From a virus (taxonomy: Duplodnaviria > Caudoviricetes): a stretch of 64,000 bases of DNA. Each line of letters starts with the position of its first letter. Positions within the stretch are counted from its first letter, which is position 1. The notes beneath the pieces were generated by a model that was not told the origin of the DNA, searched no databases, and was given only the letters and a program-made list of their open reading frames with translations. Made by a program: the position numbers and the translations under genes. Positions 1-64,000 of this stretch are shown here, piece by piece. Where the stretch lies: the IMG/VR virus record IMGVR_UViG_3300033463_000015; one strand, 5' to 3'.

Positions 1-3000
1 CGCCTTGAATATCAATACCTTCTAAAGCGTCTAAAACGTCTTGTGAAAGTAAACTTAAATTTAATTCTCTACCATTAACAATATCTTTAGAAAGATTTGT
101 TAACTATGAATTAACTGCATTTCTAAGTTGCTCATCTAGTTTAATTAATCCATCAATATATGCAGAATAAGCATTCTAATATTCAAAAGTATTCTTAAAT
201 GCGTCAAGATCCATGTTATTAGCATCCGCGACTTCTCTAATAAACCCTTCCCAATCAATAATTCTTGTATTACCAAACATATCGGTACGGAAATAATTAC
301 CAAAACCCCTACCTGTCGCTTCAGAAATTCCGGTCCAACCATAATGCCCTTGTCCATCCGTTTTTAAATATTCATCTAAATTTAAATTAAACGCATTAAA
401 TAGATTACCTAAATTATCAAAACTTAATGCCGCACCAGAAGATAATGAATCAATTAATGTATTATTACGGCTTGCCGCATTAGTTAAAATAGAAACATAA
501 GCCTAATTTCTCTCTGTTAAAGTAGAAAAATTATCAGCATTAGCATCAAATACTTCAATCGCCGCTAAAACATAATTTTCTCCAGCCATCATTGCTCGAT
601 AAACTGCTTGCTGTTCTAAAGTCATATTATTAATTAAATCATTAGTGGCATCTGAATATAATTCAGTATTACCAGCTAATATTTCAGTAACAGCCGTTGA
701 TAAATTCTATGATGCAGTTTTATTAGCCTCACGCTTAAATCCATTAATAATTGCCTATCGTTCCGATTCGTCTGCGTACCCAAACCACTATAAAGTATGA
801 TCTAAAATAAGTTCCCAAGTAGACATACCAAGTGCTGCCGCTTGTTGTTCAACAACACCCATATCAAATTCGCCATTACTGTCTGTCCAAGTGATTTCAT
901 CTTTTATTGCATCTATTGTGGATGCTAATTGAGTCAGTAATGTCTACTAGGCTGAAGAAATAGTGCCACCAATAGCAAAATCCTACCAATTAATTCCTTG
1001 ATAGAATAAGCTTGGCATAAATTGATTAAATGCTGTTTCTTCAGCAAGAGCATTATCTAAAGCTTGCGTAGCGTCATCAGCTGCGTCATTATAATATTTG
1101 GCAAAATCTTCCCAAGTTGCCGCAGTGCCTTCAGCCAAAGAATTTAAAAAATCAATAGCTAAATTGATCATATAGTTATAACTGTCATCATCATCAGTTA
1201 TACCCATTAAATTTACCAATGCCTATGCTTGCTCTGCTTTTGTGCCACTTAGTTCATCCGAATACTCGTCTTCATTAAGTTGTCCAATAGTTGTATAATA
1301 ACCCCTAATTTCTTCTGCGCGCCGACTAGCATCTGCCAAACGCTAATTATTCGCTGCAATTGCACTCTACAAACCGCTAGTTGTATAAACAAATCTACCT
1401 AACTCAGCATCGTATTCAAAAATAGTATCAAATGTATCTTCATCAGATAGATATGCCTACATTTTATTAAATTCTTCTATAGCTTTATCTAAACTTAAAC
1501 CGGTCTTATTTGTATTAATTATAGATTCTAATTCTTTAGAAGCATTTAAAATCTAAGTAGTTAAATTTTGCGCAACGGTATTAGCATTAAATACTAAAAT
1601 GTTTTCTGCTTCTTGTAGCTATTCTAAAATAGCTATTAATGCTTCATTATCTTCTAAATCATGATTTTGTGCATAAATCTCAATTGTTTCATAAGCGTTT
1701 TGAATTGATTCTAAATCAGTAAATTCAATATTTGTAATAGTTCTATATAATGCTTGTGAATCGATACTATCTAAATCTACCATTGCTTCTGATATTCTTT
1801 CTAAAATAAAAAGTCTATTCTATGCTAATTGTACATATCCATTTTCTGCTAATTCATTAATTGCTAATAATTCTTGTCTAAAATAATCTACATACTATGA
1901 AGCAATATCTTTATTATTTAAACGATCTATAATATTTCTCGCAGCATTATATGGTAAGAGTGTATTATCTTCATCTCTAATAAAAGTAATTAATAAATTT
2001 AAACCGGAAAATTCATCATTAAAGAATCCCTATCCTATATCATTAAAAATTCTTAATTTATCTAAATTAACCTATGCACTTGTATTAAAACGTTCTATTA
2101 AACTATTATATATATCGGCGTAATTATCAGAAAACTATTGAGGACTAATACCAATACTTAAAAGCATCTCATCAGCAGAACGATAAGAAGCAAGTGATCC
2201 AGAAGCACTAATGAATTCCTATAAAGTATCATCAGCCAATGTACCGATCCAAGAAAATAATTGACTAACTAACTCAGCTTTTTTAGACTAAAAATCTTCA
2301 CTATTATTTGTAAGCCACGTAGCTGCATCAGTTGCACCAGCTTCCTACGCGGCAAGCTCTAATCCTTCTGTAATTATAGAAGAAAAAATACCGCTATTTT
2401 GAATAAGAGAGGCCTAGGCGGACGTAAAATTACTTAATAATGCCTATGTATTAATGGCCTCCTACGCATAAGCTAAAGTTACCTCTTTATTTAAAACTTC
2501 TACCTATCTATTATATGCTTCAATCTACGCATTTAACTATTCATATCCCTAAACTAACATATCATAAGTTAAACTACCTGTAGCATTCCAACCAAAATAT
2601 GCTCGTGCCCATTTACCCTCATATTCACCAGAAGGCGTAGAGATATTCAAGGTTTCAGCATTCTCTTCTAAAAAATTATTTAATTCTGATTCTAATCGAG
2701 TTTCGTCATAATTAAATAATGGTTGCGAATTATTTGTTAATTCAGTTAAAAATGGAGTTAAATATCGTCCAGATACTAAATTACCATATATACGAGTATC
2801 ACTTGTAAAACCTGCTGGTTGAAAATAACCCCTACCATATGATGTTCCACCAGGCCAATTTTCTGAATTATTAATATACTATAATAATCTTGTATAATCT
2901 TCAACTGTATAATGCTCATTCGGATGACGATTATAATAAGTAACAATTTCTTTAATTGTTTCATTTTGAATCTAATCTACGTTTTCACTTAAAAATCTTA

Positions 3001-6000
3001 AAAATTGCTTCATTTCTTCGGCTATTTCGTAAGCGCTGCGATCATCATCATAAGATACACCAGAATAAGCTGTAACTGTAATATTACTATTTGTAGAAGC
3101 ATCTCCTCTTTCACTCTAAAGTATGAGTGGAGTATGACTGCGTGCTCCCATACTATTATTTTGTGGAGTTAAATACTACTAACCTAGCATTTTCGGACCT
3201 AATGAAGTTCTAAAATTATCTAAAATCTAAACCTATAATTCTCTTGTTCTTTTCTCTGCTACTGCAGCATCACGAGTTGCTTTACTAGACTAAGCACGTG
3301 CAGCAATTAATGCCTACTCTGCTTTTTCTACATCAATAATAGCATTTCCAGCTTCATCGTAAGATGAAATTAAATTAGGATATTCAGATGCCATAGTTGC
3401 CATAGCGTCTTTATAAGCCTACATATCTTCAGTAGAATTATACATAGCACTACGTAACTATTTAATATTATCTATTGATGATTGTAAACCTGTTACTTTA
3501 GCCTACTATTTTAATGCCTCATCACTAGCTTCCTAAGCTTCCTACTTAGCGTTTTCAATACGTTCAGCTAAAGTATAATTAGCACCATCAATAATAGCGC
3601 CTAAACCGCCAACTAAAAATCCACCAATCGCACCTATAGCAGCGCCCCAAGGACCAAAAGCCATACCCATAGAAGCTCCTGTAGCTGCACCCGAAATTCC
3701 ATTACCAATACCTGTCCATAATTTATTTGCTTCAATATCATCATCACTTTTAACAGTTAATGAAGCGCCATATGCAGTAAGTGCCGTACCAACCAATCGG
3801 CCGACACCAGATAGAAGACTTGTCCATTTCATTAAAGTTTCATGACCTTCCCATGAAGTTAATCCTTTCAATCCTCCAGTCTTATTGGCACCAGCGTCGC
3901 CTTGTGTCGCGGCAGTATGATGTGCTAATGCTTCACTATCTCTGTTTAAATGTAAAATATTCTTAAGCCAAGCTCCAACACTTCTATGGGTTGCATTAGT
4001 TTGCTATTCTTGTGCTCCAATGCTATTTACCTTTGTCTAAGCTTCCTAAACTGCTAAAGCTGCACTTTTTAGCCTTGCGACATGTTCTTGCTCTATACCC
4101 TTTTTATTTTCAATATGTCCAGATATTTCTGCAATAATAGTATCTAATTCTTGCTATTTTACGTTTAATTCAGCCTAGGCAGCCTATTGTGCCTAAATTC
4201 TTGCATTCGTTTCCTATGTGGTTGCTCCCTAAGAAGCCCTTGCAGCATTTTCTTTATCTTTATCAGCCTATGCCGCGCCTTCCGCTGCAGTTTTTAAGCC
4301 ATCAAGAACTTGCGTTACTTGTGTACTTTGCTAAGATAAACTATTAAATGACTATAATAATTGATCAATGGTTTGACCATATTGAGTATCAGGATTAACA
4401 TTATATTCAGCCATAAGTTCTTGTCTACCTTCTACTGTCTATAATGCACCTTTCTATTGATATTTAATTATTTTATCTAAAATATTCTCTCGTGTAATTC
4501 CATTATCTTCCAATGTTGGATTTGCATTCATTATTCTTCCAGTAATATCTTGACCTGTAGTTGTAATTGATGCCTAAATCTAAGTCTATAAATTTTGTAA
4601 TTTACTAGTATCAACTTCCAATTCAACTCGTTTAGTAACTGTTTCTTTTAACATCTATGTTAATTCTTTAGCTTTTTGTTCAGCTTCAGTTACATTTAAA
4701 TCAACTTTACTTTTTACTTGAGCAATTCTATTTTTTAAACTATCAATACCACCTTTAACGCCCGTTCCAAAACCCATTAAATTAATTAATGTTGGTAACG
4801 CTCCATTTTTTAATCCTAACTTACCAATAGTATTTAAAATTCTAGTAAGCCAACTATAAAAATCTTTTAACCCTTTTTCTAAATGTAAATCCAAATAAAT
4901 CTAAGAAAAAGCATTCTTTAATTGCTATGCTTTAGTTTCTAATGAATCCATAGTTTTAGCAGTTTGCACAATACTAGCATTCTATGAATTATTAGCAGTA
5001 TCAATAGCTCTTGATAATTCATCATAGTTAGAAACCAACGCAATAAAACGAGATTGCTGTCTATTACCAGCCATAATGGTAGCAATATAACGCTATGTAT
5101 TATTATCTAACGTATCCCATTTAGCCGCTAATTCTAAAATAACATCATCAAAATTACGAAACTGACCTGCAGAATCTTTAATAGAAATACCAATAGACTT
5201 TAATGCAGTATCTACTTTGTTAAAAGCAGCTTCTTCGCCATCAATATTAAGTAATTGATCCGGCGATGCTTTCATTTCACCGTAACGAGAAATGATTGAC
5301 TTTAAAGCAGAACCAATATTCTCTGCAGATTCACGAGTGGTTTGTACCATAACAGAAATAAATGCAGAAGTGCTTTGTAATGACATCCCCACGTTAGCCG
5401 CAGAAGATGCAGTCTTTTCCATAGCATTAGCAATTTCTGCAGAACTAACAGCGAAGTTCGCAGCCAAAGCGCTATATGTGTCAGTAACAGACTACGCTTC
5501 AGTCATTTCAATTTTAAATGCACGAATAGCTACTGTCATAGCATCTGCAGCTGCACTATACTCAAGTCCAGCAATTTTACCCATCTTTAATGTCTCAGTT
5601 GTTAAAGACATTACCTAAGCTGTCTATAAACCCTATTGATAAAAAATCTATGAAACCTTATAAACATCAGTTGTAGCAACGCCAAATTGTTGCGCCATTT
5701 CAGTATATTGCCCAATCTTACCCCATAATTCTTCCTATGTCATATTAGTAACAACAGCGATATTCGTAATTGATTTATCCAATTCTTTAATATTATTAAA
5801 AGCATTACGAATAGCTTGCGTTACCTTGCGCATTATAGCATAAACACCAATATATCTTGTAATAAAACTAGATATACCTGATAATTTATTAGTTGTATTA
5901 TCTAACTATTGTAACTATGCACGACCTGCAGCCGCAGCACGCCCTAAATTAGCAATTTCAGCACTTGCGCGATTATATAAATCTGCCATACCAGGCATCG

Positions 6001-7189
6001 CGGTTGCACCCTATAATAACGTATCCTATAATGAAGCTAAAGAAGCTTCTGGTCCTTTTAATGCATTTTCTAATTCTTGCTATTTAGCCTTTACCAAATC
6101 TTGCTATTCAGTAAAAGCTTTAAGCACACGCGCCGCCGCTTCATACTTTGCAGTAGTAGTATTAACCGCAGCTTCAGAAGTATCACGTTCCTTTACTTGT
6201 GCCTAATATTCCTAAGCACTTGCGACTAATTCGCTATAATTAATATTACCACCAAAAATTTTAGCGCCATATTCTTTATCAGTAACAGCTTTTCTTAACT
6301 CTTCAGTCATTGTGCTGCCAATTGCTTTAGCAGCCTCTCGTAAACGTCCACGAATATCATTTAACTATGAAGGTTCTAATTTAAATCTTTCGGCAAGCTC
6401 TGCAAAAAATCCATCAGCGCCCTTAAATCCTTTCTAAAAGCCACTCCAACCAGTACCTTCTGCATCAAGCTTCATATATTTACTTAACATCTGCTAAACT
6501 TCATTATATTTTTCAGCACTTGCTGGTAATTTATCAAAACCTTTAGTTAACCAATCCAATGCTTTTAAAGCATTTGAATTCTATCGTCCTTGAGCATTCG
6601 CATCTACTAACTAACTGTTCTATGCAAATTTACTCTTCTAAACAAGCAACTCATTATTAATCTAATTTAATTTAGTCTAAATAGTAGTATAAATTTCATC
6701 ATAACTTTTTTCTAACATTTTTGCCGCGGTGCCAGAGCCGAGCATAGTAGATAAATCAGCCGTAAAATTAGTATTTTTAAAAAGCTCCTATTTCTATGTT
6801 TCTTTAAAAGAAGTGAATCCAGCTTTTAACTCATTAATTTTAGTAGTTAATTCAGTTATCTAATGCTGTACACTAGTAGGAACTTTTAGATCTTTAAATG
6901 TTACTCCTGCAATACTACTTTTTACATGATCTAAACTGGTTTCAATTTTATGAGCCTCACGCTCTACTGAGCTAAAATCAGCTTCAGTTTTAAAAGCGCT
7001 TTTAGAACGCAATTCTAATTGATCTAAAGCACGTAAAACAGACTACAATTCTTTATTAATATTTTTACCTACAACAGAGTCTGGTAAAATTTTAGTTTTA
7101 CTTAAATCTCCTAACTATTTAGCGACTTCACGTAAATTAGTTATCTACGCAGTAATCGGTATAGTTACACCATTCTAGGTACCTGCCAT
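1..7189 (-). CDS. Tape measure protein (runs off the window; >2396 aa, TAG=Gln)
   Basis: ATG at 7189 after AAGGAG. ORF-track fragments 983-1219, 3542-3871, 4655-4894 and 5093-5467 share one frame and end in TAG. TMP motifs TRESAENIGSALKSIISR and (Q)RYIATIMAGNRQQSRFIAL; glycine-rich hydrophobic segments. Confidence 0.9.
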
Positions 7190-7216
7190 AATATTTCATC
7201 TCCTTTTTCGCAAAAT

Positions 7217-7256
7217 AAAAAAGAGCCGTTTCCTAATTGCTTAGGAAACGGCTTTA
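7217..7256 (-). terminator. Rho-independent terminator
   Basis: AGCCGTTTCCTAA/TTAGGAAACGGCT hairpin followed by a T-tract on the minus strand. Confidence 0.7.
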
Positions 7257-8159
7257 TATATCCTCATCGAGATCACTATCAAGCTTAGTAATCTCTAAAA
7301 TTAATCCTTTTTTATTCCCGCCCATATTTTCTGGCATACCAATAATGTTGAATACGGACATGGTTGGATTAGCCCTTTCTCCCAAGCGTAAGCTAATATC
7401 ACTCACAACTCTCACTTTTGGCATATAAATTATATTAGTATAATTCTTGCCTTCGTTTTCATCCTTGGAGTAAAACTTACCCTCAAGAGTGAATAATCCA
7501 TTAAAGCGCTCTTTTTGTATCAAGTAAATAAGAGCGTCATTCTCATATTCATAGTAGTAATCTACTAAACATTGTTTGGCTTGTTGCGCCGGTTTAGTAT
7601 GTTCTTTGTCTTCATATAAATCAATTATATAATTTCCAAGTGTATCAGTATTCTATTGTAGCTAACCATACAATTTACGTTGTGGCATATTTCTATCCCA
7701 ATCAAAAATAAAAGTTTTCTTTTCAGGATACAAAGCAGGTAAATGCTCTACTCTAACAAAGGCTTGCGGCAAAACATCATTTTCAATTTCTTCCAAAGTC
7801 TACTCGTGATATTCTACATTCAATGGGCCTTCTCTTTTGTTAACATAAAACTTTTTATTTTTTTCTTGTTTACACACTTTAGCATTAAAAAGTATTCCCA
7901 TACTTAAATTAGAAAGAATTCCTTCCTATAACTAAAAAGTTACATCAGTCCTATCTTCCCATATAACGTGCGCTAAATTACCCCAGCCACCACGTGCCAT
8001 AATTGGTCTACTATCTTCATTCAATACTGACATACTTACATTTTCAAAATACAATACCGGCTCATCTGCCTCAATATAACGGTCTCCGAATTTCATAGGT
8101 GCTTTCGCGCGCAATACAACTTCATAAAGTTCTTTTACGCCAAAATACTGATCAATCAT
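7254..8159 (-). CDS. Tail tube-like protein (paralog of 8222-9151), TAG=Gln
   Basis: Fragments 7254-7523 and 7932-8168 are in frame. FGVKELYEV/GGWGNLAHVIWED align with YGIKEVANV/GGWGNPKLISWDY of the neighbour. Confidence 0.75.
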
Positions 8160-8221
8160 ACACATCACCTATACAAAAAAATCGGGGAGCATTTCTGCTC
8201 CCCAATTATTCAGTTATTCAA

Positions 8222-9151
8222 TTAGTTGCTACCAGCCTTTAGAGCGCCAATATCATTACCGCTTTCGCTGCTAGTATTGTCCTCAAATGCATAACGAACT
8301 AGCTTCATCATCTCATTCTGACCCTGATCGTTAGTAGAACGAAGTACAGTTAGAGTCATCTCAAAGGTAGAAGGATCGCCCTCAGCCTCTAGAGTGATAG
8401 TAACCTCAGACTGAACCTTAGCCTTACCAATTACAAACTGGAATGGCTCGTCCTTACCAGTCTTCTCAGAACGCATAAAGGTATCGCCAACTACACGATA
8501 AGTTCCGGGGAAGGTAGAAGGAGAAATGGTTACTTCGATGGCAGTCTCGCCAACGGTATCGCTCTTTACTTCCTCTTCCCAGAAAATACGGATATGATCG
8601 CCCTTTACGGAATCAGTATCTTCACTTAGCATAGAAGGATTATGGAAGGTAATAACCTTAGTACCATCAATAGAACCAGTGGTAATCTGAGTACGAGCGC
8701 CAGTGGTAAGATTGATGAGACGAATTGGATGTCCTTCAGCGGCAGTAGGAGTTAGTTCAATATCGGTTAGGTGATCCTTTGGCTTTGGTACCTTGCCGCC
8801 CTCGCCAGCTACAACCTCTTCAGTGTGACGAACTAAAACAGTCTCGTTCTTATCAGAACGACGAATAGCGCCACCAAGCATAAAGCGTAGAGACTCAAGA
8901 GACATTAGAGCATCCTCTAGAGTTACGGTAATTTCCTTACCATAGTCCCAAGAGATTAGCTTAGGATTGCCCCAGCCGCCCTGTGCATCAGTGGTCTCAG
9001 CAGTAGTCTCAATGGTAGAAACCTTTAGAGTGTCTAGGAATAGAACGATATCGCCCTTGTAAATACCAGCGGCAGAATCGTCGTCTAGAGCTTCAAAATA
9101 TACGTTAGCAACTTCTTTTATGCCATACTTATCAAAAATATTTACAGCCAT
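8222..9151 (-). CDS. Major tail tube protein
   Basis: 309 aa, beta-rich, no TAG, strongly biased codons, upstream of the TMP, followed by a terminator at ~8175-8205. Confidence 0.75.
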   Translation of the reverse strand: MAVNIFDKYGIKEVANVYFEALDDDSAAGIYKGDIVLFLDTLKVSTIETTAETTDAQGGWGNPKLISWDYGKEITVTLEDALMSLESLRFMLGGAIRRSDKNETVLVRHTEEVVAGEGGKVPKPKDHLTDIELTPTAAEGHPIRLINLTTGARTQITTGSIDGTKVITFHNPSMLSEDTDSVKGDHIRIFWEEEVKSDTVGETAIEVTISPSTFPGTYRVVGDTFMRSEKTGKDEPFQFVIGKAKVQSEVTITLEAEGDPSTFEMTLTVLRSTNDQGQNEMMKLVRYAFEDNTSSESGNDIGALKAGSN

Positions 9152-9171
9152 ATGAGTTACCCCCTTTAATA

Positions 9172-9945
9172 TTATTTATCATTTGATGCGATTGAACGCA
9201 TCCAGTGTTTGAGTTGATCTTTTTTGATCTTCGCGCCTGCCATAGCGGCTCTATTATTAATATCAAACTAATCGCGCCAACCCATTCGTTTAAGTTGATC
9301 GTGAAAAGCATAATATGTAATGTTCCAAATATTTTCCATATTTAAGCCGCAATTATTGATAGTTATACTACCAATTAAATCTGAAAATTTTAAATCTGAT
9401 TTTTCTCGCGCAGCTTTGCGTGCCTTGGCTTGGCGCACTTTTTCTCTATTAGCACGCATTTGCATTTTTAAGCGCTTTGTGGCTTCTGAATCATCCGGCT
9501 TAATAATAATCTCTTCGCCTTCCTATTCTACAAAGTACATACGCCGGAGTAATCGCTACAAATCAGAAAATTTTTCTTCAGTTAAAATGTGTTTTTCTTC
9601 AGCCGGGCCTACTACGATTTGCGGCGGGTCTAATATAAAACTTACATCTTCATGTGTAAAAAATCTAAAAGCTGACTTCAATAAAGCATTTGTAGTTTTA
9701 TCTAACTATGACATTAGTAATAAATACTAAAAATCCGTTACTTCATTTAATAAAGCAGCCATTTCTGTATTATCCCCTTTTGCTGTAGGCTTTTCAGCAA
9801 TCATTATTCCTAGATATTTTTGGAATTCTTCATATCCAATATCTACAATTTCACCTATTTTAGCAGGATAAACAGCACATATATCTTCAATAAAAACAGG
9901 AGTGCCTCGTTGAAACTTCAATACATCACTATCAGTTAAATTCAT
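9172..9945 (-). CDS. Tail-module protein (257 aa, TAG=Gln)
   Basis: Fragments 9727-9945 and 9268-9465 are in frame; ends at TAA 9172. Confidence 0.7.
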
Positions 9946-10459
9946 TAATCTTATACCTCATTGAGTATCCACCCATCCAAGGTGATAATGATAATACATC
10001 AGCACGCCAAAACTATAAAGTGCCTATTCCCGCTAGCTACTATTCATTAAACATTGTATCAATTTCCTACATAATTAAATAAGGACGTAAAGTTTTTTCA
10101 TCAAGCATCCATTCATCATATGGGCAAGCAATATCAAATCGAATAGTAGAAGTCTTAAACTCTGGATTTAACTAATTTACTACAAAATCATCAAATACAG
10201 AAGTAACATAAGACATTTTTTCTGTGCTATCATCATAAAATTTAGGAATAATTAATAATTGTCTATTAATCAAATCTGCCCCGTCAACATCTGGTTGTAG
10301 TTTTCCAGTGACAGGGTCTATTTCAGCAAATGGATTGCGCGTTTGATATTTTAATAAACGACAAATACGCTAATTGGTCATTAATTTATTAGCAATCTTA
10401 AATGTATTTAAGCCCATAACCGCAAAGCGGCGTTGACCGGCAACATAAGGTTCAGCCAT
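9932..10459 (-). CDS. Putative tail completion/terminator protein (175 aa, TAG=Gln)
   Basis: ATG 10459 with GGTGA RBS; TGA at 9932 in frame; position between head-tail and tail tube genes. Confidence 0.6.
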
Positions 10460-10469
10460 TTATATCACC

Positions 10470-11753
10470 TTACCATATTGGAATGATATTAATTAATTTT
10501 GTAGCAACTACTTCATTATTAAGTTTTGCCGCTAGATTAAACTTATACAAATTATTGTCTTTATTTGCCTATAATTTAATCTAATCGCTAGCTAAATCAC
10601 TACTATCTACAACCGCCACTAATTTATCTACTTCAACAAATCTGCGTTGTTCATCAGCAGTTTCTGGCTAAATAGTAAGTAATTCCCAAGTAGGTGAAAG
10701 CTCATTCTGCCCATCACCTTTTAGCTAATATACAGCCACACGATCCAATCTAATCTTATCAGAACCCTCAATATAATAAGAAATAGTCTGTGCTTCACTA
10801 GATACTTCAACACTAAATGTTAAAGCATTCTTTTGTTCTTCTGTTTCGGGTAAATCAGCAAAATAAATATAAATCTCAACTTCGCCTTCACTAACAGCAG
10901 TTAATTGACCATCTACAATCTTAGCTATTGCCGTATTCTTACTTCTTAATTCATAATTCAACTCATCTAGCTTTAATGGCTAACCATTCTTTGTAATTGT
11001 CATAATTGGCGCTATAACACTTCCAACAGAGAACTTTTGAATTTCTGGCGGCACCGCTACTTGATAAACTGCTCGTCTATCAATATCTGCAATATCATTT
11101 TCCAAATCATCATAAATTAAATTAACCTTATTTTCGGTTAACGAAATATAAATAGTCCCTGGAACACTTGTAAAATCACATTCAATAGTATGCCAAGACT
11201 CATCCTACACTATAAAATTAGTAGCACGATCTATTGGATAATAAGGCATTAAAATTTCCGCATACTTATTTGGTTGAGGTGTAATTAATGAATTCCAAGT
11301 TCTATAATTGCCTTTTACTTTACTATCAACAGAGCTAACAACATAAGCCCACGATTGCCATAAATGACCATCATTATCAATCCATTTAAGTAGATAATTA
11401 CATCTAATTATCCAAAATGTTCTATATGTTCCATTTACTTTCTTTTCTTCCTAGACAATAATCCATTTTTCAATAGATTTATCATCTAAGGTCCAATTCA
11501 TAATATCTCCAACTTTGAGTGGAATATCATTGGCTACATTTAAGAACATTATTTTTTCATATTCTTTATCTTTACTTGTAAGAATAATGCCATCAAAGTA
11601 AATACCACGTTCTACTGATAGCTATCTTACAGTATGTGGCGATTCCGCCATCCATTTATAAAATGACCTAATGCCACCATTTCTAATTCGTTCAGCAGTT
11701 GATTCTCCAAGATGATTTATTCTAGACTAATAAATACTATAATAATTACTCAT
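10470..11753 (-). CDS. Head-tail joining/structural protein with C-terminal Ig-like region (427 aa, TAG=Gln)
   Basis: ATG 11753 is in frame with fragment 10725-10961 (IAKIVDGQLTAVSEGEVEI, Ig-like); TAA at 10470. Confidence 0.65.
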
Positions 11754-12027
11754 CTTCTAAGTTCCTTGTCTATTCTAAACCATTAATCAAATTCATACAT
11801 TCAAATACAGTCTTACGAAAATAATCATAAGTTAAATGATGTAATGAATTTAGCTTGCCGATTAAAGCCCAATAATTAATGGAGTTCGGGCCAAGCCCTT
11901 CTAGTTCAATAATAATTGAATCAAGAAATTTCTCCCATTCTCCATCTTTTTCTTTTTCACAAAGCAATCCATAAAGTCTTCCTTTAAGTTTATCCTTATA
12001 ACCCTAGAATGTCACATCACAAGGCAT
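11746..12027 (-). CDS. Hypothetical head-module protein (93 aa, TAG=Gln)
   Basis: Extends fragment 11770-11967 through two TAGs; overlaps its neighbours. Confidence 0.65.
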
Positions 12028-12499
12028 TCTTTTTACCCGCCAACTTACTAAATAAATCAGCCGGCCGTTTATCACGAGAGCGATCATAAATGCCCTCAGC
12101 CTTATGTATCTCTAAGGCAATTGCGGCCTCCAACTTATTTAATTTATCTAAATGATTTGCTTGTGAAAAATCTTTATCGGCATATAACTGACGAATATTC
12201 TCCCAACTAGCAATACAGCGCTTTACCCATTCGTGTTTCATATATAAAGCAAGAATTTGAATCTCATCATTTGTAAGATCGCCTTTAAATTGCTTGGGTG
12301 GTGGAAGTCCCTCATCTGTTGATTCGCCAATTTCTTCAATTTCTAAATCAACACGAGGATATTTAAAACGGAACACTGCCATCTACAAGAGTTCTTGCCA
12401 ATCCCGCTCTACAATTGCTAATTCCTCTTCCAGTGTCCATTCATCAGCTGTGATACGCGCCAAAAAGGCGTCATACACTTTTAAAAAGGAAGTAGCCAT
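12017..12499 (-). CDS. Putative head-tail adaptor (160 aa, TAG=Gln)
   Basis: ATG 12499 just after the upstream stop, one TAG; position downstream of the capsid gene. Confidence 0.65.
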
Positions 12500-12502
12500 T
12501 TA

Positions 12503-12946
12503 TTACTTCTCTTCAGCTTGATGTTTTATCGCAATTGCGTTGATAACATCTACGCCGCAATACTTCTTAATTAGAGCGGTAAAAGCGCCATCAGTAACAT
12601 TACTATCTACAGCATACTTTACAACTGTTTCCTTCTCTGCTACACTAGCATTAGGAATAAATTGCGCAAAAGCCGTAATATTACGATCATCAATCATTTT
12701 TTCGATTGCCTTATAATCAAGTACATCTTCAACTATAACGCCTGTCTCGTCTTCTGGTACACCATCAAAACGAATATAACCGGCACGAAGTAAATTCTGA
12801 ATACCAGTATCAAACATCATTTCGTCATAAACTTCTTGTTCAACTGTTACAATACGACCCGGCGCTAAAGTTCGATTAAATCTAACATCCGGTAAGCTCA
12901 CAACTACAGTTGCAGAACTCACGTTCTTAAGTGTAATTTTATCCAT
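12503..12946 (-). CDS. Hypothetical structural protein
   Basis: 147 aa ORF with AGGAGG RBS, directly after the capsid gene; no TAG. Confidence 0.8.
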   Translation of the reverse strand: MDKITLKNVSSATVVVSLPDVRFNRTLAPGRIVTVEQEVYDEMMFDTGIQNLLRAGYIRFDGVPEDETGVIVEDVLDYKAIEKMIDDRNITAFAQFIPNASVAEKETVVKYAVDSNVTDGAFTALIKKYCGVDVINAIAIKHQAEEK

Positions 12947-12974
12947 AATAATATTCCTCCTTTTAACTCAAAGC

Positions 12975-13000
12975 TCGGGCGGGAATCAATCCCGCCCGAT
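12975..13000 (-). terminator. Hairpin/terminator after major capsid gene
   Basis: TCGGGCGGGA/TCCCGCCCGA inverted repeat. Confidence 0.6.
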
Positions 13001-13013
13001 TATATAATTGTCA

Positions 13014-14132
13014 TTAATTCTTACCAGCAGCAGTCTTCTCAGCAGCAGAAAGTAGACTTAGATTATAAGCTTCCCATTCACCAGCATCAATAGCTGCGTT
13101 GTAATAGATGCCCCAATAGTTAGGAGTACCAACTACAGCAACACCGCACTTTACATAACCCTGTAGGTCAATGCTGTTGTCGCCTTCGTGGTCATCCCAC
13201 TCACGGAAATATGGAGAACCTTCGAAACCTAGCTTTACAATCTTATTGTTCTGGCCGGTTGGCATTACATAAGCGAAAGAAGGATTCATAACGGTCTTAG
13301 TATTGAACTCATCAGTGAAGGACTGTGGTAGTACAACTACGGGTACGCCACGGAACTTGCCGATGTAGCCGCGATCGCGGACTTCCTGCATATCGACGTC
13401 AGAAATCTTTACGCCAACAGCAGAAGGATTGGAACTAGCATATACGATAGCATTGGTCATTTCAGCGGCAAATTCAGGAGTGCAATAGATAACAGGAGCG
13501 CCATAAGCAGCAACAGTATTGCAAAGCTTTACCATAGCGGCTGGATCAAAATTGGTAGCAACAACCTTGTTAGCGGCAGGACGGCCAGCTAGATTCCAAG
13601 TCTGTAGTAGGGCTTCCTGAACCATCTCAAAGATGCGATCAACAATACCCTGTTGAATTACTTCATAAATATCAGTGATGTTCTCGACGCCATCAAGATA
13701 ACGCTCGAAATCAACATATCCGGCACCGCCAATAGCCTGGGTCCAGATGTCGAAACGGTCGCGATCAAGACGGAAAGTCTCATAGTTGCCAGACTCGGTT
13801 GCACGAGTTACAAACTGGCGACCACGCTGCTTGCCCTTGGTTACACGGAACTCAAGACGATCGCCCTGTCCAACGCGAACGATTTCGCAGAACATATCTA
13901 GGGCGTTATCAACGCTGCGTGGTAGTACTTCTTCTAGATTCTGCTCTAGAAGTTCAAATAGTTCAACCTTATTACGACGATACTTAGAACGGCTAAACTT
14001 GCCCTTATCGTCACAAAGAAGCTTTACTAGCTCGTCACGTAGAGCTGCTTCATAATCATAGTCGGCGGCAGCGAACTCAGTAGGAACCTTGCGGCCGAAT
14101 ACACCATTCATTAAAACACTTAGATTATTCAT
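13014..14132 (-). CDS. Major capsid protein
   Basis: ~372 aa, GGAGGTG RBS before ATG 14132. HK97-type C-terminal pattern (GYIGKFRGVPVVVLPQ); follows scaffold and decoration genes; no TAG. Confidence 0.85.
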   Translation of the reverse strand: MNNLSVLMNGVFGRKVPTEFAAADYDYEAALRDELVKLLCDDKGKFSRSKYRRNKVELFELLEQNLEEVLPRSVDNALDMFCEIVRVGQGDRLEFRVTKGKQRGRQFVTRATESGNYETFRLDRDRFDIWTQAIGGAGYVDFERYLDGVENITDIYEVIQQGIVDRIFEMVQEALLQTWNLAGRPAANKVVATNFDPAAMVKLCNTVAAYGAPVIYCTPEFAAEMTNAIVYASSNPSAVGVKISDVDMQEVRDRGYIGKFRGVPVVVLPQSFTDEFNTKTVMNPSFAYVMPTGQNNKIVKLGFEGSPYFREWDDHEGDNSIDLQGYVKCGVAVVGTPNYWGIYYNAAIDAGEWEAYNLSLLSAAEKTAAGKN

Positions 14133-14147
14133 AGTTCGCACCTCCCA

Positions 14148-14729
14148 TTATACTCTTATCATCTGATACTTAACGCCCTTTTCGCCGTTAGGTACAGTGT
14201 AATATTTTACTACCTTGCCATAAGCTACATTAGCAGCAGGAGTAGTCTTGGTTAGCTTTGGAACTGGAGAACCAGCTACTGGAATAACATATACAGCAGT
14301 GGTAGCACAAGCAGCTAGAGTAGCCTCTAGAGCCTCAGCAGTAGTGAAACCAGTTTCAGAGTCATCATACTGTAAGCAGTTAGTAGTTACGGTATCACCA
14401 ACACCTAGAATGCCTACACGAGGATAATCACCAGCGACCTTGCGGCCGAAGGTCTTTAGACCATAATGGAAAATGTCATATTCTTTCTCAGCAGTATATA
14501 CGATACCAATTGGCTTATCAGTAGCAGCCGCAGGAGCATCAATAACGCCCTTAGCCTTGTCAGCAACAACCCACATACCGTTTTCGCAAACGCCATAGTT
14601 GCCACTTCCGCCCTCAACAAACTTCTCGCCAAGTGGAGTCTGAGAAACTACCATGCCAGTCTTTGGGAAAGCTACCTGGTTTAGCTCTAGAGTGGCATAT
14701 TGTTCAACAGGAAATCTTTTTGCAGCCAT
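14148..14729 (-). CDS. Capsid decoration/stabilising protein
   Basis: 193 aa between scaffold and capsid genes, high-expression codon bias, no TAG. Confidence 0.65.
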   Translation of the reverse strand: MAAKRFPVEQYATLELNQVAFPKTGMVVSQTPLGEKFVEGGSGNYGVCENGMWVVADKAKGVIDAPAAATDKPIGIVYTAEKEYDIFHYGLKTFGRKVAGDYPRVGILGVGDTVTTNCLQYDDSETGFTTAEALEATLAACATTAVYVIPVAGSPVPKLTKTTPAANVAYGKVVKYYTVPNGEKGVKYQMIRV

Positions 14730-14743
14730 AACTTATTCCCTCC

Positions 14744-15379
14744 TTAATTTTTACGATATTTTTTCATAAGTAAGGCGAATTGAGATTCTTCTGGCTCTAA
14801 GAGTGGAACCACCGGGCTTTCTTCCACGCTATTGAGCTGTTTGTTGGCAAAGGTAATTGCCAACTTACTTTCCAATTCATCATAGGAGAAGTCATTAGTC
14901 TTGTTCTTAATTTCACTAATTTCTTCCTCTCCAATAATTTTTTCATATTTTTCTACTAAAGCATTCTTACGAGCATTTTCAGCGGCAATTACTTGCTCCT
15001 GATAATTGCTTAGAGAAGCCTTTAGTTCATTAATAGAATTATTTAGAGTTTCTAACTCAGCTGCATGTGCGCTTTCTAGCTCGGTAATGCGATTTTGAGC
15101 AGCTTCATAATTAGTACTTAACTCATTATAATTTGCTTGAAGTTCATCAAATTGTGCTTGTAGTGCTTCAAATTCAGTAGGTTCAGCCGCAGGCTCTTCT
15201 TCATCTTCAGCGGGAGTTTCCTCAGCCTCTTCAGCGGGTTCTTCCACGGTCTCAACAACTTCTTCCTCAGCCGCAGGCTCATTGTTTTCAAACTCAGCAG
15301 CGGGTTCTTCCACAGGAGTTTCAGCAACTTCCTCTACAACTTCAACTTCAGGCTCTTGATTTTCTAAAGTTGGATCCAT
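14744..15379 (-). CDS. Nested scaffold protein (internal start)
   Basis: AAGGAGGAG lies 8 nt before an in-frame ATG at 15379, at the start of the acidic/coiled-coil part. Confidence 0.6.
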   Translation of the reverse strand: MDPTLENQEPEVEVVEEVAETPVEEPAAEFENNEPAAEEEVVETVEEPAEEAEETPAEDEEEPAAEPTEFEALQAQFDELQANYNELSTNYEAAQNRITELESAHAAELETLNNSINELKASLSNYQEQVIAAENARKNALVEKYEKIIGEEEISEIKNKTNDFSYDELESKLAITFANKQLNSVEESPVVPLLEPEESQFALLMKKYRKN

Positions 15380-16039
15380 AGCTTGTTCTCCTCCTTTTGC
15401 ATTATTTTCAGCTTCTTCAACTCGCTCTTTCAAAGATGACAAAAGTGAAGAAAACTTATCAAATTGATTTGTATAATTTTCATCATTTTTAGAAAAGAAT
15501 GATGAAACAGAAAAACAAGGTTCATGCTCACCAATTATACAAAATCCTAACATATTCGCGGTTTTGTATATATAATAGTATTCACCCTATATTTCTCCCC
15601 AATCTCCTGTAATGCTATTAGGGTCTAGCTCCATTGATTGATGCTAGCCGGCAATTTTTTGTGCTTCAGAAAAATATTCTGAAAATAGCACTACGGAGAA
15701 AATAGCATAATCGCGTGCGACGCCATCGGTATCTGTTAAAGTTTCCCACCCAAGAAAACTCTCAACATAACCATAACCATTGGCTAATGTTGGCCCAGTA
15801 TGACTAGCCCAAGACTATGTCTCCGGATCAAAAAAGCCAACGACAGGTGTATTGCCACGAGTAGCGCTAGCAATAAGCTGGTCCGCGACAGCATCTGTAA
15901 TATAAGAGCCGTTGCGATTAGCATACTTAGTAAATACAGCAACTTTTAATCGCCCCATATTAGGTTCTGTATTAGAAATAGCGGTAATTGGTGAGTTCAT
16001 AACCTAGACATCAAAATAAACTGGTATTTTTCTATCCAT
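14744..16039 (-). CDS. Prohead protease-scaffold fusion (431 aa, TAG=Gln)
   Basis: Fragments 15815-16000 and 14744-15553 are in frame. Protease-like N-terminus (NRNGSYI, QSMELD, GFCIIG.HEPCF) and an acidic coiled-coil C-terminus. Confidence 0.8.
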
Positions 16040-16050
16040 AATTATCCCTC

Positions 16051-17601
16051 TCATCCAGCGGCCGCAATATTAGCCTGGGTTTTTTCCGATTTCTAACCAT
16101 CGGGAAGTTCAGGGCGACCACCTGTATTATTAGTGTCATCACTTGACTTCTATGTTGTAGTATTTTGCGCTGATGAAGAAGAATTTCCTGTCTATTGGCC
16201 AGGAATGCCAGACGTAGTATAAGAAGATTGTAGAGGAACCATCTTAATAGACATTTCAAGAATATCATTCTCAAAGTGCATTAAGCTTAATTGATCACGC
16301 TGCTTTACACCCATAGCTACACCCGCAAGCATCTTGGAATAACCATACTGAGCTCCACGGAAATAGACACCTTGCATTTCTTCTCTATTGAATACTGTGA
16401 TTGGTAAAATCTCAAAGTCAAATGTAAGATTAGTGCGCGCAAACTTATCATTAATATGGAACTTAATCCAAGTCTCATATTCATTTAGATAAGCATTCAT
16501 TAATGTTTCATCCTTCTTAATAGCATAGTCTAAAGCTGCACTACCATCAGGATTGAATAGAATATGACTACGGCCAAGTGCGTCCCAAGCATTATTCTTG
16601 TATTTTTCAATACGGTCTGCAGATTGAGTTGCGGCAGAACTGTCTTGTACATTCTCTAACTTGGCTTCACCGAATGTAGTTAATACATCAACAGTATCTA
16701 AGTCTTCCAACATATGCGCTACTGATGCATGAATGTCAGCAACTTCTTCAAGTTCAAATACTAACTAACCATTACTATCAATTGGCATTTGCTCAATTAA
16801 TAATTTATGTAGCTCATTTTCATCACGCTTTTCTTCTCTCTTTACAGCGTCAGCTAACTTCTTCAATTCAGGAATACTACCAATTAGAGGCGGCACACCG
16901 TCAGTGGCAAAACTGAAACATACCCCTCCGCCGCCAGCCTCTATCATCACCCACGGGTCGGTTTGCTTTTTCCCGCGAGTCCATTGCTTCCACGCAACCT
17001 AAACAACTGCTGGGAAAGTAGAAACTACTTCATTTCTCACTTTCTCATCTGGAAACTTCATAAAGTAATTTAGATTGAATTCCAAGATATTTAAGTTATT
17101 GAAGTCCTTAAAACGAGTGCGGCAATATTGTACTGGTAAATCCTAAATAGTAACCTTATCACCTAAAGTTCTTAAAATCCCATAATATATACCATTGATT
17201 AACCATTCAGTAGTAATATGAGATAATGTATTCGGCAAATCTAAGTTCTCAACAAATTCACAAGCTTTGTAGAATGCCTTCATTAACTGAGTCTCTGAAC
17301 CCTTACCTTCCTGATAAACAGGAATCACAGCAGTGTCATATAGAGGTAAATGAGCTAAGAAATCAATGTTATTCCTATAATTGCTATTAGTTCTATAATA
17401 ATAACGAGACAACTCACGCAAAGATATTGTATCGCCTGAACGAATAATTTCTTCAATTTCTTCCAAGGAAAAATCTTTTTGAACAGGCTCAGCATTTCTA
17501 TACCATCCACGATAATAAGAACGATCATTCAATGGCGCCCTTTCAGCTATTAGTCTTCTATAAGATTTAAAATTTCGTTTTTCATCGCCCAAATTACTCA
17601 C
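16051..17601 (-). CDS. Portal protein (516 aa, TAG=Gln)
   Basis: Three ORF-track fragments are in frame. GTGA overlap with the terminase stop; C-terminal GGRP motif; position after the terminase. Confidence 0.85.
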
Positions 17602-19385
17602 CCCCTCTTACGCGAAGTAAAGAATGTATAATTAGATATGTTCTTTCGTAATTTCTTTTTTGCTGCTTTATCTTCATAATACTTAACTCTATAAAGAGCA
17701 TATTCCATTGCGGAAAAGCGGTCTTTTTCAATGGACTTAGATATGCGCTCAACTTTAAACTAGTTCTAGACGCCAGTAGGCTTTAGCCGCAAGTTATTGC
17801 ATTCATCAATTAGTCGAGAAGTCATTTCATAAGGCATTAAATATACTCTTCTATCATAAAGAGACATTTTCTATCCTTTCTTGGTCTTAACTAATTTATC
17901 TTTTACAATTCTTTCGCTTGCTAATAAACTTACCGTGCCGTTATTTACTTGAGAAAAGAAATTAGAATGAATAGCATCGTCATTAGATGAACCTGCTTTT
18001 ATATCATATATAATAGCATTTAGTTCAGGACGAGGTTCTTCTGCTTCTACTTTCATTCCTGCTGGCAAATGATGGTCGTTATTAAAGACATAATATGCGG
18101 GAAATTGTTCTCCGGTTTTAGTATCATATGATGGTAAAACCATAGCATCTAATAAACCAATACCGGGGCCATTACCGTCGATTACAATCTCTCGCGGCTA
18201 AAATAACGAAATAAGTTTCTTTAATCTGGGAGCCTAATCGGTAATGTAGTTAGCACCGTGGATAACTTCCGTATATACTAAGTTCTTTTTAAAACCATCA
18301 GATTGTGGTAATACTTTGAATACCATAATAGCTGTATTTGCCGAATAACGAGCAACGTCTACCCCTATTATATAAAAAGTATTAGGGTTAGGTGGATTCT
18401 CCTATGCTTTGCGTTCGCATTTTAATAAAGTACGACGCTTATTAAGTCTGCGGGAATCCAACCACGCATCTTTATTGTTGCCAGTCCAAATTGATAAATT
18501 TTCACGCGAGAATGATTCTTCACTTACAGTAGAGGAATAGCGCTGGTCTAATAAGGTTGCTTTATCTAAAAGCCCGTAATGTAAGGGGACCTCATATGAT
18601 AGGCCCCAAGAAAAATATTCGTTTGGCCGCAAGACAGCATTGATGGTTATTTCTATAAGTTTCTAATACATAAATACTGTGCGTTCGGCGCTAGTAGTGA
18701 TGAATATCTGAGCAGCAGATGGTTCCTCTGGATTTAAAGTGCCATCCACTTCTCTTCTTTTAATATTCATTTGCGGCACTAGAACTTCGTTATATGGGAC
18801 TTCTTCAATAAGAGCTGCCTCTTCAAGTATTGCGGCAGTAGCTCTCAAACCACGAGAAGTGTCCTTGGATACAACAGAAATCATTGAACCATTCTTGAAC
18901 CACAATTCATAGTAGTTGCCGCTAGCCTTTTGACCTGTCTTACCATCTTCAGTTCTAACAGCTAGCTCTTTGCGCAATAAAGGCCAATGTCTAAATATTT
19001 CTTCAAACTTAGCTTGTGCGATTTTAATAACTGTTCCTTTTACGTCAGAAGCAATCATTATGGTTGAATTAGGTAGTAAAACCGCACGCACGATAGCGCT
19101 CAAGTAAGCAGTAAAAGATTTAGAAGTAGCGCGTGTTGCGGTCCAGAAATGATAACGATAGCGCATTGAAGCACGAAGTGAAATGCGCTAAAAGGGCAAT
19201 AAATGGAAATGCTTCGCATCATCTGGATCCTATATAGCGTCTAAAAATAAGTCAGGATATAGTAGCCAATAATTTAGATAACTAGTAAAGAGTTCCTAGT
19301 TGGCATCTAGGAACTCTCGGGTAAGGACTACTCCTTTTTCAATTGGGATACCATCACGATAGCATAAGTCGGTTCTCTCACTCAT
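17598..19385 (-). CDS. terL: Terminase large subunit (595 aa, TAG=Gln)
   Basis: ATPase motifs TRATSKSF, RGLRATAAILEEA, FITTSA; RuvC-like FYIIGVDVAR, IVIDGNG, KDRFSA; fragments in one frame. Confidence 0.9.
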
Positions 19386-20310
19386 TCAAATCACCGGCAA
19401 GCTCATCCTCGCCCTCATACTCTATATCGGCAGTATCATCAAACTCAACCGCCTCATTTTCAATTTCTTCCAGCCGCTCGGTCATATTATAACGAGCCTT
19501 CTTATCTTCTACTTGTTCAGCAAAGTTGCCTTCATTTATAACTAGCCGCTTCAAGTAGTTCTAAATATTCTACATCATAAAGTCCATTGAATCTTGCGGC
19601 TCGGTATGCCATTTGGGGTGCCAACCCTTTTTACCATAATAGACCATAAGTTCACCAACTGACTCAAAGTCGGCCGCATTTTTAGCGTTGTTAGCCTCAA
19701 ATTTACAATTCTTAATAATGTCTGAAATGGCATCCATATCCTTTTTTACATCTAAGCCTTCACGCATAGTTTTCTTCGCGCGCAAGGTAAGCTCGCAGAG
19801 GTCTCGCGCACGCTACTTTAAGATTGGGGTTGAAACATTTTGAGTGGCAATAATCTAGTTATAATAATCCTCCAAGAATAGAAGTTCTTCTTTTGTATAA
19901 GAAGGAGACCAATCTTTCTTCAATCTCTTCATTTTTGATTCTGAAATTTTTTCAATTTCGTCGTCTATGGTACCTTCTTCGCGAGCTAGCCGCCAACGTT
20001 CATTTTCGTCAGCCCAGCTTATGGCCGCGTATCTATCATCAAGTAAGGTATTGAAATAAGCCGATAGCGTATGATCTTTATGTATCTCATACAACTAAGT
20101 CCATTTATTAAGGTCCAGCGGCAAGTCAAGATAGCGGCATAGAGCGTCTACCTCGTTGAGGTTGTCTTGGTGAATTAGGGTTTCTAAACAGCTTGTGCAA
20201 ATAAGAGAACGATGGCCGGGAAAGAATGGAGATTTTGTTGGCTAAAAGGCATACTCAGGTTTGTCCTGCTTACATTTTAAGCACTTGCGTTTCTTTATTT
20301 CGTTGGTCAT
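19378..20310 (-). CDS. Zn-finger protein, putative terminase small subunit (310 aa, TAG=Gln)
   Basis: N-terminal CxxC...CxxC; in frame with fragments 19855-20094 and 19570-19785; directly upstream of terL. Confidence 0.6.
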
Positions 20311-21583
20311 TTACACTTTGACCTCCTCTTTCAATACGGCGTAGTTTTTCACACTCTTTACAGTTAGAGGAAAAACCGTCCTTTCTGTTTTTGTTACACA
20401 CGAAAAATAGCTTATGACGTGGTAGCTTGCGGCCGCACGTATAGCATTGCTTTAGCTCCTCTTCAGGGGTTTCGCAAATGAGACGCCACTTTTGGGCTGT
20501 CTAAGCTAGTTTTTCGGGTATCTCTTTAGAAAGTATTGTACATAAGTAATTCTCAGTATATTTTAGGCCGTATTTAATCTATAAATTTTCAACAATTTCT
20601 CCATAAGGTACTCTATTTATTTTTTGTTCAAGTATGAAGTCGCGCACTTCGGACAAGTGAGCCATTTTGCGATAACGTTCAAAGTCCCATATTAAAGTGC
20701 GGCCGTAGGTATCTAGCTTCTCATACAATTGGTCGTAGAGTGGGTCATACCAGTTGAGTAGCGCCTTAATGTGAATGGGGTTCTCCCAATCGAATATATG
20801 TTCTCTTACAACCCAGCGCACTTCTTCTTCGCCAGTCCAAGGATTTATGCGTGTTTCATAATCATTTATATCTTTGGATATGTGACTTAGTAGCGCATTA
20901 TCTACACGCTCTTGCCATTGAGCGCGCGACATCCAGTATACGGAGTCACTAGTCCAATCAACGAATTGTTGCTTGGGGTGATCTATGCCGGGGAAATGGA
21001 GTTCGGGTTTATATACATCTTTTAAGTAGTATTGGTGTCGCCGCAAATCAACTAACCAATGCTTTAACTAATAAAGGCGATAATCGTCTTTAATAATGGG
21101 GGTTGTGTCGTCGGCGGGCAACTTGTCTTCATTTACCGCAATGGTATGTTCCATACGGTCAATGGAGTCCCAAAGTTCCTTCATGTATGGAATGTTGGAG
21201 TCACCTGGATCAATTAGTGCGCCAGTTTTCTTATCATATTTTGGCTTATTAATACAGGGTTTAGGTTTCTTATATACCGATGGTTTATGCCTCTATTCAA
21301 GGGTTTGCTGGTCGGCCATTGGGTTCTCCAGTAACTCATCAAGCGATAGCAACTTATCGTCCATAGTTTTAAATGTACTATACCTCTTATTAGAATCTGT
21401 AATTTCTTTGCGCTAAACCGTGTTTTGGTTGTTTTCGTCTTTACCATAAAGTATGTAGTTGGCCATTTGTTCAAGTTCGGTGTTACTTGGCACCTTCTCC
21501 AAACGGTCAAGTATATCATAGATAGCGGCGGTACGGTCAGTATCGCGCTCTATTGAGTAGTCAAGGGAATACGCTTTTTTCAT
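20270..21583 (-). CDS. Hypothetical protein with C-terminal Zn finger, first gene of the late operon (437 aa, TAG=Gln)
   Basis: ATG 21583 is in frame with fragment 20579-21046; C-terminal CYTC...CKEC. Confidence 0.7.
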
Positions 21584-21611
21584 TGAATTCAACACCTCTT
21601 TGCCTATGTAA

Positions 21612-21641
21612 ATTATAACATACGGGGCTTGGCGTTGTCAA
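21612..21641 (-). promoter_or_regulatory. Sigma-A promoter of the morphogenesis operon
   Basis: TTGACA-N18-TATAAT with extended TG on the minus strand. Confidence 0.7.
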
Positions 21642-22106
21642 GTGTTTGAGTGCTTTATTTTTAAGGCTGATAGGCTTTAAATTTTAAAAAAGTTGGTGGA
21701 ATTTGGGCACGCCCCCACAGTTAGTCTAAACTAACTTGGTTTTTTCCCGAAAGCTAGCCCCCGGGGCGCTGAAGCTGAAAGCTAGAGCTAGGATTCGATG
21801 GATCCGGCTCAAAAATTGTTACAAAAGTGTTACAAAATCGGGTGGGGTGTAGCAATTTTGACCTAATTCGCGGAGACGGGGGTGTGGTCATTTTAAAATT
21901 GAAAAAATTTTCCAAAACCACCCTGGGTTTTTCCGTGGGGTGCCCTTCGCCGCGGGACCCCCTGTCCCCATTTGAAAAATAGAAACGCGCAAGCGGGAGT
22001 TCCTCCACCGCAGGCACGGCCGCGGGGCCGCGAGCACCGGGGGATTATGGACCGGATCGGGAAAGTGGGCGCTTGTTAAAAATTTAACAAGCGCCTCCAC
22101 CGCGGT

Positions 22107-22570
22107 TACTTTAGCGCATTAAAGCGCTAAAGTAATTGTCTCTATTCTTGGATCCGGACGCGAGTTAGTTTAGACTAACTAACTCCTCAGCCTCCACCAT
22201 TCGCAGGAAAGACGTTAGCGCATTAAAGCGTTAAAGTCCGGATCCTTTAGTGCATTAAAGCGCTAAAGTGGGCGAAGGTCAAAGTCAGTCAAAGTCAGGA
22301 AACTTTAGCGCGTTAAAGTGTTAAAGTCCTCCACCTCTTTAGCACTTTAGTGCGCTAAAGTATCCTCCACCGCCGGGCGCACTTTAGCGCGTTAAAGTGC
22401 TAAAGGGAGGCGCGCTTTAGCGCGTTAAAGTGTTAAAGCGTCGCCGGATCTTTAATGCATTAAAGCGCGAAAGTCCGGAATTGACAAGAATTTAACAATC
22501 ACTTTAGCGCATTAAAGTATTGAAGTCGTTATGAAAGTATAACGACTTTAGCGCATTAAAGCGTTGAAGC
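22107..22570. repeat. Array of ~10 CTTTAG-N4-(C/T)TAAAG palindromes (HisR-like operators)
   Basis: Copies near 22107, 22214, 22245, 22301, 22343, 22380, 22413, 22450, 22500, 22544; most carry an extra half-site 9 bp on. Confidence 0.85.
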
Positions 22571-22655
22571 TAATTTGCGATTTTCAACTTCCGGTGTTTA
22601 AGAAAAAGTTAGCCTCCACTAACTGTTATGAAAATATAAGAAAAGGCCGCCGCCT

Positions 22656-23108
22656 TTAGGCGGTGGCCGCAAGGGCTTTCCGAAGGGACTTTTCGTTTAC
22701 AAGTTCCGCGCCGTCAAACTTGACTTGCACTTGTTCGCCGTTGATTTCGAGGTCTCCGGCAACCCAGAACGGAGTAGAGTTCTTTTCCCACGGCAGGCCG
22801 TTCATTTCCGCCGTGACCCGTTCGAAGTTGTCGCCCGTGTTGTGCTTCGGGTCAGCCGTGAGCAGGTCAGCCGTGCCGATAGCCTTGACCGCGCCCGCCG
22901 CGATCAGCGCCGCCTTGGTGGCCTTGTCGAAGCGGATGCGGATTTTCGCCGCGCCGCCGCGCTTGGTGCTTTCATGGTCAAGCCGCAGGGCCGCCGCCGG
23001 GATTTCAGCGAAGTAACCGCCGTAGAGGATACCGCGCAGGACGAAGCCGATATAGTAGATGGTGGCGGCGGTCAGTTCGGTGTAGTTGGTGAGCAGGTAG
23101 TTCATCAT
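22656..23108 (-). CDS. Family A protein (putative PD-(D/E)xK-like fold)
   Basis: Own promoter and RBS; paralog of 30307 and 31069; G..FE...GDL...QxK pattern. Confidence 0.85.
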   Translation of the reverse strand: MMNYLLTNYTELTAATIYYIGFVLRGILYGGYFAEIPAAALRLDHESTKRGGAAKIRIRFDKATKAALIAAGAVKAIGTADLLTADPKHNTGDNFERVTAEMNGLPWEKNSTPFWVAGDLEINGEQVQVKFDGAELVNEKSLRKALAATA

Positions 23109-23208
23109 GGTGGTGGTCCCCTTTCCTTTTCTTCGTCTCCATTATACAGCATGCCGGGCAACTTGTCAAGGGGTTTTTGAAACTTTTTTTCGGGATAGTG
23201 CGGCGGCA

Positions 23209-23427
23209 TCAGTCGCCGCACATATCCCACGCCCACAGGGTCAGCACCGGGACGGCTTCGCCGAGGACTTCCTCGGTAGCGGTGAGGTCGATGCCGTTTT
23301 CCACCGCCCACATGGTGAAGTCGTCGAAGTCCTCTTCATAGCACCGATACAGGGTCATTTCATAGTCAGCGGCATCGTCGAAGTCCTCGGTGGCGTAGAC
23401 GGTTTCGAAGTATTCGCGGATAGTCAT
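23209..23427 (-). CDS. Acidic hypothetical protein (72 aa)
   Basis: Own promoter, RBS, GC3-rich codons. Confidence 0.8.
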   Translation of the reverse strand: MTIREYFETVYATEDFDDAADYEMTLYRCYEEDFDDFTMWAVENGIDLTATEEVLGEAVPVLTLWAWDMCGD

Positions 23428-23584
23428 TTTTGAAGTCCCCCTTTTTTCTTCGGTATCTCTACCGTGACTAAAGTATAGCACATAACAGCCGGCCTGTCAA
23501 GCACTTTTTTCGCCACCGGGCAAATTTTTTTGCCCGGTCACCGGATCAGCGCCCAGGACCACCAGTAAAAGTCAAAGAAAGTCA

Positions 23585-23637
23585 AAAATAAAAATGTGCA
23601 TCCCTGCCGTAGGTCCGAAGGGTTTTCCCTTCATCTG
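23585..23637 (-). ncRNA. Candidate small RNA, family 1 copy 1
   Basis: Consensus promoter (23643-23671) with no RBS-led ORF; homologous to 29920-29972. Confidence 0.5.
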
Positions 23638-23820
23638 TGCCCATTATACACTATGCCGGCGGATTTGTCAAGTACTTTTTTCTCCGCAGGACTTGCGGCC
23701 GCAGGCTCTTACGCTTGCGTATCTGTGTGCTAATAAAGAATGATTAGCTTATGTCAATTACTCTTTAACCAGTGCAGCGAGTTAGTTATGACTAACCATA
23801 TTACTATAAAAAAAGAACCT

Positions 23821-24258
23821 TTACAGGTTCTTCAACACTTCCATAATATAGCAAGGTTCATAGGCTTTTCCGTTCTTCCATGCGTTGCGGTTCTGCTTTT
23901 CATCATCGAACAAAATAGCATCATCAGCACCACACACAGACCACTTATTCACGCCATACGACACAATCAGCACGTTATCAAAGCGGACACTTGCGAGATG
24001 CTTTGCAAGCCACGCACGCTTTGCGGCAATAACAGCATCGTCATAATCAGCGGTGCTATTCTTGCTCAACCAACTAATCACAATCAGCTTATGGCCTTGC
24101 GCTTGCAGACTGTTCAGCTTGCGCGCAAGCGCAGACAGATTGCACAGAGGCTTTGCGGCTTTATAAGGATAAGGGTCAGAAGCAAGCAGATAGTTAAGCC
24201 AATTGGCAACACCATACAGATTAGCAATGGTTCCGTCAAGGTCGAAGCAAATAGTCAT
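23821..24258 (-). CDS. HAD-family phosphatase (5'-nucleotidase-like)
   Basis: FDLDGTIA, IVISW and ILFDD motifs; paralog of 36925. Confidence 0.85.
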   Translation of the reverse strand: MTICFDLDGTIANLYGVANWLNYLLASDPYPYKAAKPLCNLSALARKLNSLQAQGHKLIVISWLSKNSTADYDDAVIAAKRAWLAKHLASVRFDNVLIVSYGVNKWSVCGADDAILFDDEKQNRNAWKNGKAYEPCYIMEVLKNL

Positions 24259-24528
24259 CAGTAGCACTTCCTTTCTTACAGCTTTATTATACAGGATAAA
24301 AAGCAAATTGTCAATAGGCAAATAAGAAAAAAAGGTATTGACATTCATACTCTTATGTGCTATACTTTAGTGGGAGAGTGAGATATATAGTTAGTTATGA
24401 CTAACTATTTTGCCGGCTTTATAGATCCGGAAGGAGTTAGTTATAACTAACTCATATTATCGGTCTCTCCTCCACCATCCCTATTATAAGCGATAATGTC
24501 AAGAATGTCAAGCCTTTTTCGCAGAAAG

Positions 24529-24580
24529 TTATCCACAGATTTATCCACAACAAGTCACCTTGTGGATAAAGTTATCCACA
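24529..24580. promoter_or_regulatory. Cluster of four perfect DnaA boxes
   Basis: TTATCCACA at 24529, 24541 and 24572; TGTGGATAA at 24561. Confidence 0.9.
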
Positions 24581-24656
24581 AGTATAAGATAAAGGAAAAG
24601 GGCTTTCGCCCTTTGTTATTTAGCCCAAGGATAGAATTCATGGCATGGAGGGCTTT

Positions 24657-24902
24657 TCAGCCCTCCAAAATCTCCTTGCGGGTTTCTTCATCCTGTCGCA
24701 GGAAGGTATAGAGCAAATGCTTATTATCTTTCACAGACGCGGGCACTTCCACGATGCAGCAATTTTTCTGCGCAACAGGCCGCATCATGTTATAATGCCG
24801 AATAGCGGTCATCTTGTTAACCCACACCATGCCATTATGAGCAAGGGTCAGCTCTCCGTGCCGCTGATGATTATAGCGCGCGATTGTCCACATAGTCTCC
24901 AT
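24657..24902 (-). CDS. Hypothetical protein (81 aa)
   Basis: Own promoter, GAGGAGG RBS. Confidence 0.8.
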   Translation of the reverse strand: METMWTIARYNHQRHGELTLAHNGMVWVNKMTAIRHYNMMRPVAQKNCCIVEVPASVKDNKHLLYTFLRQDEETRKEILEG

Positions 24903-24999
24903 TTTGTATCCTCCTCTTGTGGTGGCTTACGCCCTCCCCACAATCTTATTATAGCAGATTCGTCCGGTTTTGTCAAGCACTTTTTTCAGCCCGCGGCGG

Positions 25000-25176
25000 T
25001 TAGGCCGCGGGGTTTTCCACAGGAAGGCCATCCACCATGTCGGCGACCTCGCGGGCACGCTCGGCAGTATCATAGGCCCCGTAGAACCACAGGTCGCCCT
25101 CGACCTCACGGACAACCCACCAGCGGCGGCGGGCGGCGTAGGTGGGAACGTTGCGGACGGTTTCGATAGTCATCAT
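25000..25176 (-). CDS. Family D small protein (58 aa)
   Basis: MMTIETVRNVPTYA...WFYGAYDT; paralog of 27687 and 28471. Confidence 0.85.
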   Translation of the reverse strand: MMTIETVRNVPTYAARRRWWVVREVEGDLWFYGAYDTAERAREVADMVDGLPVENPAA

Positions 25177-25443
25177 TTTTGTGGCCTCCGGTTTTTGTAT
25201 TCGGTATCTCTACCGTGATTAGAATATACCACAGATCAGCCGATTTGTCAATAGGTTTTTTCGATTTTTTTCGACTTTTTTTTGATGAGTAGAAAATTGC
25301 CCCCGCGGGTCATCCTCCACAAACCCAGACTCCAAGCGCGCCGGATCCACCCCACAAACCGAGGTTTTATGCGATCCGGATCCAGGCCTCGCAGGTGGTG
25401 GTGGAGGGCTTTTCAGCCCTCCACCGGCCGCAGGCCGCAGGCT

Positions 25444-25626
25444 TTACGCCTGCAGGCCGAGGGCCTTGGCCTGCCGCAGGACGTCCCGCTTGGCCTCGGC
25501 CGCAGCGTTCTTCTCGCGACGCCACACAGTGTAGTCATCGGCCATTTCGGCGAGGAAGTCGGCCTCGGCGATTTCGGCAAGGGCTTTGCGGAGGTCTTCC
25601 GCGGTGTTGATGGTGTAGTGCTTCAT
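25444..25626 (-). CDS. Hypothetical protein (60 aa)
   Basis: Own promoter and RBS. Confidence 0.8.
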   Translation of the reverse strand: MKHYTINTAEDLRKALAEIAEADFLAEMADDYTVWRREKNAAAEAKRDVLRQAKALGLQA

Positions 25627-25720
25627 TTTGAAGCCCCCTTTCCTTTTCTGTGATTAAAGTATAGCACGATTTGCCGGTTTTGTCAAGTACTTTTTGAAAA
25701 ATTTTTTTCGGCGGGGAGGG

Positions 25721-25855
25721 TCAGCCCTCGGGCTGACCCTCCTCGGCCTTGGCCTCCTCGGCCTCGGCCTCGCGCTCGAGCGCGTCGAGCATCGCGTCGA
25801 TGAGGAGGTCGCGGGCGCGGCCGTGGGGGTTCGGGGTGGTGTAGGTGATAGTCAT
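25721..25855 (-). CDS. Small protein with acidic C-terminus (44 aa)
   Basis: AAGGAGG RBS, own promoter; MTITYTTPNPHG...EAEAEEAKAEEG. Confidence 0.7.
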   Translation of the reverse strand: MTITYTTPNPHGRARDLLIDAMLDALEREAEAEEAKAEEGQPEG

Positions 25856-26044
25856 CGTGGTGACCCTCCTTCGTTCTTTCTGAGGCTATTATAGCACAGG
25901 CCGGGCAGGTTGTCAAGCCCTTTTTTTGATTTTTTCAAAAATTTTTTTCGCCGCAGGAATCGTGATGAATCCATAACGAAAATACCCCAGTTAGTTATAA
26001 CTAACTCGCCGAATCCAGATCCGGACAAAAAGGGGAGGAGGGCG

Positions 26045-26158
26045 TCAGCCCTCCTCCTCAGTCTCCTCCTCGGCCTCCCGCTCGGCCTCCTCGGCCAGCT
26101 CCCGCCGAAGCTCTTCCATCCCGAAGTAGCGGTCCTCGTACACTTCCCAATCCAGCAT
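26045..26158 (-). CDS. Very acidic small protein (37 aa)
   Basis: AAGGAGG RBS, own promoter; MLDWEVYEDRYFGMEELRRELAEEAEREAEEETEEEG. Confidence 0.7.
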   Translation of the reverse strand: MLDWEVYEDRYFGMEELRRELAEEAEREAEEETEEEG

Positions 26159-26250
26159 TGCGGTGTCCTCCTTTTCTTTCGGGGTTCCTCCCCGTGACTA
26201 TATGATAGCACAGCCGGCGGGATTTGTCAAGAGGTTTGGAGGACTTTTTT

Positions 26251-26391
26251 TCAAGTCCCCCAAACCTCCTCATTCGTCTCCTCCACATAGATGCAAGCAT
26301 CATCATCAAAGCCACACAGCACAATCACCGCATCCTCGTCATACTTCGCCAGCAGTTCCCGCAGTTCCTGAACCGTCATCTTCGTTGCCAT
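26251..26391 (-). CDS. Family E small protein (46 aa)
   Basis: Near-identical to 27939-28079. Confidence 0.85.
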   Translation of the reverse strand: MATKMTVQELRELLAKYDEDAVIVLCGFDDDACIYVEETNEEVWGT

Positions 26392-26502
26392 TTTTGTAGC
26401 CTCCTTTTCTCTTTCCCCTTGGTACAGTCTCATTATAGCACCGATTGCGGGATTTGTCAAGCCCTTTTTGAAACTTTTTTTCGGCCGGACAGGAAGACCG
26501 CT

Positions 26503-26709
26503 TTAGCGGTCTCCCCATTCCTCCTCACTCACGTCCCACACGTAGACGTTGCCCTCCACCTCCAGCCAGAAGCACAGCACGCCATCCGCGTCCTCATCGA
26601 GCCAGCCCTCGGCCGTGGTAGCCTTCTGGATACCAAGCGCATAGCCACCCCACACAGCACCCGTAAGCAAAACCACAACCACGACCACGATTGCCACTTT
26701 TTTACCCAT
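26503..26709 (-). CDS. Small membrane-anchored protein (68 aa)
   Basis: N-terminal hydrophobic helix, own promoter. Confidence 0.8.
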   Translation of the reverse strand: MGKKVAIVVVVVVLLTGAVWGGYALGIQKATTAEGWLDEDADGVLCFWLEVEGNVYVWDVSEEEWGDR

Positions 26710-26796
26710 TTTGAAATCCTCACTTTCTGCCCTATCGGGGCACTTTCATTGTATCACATCACGCGCCGCTTGTCAAGAGGTTTTGCGCCCGCGGCC

Positions 26797-26958
26797 TTAG
26801 CCGCGGGGCACGGTGACGCGGGCCACCACCTTGCGCACCTCCCACACCTTGCCGCTCAGCGCGGTGCGGACGCGCGCGGCCTCCACGGCCTTAGCCTCGG
26901 TCATATAGACCTCGCCGCCGATGAGGTTGCCACAGTAGATACGGAAGTAAGTCAGCAT
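26797..26958 (-). CDS. Hypothetical protein (53 aa)
   Basis: Own promoter and RBS. Confidence 0.75.
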   Translation of the reverse strand: MLTYFRIYCGNLIGGEVYMTEAKAVEAARVRTALSGKVWEVRKVVARVTVPRG

Positions 26959-27029
26959 TTGGATTGCCCCTTTCTCTTGGTGTGATTTTATTATAGCATA
27001 GGTGAAACGATTTGTCAAGAGGTTTTTTC

Positions 27030-27220
27030 GCGGTGGAGGTGGGAAAGCCTACTCTACCTCTCTACGGAGTTACCCTCGGCTACTGTGGGTGCCCTCTTCC
27101 TCGCCCCTCCACCACTTCCCGCGGCGGGGCTACCTCCGCGGGCGTGTAGCGTGTTTTTTGCGGCCCTCGCACGTCAGCCTTGCGGCTGTGGCTTTAGGTG
27201 TGCTACCCTCACCCTCTGAC
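27030..27220 (-). ncRNA. Candidate structured RNA (~190 nt)
   Basis: Promoter at 27224-27252; GC-rich hairpins (CAGCC-GCAA-GGCTG, CCCGCGG/CCGCGGG); no RBS-led ORF seen. Confidence 0.45.
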
Positions 27221-27420
27221 AGTATATTACCACAGACCGCCCCGAATGTCAAGCCCTTTTTGAAATTTTGTCCCGGAAATTTTTTCGGCCGCAGGAAGCC
27301 CAGGCGCTTTAGCGCATTAAAGTGTGAGGATCCGGCGACCGGTTAGTCCAGGCTAACTCTGCCGGCACGCGGGTTTTTTATGACTAACCGCATTGTTATA
27401 AAAAAAGAACGGGTTTGACC

Positions 27421-27594
27421 TCACAGGTCAAACCCGAAGTTGTCCTCCGCGCGGGCGCCGTCCACGAGGGCGCGGTACTCGGCGATGGTCTCGGCGGTCT
27501 CGCCGCGCTCGGCCATGTTGAAAGCCTCCACGGTGTGGGGGTCTTCAAGTCCCCAGTTGGTAGCGATGGCGTCCAGAATCTCGTTCACGGTCAT
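27421..27594 (-). CDS. Hypothetical protein (57 aa)
   Basis: AAGGAGGT RBS, own promoter. Confidence 0.8.
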   Translation of the reverse strand: MTVNEILDAIATNWGLEDPHTVEAFNMAERGETAETIAEYRALVDGARAEDNFGFDL

Positions 27595-27686
27595 TTTGAT
27601 GACCTCCTTTCTATGGTTAGAGTATAGCACAGGTTGTCCGGTTTGTCAATAGGTTTTTGAAACTTTTTTCGCCGATGGTGGAGGTC

Positions 27687-27857
27687 TTAGAAGACCTCCA
27701 CCGCGAGGCCGTCCACCATCGCGGCCACCTCGCGAGCGCGGGCGAGCGTGTCATACGCGCCATAGAACCAGTATTCGCCATCCACCTCGCGCACCACCCA
27801 GCAGGGATGACCGTAGGCGTAGGTCGGGACGTTGCGGACTTCTTCGATGTTCAGCAT
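27687..27857 (-). CDS. Family D small protein (56 aa)
   Basis: Paralog of 25000-25176. Confidence 0.85.
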   Translation of the reverse strand: MLNIEEVRNVPTYAYGHPCWVVREVDGEYWFYGAYDTLARAREVAAMVDGLAVEVF

Positions 27858-27938
27858 TTGCGTTTCCTCCTTGCTTCTCTTTACAGTCTTATTATAGCGC
27901 ATTGCGGCCGGTTTGTCAAGGGGGTTGGGAAACTTTTT

Positions 27939-28079
27939 TCAAGTCCCCCAGACCTCTTCATTCGTCTCTTCTACATAGATACAGGCGTCATCATCGAAAC
28001 CGCACAGCACCACGACCGTATCGCCATCATACTTCGCCAGCAGTTCCATCAGTTCCTGAACCGTCATCTTCTTCGTCAT
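27939..28079 (-). CDS. Family E small protein (46 aa)
   Basis: Near-identical to 26251-26391. Confidence 0.85.
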   Translation of the reverse strand: MTKKMTVQELMELLAKYDGDTVVVLCGFDDDACIYVEETNEEVWGT

Positions 28080-28179
28080 TTTCGTTTCCTCCTCTGTGTA
28101 GGACTCTTGCCCTTTCCACGGTCTTATTGTAGCACATCCCATCCGGTTTGTCAAGAGGTTTTTTTGTTTTGCGGCTTGT

Positions 28180-28277
28180 TTTTTTTTGGCCTCACCTGCG
28201 GGGACCGCGTTCGCAATTCCACACCCGCAAGGTTCATCGGCCTTACTCTACTCCATTGGCCTATCCCCTTTCCACGG
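28180..28277 (-). other. Amber minigene + hairpin element, copy 1 (ATG-GAG-TAG)
   Basis: Own promoter, AAGGGG RBS, ATG 28256, TAG 28250-28248; homologous to 37602-37700. Confidence 0.6.
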
Positions 28278-28470
28278 TCTCATTGTATCACAAGTTAGCC
28301 GATTTGTCAAGCTCTTTTTGCAAGTTTTTCAAAAACTTTTTTCGGCCGAGCACCAGGACAACATACCCCGATTAGTTATAACTAATCGCCGATCCGGATC
28401 AGTTAGTCATAACTAACTTTTGTGCCGGCATAAAAAACGGCGCCGGTGGATCCGGCGCCGGGGTGGAGGC

Positions 28471-28638
28471 TCAGGCCTCCACCCAGTCGCGGGACACGAC
28501 CACGCCGCCGATGTCCCACGCCGCGGCCTGCGCGGCCTCGCGGGAGTCCCAGGACCCCCAGAACCACAGCTCGCCATCGACCTTGCGGGTGACAATCCAA
28601 GCGCGGAGGGTGCGGGGCAGGTTGTTAATGTGAGTCAT
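28471..28638 (-). CDS. Family D small protein (55 aa)
   Basis: WIVTRKVDGELWFWGSWDS aligns with family D. Confidence 0.85.
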   Translation of the reverse strand: MTHINNLPRTLRAWIVTRKVDGELWFWGSWDSREAAQAAAWDIGGVVVSRDWVEA

Positions 28639-28757
28639 TTTCGTTTCCTCCTTTATCTTCCGGGGTTCCTCCCGGTGACTATATATTAGCACATCCTCAG
28701 TCATTTGTCAAGCACTATTTCAAATTTTCTTCCGGGAAATTTTGCCCGGCTTACTGT

Positions 28758-29066
28758 TCAGCAGTAAGCCAGGGCCATATCCCGCCACCGCAGGACGGAA
28801 ATCTGATTGCACTTGCGGCCGATTTCCATGGCCTCGCGGCGAGTGTTCACGCGGCGGGACTTGTCGATGTAATACACCCCGCCCGAGTACCACACGCCGC
28901 AAGTGCCGCCGTACACCTTCACAGCGTCCATAGCCTCGCGCGCGGTCTTGCACTCGACGCCTTCGGTGGCAACCTGCCAGCCGCTTTTGTAGGTGATGGG
29001 CTTGCCGCCCTTCAGAGTGAGGCCGTCATTCTCGCCCAGCTTGCGGATGGTGCGGATGTTAATCAT
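28758..29066 (-). CDS. Hypothetical protein (102 aa)
   Basis: Own promoter, RBS, GC3-rich codons. Confidence 0.85.
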   Translation of the reverse strand: MINIRTIRKLGENDGLTLKGGKPITYKSGWQVATEGVECKTAREAMDAVKVYGGTCGVWYSGGVYYIDKSRRVNTRREAMEIGRKCNQISVLRWRDMALAYC

Positions 29067-29181
29067 CGTGTGATGCTCCCTTCTCTTGTTTACAGATAGA
29101 GTATACCACAGCCCCGGCCATTTGTCAAGCCCTTTTTGAAATTTTTTTGCCCGGATCTTTTTGCCGGCACGGCGGGAGGGC

Positions 29182-29334
29182 TTAGCCCTCCCACCAGTCG
29201 GGGTCGACCTCGTAGGGGTCTTCCTGCTGAGCCTCGGCCCAGGCGGCGGCGTCCTCCAGGGCCTCCGCGTCCAGTTCCTCGCGCTCCTCGTCGGTGATTT
29301 CCGCCCAGTAGATGTCGTCCCAAGTGTTCAGCAT
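29182..29334 (-). CDS. Very acidic Trp-rich small protein (50 aa)
   Basis: AAGGAGG RBS; MLNTWDDIYWAEITDEEREELDAEALEDAAAWAEAQQEDPYEVDPDWWEG. Confidence 0.75.
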   Translation of the reverse strand: MLNTWDDIYWAEITDEEREELDAEALEDAAAWAEAQQEDPYEVDPDWWEG

Positions 29335-29511
29335 TTTCGTTTCCTCCTTCTCTTTGGTACATCTTGATTATAGCAGATAGCCGGAGATTTGTCAAGGGGT
29401 TTTTCAGATTTTTTTCGGAAATTTTTTCGACCCCTCACAAACCCAGATTCCAGGCGGCCCGGATTCCAAGTGGGTCAAAATGTATGCATGTCCACGCGGG
29501 CGGGATGGACG

Positions 29512-29706
29512 TTACACGCCCATCACCCGCAGGAGGTAGTCCTGCACCTCCTGCCGCAGGTAGGCCAAGCAGGCCTCCCACGTGCCGCGGGCCTCCACGG
29601 CGAACGTGTCGCCGTACCAGTGGCGGACCTCGTAGAGGTCCCCGCGCACCCGCGCGAGCGTGGTGCCGAAGGTGGCCGCGGTGCCCAGGATGTATTCATT
29701 CGTCAT
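29512..29706 (-). CDS. Hypothetical protein (64 aa)
   Basis: Own promoter, AGGAGG RBS. Confidence 0.8.
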   Translation of the reverse strand: MTNEYILGTAATFGTTLARVRGDLYEVRHWYGDTFAVEARGTWEACLAYLRQEVQDYLLRVMGV

Positions 29707-29919
29707 AGTGGTGGCCTCCTGTTCTTTTCTACGGTCTCATTATAGCACAAGACCCGGCTATTGTCAAGCCCTTTTTTTAATTTCCCTATGCCTGGGCCGC
29801 AACCTCCACCGCCAGGCACCGCCGAGTCCTGGCCCAGGGCCGCCCCGGCAAAACCGCCGGCGAAAAAATTTTTTTTCAAAAACCCCTTGACAAATCCGCA
29901 AAGTGTGGTATACTATACT

Positions 29920-29972
29920 CAGATGAGGGACAGAGAGCCGTCGGACCCACGGCGAGGCTGCCTATCTTTTTT
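29920..29972 (+). ncRNA. Candidate small RNA, family 1 copy 2
   Basis: Promoter TTGACA...TGgTATACT at 29887-29914, hairpin and T-tract. Confidence 0.5.
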
Positions 29973-30012
29973 GAAAGTCAAAGAAAATCAAATTTTCTTG
30001 GATCCGGATCCC

Positions 30013-30088
30013 AGTTAGTTATGACTAACCGAGTTAGTTGAGACTAACTAGAGTTAGTTATGACTAACCGAGTTAGTTACCGCTAACT
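30013..30088. repeat. Four tandem AGTTAG-N6-CTAAC palindromes at the transcription divergence point
   Basis: Copies at 30013, 30032, 30052 and 30071. Confidence 0.9.
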
Positions 30089-30306
30089 ATTTTGCCGGCA
30101 TTGCCTCGCCTGGCGAGGTACCTCACGTGCCGAGGTACCTCACGCTTTAGCGCACTAAAGTGTGAAAGTGTTACGAAAGTGTTACGGAAGTATTACGAAA
30201 AGTTCATAGAATCTTAACAGAATCTTAACAAAAAAGGGCTTGACAAAACTGGCCGGAGGGCTTATAATCTAAGCGTACCAAGGGAAAAGAAAAGGAGGCC
30301 ACCCCG

Positions 30307-30753
30307 ATGATGAACCGCGACGAAATGCTCCGCACCTACAACGCGCATAGCGCGGCCGACGCCTACGTGCTCGGCTTTGCCTTCCACGGCGAGCTCTTCG
30401 CCATCGAGCTGCCCGAGCTGCCCGACGCCGTGCTGAAGCTGGACCACGCTTCCAGCAAGCGCGGCGGTCAGGCCAAGATCCGCGTGCGGGTGGCCAAGGC
30501 CGAGAAGCTGGCCCTGATCGCCATGGGCGCGGCCGTGATCGGCAAGGTGGAAGACCTCGAAGCTGACCCCCACCACAACCGGGGCGAGAACTTCGAGCGC
30601 ATCGTGACCGAGCTGAACGGCCAGCGCTGGACCAAGGACAGCGTGCCCTTCTGGGTGGCGGGTGACCTGAACCTGAACGGGCGGGAGCTCCAGATCAAGC
30701 TCGACGGCGCCGAGCTGACCAACGAAAAGACCCTCGCGGGGCTGGTGGCGTGA
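30307..30753 (+). CDS. Family A protein
   Basis: Paralog of 22656 and 31069; promoter at 30240. Confidence 0.85.
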   Translation: MMNRDEMLRTYNAHSAADAYVLGFAFHGELFAIELPELPDAVLKLDHASSKRGGQAKIRVRVAKAEKLALIAMGAAVIGKVEDLEADPHHNRGENFERIVTELNGQRWTKDSVPFWVAGDLNLNGRELQIKLDGAELTNEKTLAGLVA

Positions 30754-30804
30754 GCCACCTCCACCCACGGGGGCTGTTGGCGTGTGGATCCGGATCCACC
30801 AGGT

Positions 30805-30963
30805 GGGGGCTCGCGCCAGGAAGCTCGTAGGAGCTCGTGCCGGCAAAGCTCCAAGGGAGCTCATGAGCCAGGCCTGGGAGCTAGGAGCTCGCAATGGGAG
30901 CTCGGGAGCTAGGAGCTAAGCGATCCGGGAGTTAGTTATGACTAACCGAGGTATCGGGAGCTA
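30805..30963 (+). repeat. Polar GGAGCT short-repeat cluster
   Basis: About 11 (G)GGAGCT(C/A)-like units in one orientation. Confidence 0.8.
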
Positions 30964-31068
30964 CGAAAAAAATTTTCGTTGCCGGCAAAAAACCTCTTGA
31001 CAAACAGGCCGGGGTGTGGTAACATATAGTCACAGGGAAGCCCCTGACACACGAAGGAGGACACCACG

Positions 31069-31521
31069 ATGATGACTTACGAGCAGATGGTTACCGCCCA
31101 CAACACCCTCTCCGCCGCGACCCTCTACAACATCGGCTTCATCTTCCACCACACCCTCTACGGCATCGACCTGCGGCACATCCCCGCCGAGTGCCTGAAG
31201 CTTGACCGGGCTTCTTCCAAGCGGGGCGGCGCTCAGCGCATCCGGGTGCGGCTTTCCAAGGCGGTCAAGATGGCGCTCATCGCGATGGGTGCTGAGGCCA
31301 TCGGCCCCGAGACCCTGCTTGACGGCGATGACCGCTACAACAAGGGCGAACGGTACGAGCGCATCGTCACCGAGCGCGCGGGTCAGGTGTGGGTGAAAGA
31401 TTCCGTGCCCTTCAACGTGGCGGGCGACCTCTTCCACAACGGCGAACAGATTCAAATCAAGCTTGACGGCGCGACCCTCGTTGAGGAAAAGACCCTTGTG
31501 CGGCTTCTCGCCACAGCGTGA
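31069..31521 (+). CDS. Family A protein
   Basis: Paralog of 22656 and 30307. Confidence 0.85.
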   Translation: MMTYEQMVTAHNTLSAATLYNIGFIFHHTLYGIDLRHIPAECLKLDRASSKRGGAQRIRVRLSKAVKMALIAMGAEAIGPETLLDGDDRYNKGERYERIVTERAGQVWVKDSVPFNVAGDLFHNGEQIQIKLDGATLVEEKTLVRLLATA

Positions 31522-31673
31522 CCGCACAACGCGCCGGCACAAAACGTGCCGGCATATTTTTCTGCCGGCGGCCGAGTTAGTTATAACTAACCGCCGCAGA
31601 TTGTTAAAAACTTAACAAACTTTTTTCGCCCTGGGTACTTGACAAAAGCGGAATTTTGACTATAATAGATAGT

Positions 31674-31770
31674 GTCAGGAGGACATAGGAGCACCTCTGA
31701 TAGGGTCTGTGGGGTCGGGACTGCTCCCCCAAATGCGTTGCGCGCGAACGCCGCTTCACAGAACCGTAAC
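31674..31770 (+). ncRNA. Candidate structured RNA
   Basis: Promoter 31639-31667; stem TCTGTGGGG.CGG/CCGCTTCACAGA; no ORF. Confidence 0.4.
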
Positions 31771-31873
31771 AAAAATTCCACAGAAAAAACACTTGACAAG
31801 GTGCAAAAGCTGTGGTATAATCAAGATGTAAAGAGGACAAGGAAAAGTCCTAAAAACCAGAAAGGGTTTCAAT

Positions 31874-32206
31874 ATGCGTAAGTCCACGATGCAGTCCCTC
31901 GTTTCCTACCTCGAGAATGTGCCCGAGATGGCTGACGCCCGTGCGGAGCTGGTGCGGGAGCTGAACCGCGGAGCTGAGAAGGCCGCGGCCAATCGGGAGC
32001 TGTACGAGTCCGCTCGCGAGCTGGTGCTCGGGCAGCTGGAGCTGGCCACCGAGGGCGCGACCCTCGCGGAGCTGGTGGAGAGCTGCGGCGATGCTCTGCC
32101 CGCTGGGATGACCAAGGGCAAGGTGCAGTACGCTCTGCTCCACTACTGGAACGACGCAGTGAGCGTCGAGCAGACCAAGGGTGGTAATGTCTATCGCCTG
32201 CGGTGA
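31874..32206 (+). CDS. Family B protein (coiled coil + putative winged-helix)
   Basis: ATLAEL...GMTKGKVQYAL..YW...NVYRL; paralog of 34482, 37829, 41548. Confidence 0.85.
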   Translation: MRKSTMQSLVSYLENVPEMADARAELVRELNRGAEKAAANRELYESARELVLGQLELATEGATLAELVESCGDALPAGMTKGKVQYALLHYWNDAVSVEQTKGGNVYRLR

Positions 32207-32412
32207 CGCGCTGGGAGCTGCCCCTCACGGGGCAGCTTTTTATTTGCGCGGATCCAATCGTTATATAGTTATAACTAACTTTCGTGCCGGCGGCCGCGAT
32301 CGTTATGAATACATAACTACCTGGATCCGGCGCATAATTATGCAGAAAAATTTATAAATATTCATAGGAAAAAATACTTGACAAATTTCAAATTTTGAGT
32401 ATAATAATAAGT

Positions 32413-32495
32413 GTCAGGTAGGGAAGTTCACGATGAGCCCTCGGGTTCAACGCCAATCGTGGTAAAAGGTGAATGCGATAAAAGCCAACTTCCCT
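32413..32495 (+). ncRNA. Candidate structured RNA
   Basis: Promoter 32378-32406; nested stems GGGAAGTT/AACTTCCC, CACGAT/ATCGTG, TGAGCCC/GGGTTCA. Confidence 0.5.
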
Positions 32496-32573
32496 CTTGA
32501 CAAGCTCTTCACTCTATGGTATAATCAAGACATAAGAGAACGACACTCTTAAAAACGAGAAAGGGGTACACCT

Positions 32574-32963
32574 ATGGCTATGACTAAGACCGCTCTTGAA
32601 ACCGCTCTCCGCACCGCTTTCCTGTCCAAGCTGACCGAAGCCCTTGCTGATGAGGAAGTCCTGCGCGTGGGCTCCAACGAGATTGCTATCCCCTGTGTCG
32701 ATGCTGAGGGCAACGATGCGTGGGTGGTGGTGAAGGTCTCCACGCCGCGTGGAACGCGCAATGGCGAGGGTGGCTACGATGCCTACGATGGCTACGCGGC
32801 CGCGGATGACTACGCTATCGACTGCGCCGAGAAGGCCGAGAAGCGCAAGGTCGCGGACGAGAAGAAGGCCGCGAAGATCGCGGCTGACGCCAAGCGGCGC
32901 GCCGAGAAGGCCGCGAAGAAGGCCGAAGCCGAAGCCGCGAAGGCCGAAAAGGATGGGGAGTAA
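32574..32963 (+). CDS. Family C protein (Lys/Ala-rich helical tail)
   Basis: Similar to 39355-39708. Confidence 0.85.
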   Translation: MAMTKTALETALRTAFLSKLTEALADEEVLRVGSNEIAIPCVDAEGNDAWVVVKVSTPRGTRNGEGGYDAYDGYAAADDYAIDCAEKAEKRKVADEKKAAKIAADAKRRAEKAAKKAEAEAAKAEKDGE

Positions 32964-33108
32964 TCTCCCCATTTTTTGATGGCTAGGAGTTAGTCATAAC
33001 TAACTCCGCCGGCCGCAAAGTTAGGCTTGACAAACTCCAGCAATCGTGGTAAAATCATAATTGAAAAGAGGAAGGACACCTCCCAAACCAGAAAGGACAT
33101 TTCATTTT

Positions 33109-33762
33109 ATGGGTAACAAAATGGTCATCGACACGGAAACCGCCAACACTCCCAAAATTGAGGGGAAGTTGTTCTCCAACGATGGGCAAGTCTATGATGC
33201 TTGTTTCCGCGTCATCAATGACGAAGGCGAGACCCTTGAAGTTGTGCCCGTTATCAATCGCGATGTTTTCATTTCAATGCCCGAGGCGATGAGCGAGGCA
33301 TATTTCGCCGCGAAAATCCCGCAATACTGGCGCGACATTTGGAACAAAAAGTACACGGTCACGGACAGTTGGGGAATGTTTCAAATCTTCCGCACCCTCT
33401 GCCGCAAGTGGAATGTTGAGGCAATTATTGCCCATAACGCACCCTTCGACATTCGCGTTTTGAATGCGACTATGCGGTATCAGACCAAGAGTAAAAAACG
33501 GTACTTTCTCCCGTATGGTATGCCCGTGATTGATACCATGCGGATGGCGCAGGCTACCATTTGTAAGTCCCCCGATTATGTGGAGTTTTGTAAGCAAAAT
33601 GGCCTGATGACCAACCACTCCACCCCGAGACCGCGCGCGACCGCGGAAGCAATTTGGCAGTTTCTTACCAGTAATTTGGATTTCACCGAGGAGCATACTG
33701 GCGTGGGTGATACAGAGATCGAAGCCCAAATCTATGCCGCGTGTCTCCGTTGGAATGGGTAA
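33109..33762 (+). CDS. DEDDh 3'-5' exonuclease
   Basis: VIDTET, AHNAPFD, EEHTGVGD motifs. Confidence 0.9.
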   Translation: MGNKMVIDTETANTPKIEGKLFSNDGQVYDACFRVINDEGETLEVVPVINRDVFISMPEAMSEAYFAAKIPQYWRDIWNKKYTVTDSWGMFQIFRTLCRKWNVEAIIAHNAPFDIRVLNATMRYQTKSKKRYFLPYGMPVIDTMRMAQATICKSPDYVEFCKQNGLMTNHSTPRPRATAEAIWQFLTSNLDFTEEHTGVGDTEIEAQIYAACLRWNG

Positions 33763-33872
33763 TTTCATACCCATTCCTTTTGTGCCGGCGCAAAATTTTC
33801 TACAATTTCCCTCTTGACAACCAACCCCTTTTATGGTAGAATCAAAGTGTACCAAGAAAGGAGATGACCCCG

Positions 33873-34019
33873 ATGAAGGTAATCTATCAATACACTTTCG
33901 GCGATGGATTGGTAATGGAATTCGCAGAAGAAATGCCCTTTACCCTTTTGAAACTCGCGGTTGACTATCACAAGGGACTCATCAAGTGCAAGAAGATTGT
34001 GATTATGGAGGTTGAGTAA
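33873..34019 (+). CDS. Hypothetical protein (48 aa)
   Basis: Promoter and AAGGAG RBS. Confidence 0.65.
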   Translation: MKVIYQYTFGDGLVMEFAEEMPFTLLKLAVDYHKGLIKCKKIVIMEVE

Positions 34020-34020
34020 A

Positions 34021-34179
34021 ATGAACAAGCACAACAAGGTCAAGTCCAATGTGGAAATCATCCGCTCTATCCGCGGCGATTGGGGCGCGATTTCCCCCGT
34101 GACCAAGGTCATCGGTGACAAGCGGCGGAAGAAGAAGGACGCGGAAGCGCGGCGCCAGATTCGCGCGTACAAGGGCTAA
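34021..34179 (+). CDS. Small basic protein (52 aa)
   Basis: GGAGG RBS; K/R-rich. Confidence 0.7.
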   Translation: MNKHNKVKSNVEIIRSIRGDWGAISPVTKVIGDKRRKKKDAEARRQIRAYKG

Positions 34180-34481
34180 GTTAGGGCAACCTAACTTTGC
34201 CGGCGCGGTTAGCCCTGGCTAACCGCCGCAGATTGACAAAAACTTGTCAATCTTTTTTTTGCCAACCTATTGACAGGAGTCTAATTTTGAGTATAATAGA
34301 ATATGTCAGGAGGAGATAGGGAGCCCACCCCGAGGGGAGCGACCCTCCACCCCGAAAAAAAGTTTCCCAAACCCCTTGACAAACACCGCAAGGTGTGGTA
34401 CAATCAAGATGTCCTCAAGAGGAGGGCACACAAAAGAGTGCGGAACGACACCGCGTTAACAAACGAGAAAGGAAGGTCTAT

Positions 34482-34811
34482 ATGACTAAGGCTACTCTGT
34501 CTGCTCTGGTTTCCATCGTGGTTGACTCTGACGTGGAGGACAAGGACGCGATTCTCACGGAACTGAACAAGGAACTCCATCGCGGTGACGCCGTGAAGGC
34601 CGAGAAGGCGCAGACGTATGACAGCGCGTGGGAGTCCGTGCGCGAGATTCTCGCCACCGCGTCCAATGGTGCGACCGTGGCCGAGATTTTCGACAGTCTC
34701 GGTGAGGGCGTGCTGACCAAGGGTCAGCTCACCTACGCCCTCGGCCACCAGTGGGCTGACCTCGTGGTCAAGACCACTGGCAAGGTGAACACCTACGCCC
34801 TCAAGGCGTAA
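34482..34811 (+). CDS. Family B protein
   Basis: Paralog of 31874. Confidence 0.85.
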   Translation: MTKATLSALVSIVVDSDVEDKDAILTELNKELHRGDAVKAEKAQTYDSAWESVREILATASNGATVAEIFDSLGEGVLTKGQLTYALGHQWADLVVKTTGKVNTYALKA

Positions 34812-35011
34812 GGCTCACCCCTCCCGAATGCCACCCCTATGGGGTGGCATTTCATTTTGATTTCATAATAGTTAGTTAGTCATAACTAACTCGGCCGGCA
34901 TTTTATTTCGTGCCGGCGCAAAATTTCCCCTGGCAAAATTGCAAAAACCTCTTGACATCCAAACCCCTTTGCGGTATAATCAAGATGTACCAAATGAAAG
35001 GGGTTATCAAG

Positions 35012-35539
35012 ATGAAGAACGATTACGAAGTCCGCGCCGCTAAGTTCGCCCCCATCCTCGTCCGCCTGTTCGCCGCGTGCGCGACCCTCGCTGATTTCGA
35101 GGACGCCATCTGCGAGTACAATTCTACCCACAGCATCCAGCTTCACTATGCTCACGGCGTGTCCCGCATCGCCATCCTGCGCGCGGATTATGTCATCAAG
35201 TTTGACCTTGTGCCCGAAGAGAGTTGGACGAACGATGATGGCACTTGCCGCGCGGGTGATAACTCCACCGAGGCCGAAGTCTATGCCCGCGCCGAGCGTG
35301 AGGGCTATGCCTATCTGCTTGCCAAGACTACTGTGCTCCATATCGGTGGACGTTGCGTGTCCATTATGCCGCGCGTCGATGGCGTCGATGATTGGCATCG
35401 GTATTGGGGTGACTATGTGACCGATGAGGAATACGACTGGCTCGACTGGAACATCCACGACATCCACGAGGGCAATGTTGGCTACCGCAAGGGCAAGCCC
35501 GTAGTCATCGACTACGGATGGGATGGGAATATGTATTAA
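35012..35539 (+). CDS. Protein kinase-like (minimal PKL fold)
   Basis: GVSR..YVIKF, conserved E, HDIHEGNVG, VVIDYG; paralog of 46187. Confidence 0.75.
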   Translation: MKNDYEVRAAKFAPILVRLFAACATLADFEDAICEYNSTHSIQLHYAHGVSRIAILRADYVIKFDLVPEESWTNDDGTCRAGDNSTEAEVYARAEREGYAYLLAKTTVLHIGGRCVSIMPRVDGVDDWHRYWGDYVTDEEYDWLDWNIHDIHEGNVGYRKGKPVVIDYGWDGNMY

Positions 35540-35658
35540 TATTCCCATTTCGTTTTGCCGGCGCGAAAATTTCCCTGGCGAAACGCGAAAAAACCTCTTG
35601 ACAAAACCCCTCCCCTATGATAAAATTAAGTTGTACCAAGCGAAAGGAGCAAGGCAAA

Positions 35659-36375
35659 ATGAAGGAACTGTATCTCGTATTCGATGGCGAAGTTGCGAAT
35701 TGCCCCAAGGATGAGAAGGGTCAGCTTGACCTCACGAGCGGTCAGGTGTATGACAGCGGTTGGGCTATCGTAGATAATGAAGGTCGCGTGTATTGCGAAC
35801 GTTCGTTCGTCAATAGTGATGTCTTCTACGGTATGCCGCAGGCTATGGGCGAAGCGTTCTTCGCGGACAAGATTCCGCAATACAAGCAGGACATCCGCGA
35901 GGGCAAGCGCATTGTCCGCAACACGTGGGGCATTTGGCGTCAGCTTCGGCAGGATTGCGAGGACTACAAGGTCAAGGCCATCATCGCCCACAATGCGCGG
36001 TTTGATGTGCGGACGATGAACACCACGATGCGCTATCAGACCAAGAGCAAGCGGCGTTACTTCTTCCCCTATGGTATGCCTGTGTGGGACACGATGAAGA
36101 TGGCCGCGGACACTATCTGCAAGCGTGCCGACTATGTGGCCTTCTGTGAGGAACACGACTATATGACCAAGCACAAGGTGCCGCAGGTGCGCAAGACTGC
36201 CGAGATTCTGTGGCGTTTCCTCACTGGTGACGATGACTTCGCCGAGTCGCATACTGGCCTTGAGGATGTCAAGATTGAAGCACAGATTTTCGCGGCGTGC
36301 GTGCGGATGCACAAGGCGATGGAACGTGATGCGGAACTTGAACCCGATGACATCGAACAGCGGTGGGCTCTTTGA
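35659..36375 (+). CDS. DEDDh 3'-5' exonuclease
   Basis: VFDGE, AHNARFD, ESHTGLED; paralog of 33109. Confidence 0.9.
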   Translation: MKELYLVFDGEVANCPKDEKGQLDLTSGQVYDSGWAIVDNEGRVYCERSFVNSDVFYGMPQAMGEAFFADKIPQYKQDIREGKRIVRNTWGIWRQLRQDCEDYKVKAIIAHNARFDVRTMNTTMRYQTKSKRRYFFPYGMPVWDTMKMAADTICKRADYVAFCEEHDYMTKHKVPQVRKTAEILWRFLTGDDDFAESHTGLEDVKIEAQIFAACVRMHKAMERDAELEPDDIEQRWAL

Positions 36376-36467
36376 GCCCGCCGTTTTCGCGCCGGCATAA
36401 AAAATTAGGCTTGACTAACTCAACACTATGCGGTATAATAAGGGTGTAAAGAAGAGGAGGAATTCCA

Positions 36468-36641
36468 ATGTTCAAGATTGAGTATGAGTACAATGGCCGC
36501 ACTATGACTTTCGATTTCATTTTCCATAGCTTTTGGGCCGCAAGCCTTAAGGCGCGTGACATCTCTAACGCCTTCCACACCAACGCCTATGTGTACAACC
36601 TTCACACGGGCGTCTATGTGGCGCATTACTGGGGCGATTGA
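36468..36641 (+). CDS. Hypothetical protein (57 aa)
   Basis: Promoter, GGAGG RBS. Confidence 0.7.
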   Translation: MFKIEYEYNGRTMTFDFIFHSFWAASLKARDISNAFHTNAYVYNLHTGVYVAHYWGD

Positions 36642-36723
36642 CCCAGTTTTGCCGGCGCAAAAGTTAGGCTTGACTAACTCCTGGGTTTCGTGATACAATA
36701 AGGGTGAAAGGAAGGTGCTAAGA

Positions 36724-36861
36724 ATGAAGGTTTATCTCCGTAATTGCAAAGGACAGCAGACAATCCGTGAACTGAAACTGAGTCAAATTGTACGCATTTG
36801 GTTGTATCAAATGGTTCACGTGCGGAAAGAAGAGCGTTGCATTATGAAAATTCTTTTCTAA
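36724..36861 (+). CDS. Hypothetical protein (45 aa)
   Basis: Promoter and RBS. Confidence 0.55.
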   Translation: MKVYLRNCKGQQTIRELKLSQIVRIWLYQMVHVRKEERCIMKILF

Positions 36862-36924
36862 AAACTCTTGACAAAACTCAAATCATCGTGTATAATAAAA
36901 ATACTCCAAGAGGGAGTAGAAAGG

Positions 36925-37362
36925 ATGACAACGATGACGATTTGGTTCGATATGGATGGCACGATTGCTGACCTCTATGGCGTGGATGGATGGCTTGACA
37001 ACCTCATCAACGAGAACACCCGCCCCTATGATGAAGCGAAGCCGCTTGTGAACATGGCACACCTTGCGCGGCTTCTCCACAAGGCGCAGGCGAATGGTTA
37101 TGAAATCGGTATCATCTCGTGGACTTCCCGCGGTGGCTCTGACCTCTACAATGGCGAGGTTGCCCTTGCTAAAATGGTATGGCTTCATAAGCATCTGCCC
37201 TCTGTGGAATGGGATGCCATCAAGATTGTGGCCTATGGCACGAACAAGCGCACCGCGTGTGGTGGTGGCATCCTGTTCGATGACGAAGAGCCGAACCGCA
37301 AGGCGTGGGGCGAAGGTGCTTTCACCCCTGACGAAATCATCCGCGTGCTGAAGGGTATCTAA
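36925..37362 (+). CDS. HAD-family phosphatase
   Basis: FDMDGTIA, ILFDDE; paralog of 23821. Confidence 0.85.
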   Translation: MTTMTIWFDMDGTIADLYGVDGWLDNLINENTRPYDEAKPLVNMAHLARLLHKAQANGYEIGIISWTSRGGSDLYNGEVALAKMVWLHKHLPSVEWDAIKIVAYGTNKRTACGGGILFDDEEPNRKAWGEGAFTPDEIIRVLKGI

Positions 37363-37601
37363 TTACCCTTTTTTCGTGCCGGCGCGGCAGTTAGTTATGA
37401 CTATATAACGAATCAGCCCTGGCGATTGTCAAAAATTTGTCAAAGAAAATTTGAAAAAATGCTTGACAGAAATCAAAATTGGAGTATAATTAATATTGTC
37501 AGGAGGGGACAGGGACACCACCCACGGAGGGCAAACCTCCGAGGCCGAAAAAAGTTCCGCGACCTCTTGACAGAGCGTCACACCCTGTGCTATAATAGGA
37601 C

Positions 37602-37700
37602 TGTAAGAAGGAGATGATACCCTTGGAGTAGAGAAAGGCCGCTAGCCGCGGATGGTGCGGAATTGCCAAAGCGCTTCCCTACCGCGTAGGCCGCAAAGAA
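37602..37700 (+). other. Amber minigene + hairpin element, copy 2 (TTG-GAG-TAG)
   Basis: Own promoter, AAGGAG RBS, TTG 37623 (or in-frame ATG 37614), TAG 37629-37631. Confidence 0.6.
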
Positions 37701-37828
37701 GAGCGCAAAATTTCCTCCGAAAAACCCTTGACAAACACCACAGGATGTGGTACAATAAAGATGTTCCAAGAGGGAACACGAAAACGATCGGGAAGGAAAA
37801 CCCAACCAAACCAGAAAGGATGTGCCCT

Positions 37829-38161
37829 ATGAAGGTTTCCACTCTGTCCGCTGTGTACAATGCCCTGACCAACTACGGCTATGCCGATGAGACCGTGATG
37901 GCTGACCTGTACGCCGAGATTCACAAGGGCGACAAGGTCAAGGCCGAAAAGGCCGCGCTGTATGAGGATGCCAAGCCCATCGTCTTCGGCGTCTTCGCCC
38001 TGACTGACAAGCCCCTGACCGTGGCTGAGATTTGGGAGAACATCGAGGGCAATGTCCCCGAGGGCTTCACCAAGTCCAAGCTGTCTTACGCCCTGACCCA
38101 CAACTGGGCCGATGAGGTCGTGAAGGTCACGGGCAAGACCAACGCCTACACCAAGGCGTGA
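37829..38161 (+). CDS. Family B protein
   Basis: LTVAEIWENIEGNVPEGFTKSKLSYALTHNW. Confidence 0.85.
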   Translation: MKVSTLSAVYNALTNYGYADETVMADLYAEIHKGDKVKAEKAALYEDAKPIVFGVFALTDKPLTVAEIWENIEGNVPEGFTKSKLSYALTHNWADEVVKVTGKTNAYTKA

Positions 38162-38196
38162 CCCTCTATGGGAGGGCGCAAGCCCTCCCACCTCTT

Positions 38197-38271
38197 ACCC
38201 CATTGGCTCAATGGTAGAGCAACTGACTCTTAATCAGTGGGTTGCGGGTTCGAGTCCCGTGTGGGGTACCA
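38197..38271 (+). tRNA. tRNA-Lys(CTT)
   Basis: Acceptor ACCCCAT/GTGGGGT, anticodon arm ACTGA-CTCTTAA-TCAGT, GGTTCGAGTCC T-arm, encoded CCA. Confidence 0.95.
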
Positions 38272-38517
38272 GTGCCGCCTTAGGTGCGGCTTTTTATTTA
38301 TCGCAAAATTAGTTATATAGTTATAACTAACTCGCGGCCGGCACAAAATTAGGCTTGACTAACCAGGAGTTATGTGTTATAATAAGGGTGTCAAGAGGGA
38401 GAGAACCCCACCGCAAAAGGATGAGCGGGTGGCCCCGATTGGGTGGCGGACTCCAAAAAAGTCTTGACAAAAATCAAAAATTGATGTATAATGTAGAGGA
38501 AGAAAGGGGAAGAGACT

Positions 38518-38763
38518 ATGACTAATGTGTATGTGCTCACCAACGAAACCGATGGCAATTCTGTGATTGGCGTCTACTCCACGATGAAGAAGGCCATCAA
38601 TGCCCTCTTCAACGCCGCGGAGACCCTTGAGGTCGTTAGCTCTTGTATGGAGTCTGTGGGCGTGCGCTTCGTGTTCCTCGCGGGGACTGTCCCTGTGCGC
38701 TACTACATCGAAGAGGTCGAACTCGATGAGACCCTCTTCCTGCAGAAGAGCGACCTCTATTGA
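38518..38763 (+). CDS. Hypothetical protein (81 aa)
   Basis: Promoter and RBS. Confidence 0.8.
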   Translation: MTNVYVLTNETDGNSVIGVYSTMKKAINALFNAAETLEVVSSCMESVGVRFVFLAGTVPVRYYIEEVELDETLFLQKSDLY

Positions 38764-38772
38764 TAAGGAGCG

Positions 38773-39213
38773 ATGAAGATGACCAAACTTCAAGCAGTCC
38801 GCAAGTTTGCTAATGCTGTGGCACAGCAGAAGGTTGTCATTGCGCGCAATCACATCACCAAAAATTGGGCAATGTCACAGGATGAATTGCGTATGCTCAC
38901 GCCCACGAATTTCAACTATGAACCCGATGAAGGTGATGAAGCCTTCCGCATCGACTTTACCCATCGGTATGCCCCCGCTAATGAATTGATGGACATCACC
39001 ATCACTATTCTCCACGAAATCGGTCACTATTTTACCCGCTTTGACTATGATGCGGATGAAGATTACCACTTACGGCGTGCGGCCGCGAATATGAGTGAAT
39101 ATCTCCGCATTCCGTGTGAGCGTCTCGCTACTGATTGGGCGATTGCGTGGCTTCATGACCTTGAGCATTGGGCCATTGCTAAGCAATTTGAAGCGGACTT
39201 TATGGGTAAGTAA
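38773..39213 (+). CDS. Zincin-like metallopeptidase (ImmA/IrrE-like)
   Basis: ILHEIGH followed by E..A..WA. Confidence 0.7.
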   Translation: MKMTKLQAVRKFANAVAQQKVVIARNHITKNWAMSQDELRMLTPTNFNYEPDEGDEAFRIDFTHRYAPANELMDITITILHEIGHYFTRFDYDADEDYHLRRAAANMSEYLRIPCERLATDWAIAWLHDLEHWAIAKQFEADFMGK

Positions 39214-39354
39214 TTGCCCATATTTTCTGCCGGCGCGCTTGTGAAAAACTTAACAAAGAAAAATGCACAAAGCCCTTGACAATCACAAACCGATGGTGTA
39301 TAATCTAACTGTAATCAAGGGAAGGACACCCTACAAACCGAAAGGAGAATCTCT

Positions 39355-39708
39355 ATGGCGAAGATGAGCAAGCCTCAGGTGGATGCAGAACTGCGGGCGC
39401 GTGTGTTCAATGACCTCATCGAAGGTGCGGATACTGCTCTCCAGTATTGGCACATCAACGACCGCCAGTATGGCGCTCTGCTGAAGGACGCGAATGGCGA
39501 ACAGCGGTATGTCCGTATCGGTGTCATCGTGGCGGAACAGCGCGAGGATATGACTGCCGAGGAACTGATGGAGTCCGAGGTCAATGCGTATCGCGCCAAG
39601 CAGGAGGCCAAGGCCGAAAAGGCCAAGGCCAAAGAGGAAAAGATTGCCCGCGACAAAGCGCGGCGCGAGGCCAAGGAAAAGGAGGCGCAGGAAAATGTCG
39701 AAGGATGA
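39355..39708 (+). CDS. Family C protein
   Basis: Similar to 32574-32963. Confidence 0.85.
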   Translation: MAKMSKPQVDAELRARVFNDLIEGADTALQYWHINDRQYGALLKDANGEQRYVRIGVIVAEQREDMTAEELMESEVNAYRAKQEAKAEKAKAKEEKIARDKARREAKEKEAQENVEG

Positions 39709-39883
39709 GATGGTTTGCCCCAAGTGCGGGAGCGAGGACTATGAGATTGGGGACTACGGCGAGAACTTCAACGATGAAGACTACTACTCCCGTTGGTGGC
39801 TCTGTCGTTGCGGAAAGTGCGGCTACTGCTATGAGGTGGAAAAGATTTACAATCTTGTCCGCACTCTGGTGAATGGGAACTAA
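39695..39883 (+). CDS. Zn-ribbon protein (62 aa)
   Basis: CPKCG...CGKCG. Confidence 0.8.
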   Translation: MSKDEMVCPKCGSEDYEIGDYGENFNDEDYYSRWWLCRCGKCGYCYEVEKIYNLVRTLVNGN

Positions 39884-39994
39884 TGTTCCCATTCGCCGCC
39901 GGCAAATTAGGCTTGACTAACTCGTCAAGATGGTATATAATAAGGGTGAAAATAAGGAAAGGAAAATCCTAAACACCAGAAAGGATGATGAAGT

Positions 39995-40234
39995 ATGAAC
40001 CCGAATCGCCCTATCATTTGCAACATTCACAACTATGAGGATATGAGCGTTGAGGAAATCAATGCTCTGATTGACGGACTGTGTGGTCTGCGGCAGAATA
40101 AGCTTTCTGAAACAGCAGATAAGCACGCAGAGAGATTGAGCAATCTCATTTGCGACATTATGGACGATGGCTTTGTAGTCTATTGTAATGGAAACCAAAT
40201 TGAGCCTTGTGACCTTGATGTGCGTATTGATTAA
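39995..40234 (+). CDS. Hypothetical protein (79 aa)
   Basis: Promoter, RBS, downstream hairpin. Confidence 0.8.
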   Translation: MNPNRPIICNIHNYEDMSVEEINALIDGLCGLRQNKLSETADKHAERLSNLICDIMDDGFVVYCNGNQIEPCDLDVRID

Positions 40235-40344
40235 GGGGTAATAAATTACCCCTTATTTTCGCCGGCAAGAAAATTAGGCTTGACTAACTATCTGTCTTAT
40301 GATATAATCAAACTGTAAAAAGAAATAATCAAGGAGGAATCACG

Positions 40345-40620
40345 ATGGACGAATTTGAGATAAGTATGCGCATTGCTGAACTGGAAGACGAACTTGACCA
40401 GTTGCGTCTTGAAAATGACTCTTTGCGCCAGCGGCTTTGCGACAAGAAGTATCGGTATCAAATGATTACGGTATATGGCCAAGCCAGCAAGGTCGAAAGG
40501 AGCAACGACATTTCTATCTTGCTTCAAGCCGCATCCATCTATCTGTACGACCGCGACTGTACTATGCTTTCTATCTATGATTTCAAGGAAGGCCGCGACA
40601 TCTTTAACTACAGCCGTTAA
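40345..40620 (+). CDS. Hypothetical coiled-coil protein (91 aa)
   Basis: Promoter, AGGAGG RBS. Confidence 0.8.
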   Translation: MDEFEISMRIAELEDELDQLRLENDSLRQRLCDKKYRYQMITVYGQASKVERSNDISILLQAASIYLYDRDCTMLSIYDFKEGRDIFNYSR

Positions 40621-40695
40621 GGTGCCGGCCAAAAATTAGGCTTGACTAACTACCCTCTGTGTGATACAATAGGGGTGTAGAAAGGAAGGATGACA

Positions 40696-40845
40696 ATGTT
40701 CCGCAAAGTGTGTGCCGCTCTCGGCGCTATCCTGTTGGCTATGGGTCTCCTGTGGGGCGCGTTCAATCACGCATGGCTGTGGGCAGTCCTTCCCGCATTC
40801 ATCCTGATGGCTATCGGTAGCATTAAAATTACCGATGACGAATAA
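40696..40845 (+). CDS. Small two-helix membrane protein (49 aa)
   Basis: Promoter, RBS, two hydrophobic segments. Confidence 0.7.
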   Translation: MFRKVCAALGAILLAMGLLWGAFNHAWLWAVLPAFILMAIGSIKITDDE

Positions 40846-40911
40846 AACCTCTTGACAAACCCCTCCCCATATGCTATAATAAGAGCGTACCAAACGAAAG
40901 GAGCGAACAAA

Positions 40912-41202
40912 ATGCGCGACATCAAGAACGGCACCTACAATGGCAATATGACCTTCTGCCCTGTGAACTGTTGGAACGAGGACGATTGCCCCTATGCCCA
41001 CGAGGGTATCTGCCACATCGATGACCCCGTGGAGGATTGCGATGACTTCGCCGCGTTCTTCCCCTCTTGGGAAGACTGGGAAGACGCGGACGATGTTGAC
41101 CCCGATGCTCCCACGGACTTCTCGCAGGAAGAAATGTGGTGGGCCACGCAGACCTTCGGTTTCAATACTGAAGAAGCAAGAGAGGATGATGACGATGCTT
41201 GA
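40912..41202 (+). CDS. Cys-rich acidic protein (96 aa)
   Basis: Five Cys in the N-terminal half, acidic tail; AAGGAG RBS. Confidence 0.8.
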   Translation: MRDIKNGTYNGNMTFCPVNCWNEDDCPYAHEGICHIDDPVEDCDDFAAFFPSWEDWEDADDVDPDAPTDFSQEEMWWATQTFGFNTEEAREDDDDA

Positions 41203-41547
41203 TACCTTTGTTGTACTGTGCCAGATTCTCTTTATCATTGCTATCATCGTTCATAATATGAACGGAAATAGGGGTAAGTAATTACCCTTATTTTTCGCCG
41301 GCGCGATTGTTAAAAACTTAACAATCCTAATTTTGAAAAAACACTTGACATATCCCAAATTTGCGGTATAATAGAATTGTTCCAAGGGACACCACCCACA
41401 CCCCAGTTGCCAAGTCGCGGTTCAAACTCAAAAAAAGTTTGCGAAACCCCTTGACAAGCACCCCAAAGTGTGGTACAATGAGAATGTCCCAAGGGACAAG
41501 AAAAAGAAAAGACAAGGCCAGTCTCAAAAACCAGAAAGGGTAACCAC

Positions 41548-41883
41548 ATGAAGCGCAACACCATCCAGTCTCTCGTTTCCTTCCTCAATGGCGAGACCGT
41601 GACCAACCTCGACGAGATCAAGGCCGAACTCGAGGCCGAACTGAACAAGGGCGCGGTCGCCAAGGCCGAGAAGGACGCGGGCTATGAGGCCGCGTGGGAC
41701 ATCGTCCGCAGTGTCTTCGCCCTAACCACGGCTCCCCTGACCGTGGCGGAAATCTTCGAGCAGGTCGAGGAGACCCTGCCCGAGGGCTTCACCAAGGGCA
41801 AGGTGCAGTATGGCCTCACTCACCAGTGGGCTGACCGCGTGGTGAAGATTGAGGGCAAGCCCAACACCTACCGCCTCGCGTGA
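41548..41883 (+). CDS. Family B protein
   Basis: Paralog of 31874. Confidence 0.85.
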   Translation: MKRNTIQSLVSFLNGETVTNLDEIKAELEAELNKGAVAKAEKDAGYEAAWDIVRSVFALTTAPLTVAEIFEQVEETLPEGFTKGKVQYGLTHQWADRVVKIEGKPNTYRLA

Positions 41884-42029
41884 GGCGGGGAGGGCTTCGG
41901 CCCTCTTTTCTTTTGGGCGCAAGTTAGTCGTGACTAACTGGCCGGCACGAAATTTTTTTAAAAAGGTATTGACAAAAAGATTCCTTTGGCTTATAATAAA
42001 GGTGTTCCAAGAGAAAAGGAGGATGAAGT

Positions 42030-42251
42030 ATGTATAACCACAGGAGTATCTACGAACCTATCCGCGAACCCATTCGTTACGAATTCGATACGCGATACAA
42101 GGATGGCCGCGTTGAAGCCAAGGTTGGCAACGATGGGCCCTCCCTTGTCATCGAAGCGCTCACTGCTCTCAACAATCCCGAAGTGAATAGCGTGAGTGTG
42201 TGGGACTTCGTGGAACAGCGTTACCTCATCATCCAGACCAAAGAGCGGTAA
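42030..42251 (+). CDS. Hypothetical protein (73 aa)
   Basis: Promoter, AGGAGG RBS. Confidence 0.8.
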   Translation: MYNHRSIYEPIREPIRYEFDTRYKDGRVEAKVGNDGPSLVIEALTALNNPEVNSVSVWDFVEQRYLIIQTKER

Positions 42252-42349
42252 GAAATTTTCAAAAAGGTATTGACAAATAAAATAAAATGAGTATAATAGA
42301 AGATGAAGAAAGGACAAGGACAGTCCGTAAAACCAGAAAGGAATAACAT

Positions 42350-42778
42350 ATGACCACCATCGAGACCATTCGTGACATCACCGTGACCGCTAAAGTTGCC
42401 AATCGCATTGCACAGGAAACGAAAGCAGAACTCGCGCGGCTCAAGCTTGAAAAGGCCACCATCGAATTCTGCGAAAACTATGTTGAAGCCGAAATTTTGA
42501 ACGCGGCAACCGAAGGAATTGGTTGCGTTTATCTGCCCACGTTTGGTAGGATGCAGTATAGTGATGCTGATGAATGGTATCCTTTGAAGACTGATACTTA
42601 CCGCTATGCCAATGGTGATGAGTCTCTTGTTCCTGACCAGACTAAACCCGCGATTAGTATTGCGTATCTTACCAATTATCTTGAACATCGCGGTTTCACT
42701 GTCACGGTTGAGAAAAGGTATTATATGCAGTATAGTTGGGGTCAGCAGAAGGGACACCGCATCCGCATCTCTTGGTAA
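42350..42778 (+). CDS. Hypothetical protein (142 aa)
   Basis: Promoter, RBS, terminator; I..AA..G...ISW pattern shared with 45916, 50170, 50406. Confidence 0.8.
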   Translation: MTTIETIRDITVTAKVANRIAQETKAELARLKLEKATIEFCENYVEAEILNAATEGIGCVYLPTFGRMQYSDADEWYPLKTDTYRYANGDESLVPDQTKPAISIAYLTNYLEHRGFTVTVEKRYYMQYSWGQQKGHRIRISW

Positions 42779-42815
42779 GGGTAGGAAACTACCCTTTTTT
42801 TCGTGCCGGCAAGTT

Positions 42816-43262
42816 TTACATAGACTTGCACGACCATTCATACTGGCGACCATTGATAGACTGAAGCGTTTCAAACGCCATCGCCACATAGGTGAAGAAC
42901 TTATTGCGCGCACCCTTCAACGTGTTCACATTCATACAGCGGAAGTGGTCATTGCCGCGATGTTCCATATTGCAGTTAGCATCATACATAGACCGCACAT
43001 ATGCTTCAATGAACAGCCTATCAGCGTGCGTCCCTTCAAACTCAACATACAGATCAATAGGCGTATCCACAGTATACTTGCGGCCATCAAGATTCTTTGA
43101 CTCTCCAATCTTAATGGTGGCATCCATTTCAAAATAATTCTTGGCTTCCATTTCAGTATACTCATTCGCGCGGTCAAGATACCACTGCTTTGCCTGTTTG
43201 AAGTTCTGCCAACCATATCCATCGGTGTAGTAAGTTGCAAAGTAAATGTAGCTCAGTTCCAT
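42816..43262 (-). CDS. Possible GIY-YIG/T5orf172-like protein
   Basis: YIYFA...IKIGES.NLDGR...LFIE pattern; own promoter and AGGAGG. Confidence 0.55.
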   Translation of the reverse strand: MELSYIYFATYYTDGYGWQNFKQAKQWYLDRANEYTEMEAKNYFEMDATIKIGESKNLDGRKYTVDTPIDLYVEFEGTHADRLFIEAYVRSMYDANCNMEHRGNDHFRCMNVNTLKGARNKFFTYVAMAFETLQSINGRQYEWSCKSM

Positions 43263-43582
43263 TATGATGCCCTCCTTTATTTCGCGCCTTTCAGCATCTT
43301 TATTGTATCGCTTTTCCTAGCTTTTGTCAATAGGTTTTTGAAAAAAATTTTTATGCCGGCATAAAAAATCGTGCCGGCAAAATTCTGCCGGCGCCACAAG
43401 ATACTCTCCCACCTCTACCATATTATCACAAAGTTGTCAAGTTGTCAAGCCCCAAAGTGTTACAATTGTGTTAAGATTTTGTTACAAAATTATGACGCAG
43501 CCTTGTCAAGTGTTTGACCTGTGTCAAGTGCTTACCGGCTTCCAAATTCTGCCAACCGGATCCTTATATTATAATATAGCGC

Positions 43583-43747
43583 CAGGGAGCTGGGAAAGGC
43601 CATAGGAGCTGGGAGCTGGGCCCGTGGGAGCTGGGACTAAAGGAGCTGGGAACTGCCCCGGCGACCGGAGGGAGCTGGGGAGCTGGGAATGGATCCGGCA
43701 GCTGGAAAATTTTTCCAACGCGCCAGGGAGCTGGGTCAAGGAGCTGG
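43583..43747 (+). repeat. Polar GGAGCTGG short-repeat cluster
   Basis: About 11 units in one orientation. Confidence 0.8.
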
Positions 43748-43769
43748 AAATAAAAAAAGAAGGCCAGCA

Positions 43770-45158
43770 TCAGCTGGCCTTCTTTAATCCTACGATCCGG
43801 TATTGCTTTATATGAGCACGCCCATACTTGCGTTCTTCAAATTCTATCTCGTCTCCCCATTCTTTTGTTACAGCCTACCACGTCAGGAGCTGCTTTGTAA
43901 ATGTCTTATCATAGACAACATAAGTCTATAGTAATTCTTTTATCTCATCCTTATTATGCCAAGTATAGTAGCAAGCTGAAAAGTGCCCATCTTCTCGCAC
44001 AAACTCTACCAGCATTTTTGCCGCAGATAAAATATACTTACGCTCGGGCGCATAACGCGCTCTAATAAATTGACCAATATCCATATAATTACGAGAGTTG
44101 CAAATCCAATCTTGGAACCGTGTATCATAAATATCTATGCCGCGGCCCGCGACCTAATTGGTTATAACGCAATCATATTCTGGCGGAACCATATGATGTT
44201 CATTAATATACTTTAATCCTTCACGCTGCTTATCAGTAACGCAGCCACGCCAATCAGGATTATTCTCGAACGACCATAGCGTTAAGACGTGAAAGCCCTT
44301 TGCCGCAAACTACTCTTGCAGCCGCATAATATCAGTAACACGTTCTGTATATATCCAGGGGCACATATTCTTATCAGGACATATCAAACCATCGTTAAGA
44401 GCTGCAGAAACACTTTCAATAAAGACAGTTTCTTTGGCGTCATAGATTTCATCAATCTTGCCGCGCATAATATAATTAATATAATCACCGAACAAAGAAG
44501 CTGCTATCTCTGGAGTAGCAGACATCGCGATTAAACGTATTCGTGCGGGCTCCAATATAATAGTATGAATACTATAGATAAAAGCTGCAATAGAAGTGTG
44601 GCGGCCTTCCTATAAAAGGTTAGCAAGCTTCTCTTCTTTTAGATCCGGGAACGTCTTCTTGACTTGCCGGATCTCAGCTTCATAGTATTGCTGCACATCA
44701 TCAAACTCATCCCATACAATTAAATCTATATCATCTAACCATTCGGTATCACGTCGTATAAGAGCTGCAAAAGTTTGATAGCACATTATGTGTATCTTGT
44801 CGCTATCATCCTCCACCGTCCATACGCGTTTCTATCTATGTGCCAGCCAGCCATCTAAGTCTGTATCAGCAAACACTGTAGTAATATCTGGATAGCGCAG
44901 ATGAATATTATCGCGCAGCACCATTGTGTGGACAAGATATACTATATGTTTTTTCGCACGCGAAAAGCTGAGGATGCGCGGATCAAAACTAAAAGTAGTC
45001 TTGCCACATCCCCTCGGTGCTTTCAGCACATTAAATTGTCCTGGCTAGATACGCTCTAAATCTTCTGCCTATATAATAGAAGATAAGAACTACTAGTGCT
45101 CTATCGGTTGATGCGCGCTTACCTACGTAAGCGGCATGGTAATAATTTCCTGTCCCAT
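43770..45158 (-). CDS. SF2 helicase-like protein, putative origin-binding protein (462 aa, TAG=Gln)
   Basis: Three fragments in frame: Walker A APRGCGKTT, Walker B IVWDEFD, motif III AMSAT. Confidence 0.8.
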
Positions 45159-45224
45159 TCTCCTTCCACCTCAGTTATATTATACATGAACTTTTAATGT
45201 TTGTCAAATATTAGGTGCGAAGAT

Positions 45225-45580
45225 TAGATAAAAATAACACCATCTTATATCTAAAAATAAAAAATGTGATATTTATAATGTGTTATTTTTTCGCGTGAGC
45301 CCACGGAAAATCAATACAAAAAAGTAACACTTTTTGCGGAAACGCTACTCAAAAAATAACACCAAATATTTATTACAAAAAATACCACATATTATACTAT
45401 ATGTATAAAAAATGTGGAATAAAAAATGTGTTATTTTTTCGGGTGTACCCACGGGCCCGTTATAATATAGTCAAAAAATAACACCAAAAAATTCCTTATA
45501 TATATTATATATATAAGTAGTAAATTTTACTTGAAGTAATCCCGCGAAGCGGGATTACGGAAAGTAAAATTTACTACGCC
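45225..45580. other. Candidate replication origin (iterons + AT tract + long hairpin)
   Basis: AAAATAACAC-type repeats in both orientations, (TA)n tract 45497-45515, imperfect inverted repeat 45517-45577. Confidence 0.55.
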
Positions 45581-45915
45581 GTGCCGCGAAGCGGCTCCCT
45601 AGCCTGTTGGGAAGGAAGCTGGGTAGTAAGCCGGATCTTAAATTTTTAATAAAAATTTTTATAGAAAAATACTTGACAAAGTTAAAATTTTGAGGCACTA
45701 CTCCAAATTCTAATCTACCCTTTCACGCACCTAGCACACCTAATTTTCCCTACTTACCCTTCACACGTAGACTCTGCCCCATACTTATACTTTTACTTAC
45801 AATTTTTCTTACTTCTTCTATTTTTTCATACCTAGAGGTTTCTAACTTAAATAAAATATTTGACTTTTTCAAAATTTATAGTATAATTATTTTAGAAAGA
45901 AAGGGAGGTAAGGGT

Positions 45916-46185
45916 ATGGGTAGATGGAGAGATGAAACTCGACGTCTTACAAAGAATGCTCGTTCGCAGCTTCAGGGTGCTAGCATTCACGAACTCATTA
46001 ACTGGGAACGCACTTACTTGCGGCGAATGATCCAGATTGCGGCACTTGATGGCTCCTACACCATCCACATTGATGCACTATGGCGTGTGAATGTTGAGTG
46101 GTTGAGGGATGAGGACTTTATGGTGCTTGGCGATGATGATACTGGCTATGATATTAGCTGGGGAAAGGGTTATAGGTGGAACTAA
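45916..46185 (+). CDS. Hypothetical protein (89 aa)
   Basis: Promoter TTGACT-17-TATAAT, GGAGG RBS. Confidence 0.8.
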   Translation: MGRWRDETRRLTKNARSQLQGASIHELINWERTYLRRMIQIAALDGSYTIHIDALWRVNVEWLRDEDFMVLGDDDTGYDISWGKGYRWN

Positions 46186-46186
46186 G

Positions 46187-46933
46187 ATGGATCGCACTAT
46201 GCAGCATTTCATTTCCATTTTGGATCAAATGATTGAGAACAACCAGTTTTTCGCATTTTATTTTCAAAGCCCCTTCTCGCTTGAGGACATCGAAGATATG
46301 CATTGGGATTACAATATACCCCGCAACATTTCATTTTACAGTGGAGTGTCTCGTGGTGTAATTTCAGATTCAGAATGGGATGAAGTTATCAAGTTTGACC
46401 TTGATAGTTACTATGCGGAAGTAAGCCCCTGTGCGGCTGAAACTACTGTGTATCAGGCTGCTGTGAATGCGCGTTTGGATCGTTGTTTTACGCGGGCTCG
46501 CTTCATTGGTACTTATGTGAAGACTGTGAAGGCATACCCCGTATCTCTGTTTGAAGGTTGTGATGACGAGAACCTTGACCTTACCGAAGAAGATTTCATT
46601 GATAAGGTCAAGGAACTTGGTTTTGATGAAGGTGATATGCGCGAGGTCACTATTCGTCTGCCGCTGTATGCCTATGAGAAGGCAAATAATGTTGGTTGGA
46701 CTTGTCCTGAGTATGAGGATGAGGAAGGCGAAATCGCGCATTCGTATGACAGTCCGCTTGTTGAGCGTGCGGAAGAAGTTGCCGCTAGCTTTGTGCATGA
46801 ATATGGTGAAGAACTGTATGCGGAACTGAGCTCTTTCCTGCGTGAATGGGATGTGAATGACTTGCATTGCGGCAATGTGGGTTGGATTGGCAAGCGATTC
46901 GTGCTGATTGACTATGCGGGTTACCACGAATGA
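46187..46933 (+). CDS. Protein kinase-like
   Basis: GVSRG..VIKF, NDLHCGNVG, VLIDYAG. Confidence 0.75.
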   Translation: MDRTMQHFISILDQMIENNQFFAFYFQSPFSLEDIEDMHWDYNIPRNISFYSGVSRGVISDSEWDEVIKFDLDSYYAEVSPCAAETTVYQAAVNARLDRCFTRARFIGTYVKTVKAYPVSLFEGCDDENLDLTEEDFIDKVKELGFDEGDMREVTIRLPLYAYEKANNVGWTCPEYEDEEGEIAHSYDSPLVERAEEVAASFVHEYGEELYAELSSFLREWDVNDLHCGNVGWIGKRFVLIDYAGYHE

Positions 46934-47031
46934 TAACCGTCCTCCCCCTAGTCGTAAATTAGCGGCCACTTCGTGGCGGCTAATTTACTCCTTCCCCCTA
47001 GCGGGGGAATTTCAAAATGAAAGGTGAGAAT

Positions 47032-47538
47032 ATGGAAGAGAAGTATAGTGTATTTAAAGAAATGTCATATAGGCCCCGTTATTATTTGCGGCATCCTATT
47101 AGGTGGATTGGAGATAAGTGTAGAGAAATTAGGTGGGGTTGGCAGCGAGCTACTAGAGGTTATGCTGATTGCGATGCCTGGAATTTTGATATTTGGTTTA
47201 GTCATGTAGTTCCAAGTCTACTGGATCATCTAGCTGATAATTCTAATGGATGGCCTGATAGTAAGTTTGAAACTCATAGAGATTGGGTAAATTGGATTCA
47301 TAAACTTGCGGCTACTATTAGGTTTATGCGCGAAGACCAGCAAGATGAAGTAAATGAATGTTGGCCTGCTTATCAAGAGAGTTTGGATAATTGGCAAGCA
47401 GGCGGATATGATACTCGTCACGAAGAAATGTTTCACCAGTATTATAAGAGAGCAAGAGAACTTGCGGCTAAAGCTGATGAAGATTTTGCCGCTATTATGC
47501 CTGAATTTGTAAAGTATTTTCATTGCTTGTGGGATTAA
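47032..47538 (+). CDS. Trp-rich hypothetical protein
   Basis: ORF with AAGGTGA RBS. Confidence 0.8.
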   Translation: MEEKYSVFKEMSYRPRYYLRHPIRWIGDKCREIRWGWQRATRGYADCDAWNFDIWFSHVVPSLLDHLADNSNGWPDSKFETHRDWVNWIHKLAATIRFMREDQQDEVNECWPAYQESLDNWQAGGYDTRHEEMFHQYYKRARELAAKADEDFAAIMPEFVKYFHCLWD

Positions 47539-47539
47539 T

Positions 47540-47743
47540 ATGGTTTAGGTTATATTAAAAAATACACCCGCTTTCTTATGGACTTGTTCTCAATGTGGAG
47601 CATTACTCACTTATAAAACTAATGATGTATATGAAGGCCATTTTATTTATTGCCCCGTTTGTAAAAGTAAGGAGCATATATTGTTTGAATTAAATTATGA
47701 TGGGGTGATTAAGGATGAAAAGCAAACTACTACTAGCACTTAA
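47540..47743 (+). CDS. Zn-ribbon protein (67 aa, TAG=Gln at codon 3)
   Basis: ATG GTT TAG...CSQCG...CPVC. Confidence 0.7.
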
Positions 47744-48158
47744 ATGCTTTTTAAATCCATATTCTAATAGTCGCCATTTATGTGAAAATTGTCCTTTTGG
47801 GTATAGTGTGCCAATAGATGATGGCTCTAATGACCCTCCATATACTTGCGATGACTTGAAAATATTAAATGATGTGTATTAGTATTTAGAAGCTAACACG
47901 CAGCATTTGCTAACGAAAGATGAAGTGCGCGAAAAGGGACTTGCGGGCGCTCCATTATGGTTTGAATCCTTAGATGGTTCTGCCGTACATAATGGGTGGA
48001 AGTTGGTTTAGATATATCCCCCGTATATGAATGAAGTTTACTTATGTGATTTTAATTAGCGTGGAGTATTTTATAGCTTGCGGCAATACGGTAAAAGTTG
48101 GAGAGCTTGGGCTCAGCCGCTAGTAAAGGAAGAAGTATGTGGAACAGAAATGAGTTAA
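47715..48158 (+). CDS. Hypothetical protein (147 aa, 3 TAG)
   Basis: Continuous frame under TAG=Gln, fills the gap, ends ...YGKSWRAW.... Confidence 0.7.
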
Positions 48159-48358
48159 TCGAAATTATTATGATGCGTGGCCTAGATAAGCTTGCGGCCG
48201 CCGCCAAAGTTGATAAGTGTCTGGCGCAGGTGCGGCAAGAGCCTATGCTGGCAACTATGTACTTTCACGATATGCTTAGACTTAATTTTGGATACATTGA
48301 TGTAAAGGAGATTGAAGATGGAGAAGCAGGATATTGTAAAGATTCTAATGAAGCGTGA
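48137..48358 (+). CDS. Hypothetical protein
   Basis: Overlapping operon ORF with RBS. Confidence 0.7.
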   Translation: MWNRNELIEIIMMRGLDKLAAAAKVDKCLAQVRQEPMLATMYFHDMLRLNFGYIDVKEIEDGEAGYCKDSNEA

Positions 48359-48521
48359 CCATATGACGCTCAATGATGCTTGGAACCTTATTAATGATAC
48401 ACAGGAAGAGATTGATTATTTACTCAGCGGCAGCAACCCAATGCTGTATGAGGCCGAAGATATTATTAAGTCTAATCTTGGTCTTGAACCTGACTATCTT
48501 GACGCATTTCTTGCATGGTAA
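48318..48521 (+). CDS. Hypothetical protein
   Basis: AAGGAG RBS; LGLEPDYL C-terminus. Confidence 0.75.
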   Translation: MEKQDIVKILMKRDHMTLNDAWNLINDTQEEIDYLLSGSNPMLYEAEDIIKSNLGLEPDYLDAFLAW

Positions 48522-48531
48522 GGAGGATAAT

Positions 48532-48882
48532 ATGACGGAACTTTATTGGGATAGCACGCATGAACGTTATGGCGTACTTGTATCTCACGGTTATGGATCC
48601 GGCTGGAGCTCTTGGAACTCGCCGCGGCTAGCTTACGACCGCAAGGTAATTGAATATTGGAATGCCAATCATGATGCTAAGCCTGACGTAGTTGCTGCAT
48701 GGCTTGAAAAGAACGGTTATCCTAATATTTATGTTTCATTTTCAAATTGGTATAATCTTGCTCTTGAATGGGTGCCCACTAATGTTTGTTGGCGTATCCG
48801 GGAGTATGATGGCGCAGAATCTATTGAGGTTCTTAATCTCGCTGGCTGGAACAAGTTTGATAAGAATGGAAACCCTGTATAA
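48532..48882 (+). CDS. Hypothetical protein
   Basis: AGGAGG RBS; GYGSGWSSWN...IREYDGAESI. Confidence 0.8.
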   Translation: MTELYWDSTHERYGVLVSHGYGSGWSSWNSPRLAYDRKVIEYWNANHDAKPDVVAAWLEKNGYPNIYVSFSNWYNLALEWVPTNVCWRIREYDGAESIEVLNLAGWNKFDKNGNPV

Positions 48883-48945
48883 TTATTTGACTTTTATTCA
48901 ATTTATGATATAATAATTATAGAAAGAAGAAAGGAGATACTAAGT

Positions 48946-49218
48946 ATGAAGTATCGTAAGATTCCGGTTGTCATTGAAGCTATTCGTTGGACTGGTGAGA
49001 ATGTGAAGGAAGTGAAGGAGTTTGCTGGCGGCAATGCTATGATTCATTATCAGTATACCGCTATCACTCCTGATATTCCAGAGGTTGTTCTTGTGCTGAA
49101 TACTCTCGAGGGCGAGATGCACGTTAATAAAGGTTACTACATTATTAAGGGTGTTGACAATGAGATTTATGGATGTCGTCCTGATATTTTTGAGAAGACT
49201 TATGAGGTAGTCGAATGA
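48946..49218 (+). CDS. Conserved phage protein (KYRKIPVVIEA...TLEG...IFEKTYE)
   Basis: Promoter, RBS, familiar phage motif. Confidence 0.85.
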   Translation: MKYRKIPVVIEAIRWTGENVKEVKEFAGGNAMIHYQYTAITPDIPEVVLVLNTLEGEMHVNKGYYIIKGVDNEIYGCRPDIFEKTYEVVE

Positions 49219-49421
49219 ATTACAAATGTCCTGCTTGCGGCGTATCACATTACGCCGTTCAGTATTATGTCTCTACTCTAATGGGTTATCAGCGTGTTTT
49301 TAAAGATGGGAAGGATATAACGGAAGATCCTAACCATCATATGATGTATTGTCAGTGCCTCAATTGCGGCAATTACTTTGCGGTTGAAATGAATAAAAAG
49401 GAGAGTGATGCTAATGTCTAA
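49215..49421 (+). CDS. Zn-ribbon protein
   Basis: CPACG...CLNCG. Confidence 0.75.
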   Translation: MNYKCPACGVSHYAVQYYVSTLMGYQRVFKDGKDITEDPNHHMMYCQCLNCGNYFAVEMNKKESDANV

Positions 49422-49889
49422 GTTTATTTTCTTAGACATTTAGTTGATGGCGTTCTAAATTCAACAGACTTTGATAAGTTTTGCACAAATAATGAATTCA
49501 AGGAGTGGTGGAGTTATGGCTTGCTAGATCAAGAGTGTGTTCTACTACTAAGACGTTTAGTAAAAATTACTGGTGCTAAAATTGTCTTGTGCTCTTCTTG
49601 GCGCACCAGTTATGAGCATATGGCTCGTTTAAGTCAGCAGCTTGAACTTTATGGCCTTAGTATTTACGGCACCACAAATGAAAATTCAACTATGGGTCGC
49701 GGCCAGCAAATTATGGAGTGGGTATATAACCACGAAAATTGTGATAACTTTGTTGTGCTTGACGATGATAATACTATTCACGATTACCCGCCCGAGACCG
49801 AAGTGACTAGCCATCTTGTTGTTCCGTCTTATGAGGTGGGACTTACTGAGAAAGATTTTGAAGCGGCACTAAAAATTTTGGGGCGATAA
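49414..49889 (+). pseudogene. HAD 'Swiss-army-knife'-type phosphatase with a 5-nt insertion in the DxD motif
   Basis: MSKFIFLDI + TAGTT + DGVLN...IVLCSSWR...FVVLDD. Confidence 0.7.
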
Positions 49890-49912
49890 GCCCCTTTTCT
49901 ATTGGAGGATTT

Positions 49913-50110
49913 ATGTGGTATCTAATTGCTTTTATTGGCGGTATGCTAGTGGGTTTAGCTACTAGGAAGCCGCTAGATGCGCTAAGATTGCGGCATAAGC
50001 GCTGTGAAGGTTATAAAGCTGCGGTAGATGATATGATTACGTTCTGCTATTGGCGTGAAAATGGTGGCACTGGCGCACGGCATACTGGAGTTTGGTTTCC
50101 AGATGATTGA
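49913..50110 (+). CDS. Small membrane-anchored protein
   Basis: GGAGG RBS, hydrophobic N-terminus. Confidence 0.75.
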   Translation: MWYLIAFIGGMLVGLATRKPLDALRLRHKRCEGYKAAVDDMITFCYWRENGGTGARHTGVWFPDD

Positions 50111-50169
50111 CTTTTTTCAAATTTTGAGTATAATATAAGTATAAGAAAAATAGAAAGGGGAAACCTTAT

Positions 50170-50406
50170 ATGACTGCGAAAGAGGCGTATGATATGGCTA
50201 AGCCTAAGTATGATCAACTGTGTGAGCGGCGACTTAATTTTATTCTAAGACAAATTGAAGCATGCGCCAAACGCGGTGAATTTTCTTATGTTGGGATTAT
50301 ATATCCTGAGAATATAATTGTACTTGAAAAACTTGGTTATACTGTATATAAAACTCGTTATAACGGAGAATTTTATGAAGTTGAAGTTAATTGGAGGAAT
50401 GTATAA
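50170..50406 (+). CDS. Hypothetical protein
   Basis: Promoter, RBS; similar to 50406. Confidence 0.8.
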   Translation: MTAKEAYDMAKPKYDQLCERRLNFILRQIEACAKRGEFSYVGIIYPENIIVLEKLGYTVYKTRYNGEFYEVEVNWRNV

Positions 50407-50669
50407 TGGAAATGTTTATGAGAGCAAGTCAGGCTCGTGAAGAGACTAAGGAAGTTGTATCTACTCGTGTTGACCCCGTCGTAGAAATTGTTAAGAATGC
50501 TATTCTCGCCGCTATTAAGGAAGGCGAGTATAAGTGTATCGTAATGGAGAACGTGCCGCGTAGTGTGCGGTCAATGCTTGAGGCCAGCGGCTATGAGGTG
50601 TCCAAGTATCTTGACGTGACGCATGAACCTGTAAGGGAAGGTTGGAAGATTAGTTGGGAGGACGACTAA
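50406..50669 (+). CDS. Hypothetical protein
   Basis: TAATG overlap; ILAAIKEG...LEASGYEV...ISW. Confidence 0.8.
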   Translation: MEMFMRASQAREETKEVVSTRVDPVVEIVKNAILAAIKEGEYKCIVMENVPRSVRSMLEASGYEVSKYLDVTHEPVREGWKISWEDD

Positions 50670-50932
50670 TGGAAGACAAGGTAAAGCCGCGTAAGTGGAT
50701 TGAAACTATCCCCGGTATGTGGATGTGCGGCAACTGCGGCGAAGTTATCAATGTCTTTATGATTAAATGTCCAAAGTGCGGAAAGGAAATTGCTTGGGAC
50801 GGACGTGAAAGCACGGCTCATCGAATGAACGATGAGAATCAGGATGTTGAATGTGGTGAGAAAACATTAACAAAGAAAATTGATCCTAAAAAGCAAGTTC
50901 CGCCACCAAATAAAAAAAGAAAGGGAAATTAA
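50669..50932 (+). CDS. Zn-ribbon protein
   Basis: CGNCG...CPKCG. Confidence 0.75.
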   Translation: MEDKVKPRKWIETIPGMWMCGNCGEVINVFMIKCPKCGKEIAWDGRESTAHRMNDENQDVECGEKTLTKKIDPKKQVPPPNKKRKGN

Positions 50933-50934
50933 TT

Positions 50935-51144
50935 ATGGATATGAAAATTGAAAACGCAATCCTGTGGGGTCTGGTAAATCTCGCTGAAGAAGGTGGCACT
51001 GATTTTAATCAGTGGTTTGAAACGGAACTTGATGAGTATGCTGATGAGATCCGGAAGATGGATTATTGGCAGAGTATTTTGTTCTGCGCGGGCCATCATT
51101 TTGGATTGCTTGGTGACCATAGCGATACGGAGAATATGCCTTGA
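50935..51144 (+). CDS. Hypothetical protein
   Basis: Tightly packed operon ORF. Confidence 0.75.
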   Translation: MDMKIENAILWGLVNLAEEGGTDFNQWFETELDEYADEIRKMDYWQSILFCAGHHFGLLGDHSDTENMP

Positions 51145-51356
51145 TGGATAAAGAGATTTATGAAATTATTGAAGAGACGGTAGATAAAATTGCTCGCGAA
51201 ACCGCAGGCTACTATGTTACTGGCACTTGTATGTGGTGCGGCGGCCATAATAGGGAAGTGCAATACTATCCTTTTTAGCGTGATGGCTGCTTCTATATTA
51301 GTTTGATTTGTAAAAAATGTTTGGAAGAGGTAACCGAAAATGGCAGACTCCTGTGA
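51144..51356 (+). CDS. Zn-finger protein (70 aa, 1 TAG)
   Basis: TAG lies between CMWC and CKKC. Confidence 0.7.
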
Positions 51357-51552
51357 AAAAATTATTGAACATCTGTATGAGGCTACAGATAATCGCGTGA
51401 TTGGGGTCAATGAAGAACTTGGCCCTATTTGTTCTATTCCCGCTATTTGGCTTTATGATGCGGCAGCAACTCTTAAAGTTCAGCAGGGTATTATTGATGA
51501 GTATAAGAAAGCGGATACTTTTCTAGCTATTCACGGATGGAAATGGAGATAA
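51340..51552 (+). CDS. Hypothetical protein
   Basis: GAGG RBS. Confidence 0.75.
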   Translation: MADSCEKIIEHLYEATDNRVIGVNEELGPICSIPAIWLYDAAATLKVQQGIIDEYKKADTFLAIHGWKWR

Positions 51553-51558
51553 ATAAAT

Positions 51559-51822
51559 ATGGATAATATTGAAGCTATAAAAATTGTAGAAAGAGAAAAG
51601 AATAGATTTCTTGATAATTATGTAGATTTTAGTGGAACTGAAGAAGCATATAATCGCGCCGTCGCAGCCTTAAAGCGACAGACACCTACCCCGGTAGTGC
51701 ATACATATATGGGTAATGGTATTGTATTATTTACTTGCCCTGAATGTAAAACTTTAGTTCTTTATACTCAGCGATTTTGTAATACATGTGGACAGAGGTT
51801 GAAGTGGGATGAGAACAATTGA
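51559..51822 (+). CDS. Zn-ribbon protein
   Basis: CPEC...FCNTCGQRLKW. Confidence 0.8.
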   Translation: MDNIEAIKIVEREKNRFLDNYVDFSGTEEAYNRAVAALKRQTPTPVVHTYMGNGIVLFTCPECKTLVLYTQRFCNTCGQRLKWDENN

Positions 51823-52171
51823 CGCGGACGCATTGCTTGAAACGATAGAAGATCATGTAACTACTGTATCATGTTGCCCAACTGTTGATTGGTCGATGGG
51901 CAAAACTCAGATGAAAAAACAGGTTATCGAAGACATTCGCAATGCTCCAACCATCAGTGGCTGGGTCAACTTCAAGGACAGGCCGCCTGACGAAGGACAG
52001 CATGTTGTAGTTCAACACGAAGTAAATGGCATCCATTACCAAGATGTTGCACATTATCTTTGCGAAAGATGGTGGTTAGACGGTATGTATAACGGCGTGG
52101 AACTCAATGCGATTCGCTGGTATTCGTTTCCAGAACCGGAGGAAGAGGTGACCGAAGATGGACAAAGATGA
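51809..52171 (+). CDS. DUF551-like phage protein
   Basis: MRTIDADAL...WVNFKDRPP...WYSFPEP. Confidence 0.75.
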   Translation: MRTIDADALLETIEDHVTTVSCCPTVDWSMGKTQMKKQVIEDIRNAPTISGWVNFKDRPPDEGQHVVVQHEVNGIHYQDVAHYLCERWWLDGMYNGVELNAIRWYSFPEPEEEVTEDGQR

Positions 52172-52334
52172 GCTGAAAAAGGCGCTATGCACTTTGGAAG
52201 ATCAATTAACCATTATTAAGTGGAACATATATCCGATGAGCAAGGATTTCGACTGGATAGAATCGGCAATCAGAATTATTGAAACTATAGTGACGAGAAT
52301 GTCTGCGGACAAGGAGGCAACTGAGGATGAATGA
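52158..52334 (+). CDS. Hypothetical protein (58 aa)
   Basis: GAGGTGA RBS. Confidence 0.6.
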   Translation: MDKDELKKALCTLEDQLTIIKWNIYPMSKDFDWIESAIRIIETIVTRMSADKEATEDE

Positions 52335-52440
52335 AAGATTTTGGTTCTTTGTCTTCGGACTCTGGAGTGGGCTAGTAATCGGTGCACTTATCGTAGCATT
52401 AAAAGGGTGACCGAGAAGTGAAGAATTGGAGGATTAAGTA

Positions 52441-52785
52441 ATGTCAGACATGATTAATGCCAAGAAGATTGTTATTGTACAAGACTGTGTTGTTGGCAAG
52501 AAATGCGATATTTGCGGAAAAGAAATTCCGCCTACGGTTATTCCACACAAATATGGAGATCCGGTTTATGACTATTATGAAATCACAACGCACCACAATG
52601 ACTGGGGAAACGACAGCATTGACAGTTACGAGCACTTTGATGCCTGTTCGCCGGAATGTGCCTATAAACTATGGGACGAATATATTCATAATTCTAGGGG
52701 AGTAAGGAACACAAGGTGTATTGAGGTTGAGCATGTAAACTGCTGGACGCTGGAAGATACGGAGGCGAGCGAGGATGATGCCTGA
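52441..52785 (+). CDS. Zn-binding hypothetical protein
   Basis: CDICG...CSPEC. Confidence 0.8.
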   Translation: MSDMINAKKIVIVQDCVVGKKCDICGKEIPPTVIPHKYGDPVYDYYEITTHHNDWGNDSIDSYEHFDACSPECAYKLWDEYIHNSRGVRNTRCIEVEHVNCWTLEDTEASEDDA

Positions 52786-52899
52786 CTGGTTCAATAATTA
52801 TGTCGGCCCGATCATGTTAACAATTATGATGTTGGCTTGCGCGGTGGCGGTTGTGGCGTTGGTTGTATGGTTGTTTAAAACTTGGAAGGAGTGAGCAGG

Positions 52900-53184
52900 A
52901 TGCCTGATTGTATGAGTTTCCCTGATAACATTATGGATTTCATTGATGACTACAGCTTTGAAGACAGTGACCATGTGTATACAAATGGGAGCAAATTAAT
53001 TTAGTCATTCAGAGTAAAACAGGCAGTAGAACACTACTTCCGAGAGCAAGAGCCAGTAAAGCCAGAATTGCGTATGAGCAAGCACGGATTTAGACAATGG
53101 ATTGTATGCGGAAATTGCTATGAAAAGATATATAGCGGAGACGATTATTGCCGCCATTGCGGGAAGAAGGTGAAATGGAATTGA
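52900..53184 (+). CDS. Zn-ribbon protein (94 aa, 1 TAG)
   Basis: Continuous under TAG=Gln; CGNC...CRHCGKKVKW. Confidence 0.7.
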
Positions 53185-53393
53185 AATGGGAAGATTTTAA
53201 GAATTATTATTCAAGTATGAATATGCTTTCTAATAATTATGCGCAGACAGATATAGAATGCCCCGAATGCGGCAAGTTCTTATTTGAAAGAAGAGATATA
53301 GTTTTAACAAGTTATCCTCCTCAATATCAATATGAATGTGCATGTGGATTTGTAGGATATTCTCATAAAGATTGGGAAAATAAATTGGATTGA
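53175..53393 (+). CDS. Zn-ribbon protein
   Basis: IECPECG...LTSYPPQYQYECACG. Confidence 0.75.
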   Translation: MELKWEDFKNYYSSMNMLSNNYAQTDIECPECGKFLFERRDIVLTSYPPQYQYECACGFVGYSHKDWENKLD

Positions 53394-53404
53394 GGCGATA
53401 ATAA

Positions 53405-53611
53405 ATGGATAATACAATAGATTTTATTGACTGTATGCGCTCTATGCTATAGGATATACATGAAGAGCAAGAACGAATTGTTAGATGGCTAGGTAAGTTC
53501 TGTTCTCATGTAGATAATGATTTTAGACCATTACCTGATAAAGAAAATACAAAGTTCTTTCAGGATAAGATGAATGAACAATTTGGGTGGGACGTTGATA
53601 TAGATGAATAA
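53405..53611 (+). CDS. Hypothetical protein (68 aa, 1 TAG)
   Basis: Fills the operon gap under TAG=Gln. Confidence 0.6.
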
Positions 53612-53924
53612 TTTAGAAGCAATTTATAATGAAGTTGAACAATTAAAAGATTTTGATTCTTATACTCCTTATCAGCAGCGTTGTAATAAACTTTTGCATA
53701 TGATAGAGGATTTTTAGGACCATACTACAATCGTAGATAATCAATTACTACAAAAATTTTGGAATGCTTTCTATAAAGAAGAGGATGAATGGGAAAAACT
53801 TTTTGTTGGCACTTCAAATCACGAGAAATGGTTCACATCTTATCGACCTTGGTTACAAGCGGGATTTGAAATTGCTATTAAAGTATTATTACAGGAGATT
53901 GATAAACAAAATGGAACTAATTGA
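53604..53924 (+). CDS. Hypothetical protein (106 aa, 1 TAG)
   Basis: Fills the operon gap under TAG=Gln. Confidence 0.6.
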
Positions 53925-54153
53925 TCGTGATGAATTACTAATAGAAGTTATGGGTATAACTGATGGATGGCTTCGGCCGCCGAAGAATTGGAAATGGTAT
54001 GAAGATTCTATTAGAAATGCACCGCAAGCCTCCTGTGCTAACTGTAAATGGTATAGTGGCGAAACCTGCGTCAATTTTTATTCAGATTGGTGTGATGACT
54101 TTAGAACACCAGATAAATTATGTGAATGTTGGGGGTATAAAGATGGAATTTAA
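53911..54153 (+). CDS. Cys-rich hypothetical protein
   Basis: MELIDRDEL...CANCKW...C. Confidence 0.7.
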   Translation: MELIDRDELLIEVMGITDGWLRPPKNWKWYEDSIRNAPQASCANCKWYSGETCVNFYSDWCDDFRTPDKLCECWGYKDGI

Positions 54154-54484
54154 ACATACAGTTGATTTAAAGTGGGAGCATAAGTATCCTGTCATTACCT
54201 TGTGCGGCAGCACCCGCTTCAAACCTTACTTTGAAGAAGCTAATCGCATCCTTACACTCAAGGGGTGTATTGTAATTAGCGTAGGGTGCTTTGGCCACGC
54301 AGGTGATGTGTTTACAGACGAGCAGAAAGAAATGCTCGACGACATTCATAAGAGAAAGATTGATATGGCGGATGCGATTTATGTTATTAACAAAGATGGT
54401 TATATTGGTTCATCGACTAAAAGTGAAATTGAATACGCTAAAGAACACGGTAAGGGTGTATATTATATGGAGGAAATGGAATGA
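54143..54484 (+). CDS. Nucleoside deoxyribosyltransferase-like/DUF4406-like protein
   Basis: VITLCGSTRF...IDMADAIYV...GSSTKSEIEYAKEHGK. Confidence 0.65.
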   Translation: MEFKHTVDLKWEHKYPVITLCGSTRFKPYFEEANRILTLKGCIVISVGCFGHAGDVFTDEQKEMLDDIHKRKIDMADAIYVINKDGYIGSSTKSEIEYAKEHGKGVYYMEEME

Positions 54485-54741
54485 TTAACAGATATGGTTG
54501 GATTTGCCCACAGTGCGGCCGCGTATGGGCACCTACAATTACAAAGTGTGGCCCTTGTGAAGTAGTAGCAACCGGTGCCCATAATGTAAAACATAAATGG
54601 CCCCCGGTGGAAGATGATGATGAAGATGAGTATTGCACTTGCTATCACGAGGGTGAGTGTTGGGGCACTAAAGAACGGGATCAGGTTAATTGCGGCGGCA
54701 AGCCTGATAAATGCGAGAGATATGAAAGTGATTGGAGGTAA
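54481..54741 (+). CDS. Cys-rich hypothetical protein
   Basis: GWICPQCGRVWAP. Confidence 0.75.
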   Translation: MINRYGWICPQCGRVWAPTITKCGPCEVVATGAHNVKHKWPPVEDDDEDEYCTCYHEGECWGTKERDQVNCGGKPDKCERYESDWR

Positions 54742-54746
54742 TTGAT

Positions 54747-54938
54747 ATGGAAGAAGTTACTTATACTATTAGATGTGAAGGTGACATTGTTGCTAAAAAT
54801 GTGCCTGAATACTATGCTTGTATGATTATTCAGTCTATTATGACTAGATTTCATAGATCTGCGGCCGCAGGTGATCTAAAGATTAATATTGAAGCAGAAA
54901 GCCATACGATGTCGCTTGATGATGACCTACCATTTTAA
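54747..54938 (+). CDS. Hypothetical protein
   Basis: GGAGG RBS; ends DDDLPF (SSB-tail-like). Confidence 0.7.
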   Translation: MEEVTYTIRCEGDIVAKNVPEYYACMIIQSIMTRFHRSAAAGDLKINIEAESHTMSLDDDLPF

Positions 54939-54948
54939 GGAGTAATAT

Positions 54949-55284
54949 ATGAAATATAGAAATAAAATATTATCTGTTTCACTAATTGTAGTAGTATGCA
55001 TTGGTATGATGTTTCTGCTATGCGGATGTGAAGAGCATACTACCGGTAATCGTGTAACTTATGGCAAAGATGTACAAACTTTTAATTACGCTTATATTAA
55101 ACTAGATGGACAAGAAATTGTTAGTGGTTATGTTACGCAGTGGCGTGATTACGATGACAGCGATGTTGTCCAGGTGCTAATTGGCGGCAAGTATTATCTT
55201 ACTCATTATGCTAATGTTGTGCTAATTGCTGACCCAGAAATAGGAAGTATTGGTTATGATAGTGGTATTGTAAATCATAATTAA
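54949..55284 (+). CDS. Putative lipoprotein
   Basis: Signal peptide ending in an LLCGC lipobox. Confidence 0.75.
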   Translation: MKYRNKILSVSLIVVVCIGMMFLLCGCEEHTTGNRVTYGKDVQTFNYAYIKLDGQEIVSGYVTQWRDYDDSDVVQVLIGGKYYLTHYANVVLIADPEIGSIGYDSGIVNHN

Positions 55285-55295
55285 GGAGAATAGAA

Positions 55296-55526
55296 ATGAA
55301 GATTATTCGTGAGGGTGTAAAATCTCTATATAGGAATCCTATGGGACATAATGTTCAGTTTATGTGTGGAAAGTGTGGTTGCATCTGGGAAGCAGATGAT
55401 AGTGAATATGATAGAATTACAACGGCACATAATGAACACTATGCTCGACATAATTGTCCTACTTGTGATAACCTTACATATGAGCGAATTTGGAAGGTGA
55501 ATGAAGAACTATGGTCGGGTATTTGA
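55296..55526 (+). CDS. Zn-ribbon protein
   Basis: CGKCGC...CPTC. Confidence 0.75.
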   Translation: MKIIREGVKSLYRNPMGHNVQFMCGKCGCIWEADDSEYDRITTAHNEHYARHNCPTCDNLTYERIWKVNEELWSGI

Positions 55527-55738
55527 TGAAAAAGGGAAACTATTATGTATGCTCCAATTGCAGAATGCGGCAGAAGGTAATCAAACCTTACTGCCCTTTT
55601 TGTGAATATGAACTTTCTAATTTTGAAACTGTAATTTTACAGGGTTATAAAGATTTGACTAATCCTCAAATTTCTGGTATAATATATACAGAAAGTGAGG
55701 AGGATGACGGGTATGGAGAAGAACATCAAGATTATTAA
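55511..55738 (+). CDS. Zn-ribbon protein
   Basis: CSNC...YCPFC. Confidence 0.7.
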   Translation: MVGYLMKKGNYYVCSNCRMRQKVIKPYCPFCEYELSNFETVILQGYKDLTNPQISGIIYTESEEDDGYGEEHQDY

Positions 55739-56027
55739 CTACAAGGGTGAAGCTTTTGACACCGAGATGCCGTATGAGCACGTTGCGGCTATTGCTGTCA
55801 ACATTTGGAGTGGTGACGAGATGCTGACTATCTTTACCAATGACGGTGAAGTGCGTCAGTATGACGCCGCCGACTATCATTACTATCGTAGTGATGGCCA
55901 CTATGATGGCGCCTATGCCATCTACCCGAAGGACTTCGAGGAGTGGGACAAGCGCACTTTGCCCGACCCCTATATGGATGGCGGCTATAAGTATTGGGAG
56001 GATGGTGAAGATAGTGCAGGGAACTAA
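55713..56027 (+). CDS. Hypothetical acidic protein
   Basis: Internal promoter at 55656, GGAGG RBS. Confidence 0.8.
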   Translation: MEKNIKIINYKGEAFDTEMPYEHVAAIAVNIWSGDEMLTIFTNDGEVRQYDAADYHYYRSDGHYDGAYAIYPKDFEEWDKRTLPDPYMDGGYKYWEDGEDSAGN

Positions 56028-56262
56028 AGAACTTCTTCTTAAGGTGCTGAAAGAGCAGATTGAAGACGCTGAATTTTTCAATAGCAATTATTGTAAAATG
56101 ACTCCTGTCTGGGTCTTTAAGGATACACTTGAACTCCTTCAGCCCGCTAAGCCTCCCAAGGCATCTCATCAGTGGGATAAATGCAACTACTGTGGCCGTT
56201 ATGTTTTTTACACTTGGAAGTGGTGTCCGTATTGTGGAAGGGGTATTAATTGGAATGAATGA
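56002..56262 (+). CDS. Zn-ribbon protein
   Basis: CNYCG...CPYCG; start uncertain. Confidence 0.65.
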   Translation: MVKIVQGTKELLLKVLKEQIEDAEFFNSNYCKMTPVWVFKDTLELLQPAKPPKASHQWDKCNYCGRYVFYTWKWCPYCGRGINWNE

Positions 56263-56674
56263 CTCTCACCTGTTTAAGGCCGCACGCAAGGCAAGTAAGA
56301 ACGCCGATTACACCGGAGCTAATGGCGTTCAAATTGGGTGTGTGGCCGTCTATAAAGGAACCATTCTTGCTAAGGGATGCAATAGCGACAGAACTCATCC
56401 CACGCAGGAGCGATATAACCGTTTCAGGTATAAGAATGTGGGCAATAGATACTTGCCCGCTAAATGCCATAGCGAGATAAGAACCATTGAAAAACTGAAG
56501 TATCTTGACATTGATTTTTCTAAAGTCCATATCTATGTGTATCGTGAGTTTAAAAATGGAGAACTTGGCCCTTCTAAACCTTGTCCTTCTTGTGTTGCCT
56601 ATCTTAAAAGTATGGGCATCCAGCATATTCATTACACTGATGTTGATGGATACTATCATTTGAAGCTTGTGTAA
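56255..56674 (+). CDS. Cytidine/dCMP deaminase-family protein
   Basis: IGCVAV...GCN, HSE, PCPSC Zn-binding motifs. Confidence 0.85.
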   Translation: MNDSHLFKAARKASKNADYTGANGVQIGCVAVYKGTILAKGCNSDRTHPTQERYNRFRYKNVGNRYLPAKCHSEIRTIEKLKYLDIDFSKVHIYVYREFKNGELGPSKPCPSCVAYLKSMGIQHIHYTDVDGYYHLKLV

Positions 56675-56685
56675 AGGAGAATATT

Positions 56686-57090
56686 ATGGATTTGTATGCG
56701 ACGCTTTTCCTAAAGAAGGACCTTGTGAAACGTTATATTGAAAAGCATTACGGTTTTATTCCTCGTCTGCGCGGCGTGCGTTTTATGCGTTATGAAGAGC
56801 CTAATGCGTGCGAAAGTATGGGGCGGCAGTCTGTGCTTTGGAGCGAGAACTGCGGCAAAGATGTAATCTATATTCATACACGCTGTGGCGGCGGTTATGA
56901 CGAAACAGATCCGGACAGCAACTACATTGCTTGCGGCGGCAAGGGTTGGGAAGAGGATAATAAGGATACCTTTATCGAATCTGTAGATGACTTTTATGAC
57001 TCTACTTATCGTGACCATTATTTTAGAGCCGTAATTGATGATGATTATAATGAAATTTGTAAACAGCTTGAAGAAGGAGTATTGATTTAA
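56686..57090 (+). CDS. Hypothetical protein
   Basis: AAGGAG RBS; YIHTRCGGG...DDFYDSTY. Confidence 0.8.
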   Translation: MDLYATLFLKKDLVKRYIEKHYGFIPRLRGVRFMRYEEPNACESMGRQSVLWSENCGKDVIYIHTRCGGGYDETDPDSNYIACGGKGWEEDNKDTFIESVDDFYDSTYRDHYFRAVIDDDYNEICKQLEEGVLI

Positions 57091-57092
57091 AA

Positions 57093-57413
57093 ATGCTATA
57101 TCGAGACAGTGATGATGCGGTCTATGCCTATGGCTCTAACGAAGTGAAGCCTATTAATTATGAGGAAGAGCCATATACGTTCTGGAACCTAGTAGATGAG
57201 TATGGCGAAAGTTATGCCAATACTCATCCAGATACAGTAGTAGAAGCAATGGAACAGTATCATTTCTTTTATAACGCTAAGTCTACCGAGCGTGCGGCCA
57301 TCAATAAGTTTTGGTCTCTATCTCGTGAAGAGCGTGTAGATGTTCTTTATGAATACTTTAATGAGAATATTGACTATTGGCAGAAGGAACTTGAGAAGGA
57401 GAAAGATGTATGA
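57093..57413 (+). CDS. Hypothetical protein
   Basis: Operon ORF. Confidence 0.75.
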   Translation: MLYRDSDDAVYAYGSNEVKPINYEEEPYTFWNLVDEYGESYANTHPDTVVEAMEQYHFFYNAKSTERAAINKFWSLSREERVDVLYEYFNENIDYWQKELEKEKDV

Positions 57414-57808
57414 GTTATACTACTAAGTATTACATTAATGAAGAGAAGCGAACTATTGTTTGTGTGCTTGAGAGCAGCCCTTTTGATGCGCTAGACTTTG
57501 TAGAAAAGAGCGGGCTTCGTTTTGTGTTTAAGGATGAAAGGCACCTGCGCGTGATGCCAACTCGTTTTGTAGGAGTTGCTAAGTGTGCGCCTGAAGATAC
57601 TTATGATGAGCATATTGGTAAGCTAATTGCCTTTGATCGCGCCAAGGAAAAGTATGATCTAGCCTTTATTCGTGCGGCTGACGCAATGCTTGATTATAAG
57701 CTTGGAGCACTACACGATTGCGAGCGGCGACTTGATAAGTATATTGAGAAGGCTTCACAGCATCATTATAAGCGTGAAGATGAAATTGAAGATTATATGA
57801 ATAGATAA
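57410..57808 (+). CDS. Conserved phage protein (GVAKCAPEDTYDEHIGK..A)
   Basis: ATGA overlap, RBS. Confidence 0.8.
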   Translation: MSYTTKYYINEEKRTIVCVLESSPFDALDFVEKSGLRFVFKDERHLRVMPTRFVGVAKCAPEDTYDEHIGKLIAFDRAKEKYDLAFIRAADAMLDYKLGALHDCERRLDKYIEKASQHHYKREDEIEDYMNR

Positions 57809-57850
57809 AAAAATAAGAGGGGACCATCAGGTCCCCTCATTTTTTATTTT
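57808..57850. terminator. Bidirectional terminator
   Basis: GAGGGGACC/GGTCCCCTC hairpin flanked by A- and T-tracts between convergent genes. Confidence 0.8.
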
Positions 57851-59335
57851 CTTTTCAAGTTCATTAACTCTATTTGCTAGCTCTGCTAATAAAACTTTAA
57901 TATTATTTAGTTCTTCTTCAATCAATGTATTGTCATTATCATCATCGTCAGGTTCTTCAATAATTACAGGCGTCTCATCTACAGGCTTAATTCTACTTTC
58001 AAGTAAAGTCCAAGTCTGCTTGCCGACTATGCCATCTATTAATAAACCTTCTTTCTATTGGAAAGCACGAACTGCTGCATCAGTTTTCGCGCCAAAAGCG
58101 CCGTCTGCTAAACCGCAATCATAACCAAGCGCTTTTAACATAGTTTGAAGTTGCTGAACCTCTGTTCCTTTGCTACCTTTTTTAAGTGTCTTCATAACTT
58201 TTACCTCCCCGGCATTGTTAATTTCTTTATTATCATATAGTCCTACTGGTATGGCATAATGAGTCCAAGCTTTATCGGCTACAGATCCGTGCTATACATT
58301 TACAGAACAGTGAATAATTTCACCATCACCAATATGTAAGCCAGTATGTGCCATCTTACCAGTTGATTTATTATATTGGAATACACAACATACAACATTA
58401 GGCATATCTTTAATCTCGCCTTTTTGTACCCAGTTGGGATTATGGTTATACTGTGAAGTACATCCGCCGCCTTCAAGAGCAACGGCTCCGGCTTCTTTTA
58501 AGCAGTAATAAGTAAAACCACGGCAATCGAAACACTTTGTGCCATTCCACTTGCACTTTTCACACGCGCCGTCTTTGGTACCATTAAGTACCTGACATTT
58601 ACTTATAATAGTTGGATGGTCACTTCTTGCTCTACGTTTTCTATTAGCAGGAGTGCAAGCCTCTCCCCAGGCGCCGAACACGTATGGCCATCCCATACAG
58701 CCCTTGGCAATCTCTACTGCCTTCTATGCTTTTACACTCATTTCTTTCACCCCTGTGGCTCCATATTCACCCATAAGGGTGGTATTTGGATAATAAAATT
58801 CAAGTATCTATTTATATGTGAAGCCTTGACTTGCGGCATATCTAGCACCCCGCTAGCTCATACCTACACCGTGGCCAGTTTTGCTGCCACCTGCGGCTGC
58901 ATCCCAAGGGTCATCATATGCTAGCAAGTATCCTCTTACACCGCCCCAACGTTCTTGACTTGATACTGTGCGGCCGCCATTACTTGCAGAGAACACAGTG
59001 CTTGCGGCTTTACCGCCATAAAATAATACTTGTCCTGCAGTTGCATTAGTTGCATCAATACAATTCTAATATTTACTACTATAGCGTGGAGCTCTATAGG
59101 CTTGGGCGCTAGATGATGCGTCTGAAATTGGCGTTCCATTTAATACTCCACGAGACATTGCATAGGTGCGGCTAGCTACTGCTTGAGCCTTTAAGGCTTC
59201 TGGACCGCCAGAGGCAAATTCTGATGCTACTACTGCGGCGACATATTGTTCAAATTCAACTTGTACAGTATCACCAACATTACAGCCAAAGTAATTAGCA
59301 TTTTCTGTTCTTGTTATTTTTACTGATATTAACAT
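57827..59335 (-). CDS. Endolysin/cell-wall hydrolase: SpoIID/LytB + NlpC/P60-like + PG-binding (502 aa, TAG=Gln)
   Basis: EALKAQAVASRTY, GHGVGMS(TAG)RGA, FDCRGF...HTGLH, LKKGSKGTEVQQLQ...DGAFG...DGIVGKQTW in one frame. Confidence 0.9.
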
Positions 59336-59515
59336 AATACCTCACCTCTTATAAAGGAGTGATAAAATGACAAAATAAAATTATTATTTTCTGCGACGGG
59401 CAAGAAAAAAGTATAGGTTGTTGTAGGACCTATTACACATACAATGAAATGAGATATTATCTCATAATGGAGTACGCATCGTAAGGATGCGATTTTTATA
59501 AGGAGGTAAAGGTTT

Positions 59516-62500
59516 ATGGCTAAAATTAATCAATATTCTCCTACTAACTGGACTGGCGGCGATGAAATTACTGCGGATAGTTTAAATAATATTGAAGCAG
59601 GCATACGTGATGCAACAGCCGCAATTGTTGAAGCCCAGAATGGAGATTAGTCATTACATTAGAGAATTAGTGCTATTGAAAGTGCTACTGGCGTAGATTA
59701 TGGTGACAGTATTAGTAGCTTAAGAACAGATGTTAATAATTTATCTAATTCTTTAACTACTATATAGGGCCAATATACAACTATTGCTGGTAATATTCCA
59801 GCTAATTTATAGGCCACACTTGCTGCAAAAGCTAATAGTAGCGATGTAAATAGTACTCTGGATACTTTAACTGCGGCAATTAATACTATAAAAACTGCCG
59901 TTGATGGATATAATGATACTGAAAATGAAGTATTAGCCGCGCATTCTAGTTTAGCTTTAAATACCGATTATGCTAGTTTAGATGCACGTTTTGAAGCTAT
60001 TGAAACCACTATGAATTCTGCTGGAGCTACGACTAGTGGGTTAGGAACTAGAGTTACCGCTCTTGAAAATGCAATGCCAAACAAAGCTTCTGCAACTGAT
60101 TTAGCTACATTAGCAAACGCAGTTAATGATACTACAACTGGTTTGGCCGCCACAAAAGCTATTGCAGATGCGGCGGTTACCAGTGAAGAACTCACTAGTG
60201 CGTTAAGTAGTAAAGCAAGTACTACTACTACCGATGCATTAGATACTCGACTTGATGCTATTGATGGTGGAGCCGCATTAACTGGTAATACACTTGTATC
60301 AAGAGTAACTGCATTAGAAAATAATCCATCTTCTGCTACTGTAATCATTAATAAAAATTTAATTATTTATAATAATAATGGAATTCCTATTGATATTGGG
60401 CAAGAAGTTAGTGCTGATAAAGACTATTTATTATAGGGTACTGATGATAAATATTATTATTGGAAGTATATAAATGATAATTGGTAGTTAATTAGCGGTG
60501 CTGGCGGAAATAATGATGATTTAACAGAGGATATTAAAAAATATAATATTATTAAATATACTAATGATGAAGAAGTATCTTATTTATATTTCTTTGAATA
60601 TGATTATGGTTATGATAATTCTTTAGATGATACATTAGCACAGCAATTTACTAATTGGACTTCTGGAACTACTTATTCAGTAAATGATTATGTGCTATAT
60701 AATAATTATATTTATCAATGTATTACTGCAAATTCCGATGCTACATGGGACGTTACACATTGGAACAATCTTCATGTTAAACTATTAAATACTATTGAAT
60801 TACCGCAAGGAGGCGGAGGCACTGTATCAAATACAATTACTATCTCTAATTTAGTTCGTCCAACAAACGTTAGTAATGGTGCCGATGCTATATTTAGTTT
60901 TACTGCGATCACTAATGATGAAAGTGATATTACTAGTATTAAATGGTATGTAGATGGTATTGAAATATCACCTAATGAGGCAGTTGAAATGATACCAGCT
61001 AGTGGATGGGGCATTAGCGGGACAACCTTTAAATTTAATGCTAAAGGTCTTTTAAAAGAATCTGATAGAAGTACCGTACGTGTTGAAATGATAAGTGAAG
61101 GAGCGGCGACTTTTTCTCGCTCTTGGCCAATTCAAAGTAATGAATTTTCTATTAGTTGGAATAATACTATTTAGCCAATTATGTTATATACTAATGGAAA
61201 TGCTGTATCTACTATTGTTAATGTTATTGCTGCAGCAAATAGCAGTAATATTGTAGAAATAACAGTAAATAATCATAGTAAATCTTAGACTGTTATTGGC
61301 ACTAATAATGTAACGTTTAGTTTAAACGCAGAATGGTTTAATAGTGGTAAAAATACTGTTACAGCAAAATTAAGAAATCCAGCAGATGAAAATGAGGAGA
61401 ATGTAAAAACAATTCATTATATCGCATTATGGGGATATAATGCTACTACTCCATTGATTGCATTTGCTGACAGTGAATTTGAAGGGCAACAATATGAAGA
61501 AATTTTAATTAATTATTATGCTTATAACCCTACTAATGAATCCACTACAATCACTCTTACTTTTAATGATAGCAATTCTAATCCTATATCTCGCACTGCT
61601 GTAGTTGGGCGTGAAATGCAAACATATAGATATACTTCTAATAATGTTGGTACGGTTACTGCACAATTAACTACTACTTATGAAGTAAATGAAACTATAC
61701 AGGCAGTAAATGACACAGCAACGATAAGAATTAGTGCGAGTTCTTATAATTTAGGAATTGTTAGTGGAGAAAATTTACAATATAATTTTGATCCAAATGG
61801 TCGTAGTAATAATGATTTGGATAGAACATAGTTTGCTGGTAATATTATTTTTAGCGAAAATTTTGACTGGATTAACGGCGGCTTTAAACAAGATCCAAAT
61901 GGTTCAACCGCTTTTGTGGTTAAAAAAGGAAATACAATTACATTACCACGAACATTATTTTTAGAAGATGATGATAATGGTAAAACTATTGATATTTGTT
62001 TTAAAGTTGCTAATAGTGATATATATGATGCTGAAGCTATACGAGATATTGATAGTAATTCTAGTAAAGGTATCGTATTAAAAGCAAATTATGGAGAACT
62101 TTATTTAAATAATAGTACTCCATAGATTTTTAGATATTGTGAAGAAAATAGAATTGATATGTCAATACATGTAGAGGGAACAGTAAATCAAAGAATAGTT
62201 ACCGTTTGGCTCGACGGCATTCCTAGTTATGTAGGAGAGTATACAAGTGAAATGCTTGAACAAAAAAATACTGCTGCTACTATAATTGGAAGTGAACATT
62301 GCGATGTATGGGTATATGCTATTAGAGTATATAATTCAGCATTATCTGAAAAAGATATGGTACAAAATTATATTGCTAATGGTGTTAACATTAATGATAA
62401 AATTAAACGCTATACTGAAAACAATATTTATGGTAGTAGAATAAAGACTGTTTCTGGCCAAGGCATCGAATATTATTCTCATACTGAAATTACTCCAGAA

Positions 62501-64000
62501 CAATTACATATAGCTATGCCTGATTTAACTATTGTTGAAATTGAAGCTGACAGAATGACAAAAACAAAGTCTGATCCTGTACCAGCGCATGTTATCATTA
62601 CTGATCGTATTTAGACAACGGAAGGAAATAAAGTTTCTTATGAAGATCGAATAACTGAATTAAACGCAGCAACCACTGATACAAGTAAGGACGGCTGTTT
62701 GTTTAAAGTTCAAGGTACTAGTTCAGTTGCTTATGCACGCTCTGCATTAAATTTAGATATTGATTTTAAAAATTGTAAAGATGCAAATCAAAATAGTATT
62801 AAATATAAAATTTCTGATAGTTCTATTGGAGTTAATTATTTTAATATTAAGGCTAATGTTGCATCAAGTGAAAATGCTAATAATGTATGCGCAGTAGATT
62901 GGTATAATACCTACCAGCCATTCAAAATTGAAGCAAGGAAAGAAAACAGTTCTGTACGTGATACGATAGAAGCAAAGCCTTGTGCCGTTTTCTTTAAAAA
63001 TACAAGCGCAAATACAATATGGATCGGTAGTTAGTAGGTCGCGCCTGGTGAACAAACACTATATTTTATGGGCGATTTATGTAATAGTAAAAAGAATCTT
63101 GAAGTATTTGGAGAAGATGGCACTGGAGAACATTATACTAAATGCTGTATTGAAGATAGCGGTAATGATACACTAGAACAAAGATTCTTGGCCGCACCTG
63201 TATATAATAATGAAAATGATCAATGGGATAGTTATGATCAAAGTCAAGGAAAATATGTAAAGCATTTTGAATGGCGGATGGAGCCAAATGAAAATGATAA
63301 GCAAGCTTGCATTACTGCTTGGACTGAAACTGCTACTTGGGTGGTAAGCACTATTAATAATCCAGAAAAATTTAAAGCTGAGTTTGACCAATATTTTATA
63401 TCTCAAGCAATGCTTTATCATTTCTTAATGATTGAATATTTTGCTGCATATGATAATGTAAGCAAAAATACTTTCTATAGTTTTGATTGGGATGAGAATG
63501 CCGATTAGACAAAATGGGGTGGCTATCGTTGGAGTATTAACAAAGCATATGACTGGGATACCATTTTAGCATATGATAATGATGGCAAACCTTTAGGTGA
63601 CTATGGCGTAGATTTTGGTGACACTGAAAATGGAAAATCTTTGTTTAATGCAGCGGATAATCCTATTTGGAATAATATTCAAACTGCTTATAAAAATGAA
63701 TTAAATGCTTTATATATACAACTAAGAGGCCAAGGCGCTTGGAATTCTAATGTAATCGCATAGAAATGGAATGAATATCAAGCATTAAGACCACATGCAG
63801 CAATGGTAAGAGATGCATATGTAAAATATATTTATCCTTATAAAACAACAGGAGTTATTATAGATACAAATCCATTAGGATATGATAATAACTACATTGG
63901 CCGCCTTGCAGGTAGTAAAATTTACCAACGTACTCAATATTTTACTTATCAAACAAGTTATATGGACGGTAAATATAGTTATTATAATCAAAATGATGCT
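59516..64000 (+). CDS. Giant virion/tail protein with LamG-like and CotH-like domains (partial, >1495 aa, TAG=Gln)
   Basis: AGGAGG RBS; seven ORF fragments in one frame; IGSEHCDVWVYAIRVYNSALS (LamG-like); VQGTSS, DNVSKN, YDWDT (CotH-like). Confidence 0.8.

Follow-up and report, generated by a model that had tools for sequence, protein, structure and literature searches.

What reads the repeats that fill the non-coding early DNA of this phage, and what does the phage gain from them? A first-pass annotation of the window (the whole stretch analysed, 64,000 nucleotides) proposed that seven repeated intergenic motifs form a sponge, which titrates host transcription factors with no need of a phage protein. 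The window as a whole belongs to a rumen phage in which TAG is recoded as an amino acid and which is apparently virulent. As to the host, the only pointer is an Acutalibacteraceae MAG into which contigs of related phages have been binned.

Organization of the early region

The early region carries ~55 near-consensus sigma-A promoters and ~45 small genes, split between two diverging arms, one on the minus strand (22.6-29.8 kb) and one on the plus strand (30.2-42.8 kb). Non-coding DNA accounts for 42% (9.4 kb) of 21.7-43.8 kb. The junctions have a stereotyped order of terminator, palindrome, GCCGGC and promoter that is repeated ~45 times, and several gene families are paralogous. Three blocks, at the left border, centre and right border, are free of genes.

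21700..43800: GC-rich early region of the TAG-recoded phage, 50-57% GC, using the standard genetic code
21700..22640: left block, lacking genes and promoters; relative L001 has a syntenic block
29780..30240: central block without genes, where the two arms diverge
43340..43800: right gene-free block, with three GCCGGC sites and TGTTAC-type repeats at 43458-43485

The left block contains three MntR-like palindromes (21720, 22164 and 22608), two Rex-like palindromes (22073 and 22481), a HisR-like array and one direct repeat each of GTCAAA (22277) and TGTTAC (21817). It is closed off by a terminator, and a search of 21.7-22.64 kb for promoter-like sites found none, even at a lax threshold. Relative to its counterpart in L001, this block has conserved operators, diverged spacers and an expanded copy number. 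The central block holds four MntR-like palindromes, one HisR-type site, a GTCAAA repeat (29976), two GGATCC sites and three TGTTAC-type repeats with 11-bp spacing (30169-30196). The right block includes an array of ~12 GGAGCTGG-type units (43575-43750).

Repeat families and enrichment

Motif counts were compared with 300 first-order Markov simulations of 21,700-43,800. Six of the seven families proposed in the first-pass annotation are real and lie far above chance; all of their matches sit in non-coding DNA, and no exact copies were found in the other 41.9 kb of the window. The motifs are likewise restricted to the early region in a complete 179.6-kb relative. GTTAG-N6-CTAAC, put at ~27 copies, occurs 21 times exactly and 28 times with at most one mismatch (simulated mean 0.02). 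For YACTTTA-N6-TAAAGTR, the claimed ~12 copies hold for the core CTTTA-N6-TAAAG (11 copies; simulated mean 0.01) but not for the strict form, which has only 3 exact copies and 8 with at most one mismatch. TTGTTAA-N4-TTAACAA, described as three perfect copies and four variants, has 3 exact copies, 1 with one mismatch and 3 looser variants, and the three reported copies of RGTCAAA-N3-RGTCAAA comprise 2 exact matches and 1 with one mismatch. The three clusters of TGTTAC-N5-TGTTAC-type direct repeats (21,817; 30,169-30,196; 43,458-43,485) and the four copies of TTATCCACA (within 52 bp, 24,529-24,580) were found as described. The ARG-box-like pair does not survive: the whole window has 6 matches with at most two mismatches against 3.3 expected, a number equalled in 16 of 100 shuffles. 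Eleven other Firmicutes operator consensus sequences were also tested, and none was enriched.

Further repeat families were absent from the first-pass list, including GCCGGC, GGATCC and GGAGCTGGG arrays. AGCTGG arrays are kept at a border in seven relatives. No protein could be assigned to roughly half of the families, GCCGGC, GGATCC and GGAGCTGG among them.

MntR-like operators

GTTAG-N6-CTAAC sites fall into arrayed, dispersed and promoter-overlapping sets.

30014..30087: four MntR-like operators with perfect arms, in tandem at a period of 19-20 bp
23781..28417: dispersed MntR-like operators of the minus arm (23781, 24390, 24436, 25990, 27342 and 28402)
30931..41938: dispersed MntR-like operators of the plus arm (30931, 31576, 32989, 34180, 34208, 34875 and 41923)
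33020..40650, plus strand: seven MntR-like operators overlapping a -35 (33020, 36404, 36663, 38348, 39906, 40273 and 40635)

Most of the dispersed minus-arm operators have GCCGGC 3-7 bp away, and each of those in the plus arm lies between a terminator and the following promoter. In the seven -35-overlapping operators, the -35 hexamer of an early promoter is inside the centre and right arm; five of the seven have an imperfect left arm, ATTAG. The site at 36663 is identical in sequence to an operator carried by a Clostridia genome.

An 18-mer form of the motif was scanned against 185,579 species genomes, giving at least 120 loci, nearly all in Bacillota. Bacterial sites are intergenic in 118 of 121 cases, with many directly 3' of a -10 box. 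The adjoining genes encode ZIP, FeoB/FeoA and Nramp proteins, flavodoxin, ABC exporters and MntR-like regulators of 124-129 aa. The same loci hold 37 additional sites with variable centres (~1 expected), and tandem operators in bacterial regulons are 20-36 bp apart. The association with host-type feo/mnt genes predicted by the first-pass annotation is thus borne out (feoAB, ZIP, Nramp and MntR-like regulator genes), and the DtxR/MntR assignment, which it had called a weaker match, is now the best supported by virtue of these bacterial neighbours. GTTAG-N6-CTAAC is therefore best read as a host-type operator of an MntR-like metal sensor of the DtxR family. The motif occurs in 37 of 81 Clostridia genomes, at 1-9 copies each, against 21-28 in the window and 41 in relative L003, where ~40 have the period of the central array (19-20 bp).

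HisR-type operators

Each HisR-type unit is tripartite: CTTTA-N6-TAAAG is followed, 8 bp on, by a third half-site.

22103..22569, plus strand: array of ten tripartite HisR-type operators (published consensus plus third half-site)
27305..27324, plus strand: single HisR-type operator ~55 bp upstream of the -35 of minus-strand promoter 27224-27252
30143..30162, plus strand: single HisR-type operator, upstream of promoter P30240

The phage units match the published Firmicutes HisR consensus exactly (PMC9413887). Their third half-site is shared with native Clostridia operators upstream of hisX-type and yuiF-type genes, and the agreement with operators of histidine-transporter genes upholds the original HisR reading. 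HisR-like sites are the amplified operator in the window, L001 and L009.

Rex-like, DnaA, CtsR-like and TGTTAC sites

31601..31618: Rex-consensus palindrome, 20 bp upstream of a -35 (promoter spacer 16 bp)
34233, 37426, 39239 and 41307: equivalent Rex-like sites, two of them perfect or hybrid matches and two variants
24529..24580: four perfect DnaA boxes (TTATCCACA), starting 17 bp upstream of the -35 of minus-strand promoter 24483-24511
23570..23586, plus strand: heptad direct repeat of CtsR type, within a predicted short non-coding transcript from promoter P23671

Three of the palindromes equal the clostridial Rex consensus exactly, as confirmed from its published source (PMC8457756), which strengthens the Rex assignment. 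The Rex-like sites of one promoter class end 19-20 bp upstream of the -35; this places them near -64, an atypical position for a repressor, and their right arms are degenerate in relatives. In L003, four DnaA boxes stand in tandem beside its arrays, 12 bp upstream of a -35, so that in two phages the boxes are 12-17 bp upstream of a -35. The heptad repeat at 23570..23586 fits the CtsR consensus; weaker copies are present at 22277 and 29976, and L003 has three copies of the identical 17-mer. The repeats that the first-pass annotation read as CtsR and WalR/OmpR-type sites are real, but the matches to these regulators are tentative and involve few sites.

Candidate phage-encoded DNA-binding proteins

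Searches of the 20 largest early proteins for cognate regulators (Pfam and PHROGs) gave no match, and a Pfam search of two complete relatives for TrpR-, DtxR-, Rex-, CtsR- and DnaA-type domains also found none. For several motifs this agrees with the claim that host-type sites occur without a recognisable phage cognate. The claim that the window lacks such a regulator needs qualifying, as four paralogs of 110 aa have a predicted long helix followed by a C-terminal winged helix.

31874..32206, plus strand: 110-aa winged-helix paralog
34482-34811: 110-aa winged-helix paralog
37829-38161: 110-aa winged-helix paralog
41548-41883: 110-aa winged-helix paralog

The fold is predicted with a pLDDT of 90.7, and its winged-helix matches are weak (E-values 0.02-0.2). 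These proteins are candidate phage DNA-binding proteins. Upstream of each of their genes are tandem promoters and a Rex-like site with its own variant of the palindrome. Both complete relatives also encode a conserved MarR-like winged helix-turn-helix protein, which could bind some of the motifs.

Comparison with known systems

Host-regulator sites have been found in other phages. The tox operator of corynephage beta is repressed by host DtxR; as in the seven operators described above, a DtxR-family operator overlaps a core promoter. However, corynephage beta is temperate and has one operator and one cargo gene, whereas dozens of sites are spread across the early region here. The virulent Bacillus phages phi29 and Nf carry host Spo0A boxes and parS sites (PMC2731898). 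These are also lytic Firmicutes phages in which host-regulator sites at early promoters couple development to host state, but in phi29 the sites are few, serve one or two proteins and are all linked to promoters or the origin. The present phage has 21-28 putative metal-sensor sites, a ten-unit HisR-type array, several other regulator motifs and promoter-less arrays. CtrA-binding sites in phages of Alphaproteobacteria (PMC9437464) apparently time the lytic programme through a host global regulator; they concern a single regulator in a different phylum and do not form arrays.

The first-step-transfer DNA of T5-like phages contains untranslated repeat regions with DnaA boxes (bioRxiv 10.1101/866236). 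The gene-free blocks among pre-early/early genes, dense repeats, clustered DnaA boxes and conservation among relatives are similar. In contrast, the T5 regions lie in the terminal repeat and keep a strict order, whereas here composition varies, the early block is internal in a relative's circular assembly and host metabolic regulators can be named for most motifs. The promoter-stem-loop cassettes (PeSLs) of T4-type phages (PMC2839356, PMC4122927) likewise bracket small early genes with a terminator hairpin and an early promoter, in many repeats and with signs of cassette duplication. PeSLs are not described with host-regulator operators; here, a host-type palindrome and GCCGGC stand between terminator and promoter.

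Systems are also known in which many high-affinity sites without a target in cis sequester a regulator and shift its regulon, which is the physical basis of a sponge. Titration of a repressor by multicopy operators underlies the Fur titration assay, and the datA locus acts in this way on DnaA. Decoy arrays in synthetic yeast constructs shift transcription-factor responses (PMC3322331). Unlike the natural phage DNA described here, these are laboratory tools, a chromosomal locus or synthetic constructs.

Proposed model and alternatives

Our preferred explanation, to which we give about an even chance, is that the repeats are binding sites for host regulators in early DNA, with promoter-linked sites serving cis-regulation and promoter-less arrays acting as sinks. 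The sites themselves are real, recur in conserved form in relatives and equal native host operators. The view that titration of host repressors and DnaA is all that the library was selected for, with effects on phage promoters merely incidental, is possible but rather doubtful. Such a sponge would lift the repression of histidine supply, metal uptake, redox metabolism and chaperones with no phage protein involved. In its favor are the arrays that lack genes and promoters, namely the ten HisR units, the ~40 MntR-like units of L003 and the ~10 Rex-like units of L004; that the amplified operator differs in this way among relatives is expected of host-tuned arrays. The sites outnumber host regulons (1-10 MntR-like sites per genome; three HisR sites in R. 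gnavus, PMC9413887), arms are perfect in the array operators while most -35-overlapping operators have one imperfect arm, and the titration and decoy precedents above point the same way. However, titration needs no fixed promoter geometry, and the fixed positions of the Rex-like, DnaA and seven MntR-like sites indicate cis-regulation; the junction palindromes of L004, L006 and L010 are also fixed, 22 bp upstream of the -35 centre. The sites for Rex, CtsR and DnaA (1-7) are moreover too few to out-compete host sites before replication. Those junction palindromes differ from the ones here, and the L006/L010 type is present in only 1 of 401 Clostridia genomes searched, so a phage protein could be the binder in at least those lineages. 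Extending this to all motifs, as operators of an early-to-middle switch bound by the winged-helix paralogs or by a MarR-like protein encoded elsewhere, with the likeness to host operators due to mimicry, competition or common descent, seems improbable. The lineage-specific palindromes, the conserved MarR-like protein and the Rex-like variant before each paralog gene (consistent with autoregulation) favor it; against it, three independent motif families agree in detail with native host operators (arms, spacer, tandem spacing, third half-site), Pfam detects no TrpR, DtxR or Rex folds in the relatives, and the winged-helix matches are weak.

By analogy with T5, the gene-free blocks might instead be signals for DNA transactions, where host proteins clamp the borders of the early block as an injection stop, origin or insulator. 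The placement of the three blocks, the DnaA boxes beside the L003 arrays, the border AGCTGG arrays of seven relatives and the conserved untranslated repeats with 8 DnaA boxes at the T5-like injection-stop locus (bioRxiv 10.1101/866236) fit this idea, and entry of the DNA in stages would be apt for a phage that requires an altered genetic code for its late genes. We nevertheless think it unlikely to be correct, given that the early block is internal in the circular assembly of a complete relative, that the dominant block motif varies among relatives while T5 regions are strictly conserved, and that most sites are dispersed between genes, away from the borders. Least credible is that captured host promoter-operator DNA multiplied with promoter-terminator cassettes and that the operators have no function, for which the chance appears very slight. 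The ~45 stereotyped junctions, the paralogous gene families and the PeSL precedent (PMC2839356, PMC4122927) speak for such hitch-hiking, but operator arms are conserved where spacers and centres diverge, both between the window and L001 and across relatives with proteins only 36-55% identical, and promoter-less tandem arrays are not cassette junctions.

Under the preferred explanation of combined cis-regulation and sinks, events would be as follows. Host RNA polymerase would transcribe the operator-bearing part of the genome first. The sites would be bound by host proteins, namely HisR and an MntR-like metal sensor of the DtxR family; Rex and DnaA are probable further binders, and CtsR and a response regulator of the OmpR type are possible ones. 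Promoter-linked sites (the seven -35-overlapping MntR-like operators, the Rex-like sites 19-20 bp upstream and the four DnaA boxes abutting a promoter) would place subsets of early promoters under host metal, redox and replication status. The promoter-less arrays (the ten-unit HisR array at 22.1-22.6 kb and the four-unit MntR-like array at 30.0-30.1 kb, with larger ones in relatives) would act as high-capacity sinks for the same proteins. The excess of sites over a host chromosome is 2-10 times, taking the Clostridia comparison genomes as host; as each phage genome has several-fold the sites of the chromosome, replication would necessarily draw repressor away from host and phage operators alike. 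The consequence under selection may be regulation, timing or derepression of host regulons. Full-text literature searches for a natural phage DNA sponge for host transcription factors found none, and a host-operator library on such a scale in phage early DNA has not been described previously. Through it, the phage probably reads or sequesters the metal, histidine, redox and replication regulators of its host.

Organization of the early region and its relatives

The flanks of the window contain very long frames that are open when TAG is read as an amino acid:

1-7,195, minus strand: 2,398-aa frame (TAG read as an amino acid)
59,510-64,000: 1,497-aa frame (TAG read as an amino acid)

Both flanks (1-21637 and 43770-64000) are readable only with this reassignment, and their GC content is 32-42%. 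At 21.7-43.8 kb, where the GC content is 50-57%, the standard code suffices and ~45 small genes are arranged in two divergent arms, with ~55 near-consensus promoters (TTGACA-17-TATAAT), many of which have an extended -10. This contrast in code and GC content makes the genome sharply bimodal in both respects. The central block, transcribed by host RNA polymerase, constitutes the early region of a large phage.

Searching IMG/VR with four paralogous 110-aa early proteins (31874-32206, 34482-34811, 37829-38161 and 41548-41883) identified 12 related loci, and two of the source records are complete genomes of ~179 kb. One of these (G001) has a circular assembly and carries all of the motifs discussed here only in its early block (10-35 kb). 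An assembly chimera is unlikely to be the origin of the GC-rich block because independent relatives share the same layout. No close relative of the window was found among deposited phages. An Rfam search of the window recovered tRNA and no other known RNA family; a tRNA-Lys gene (anticodon CTT) lies inside the early region at 38197-38271, directly after a 110-aa paralog gene. The intervals between small genes repeatedly contain a terminator hairpin and, immediately after it, an early promoter, as at PeSL-type junctions. Several other early proteins belong to paralogous families, which fits duplication of promoter-terminator cassettes:

22656-23108, 30307-30753 and 31069-31521: three 150-aa proteins
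33109-33762 and 35659-36375: two DnaQ-like exonuclease-related proteins (phrog_20187)
23821-24258 and 36934-37362: two NT5C/HAD-like nucleotidases
25000-25176, 27687-27857 and 28471-28638: three ~56-aa proteins

Enrichment of operator-like motifs

A first-pass annotation made from the sequence had described seven repeated motif families in the early region, likened them to host operators and proposed that the phage DNA acts as a sponge for host transcription factors. Six of these families are genuinely enriched.

Motif families of the early region
GTTAG-N6-CTAAC (MntR-like): 21 exact copies, 28 with at most one mismatch; simulated mean 0.02
CTTTA-N6-TAAAG core (HisR-type): 11 sites; under the stricter first-pass pattern, 3 exact and 8 with one mismatch
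TTGTTAA-N4-TTAACAA (Rex-like): 3 exact, 1 with a single mismatch and 3 looser variants
GTCAAA heptad repeats: 2 exact and 1 near
TGTTAC-type direct repeats: 3 clusters
TTATCCACA (DnaA box): 4 copies in 52 bp

All motif matches fall in 9.4 kb of non-coding DNA. Outside the early region, 41.9 kb of the window are free of exact copies of the six families, and simulated sequences with the same dinucleotide make-up yielded essentially zero of each. Simulations, shuffles and a control panel led to the rejection of chance as their origin. The panel comprised eleven other Firmicutes operator consensuses (CIRCE, LexA, cre, CodY, Fur, PerR, Zur, parS, NrdR, 0A box and TnrA); none was enriched, so the early region does not match operators in general, and CIRCE/HrcA had no match there. 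The seventh family, an ARG-box-like pair, was not confirmed: the ARG box (ArgR/AhrC, tandem 18-bp imperfect palindromes) gave 6 matches, one of them in the early region, against 3.3 expected, which is not above chance. A reading of GTTAG-N6-CTAAC as a hairpin or terminator was also rejected, as the arms never change, the centres are variable and in many cases not palindromic, and there is no T-run after the motif. Judged from sequence, these host-type operators do form a genuine library, and it is better supported than the first-pass annotation could have known.

HisR-type and MntR-like operators

The Firmicutes HisR consensus, cacTTTA-N6-TAAAgtg, is a 20-bp palindrome validated with the R. 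gnavus protein, and R. gnavus has three HisR sites (PMC9413887). Eleven HisR-type sites are present in the window by the core pattern, ten of them inside 470 bp, and the site at 22,380 agrees with all 14 specified positions of the consensus. In the phage units a third half-site lies 8 bp further on. This tripartite form was found in 8 of 61 Clostridia genomes, and five tripartite sites lie directly upstream of SBP_bac_3 (family-3 solute-binding) or Na_H_antiporter genes, which correspond to hisX-type and yuiF-type members of the HisR regulon (PMC9413887). The proposed HisR match is exact to the published consensus, and the third half-site is shared with native operators. The phage array itself sits in a promoter-less block and not upstream of histidine biosynthesis or transport genes; no his family gene was detected by Pfam among the 20 largest early proteins.

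An 18-mer form of GTTAG-N6-CTAAC was scanned against 185,579 prokaryote species, with one genome per species. At least 120 loci were found, almost all in Bacillota (Lachnospiraceae, Oscillospiraceae, Erysipelotrichaceae, Anaeroplasma and others). Among the matches listed, 118 of 121 bacterial sites are intergenic, and many lie immediately 3' of a -10 box, just ahead of a ribosome-binding site. The 110 flanking proteins of the listed matches include ABC exporters (10), DUF3793 proteins (9), ZIP transporters (7), DtxR-family repressors (7), FeoB (4), flavodoxin (3), Nramp (2) and FeoA (2), and the adjoining regulators are MntR-like proteins of 124-129 aa. A further 37 GTTAG-N6-CTAAC sites with other centres occur in the same bacterial loci (872 kb; ~1 expected), and the bacterial sites are often in tandem with a spacing of 20-36 bp; the native sites thus match phage usage in both variable centres and tandem use. 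One Oscillospiraceae genome has three such operators ahead of feoA and feoB. By this genomic context, GTTAG-N6-CTAAC is a probable host metal-regulator operator of the MntR-like (DtxR-family) type, and the DtxR/MntR assignment, graded the weaker match at first, becomes the best supported. Of 81 Clostridia genomes, 37 contain the motif with its flanking A/T (1-9 copies per genome), and one phage genome carries 2-10 times the number of MntR-like sites of a host chromosome.

The MntR-like palindromes have a frequent neighbour, GCCGGC (GGCCGGCC in L009), which lies 3-7 bp from most of them, often between two, as a conserved composite junction element. It has 35 copies at 22-44 kb and is also found in the related loci L003, L005, L007-L009 and L011.

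Rex-like sites, DnaA boxes and other repeats

In C. thermocellum, DAP-seq and EMSA have confirmed TTGTTAA-N4-TTAACAA as the Rex consensus of clostridia (PMC8457756), and the Rex match noted at first pass holds for three exact sites; a fourth site combines this consensus with the general Rex half-site. Without exception, a gap of 19-20 bp separates the Rex-like palindromes from a downstream -35, which belongs to a promoter class with a 16-bp spacer that precedes the four 110-aa paralog genes. This arrangement is kept in L001-L003, where the right arms are degenerate. Overlap with a repressed promoter and conservation of both arms, as expected of a Rex operator, are not seen at these sites. The promoters with 16-bp spacers drive short non-coding leaders (31667-31790, 34298-34370, 37491-37560 and 32406-32490) that all start with GTCAGG(A/T)(A/G)GG and lie upstream of a second promoter and the paralog genes. 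These leaders may be small RNAs; Rfam gave no match to them.

The DnaA box is universal. Four perfect copies occur here in 52 bp, the first 17 bp upstream of a -35, and L003 has four tandem boxes 12 bp upstream of a -35. Beside the DnaA boxes of the window, at 24338-24511, two consensus promoters converge over ~120 bp that contain two MntR-like operators and no ORF.

The GTCAAA heptads resemble the CtsR consensus (RGTCAAA-NAN-RGTCAAA, upstream of clp or chaperone genes), and the TGTTAC-type repeats resemble that of WalR/OmpR regulators. The CtsR consensus has one exact and two near matches in the early region, with no clp genes nearby; the CtsR-like 17-mer is present three times in L003 and recurs in L009 and L098. 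Most relatives, too, have TGTTAC-type repeats spaced with an 11-bp period. GGATCC has 15 copies at 21800-43700, often as CCGGATCC or doubled; its enrichment in non-coding DNA is particular to this phage and is not shared by the relatives.

Promoter-linked sites and promoter-less arrays

The sites fall into two classes, those linked to promoters and those in promoter-less arrays. In seven cases, the -35 hexamer of an early promoter lies within an MntR-like operator, and one Clostridia genome has an operator identical in sequence to one of these -35-overlapping phage operators. The arrays are as follows:

21.7-22.64 kb (gene-free left block): ten HisR units
30,014-30,087: four MntR-like operators with a 19-20 bp period
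L003, 439-1330 (gene-free): ~40 MntR-like operators with a 20-bp period
L004: ~10 Rex-like units

Even with a lax threshold, nothing promoter-like is detected in the left block, and a terminator closes it. In the L003 array, the operators are interleaved with GTCAAAG repeats, and the four tandem DnaA boxes stand at its end, followed by a promoter. An excess of sites over the host regulon with no target in cis, the pattern expected of a decoy, is found for the HisR array and the MntR-like arrays and not for the promoter-linked sites.

Proposed model and alternatives

The proposed model is mixed: promoter-linked sites would regulate, and arrays would act as sinks. It is given an even chance of being correct. 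The sites linked to promoters favour cis-regulation of early promoters by host sensors for at least some of the system. For the arrays, a putative sponge is a fair reading and is physically plausible because of the site numbers. More tentatively, the promoter-less arrays could be a protein-free host-takeover device: HisR and the MntR-like repressor, and less strongly Rex, CtsR and DnaA, would be drawn onto the incoming and replicating DNA. The host would thereby turn on its histidine supply and its uptake of iron/manganese, to the advantage of the phage, and relatives would amplify the operators suited to their own hosts. A pure sponge, in which the whole library titrates host regulators as originally proposed, is somewhat less probable still; it shares the high site numbers of the arrays and has to accommodate the operators placed over -35 hexamers.

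Binding of the motifs by phage-encoded proteins is considered improbable. Pfam and PHROGs searches of the 20 largest early proteins returned no relevant regulator, in agreement with the initial view that the window holds no recognisable cognate regulator, and no TrpR, DtxR, Rex, CtsR or DnaA-type domain was found in two complete relatives. These relatives encode a generic MarR-like protein (122-124 aa) outside the early block, which has no homolog in the window. The four 110-aa paralogs are predicted to fold as a long helix plus a winged helix (pLDDT 90.7), with weak matches to Z-alpha, MarR-like, Fur-family and forkhead DNA-binding domains, and each gene has its own Rex-like variant upstream, so phage autoregulation is possible for this motif. 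L006, L010 and L004 do not suit a simple host-operator account: they have 15-25 copies of other palindromes, whose centres stand precisely 22 bp upstream from the centre of the -35 at almost all early promoters. The L006/L010-type palindrome was found in 1 of 401 Clostridia genomes; either the hosts lie outside the sample or a phage protein is the binder. A T5-like border or injection-stop role is equally improbable, and the assembly of a relative closes into a circle, which speaks against it. Arrays of GGAGCTGG-type or GGGAGCT-type repeats are present in the window (43575-43750 and 30780-30960) and in L005-L011; AGCTGG arrays are kept in seven relatives, among them the ones whose junction palindromes differ, and may be a clade-wide border signal. 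Functionless hitch-hiking with duplicated cassettes is given very little credence. The left block is syntenic with a block in L001: operators can be aligned between the two across diverged spacers, and L001 has 4-5 units compared with 10 in the window. The sites thus appear to be under selection, and the array to have expanded recently.

A weak hint to the host comes from an Acutalibacteraceae MAG (G009), in which three contigs (C68, C77 and C91) hold nearly all of the 77 GTTAG-N6-CTAAC sites. These look like contigs of related phages binned with the MAG. The promoter and GCCGGC pattern is present in the related locus L098 too.

Precedents and significance

To our knowledge, phage DNA has so far been seen to carry host-regulator sites only in small numbers and for one or two proteins. 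DtxR acts at the corynephage tox operator. The other nearest precedents are the Spo0A boxes of phi29 and Nf (PMC2731898), the untranslated repeat regions of T5 with DnaA boxes (bioRxiv 10.1101/866236), PeSL cassettes (PMC2839356, PMC4122927) and decoy arrays (PMC3322331). Full-text literature searches did not reveal any natural case of phage DNA acting as a sponge for host transcription factors.

What is new is the scale: in a clade of large TAG-recoded rumen phages, the early region is built round dozens of native-type operators for several host sensors, some of them in arrays without a promoter. From sequence, the operator types give an indication of which hosts uncultured phages infect. If host proteins bind these sites, the phages would read the metal, histidine and redox state of the host before commitment, or would reprogramme its regulons by DNA alone. 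The latter, if true, would amount to a new way of taking over the host, one invisible to gene-based annotation.

Follow-up and report, generated by a model that had tools for sequence, protein, structure and literature searches.

The window, the whole 64-kb stretch of phage DNA analysed here, carries in a gene-free gap ten clustered units that match, in motif and three-part architecture, the near-consensus native operators of HisR, a TrpR-family metabolic repressor. The leading explanation, to which we would give a little less than an even chance on the sequence, is that the array is a binding platform for the HisR of the host and most likely a sponge; binding by HisR, its titration and a benefit to the phage are what we infer. 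The phage itself is large, comes from gut or rumen, reads TAG as a residue and has relatives in SPbeta and Geobacillus virus E3; its host is of the Clostridia type.

The array and its genomic setting

The array spans 22109-22569, matching an original prediction of about ten operators at 22100-22570, and consists of ten units of about 24 nt with the consensus ACTTTAGCGCATTAAAG-YG-YTAAAGT; a repeat search returns it as a 30-nt family with ten copies at 22103-22569. Nine units point the same way, on the plus strand: unit 1 (CTTTAGCGCATTAAAGCGCTAAAG) at 22109..22132, unit 2 at 22213..22236 (first half-site weakened to CGTTAG), unit 3 at 22245..22268, unit 4 at 22303..22326, unit 6 at 22382..22405, unit 7 at 22415..22438, unit 8 at 22450..22473, unit 9 at 22502..22525 and unit 10 at 22546..22569. 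Unit 5 (22337..22360, minus strand) is the sole inverted one. The three 20-mers quoted in the prediction occur at 22380-22399, 22343-22362 and 22500-22519, where it had put them, and the first of these, that of unit 6, fits the HisR consensus at 14 of 14 specified positions. Start-to-start spacing is irregular (32-104 bp), and the central bases hardly vary, most units reading GCGCAT or GCGCGT there. A third half-site had been predicted in most copies, 9 bp on; it is in fact present in all ten units, at an offset of 8 bp from the second, and is weakened in three, to CGAAAG in unit 8 (GAAAG, at 22468-22473) and to TTGAAG in units 9 and 10 (TGAAG, at 22520-22525 and 22564-22569).

Across the 64-kb window the 16-nt core CTTTAGYGCRYTAAAG, allowing up to two mismatches, gives 26 strand hits against 0.39 expected, a count reached by none of 100 shuffled windows; the pattern of second plus third half-site gives 19 hits against 0.48, and the 20-bp palindrome cacTTTA-N6-TAAAgtg 23 against 4.8. 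The ten array units and two single sites each have 0-3 mismatches at the 14 specified positions of the HisR consensus, and ten of the twelve sites fall within 460 bp. The single copies, predicted near 27305 and 30143, are real. One is a 16-nt palindrome at 27307..27322 that is missing the third half-site; it lies just past a terminator and a GTTAG-N6-CTAAC site, its centre about 97 bp upstream of the start of a leftward promoter (27252-27224). The other is a three-part unit at 30145..30168 on the plus strand (palindrome 30145-30160, third half-site TGAAAG) and belongs to a hub of divergent early promoters, where the promoter at 30240-30268 starts about 122 bp downstream of the centre of the site.

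The gap itself (21596-22655, 1,060 bp) is bordered upstream by the intrinsic terminator of the early operon, behind the orf150 gene (22642..22663, minus strand), and downstream by the promoter of a sigma-factor-like gene (21612..21641, minus strand), a sigma-A consensus promoter with TTGACA, an 18-nt spacer and TATAAT with TG. The claim that it is gene-free holds in practice: it contains only two short frames, of 87 and 70 aa from a start codon (96 and 76 aa stop to stop), both with flat GC across the three codon positions. The array sits just past the terminator and 470-930 bp from the nearest downstream (late) promoter, and neither its units nor the two single sites overlap a -35 or -10 element. 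The sigma-like gene promoter is conserved in relatives and has no HisR site nearby.

The sigma-factor-like protein (20270..21595, minus strand; 441 aa with a zinc-ribbon tail and five in-frame TAG codons) is encoded by the first gene of the TAG-recoded late and packaging operon, whose proteins are histidine-poor (1.09%). Its C-terminal third resembles the E3 GP4 'sigma factor', and a search of PDB sequences returned no relative; homology to the E3 GP11 'endonuclease' was rejected by comparison. On the early side, between 22.6 and 30 kb, the likely genes as judged by codon-position GC are mostly short minus-strand frames under about 160 aa. None of the flanking frames that were scanned, among them one of 253 aa on the plus strand (26224-26985), matches a Pfam or PHROGs family, and searches of both collections with about 20 early-region proteins gave almost nothing.

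Correspondence with native HisR operators

The HisR motif given in the original prediction agrees with the published Firmicute consensus, cacTTTAnnnnnnTAAAgtg (PMC9413887), and the array copies match it at 11-14 of 14 positions. Histidine-dependent binding of HisR has been demonstrated at the hisX site of R. gnavus (PMC9413887), and the half-site spacing and tandem dimer binding of TrpR have been described in terms of geometry (PMC9413887; PMC8745587). The 8-bp offset of the third half-site is that of TrpR-family tandem binding, and in each phage unit two 16-bp palindromes overlap with a shift of 8 bp, which leaves room for two tandem HisR dimers.

Searching 185,579 bacterial species genomes for the exact three-part pattern identified 103 loci, mostly in Clostridia. 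In 42 of the 103 a his-regulon gene (hisZ, hisX, hisR or yuiF) starts at most 400 bp downstream: 28 hisZ (PF13393), 10 SBP_bac_3 genes of the hisX type, 6 hisR (PF01371) and 3 of the YuiF type. The majority consensus of these native operators, ACTTTAGCGCATTAAAGCGTTAAAGT, equals the consensus of the phage units, including flanks that the search pattern left unfixed. Published consensus and genome-wide retrieval took the place of the motif-score comparison proposed with the original prediction, and by both the fit to real HisR operators is excellent. Most of the refuting conditions set out with that prediction failed to overturn it, and its interpretation is supported in part.

Native HisR operators share with the phage units the 20-bp palindrome, the alternating centre, the half-site 8 bp on and the flanks (Ashniev et al. 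2022, PMC9413887). However, native regulons have one unit per promoter, close to that promoter, and few per genome, whereas the phage stacks ten in gene-free DNA, off core promoters and with no his gene near. A point against the host-HisR reading is that one 1.6-Mb Clostridia MAG contains 40 HisR-type sites spread over about 30 contigs; the motif thus also occurs away from his genes.

Candidate regulators in phage and host

An HMM of HisR run with --max on six frames of the 64-kb window gives no hit (best E 6.9). PF01371 has no match at E<=1 in the complete 179.6-kb genome of a relative, and none above the family cut-off in eight further array-bearing viral records (best 16 bits, E 0.001). Since neither the window nor the sequenced relatives yield a TrpR-family gene, it is most likely a host regulator that the phage binds or sequesters. 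Three MAGs with array-bearing contigs (G010, G014 and G015) encode a true HisR, at 94-106 bits; three incomplete MAGs with related contigs (G011-G013) had no hisR seen in them. A portal-protein search of the 185,579 species genomes found no prophage relative.

Companion sites and variation among relatives

HisR is not the only regulator whose sites are found here. The window has three perfect clostridial Rex boxes, one of which (TTGTTAA-N4-TTAACAA, 22073..22090) lies beside unit 1, and a copy with two mismatches lies beside unit 9 (22481-22498). Inside the array is a direct repeat, GGTCAAA-N3-AGTCAAA (22277..22293, plus strand), which is CtsR-like; such sites number four in the window against 0.10 expected. 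The sequence TGTTAC-N5-TGTTAC (21817..21833, plus strand) fits the WalR consensus TGTWAH-N5-TGTWAH, which occurs six times in the window against 0.52 expected. Four perfect DnaA boxes cluster at 24529-24580, about 2 kb from the gap, while LexA boxes show no enrichment in the window (2 against 0.99 expected). Taken with the sites in relatives, this company of Rex, CtsR-like, WalR-like and LexA sites, with DnaA boxes nearby, makes the HisR array look like one amplified component of a general platform for host regulators. A further palindrome, GTTAG-N6-CTAAC, has 21 perfect copies in the window, including those at 22164..22179, 21720-21735 and 22608-22623, and probably serves a regulator of the phage as operator. 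These three lie 444 bp apart, but duplication was rejected as the origin of the equal spacing, the two intervals being 25% identical.

Upstream of the sigma-like gene, the relatives keep CACTTTA-N6-TAAAGTG with its alternating purine-pyrimidine centre unchanged, while the identity of the sigma-like protein among these motif-keeping relatives falls from 84% to about 23%. A motif unchanged across such deep protein divergence fits a conserved host factor. What varies is the number of HisR-type copies at the conserved position (0-10, and even between close relatives, with 10 in the window and 4 in L001), the length of the gap (393-1,061 bp) and the distance from array to promoter (about 240-930 bp). 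In some relatives the HisR-type motif is dispersed over 15-22 early-gene junctions. A cassette of terminator, LexA box, HisR unit, Rex box and promoter recurs at at least eight junctions of L038, and an 8-kb stretch of L217 contains 20 LexA boxes together with 22 HisR-like sites. In Geobacillus virus E3 the first 50 kb contain no HisR-type array, in either the general or the Bacillaceae form.

Function of the array

Host HisR, a TrpR-family protein that binds DNA only with histidine, would be expected to occupy the phage units, and each copy of the genome could accommodate about 20 of its dimers. Replication of the phage DNA would then soak up HisR, and the host genes for histidine synthesis and uptake would lose their repressor. 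Because the sites avoid core promoters, and because their number and their distance from the promoter vary freely, the most likely effect of the array is this capacity. By position it is a cluster of sites regulating no adjacent promoter, as expected of a decoy locus, with an affinity that is predicted. Some observations run against a sponge. The array keeps its place ahead of the late and packaging operon even in deeply diverged relatives, which points to a role in cis, and the 15-22-junction spread in some relatives is like that of a phage-wide operator. The late proteins are poor in histidine, and because making histidine costs PRPP and ATP, it would not be obvious what the phage gains from derepression.

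The sponge could be one part of something larger. The lineage may practise a protein-free takeover or sensing of the host, through non-coding stacks of operators for HisR, Rex, LexA, DnaA and CtsR-like and WalR-like regulators, none of them phage-encoded; we regard this as possible, with the balance of our judgement against it. If takeover is the purpose, the replicating genome would drain these regulators and reprogram the histidine, redox, SOS and stress regulons. If sensing is, control of the phage would be handed to a panel of host repressors that are all released under stress. In both cases the HisR array, with its ten units, would be the part of a multi-regulator system that has been amplified most.

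Could the host HisR bind the array for a purpose in cis? The units might form a histidine-responsive insulator, roadblock or sensor between the early terminator and the late sigma-like gene, and together with the Rex, LexA, CtsR and WalR sites let the phage read the condition of its host and time late expression, comparable to CtrA-dependent lytic deferment. We consider this somewhat unlikely. The array always lies directly past the terminator and upstream of the sigma-like gene, even where identity is down to 23-30%, and the repeated order of the L038 cassette likewise argues for a cis function. LexA, holo-HisR and Rex are DNA-bound in unstressed cells and released under stress, which would give such a switch a coherent logic, as stress would release all three alike. 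There is also a precedent in the CtrA-site-dense intergenic regions that regulate phage transcription (PMC9437464). However, no site falls on a -35 or -10 element, neither copy number (0-10) nor promoter distance is conserved, the late promoter is a full-consensus sigma-A promoter away from any HisR site, and ten units far exceed the need of a switch. The fixed position, the company of other operators and the histidine-poor late proteins are about equally compatible with a cis role and with a decoy.

The array might instead be bound by a phage-encoded protein, with the likeness to HisR operators arising by mimicry or convergence. It would then be a pac or cosB-like site, a set of origin iterons or a phage operator, with the orf150 family and the sigma-like protein as candidate binders. 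We judge this unlikely. Packaging sites of the pac and cos kind typically consist of repeats beside the terminase genes, and these repeats do adjoin packaging genes: TerL starts 2.2 kb downstream, in a conserved order of array, sigma-like gene, phrog_3314, TerL and portal. The terminase or initiator alternative raised in the original prediction is nevertheless weakened. The 19378-20310 gene named there as TerS is open only with TAG read as a residue and matches phrog_3314, of unknown function, and no recognised TerS lies next to the array. Pfam and PHROGs reveal no initiator family in the array neighbours orf150 and the sigma-like protein, which speaks against iterons of an origin, and neither ParA or ParM with an adaptor nor ParB lies beside the array (the late side being the sigma-like gene, phrog_3314 and TerL), which speaks against a partition centromere.

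In many relatives the array has an orf150-family gene beside it, as it has here in the member at 22656..23108 (minus strand). This gene has paralogs, three copies in all (22656-23108, 30307-30753 and 31069-31521), one of which follows the 30145 single site. The predicted structure of orf150 (pLDDT 94.8) combines alpha and beta elements, lacks a helix-turn-helix and has no known relative: Foldseek against the PDB gave a best E of 0.07, VIA-align a best Z of 2.9, and the Atlas viral hypothetical proteins only. On this fold orf150 was rejected as a TrpR-like binder, a rejection that covers TrpR likeness and not DNA binding generally. A 90-aa frame at 23209-23481 was also considered as a DNA binder; it is really a 73-aa, very acidic protein, and an unlikely one.

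A phage binder gains some support from the stoperator-like spread of the motif in L003, L087, L038 and L217, which resembles the MrpR-bound SPBRE sites. Against it, the motif is the native his-operator consensus in 14 positions, alternating centre, third half-site and flanking bases, it remains constant while phage proteins diverge to 23-50% identity, and a TrpR-family gene was not detected in nine viral records. In addition, four other motif classes in the same DNA have the consensus of host regulators, a coincidence that is hard to credit.

Two further explanations fare worse. The array could be neutral, the result of slippage or unequal recombination that multiplied a junction cassette in place with its copy number unselected, and the uniform centres, the common orientation of nine of the ten units and the different copy numbers of close relatives (10 against 4 in L001) are what this predicts; it is nevertheless very improbable, as the spacers are unrelated and irregular in length, unlike the remains of tandem duplication, and every copy retains near-consensus half-sites, as do the arrays of many diverged phages with different centres. 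That the array acts as RNA, in a transcript with a row of short hairpins, is barely credible: the 16-nt palindrome could fold to a stem of 5-6 bp as read from its letters, but no Rfam family reaches threshold in the gap (best 22.5 bits, where the gathering score is 79), relatives show a variable loop between unchanging arms and no compensatory changes, and the region sits past a terminator and ahead of the next promoter.

Comparison with known systems

The proposed host-HisR platform has a close counterpart in the CtrA-site-dense intergenic regions of phages of Alphaproteobacteria, which have been linked to 'lytic deferment' (Mascolo et al. 2022, PMC9437464). In both cases dense intergenic sites with a skewed distribution have the motif of a host regulator that has no phage gene, and they recur in several lineages. 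However, the CtrA sites are in promoter regions, where regulation of transcription has been shown, and CtrA is a cell-cycle response regulator. The HisR sites are upstream of promoters but never on core promoters, and they concern a metabolic, co-repressor-dependent repressor in another host phylum, with several host regulators combined. If host HisR does bind, this would be a natural virus that captures or reads a host metabolic regulator through bare DNA sites rather than proteins. Beside CtrA, so far the single well-studied precedent, it would place regulators of amino-acid, redox and SOS responses in Clostridia of gut and rumen, and it would account for the long gene-free gaps kept by large phages. 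Since the phage carries lineage-specific operator motifs, these could, if the reading is true, provide a sequence-only marker for host prediction.

Transcription-factor sponges (PMC8599769, PMC7826281) likewise consist of clustered high-affinity sites that regulate no gene while free regulator falls, and they are cellular or engineered. The searchable literature describes no natural phage-borne sponge for a metabolic repressor, and the array would, if true, offer a directly testable model for natural regulator titration. On the E. coli chromosome, datA is a titration locus for DnaA.

The SPBRE sites of SPbeta (PMC10516654) are an operator dispersed over the intergenic regions of related large Firmicute phages. 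They are resembled by the GTTAG-N6-CTAAC sites here and by the scattered HisR-like sites in L003, L087 and L038. SPBRE is bound by a phage-encoded recombinase-like repressor, MrpR, whereas the HisR array has a host-regulator motif, and the searches returned no phage protein cognate to it. For annotation, these findings warn that repeat arrays beside terminase genes are not necessarily pac sites or origins.

Phages such as GIL01 and CTXphi rely on host LexA, in place of a repressor of their own or alongside one, through one or two LexA boxes that overlap promoters. By comparison, the arrays described here reach 10-24 sites outside promoters, and their proposed regulator senses an amino acid.

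Location and architecture of the array

Translated with table 11, the left third of the window is nearly devoid of long frames, but reading TAG as a residue yields an unbroken leftward operon from 21595 to 2. Its first gene (20270-21595, minus strand) encodes a 441-aa protein that matches a PHROG annotated as 'sigma factor' and whose C-terminal third resembles the E3 GP4 'sigma factor'; a 310-aa protein of unknown function (phrog_3314), the large terminase, the portal protein and virion proteins follow on the same strand. The terminase shares 32-37% identity with its counterparts in Geobacillus virus E3, Brevibacillus phage Sundance and SPbeta-type Bacillus phages. TAG-dependent late or structural frames occupy 2-21595 (minus), 43770-45158 (minus), 57827-59335 (minus) and 59516-64000 (plus), and one such frame spans at least 2,396 aa with 97 TAG codons. 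The early region at 22-43 kb, with a GC content of 50-57% versus 32-42% in the rest of the window, uses the standard code and consists of numerous short transcription units, each furnished with a GGAGG ribosome site and bounded by a consensus sigma-A promoter and a hairpin terminator. The array sits in a gap of 1,060 bp. On one side is the terminator of orf150 (22656-23108), with which the leftward early genes end, and on the other the sigma-like gene's consensus promoter (21641-21612).

Ten units of about 24 nt, with the consensus ACTTTAGCGCATTAAAG-(T/C)G-(T/C)TAAAGT, lie within 22100-22570, and the repeat array of the original prediction is thereby borne out: the 16-nt core, at two mismatches or fewer, has 26 strand matches in the window against 0.39 expected, and the direct half-site pair 19 against 0.48. 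Each unit comprises three half-sites, CTTTA, a TAAAG 11 bp later and a second TAAAG another 8 bp later, so that on the other strand the unit reads as a pair of 16-bp palindromes that overlap with an 8-bp offset. The third half-site had been anticipated, although at a spacing of 9 bp rather than the 8 bp measured. Start-to-start distances are uneven (104, 32, 58, 34, 45, 33, 35, 52 and 44 bp), and nine units point one way while the tenth (22337-22360) is inverted. Beyond the array the core occurs in the window only at 27307-27322 and 30145-30160, where single copies had been placed to within a few bases (about 27305 and 30143). The gap (21996-22620) also holds six copies of GGTGGAGG, in minus-strand reading, none of them followed by a start codon; three more, likewise without a start codon, lie in the gap of a relative, L001.

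The units match the operator of the histidine repressor

The published site consensus of HisR, a TrpR-family repressor, in Firmicutes, Actinobacteria and Synergistetes is cacTTTAnnnnnnTAAAgtg, and the R. gnavus protein binds its hisX site only with histidine (PMC9413887). The copy at 22380 fits this consensus at 14 of 14 specified positions, which confirms the motif that the prediction had named; the remaining units carry one to three mismatches, and many native sites in the published tables fit worse than the phage copies do (PMC9413887).

A search of 185,579 species, each represented by one genome, with the exact pattern CTTTA-RYRYRY-TAAAG-YRY-TAAAG returned 103 loci, mostly in gut or rumen Clostridia. 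Frames starting within 400 bp downstream were clustered and their representatives scanned with Pfam; they include hisZ (PF13393, 28), family-3 solute-binding proteins of the hisX type (10), hisR itself (PF01371, 6) and YuiF-type permeases (3), and his-regulon genes follow the pattern at 42 separate loci out of the 103. The majority consensus of 43 native operators, ACTTTAGCGCATTAAAGCGTTAAAGT, is the same as the phage unit, and the identity extends to an A before and a T after the pattern, positions that the search left unfixed. Because the native consensus equals the three-part unit, the third half-site belongs to the native operator. It agrees with TrpR, whose half-sites are spaced 8 bp apart and whose dimers bind in tandem (PMC9413887, PMC8745587).

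The identical three-part sequence also occurs in Bacteroidota (L129, L131, L152, L158, L165, L207 and L216, mostly Segatella copri MAGs), preceding a conserved 269-aa protein that has no Pfam family and bears no relation to his genes; these copies may reflect a different regulator or chance. One MAG, Clostridia bacterium Horse_feces285 (G014, loci L123-L220), carries 40 CTTTA-RYRYRY-TAAAG sites, spread over about 30 contigs of its 1.6-Mb bin. This number far exceeds that of a his regulon, many of the sites are followed by a GGGGGACGGGGGTGC-like flank, and they may stem from a dispersed element or from a phage caught in the bin.

Conservation among relatives

Many IMG/VR contigs matched by the bare 16-mer are relatives of the phage. 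CACTTTA-N6-TAAAGTG sites are present in the gap upstream of the sigma-like gene in nine of ten, at 10 (the window), 7, 6, 4, 3-4, 3, 2, 2, 1 and 0 copies per gap; site centres differ between relatives, with the alternating pattern kept. The motif persists at this position even where the sigma-like protein is only 23-30% identical (L108, L070), and such fixity in the face of phage-protein divergence is what a conserved host factor would predict. In some relatives (L003, L087, L038 and L217) it is instead dispersed over 15-22 early-gene junctions.

Sites for other regulators

The gap holds further regulator-type sites. The clostridial Rex box has the consensus TTGTTAA-N4-TTAACAA (PMC4600107), of which there is a perfect copy at 22073 and a weaker one at 22481. 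A CtsR-like repeat lies at 22277 and a WalR-consensus repeat at 21817. WalR-consensus direct repeats (TGTWAH-N5-TGTWAH) number six in the window against 0.52 expected, with others in the divergent early-promoter hub (30163-30230) and near 43.4 kb (43458-43485). Perfect GTTAG-N6-CTAAC palindromes number 21 versus 0.05 expected, lie at early-gene junctions from 21720 to 41938, including four in a row at 30014-30087, and probably serve a phage regulator. Three of the 21 fall in the gap (21720, 22164 and 22608), exactly 444 bp apart; comparison of the intervals ruled out a duplication. Four perfect DnaA boxes TTATCCACA within 52 bp (24529-24580), 2 kb from the array, may be an origin or a site that titrates DnaA, and the relative L086 has eight DnaA boxes in two clusters beside its own HisR array.

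Elsewhere such sites are combined. At least eight early-gene junctions of the relative L038 (IMGVR_UViG_3300021387_001758, 3400-10260) share one cassette: a terminator is followed by a LexA box AGAACATATGTTCG, a three-part HisR unit, one or two Rex boxes, a stretch rich in AT and finally a sigma-A promoter. An 8-kb span of L217, a Clostridia MAG contig (JAZNAJ010000077), contains 20 LexA boxes and 22 HisR-like sites. The contig has HisR-like sites at every small-gene junction and includes a 1.5-kb gene-free stack (5655-7214) with an AT-rich core, in which about 15 HisR-like sites interleave with about seven LexA-type boxes GAACAAATGTTC; the MAG encodes hisR. Coincidence, or a set of phage mimics, is an unlikely source of all these sites, because several unrelated motif classes among them are each identical to the consensus of a host regulator. 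Some phages are known to carry a single LexA box. Searchable literature yielded neither HisR operators in phages, singly or arrayed, nor combined cassettes for several host regulators. Phage gaps similarly dense in host-regulator sites are known for CtrA (PMC9437464).

What could the array do?

What the array does is inferred from what is shown: its motif, its architecture, its conservation and the lack of a detected TrpR-family gene in the phage sequence at hand. No core promoter overlaps any HisR-type site: the centres of the single sites precede transcription starts by about 97 and 122 bp, 470-930 bp separate the array from the late promoter downstream of it, and among relatives copy number and promoter distance vary freely. 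Selection for binding capacity fits this arrangement better than selection for a precise switch. The lack of overlap and the free variation are why we rank first, if tentatively, the proposal that the array is a HisR sponge. It would bind about 20 HisR dimers per phage genome copy, a capacity that replication would multiply, against a handful of native host operators. Three MAGs with array-bearing contigs encode a true HisR.

A pure sponge, however, sits uneasily with the array's constant position in front of the late operon, the low histidine content of the late proteins (1.09%) and the costliness of histidine synthesis. These three points lend weight to action in cis, with the array as an insulator that responds to histidine or as a sensor akin to that of CtrA 'lytic deferment' (PMC9437464), a reading that we regard as possible but rather doubtful.

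Could a phage protein be the real binder, with the array as a pac site, an origin or a phage-regulator site? This is less likely again. A six-frame search that read through stops found no Trp_repressor (PF01371) at E<=1 in the closest relative, whose complete genome is 179.6 kb long, and eight further array-bearing viral records gave nothing above the family cut-off (best, one 16-bit match, E 0.001). A custom HMM built from six bacterial HisR proteins, which recovered every HisR in the bacterial loci, had no match in the 64-kb window (best E 6.9) or any array-bearing phage locus. Among phage gene families only orf150 tracks the array: this phage-specific family of about 150-aa proteins flanks it in many relatives and has three paralogs of about 50% mutual identity in the window (22656-23108, minus; 30307-30753, plus; 31069-31521, plus). 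Its very confident AlphaFold model (pLDDT 94.8) shows a mixed alpha/beta fold that lacks a helix-turn-helix, corresponds to no known fold and is structurally related only to hypothetical viral proteins. D119 and K130 are invariant in the family and Q128 nearly so, reminiscent of a nuclease-type D...QxK motif. Neutral amplification of copies and an array acting as RNA are minor alternatives.

Syntenic with orf150, and conserved with it in relatives, is a very acidic, D/E-rich 73-aa protein (23209-23427, minus) with its own promoter; in composition it resembles an inhibitor or DNA mimic.

Follow-up and report, generated by a model that had tools for sequence, protein, structure and literature searches.

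The leader of the axe-txe system contains a two-codon mini-ORF that acts in cis and raises downstream expression, probably by protecting the mRNA, and both its reading frame and its distance matter (PMC8708949). The locus analysed here resembles that leader in having a start codon led by a ribosome-binding site (RBS), a single sense codon and a stop within the leader of a longer transcript. It differs in its stop codon, a TAG that the phage later decodes as sense, in the conserved hairpin behind this stop, and in a target that has a promoter of its own. The bar minigenes of phage lambda and toxic minigenes, as they are outlined in PMC2490762 and its reference 20, are also two-codon ORFs and are associated with drop-off of peptidyl-tRNA. 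With these our locus shares a strong promoter, an RBS and a start, one codon and a stop in a phage early transcript, and this two-codon layout (RBS, start, one sense codon, stop) is seen in six copies. In contrast to lambda bar, conservation extends well past the stop codon and the host is probably a Firmicute and not E. coli.

In mRNA decay of the Bacillus subtilis type, long stretches of downstream RNA are stabilised when a strong Shine-Dalgarno (SD) sequence or a stalled ribosome lies close to the 5' end (PMC3997798), and the 5' stabilisers of Firmicutes include the stalled ribosome of ermC and the STAB-SD of cryIIIA (reviewed in PMC3997798). In our module, too, a strong SD may lie close to the predicted 5' end, ahead of a long downstream RNA, in a presumed host with presumed RNases. 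According to the published model for recoded phages, the early phase uses the host code and the late genes are full of in-frame TAG (bioRxiv 10.1101/2021.08.26.457843; PMC9523058). Early genes compatible with the host code and TAG-rich late genes are also found in the phage considered here; early-region amber mini-ORFs, however, were not described in that work, and the module is not common to related recoded phages. In the case of the nut sites of lambda and the put sites of HK022, both arms of a divergent early region bear a copy, which consists of a linear block followed by a hairpin. The present module could be compared with these in having two related copies, one per arm, each with a conserved block and a hairpin. 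Unlike nut and put, it has neither boxA and boxB nor a put-like two-hairpin fold, there is one terminator downstream of each copy, and it is optional.

The element at the centre of this study, referred to as copy 1, and its paralogue are lineage-restricted leader modules in the phage early region. Our preferred reading, a tentative one, is that it may be an accessory leader driven by an upstream promoter, in which an amber mini-ORF would be translated with an effect in cis.

The early region and the anatomy of copy 1

The window, that is, the whole 64-kb stretch of DNA that was analysed, is part of a phage genome of ~174 kb in public records. Its outer parts (1-21.6 kb and 43.7-64 kb) contain long frames only when TAG is taken as sense, and the 97 in-frame TAGs in a frame of 2,398 codons at 1-7195 (-) require this reading. 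GC content is 32-42% in these TAG-using arms as against 50-57% in the early region, a sharp contrast within one genome. The centre (21.6-43.3 kb) is a divergent early region with promoters directed leftward below ~30.0 kb and rightward above. Promoters close to the sigma-A-type consensus (TTGACA, 17 nt, TAtAAT, with TGn in many) number ~45-48 between 21600 and 43300, about one for every 1-2 small genes, and a strict form of this pattern has 23 matches in the window against 0.01 expected. The early region is otherwise free of TAG: the stops of the 44 predicted early genes are TAA in 25, TGA in 19 and TAG in none, and none of the 44 contains an in-frame TAG. The TAG-free early genes and TAG-rich arms together fit the published recoded-phage model. 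The endolysin domains (SpoIID, NlpC/P60 and PG_binding_1) suggest a Gram-positive host, probably a Firmicute. No TAG-reading tRNA is present within the 64-kb window, and no suppressor tRNA (CUA) lies beside the module.

At the edges of the early region, a large gene with 5 in-frame TAGs (21595-20270, -) lies directly behind an early-type promoter at 21641, and a DEAD/ResIII helicase gene with 11 in-frame TAGs (45158-43770, -) directly behind another at 45207. Both genes would be transcribed by the host polymerase and translated in full only after the code switch. Proteins adjoining the early region brought up a large phage group in searches. One early protein of 102 aa (29066-28758, -) alone has over 4,000 homologues in public metagenomes (E below 1e-10), and marks a very large, mostly unannotated phage group. 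Units consisting of a promoter, a leader of 70-110 nt and the next promoter, with no ORF, are found at 31639, 32378, 34270, 37463, 41345 and 38355 (+), and further units of this kind at 23671 and 24511 (-). At the head of four of the ORF-less units stands TGTCAGGAGG, a strong SD with no start codon behind it, and this recalls 5' stabilisers of the STAB-SD type. An operator-like palindrome, AGTTAG-N6-CTAACT, lies beside terminators and promoters at 28380-28420, 24440-24480 and 37395-37412, is found also in L005, L015, L016 and L020, and is conserved in relatives. The amber codons of the two modules had been taken for the only RBS-led TAGs of the early region. This is not the case, as the promoter at 24511 is followed by a further example, ATG AGT TAG at 24455 (-); relatives do not keep this ATG, and the TAG falls within the palindrome.

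A terminator at 28460-28438 closes the preceding unit, and copy 1 therefore heads a new transcription unit. The components recorded at first reading, namely a promoter, an RBS, ATG GAG TAG and a GGCC-closed hairpin, are all present at 28310-28188 (-). The features of copy 1 and its surroundings, in the order of transcription, are:

28438-28460 (-), terminator-like hairpin with a T-run, of intrinsic type, ending the preceding unit
28310-28282 (-), own promoter of copy 1, consensus sigma-A-type (TTGACA, 17 nt, TACAAT with TGn extension)
28271-28265 (-), Shine-Dalgarno-like AAAGGGG, 8 nt before the ATG, of the same type as at the bona fide gene 26958 (-)
28256-28248 (-), mini-ORF ATG GAG TAG, read from the sequence, with TAG as codon 3
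28254-28238 (-), conserved block 1, GGAGTAGAGnAAGGCCG, 16/17 against copy 2, the sole variable site being a third codon position
28242-28188 (-), hairpin by predicted fold, with outer GGCC/GGCC, an asymmetric internal loop and an inner helix of 9-10 bp with a bulge
28223-28206 (-), conserved block 2 in the apical loop, TGyGGAATTGCsAAmGCG, reading Cys-Gly-Ile-Ala in the frame proposed at first reading
28187-28155 (-), A-rich tail, the UP-like tract of the next promoter and source of the Lys-rich read-through sequence
28154-28126 (-), proximal promoter of the downstream gene, by promoter match
28079-27939 (-), early gene of 46 aa with no assigned function, joined in frame by read-through from copy 1

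The SD of copy 1 is placed 11-17 nt past the -10 box and ~5-10 nt from the likely (predicted) start site. The promoter, leader and RBS of the module have the same form as those of ~45 neighbouring early units.

Copy 2 and the distribution of the module

The second module lies on the rightward arm, and its features are:

37567-37596 (+), own promoter of copy 2, by promoter match
37608-37613 (+), RBS AAGGAG, read from the sequence
37623-37631 (+), mini-ORF TTG GAG TAG, read from the sequence
37637-37692 (+), hairpin by predicted fold, with block 2 at 37656-37673
37728-37756 (+), proximal promoter of the 110-aa gene, by promoter match
37829-38161 (+), gene of 110 aa downstream of copy 2, co-transcribed with the tRNA
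38197-38271 (+), sole tRNA of the window, read as Lys (CTT) and conserved in L075

Over the core (37623-37695, +, in copy 2) the copies share 40/56 ungapped identities, against 29/56 for the next-best match to the core among ~128,000 positions of the window (mean 13.6, sd 3.25). An agreement so far beyond chance makes the paralogy of copies 1 and 2 real. The gapless alignment claimed in the first-pass annotation stands for this core but not for the 3' arm, where a 1-nt gap is required. Identity is concentrated in the two blocks (16/17 in block 1 and 15/18 in block 2), which in the window are found only at copies 1 and 2. Between the blocks nine of the 12 positions differ, and the stem arms, as had been noticed earlier, have diverged at these 9/12 and still pair. 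Recent conversion within the genome cannot account for the blocks, since all copies of the copy 2 type group against copy 1, and the two modules are old paralogues.

Four additional distinct copies of the copy 2 type were found in metagenome contigs, in L075, L077 (with identical contigs), L080 and L086. The contigs are short and 84-91% identical to the window, and their copies are all orthologues of copy 2. Every one of the six family members retains the RBS, in-frame start, GAG and TAG, with TAG as codon 3 and either ATG or TTG as the start codon, so that among these homologues there is none that lacks the start or the TAG. The leader exists in two versions, AAAGGGGATAGkCCAATG and AGGAGATGATACCCTTG; the former, copy 1 type (AAAGGGGATAGtCCAATG) is carried by L077, L080 and L086, and the latter by copy 2 and L075. 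From the RBS to GGCCG, a distance of 38 nt, copy 1 and the copy-2-type sequence of L077 differ at 2 sites. The copy 2 orthologues are 90-95% identical within the module, the same as in flanking non-coding DNA. Because the module is no more similar than its flanks these orthologues carry little power, and copy 1 against copy 2 is the sole deep comparison.

The nearest complete relative in IMG/VR, G001 (179.6 kb), is syntenic at 70-94% DNA identity and is TAG-recoded, with 5 in-frame TAGs in its homologue of the gene at 20270-21595. Both copies are absent from it. Its copy 1 slot (L009, contig 15940-16090) is occupied by an unrelated leader of 115 nt that has a promoter on either side and is closed by an inverted repeat of 14 bp (GTACCAAGGGAAGA / TCTTCCCTTGGTAC), which suggests that the slot needs a structured leader; at its copy 2 slot the extra promoter unit is missing. 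Upstream of copy 2 lies a nucleotidase-like gene, and neither block 1 (with up to 2 mismatches) nor the family covariance model found anything in ~58 loci around this gene or in five large relatives including G001 (3 complete genomes among the five). The covariance-model search that had been proposed in the first-pass annotation, conducted with nhmmer and covariance model R1 over ~0.78 Mb of related loci and the five large relatives, did recover the six known copies but yielded nothing more.

The module is absent even where the downstream protein is closer still, in L076 (93%) and L088 (94%), and also in L083-85. Since it is missing from contigs with a downstream protein of 93-94% identity, it is optional. 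It is bounded by repeated CyCTTGACA promoter junctions, and promoter-to-promoter recombination is probably how it is gained and lost. No orthologue of copy 1 was found via its neighbouring proteins, around which gene order is mosaic in relatives (L089, L090 and L092 have other orders). The 668-aa cluster mate P0147 proved to be an unrelated enzyme and a clustering artefact. Motif scans of IMG/VR with either block gave chance matches only (terminase; GC-rich bacterial-like DNA), a scan for the combined blocks in JGI metagenomes and 185k species genomes gave nothing, and a second metagenome pattern gave 7 matches of which one, L075, was a true orthologue. There was no match by blastn to GenBank phages, and no relative of the read-through peptides by tblastn or protein-database search. 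Rfam 15 gave no match at the gathering score, its best at E up to 10 being noise. Mimicry of host RNA (rRNA, 5S or CRISPR repeat), which was judged by eye, was dropped since Rfam gave no partial rRNA or other match.

This distribution bears directly on the role for which copy 1 had been put forward at first reading, as a possible sensor or driver of the code switch. The TAG-recoded G001, four other large relatives, the ~58 loci, L076 and L088 all lack the module; as both copies are missing from G001 and the four large relatives, the switch works without them. It is unlikely that the module runs the genetic-code change of the phage. A driver in trans could take the form of an RF1 trap, or of a minigene of the bar kind, which would tie up tRNA-Glu as peptidyl-tRNA and so damp host translation or termination, and the architecture does match that of the two-codon minigenes of the lambda type (strong promoter, RBS, start, one sense codon, stop). 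We nevertheless consider such a driver highly improbable, given that the nearest TAG-recoded complete relative and the four large relatives manage with neither copy. RF1 acts catalytically, and one or two mini-ORFs would therefore be a poor trap for it; moreover, conservation downstream of the stop codon would be left unexplained. Nor are amber mini-ORFs enriched in the phage group. Among the promoter-proximal mini-ORFs at 844 promoters of relatives the stops are TAA in 26, TGA in 38 and TAG in 10, and the idea of a general amber mini-ORF design in the group was rejected on this count.

Constraint on the hairpin and on the frame beyond TAG

The first-pass annotation had pointed to synonymous changes within the conserved parts. 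All four block differences between copies 1 and 2 do fall at third codon positions of its frame (hypergeometric p ~0.008, for blocks that were chosen post hoc and for four sites), and over all 51 ungapped columns third positions account for 7/14 differences, not a significant excess. The third-position changes suggest that translation may continue beyond TAG. As for the hairpin, 97% of cells pair when the copy 2 structure is applied to the six sequences, against 37-53% in slid controls. There are two double compensatory changes in copy 1 and changes of GC to GU in three orthologues, a level of covariation that was reached in 21/500 column shuffles. The stability of the hairpin is not higher than that of shuffled sequence (Z-scores of -0.59, +0.92, -1.59 and +0.69), and for an arm-against-arm duplex p is 0.015 in copy 1, 0.24 in copy 2 and 0.24-0.41 in the copy 2 type. 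Both the third-position and the pairing signals are weak; together they suggest a translated leader with a hairpin.

Variable stems combined with a conserved loop and 5' block are typical of protein-binding RNA hairpins, and GC to GU changes such as those of the three orthologues would be tolerated only in RNA of the module strand. It could be, then, that the module is a non-translated RNA or DNA element whose conserved loop and 5' single-stranded block bind some protein of the phage or the host, as a target site or as a decoy; its RBS and start would have been inherited from a gene leader. The presence of several more ORF-less, promoter-driven short units in the same early region, and of an unrelated structured leader in the copy 1 slot of G001, would accord with this. 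However, the module has no match to an Rfam family at E up to 10, it would give no discrete small RNA unless processed, there being no terminator, and deletions of 2-3 nt occur in the apical region of the orthologues. A binding element would also explain neither the third-position pattern nor the occurrence of an RBS and in-frame start in two different leaders, and we regard it as unlikely.

Read-through of copy 1 continues in frame into the gene at 28079-27939, as had been claimed, and gives a frame of 105 codons; one public record of the source genome calls this 105-aa frame as protein P0149. The corresponding frames have 69 codons in copy 2, 56 in L075, 34 in L077 and 35 in L086, and two of the read-through frames terminate inside the -35 box of the next promoter. 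In the orthologues the frame is lost after the Cys-Gly-Ile-Ala codons (~codon 16), the indels comprising a 2- or 3-nt deletion, a difference in loop length (CCCC/CCCCC) and a 1-nt deletion past the hairpin. With indels inside the frame and ends at 34, 35, 56, 69 or 105 codons, the read-through product cannot be called conserved. The copy 2 frame overlaps the next start (ATGA); since indels and differing frame ends mean that no full-length product is conserved, the overlap is a coincidence. Translational coupling at this ATGA, which is not conserved in L075, L077 and L086, was rejected. The read-through peptides read ..CGIANAVPAGE.., ..CGIAKALPYRV.., ..CGIATRPYRV.. and ..CGIATRPLPRR.., and the motif Arg-(Ala/Gly/Ser)-Pro-Pro is absent from them.

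These frames raise the question of a small protein gated by the amber codon, with an early-promoter transcript and a product made only after the code switch. This would be a basic Cys peptide, Met-Glu-X-[Ser/Arg]-Lys-Ala ... Cys-Gly-Ile-Ala, or in copy 1 the 46-aa protein with an N-terminal extension that brings it to 105 aa. The third-position pattern downstream of TAG, a frame that is open for 34-105 codons in all six copies, the calling of the 105-aa frame in a public record, and the two genes with in-frame TAGs that flank the early region behind promoters of this type would all be in favour of such a product. We consider it decidedly unlikely, however, as 1- and 2-nt indels separate close orthologues, neither the C-terminus nor the position of the stop is conserved, and residues 7-11 are wholly different between copies 1 and 2. 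Furthermore, the tail would be encoded mostly by UP-element and promoter DNA, and no related protein was found.

It might also be supposed that the module has no function, being the 5' end of a former small gene that was carried along with the promoter module by recombination, with TAG as an old inactivating change. An optional module bounded by CyCTTGACA junctions, where cassettes swap, could be of this origin, and the mosaic gene order around the neighbours of copy 1 (L089, L090, L092), the drift of the frame past codon 16 by way of indels, and the want of any peptide or DNA homologue beyond the six copies in the searches run would be expected of it. Neutral decay, however, should be even, and here blocks of 17-18 nt are near-identical while the arms have changed at 9/12 positions and still pair; the 38 nt from RBS to GGCCG, with so few differences between copy 1 and L077, likewise speak against a remnant. 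Such an origin seems improbable to us.

Possible action in cis and the code of the phage

The hairpin is followed by A9 and not by a U-run, and no terminator is listed at 28188-28242 or 37637-37692. The next terminators are at 27436-27410, 750 nt on from copy 1, and at 38274-38290, 600 nt on from copy 2, so that each module heads a multi-promoter unit and a longer 5' form of the downstream mRNA. No start codon occurs within 12 nt past the hairpin, as would be expected of one that sequesters an RBS; the next gene is 110-140 nt beyond the hairpin and behind its own promoter. Expression of the downstream genes does not depend on the module, since they are served by a promoter of their own. Pairing of a CCUCUU in copy 1, upstream of the next -35, with the downstream SD was rejected, as the fold is no better than that of shuffles and copy 2 has no equivalent.

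In the accessory leader that we prefer as a reading, host sigma-A RNA polymerase would initiate at the 28310-28282 promoter, and the 5' end of the transcript would carry a ribosome-binding site of the type used by genes together with a start codon. Under the standard code of the host, a ribosome would make Met-Glu and reach UAG 6 nt before the GC-rich hairpin. With no terminator in its way, transcription would pass the proximal promoter into the downstream early genes, which would gain a second, longer form of mRNA whose 5' end is the two-codon amber mini-ORF and the hairpin. A ribosome near this 5' end may protect or mark the long mRNA in cis, much like two-codon mini-ORFs and the 5' stabilisers of Firmicutes. 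Once TAG decoding is active, ribosomes would traverse the hairpin for at least ~16 codons, and the long mRNA may then be handled differently late than early, with its protection or translation altered. The use of the start, the stop at UAG early and its reading late, and an effect on the downstream mRNA are what we infer.

For a translated leader speaks the retention of the RBS, the start and GAG TAG across two leader versions and with ATG or TTG as the start, and the fact that other genes pair the same promoter type with in-frame TAGs is also in its favour. The neighbouring ORF-less units led by TGTCAGGAGG, with an SD and no start, fit the theme of 5' stabilisation. A pure mini-ORF model, on the other hand, leaves the conservation of the loop block unexplained. 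It should also be borne in mind that TAG as the stop of the mini-ORF represents a single evolutionary event, and its identity therefore has a prior of about one in three.

It is possible, although we are doubtful, that the module serves as a natural read-out of the code state of the phage, in that, on a transcript made early by the host polymerase, the frame is closed after two codons and is later opened by TAG decoding, so that either a product or the fate of an early mRNA would be specific to the late phase. Ribosomes that melt the hairpin would then make a short conserved N-terminal peptide (..Lys-Ala..Cys-Gly-Ile-Ala..) or, from copy 1, a 105-aa form of the 46-aa protein.

On present evidence, the module is an accessory of a single phage lineage, and any effect that it has is local. 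The passage of recoded phages from the code of the host to their own is still a model and not a mechanism. If it is true that the mini-ORF alters the fate of early mRNA once TAG begins to be read, the module would represent a compact expression timer built on stop-codon reassignment, and would offer a ready-made part for amber-suppression reporters.
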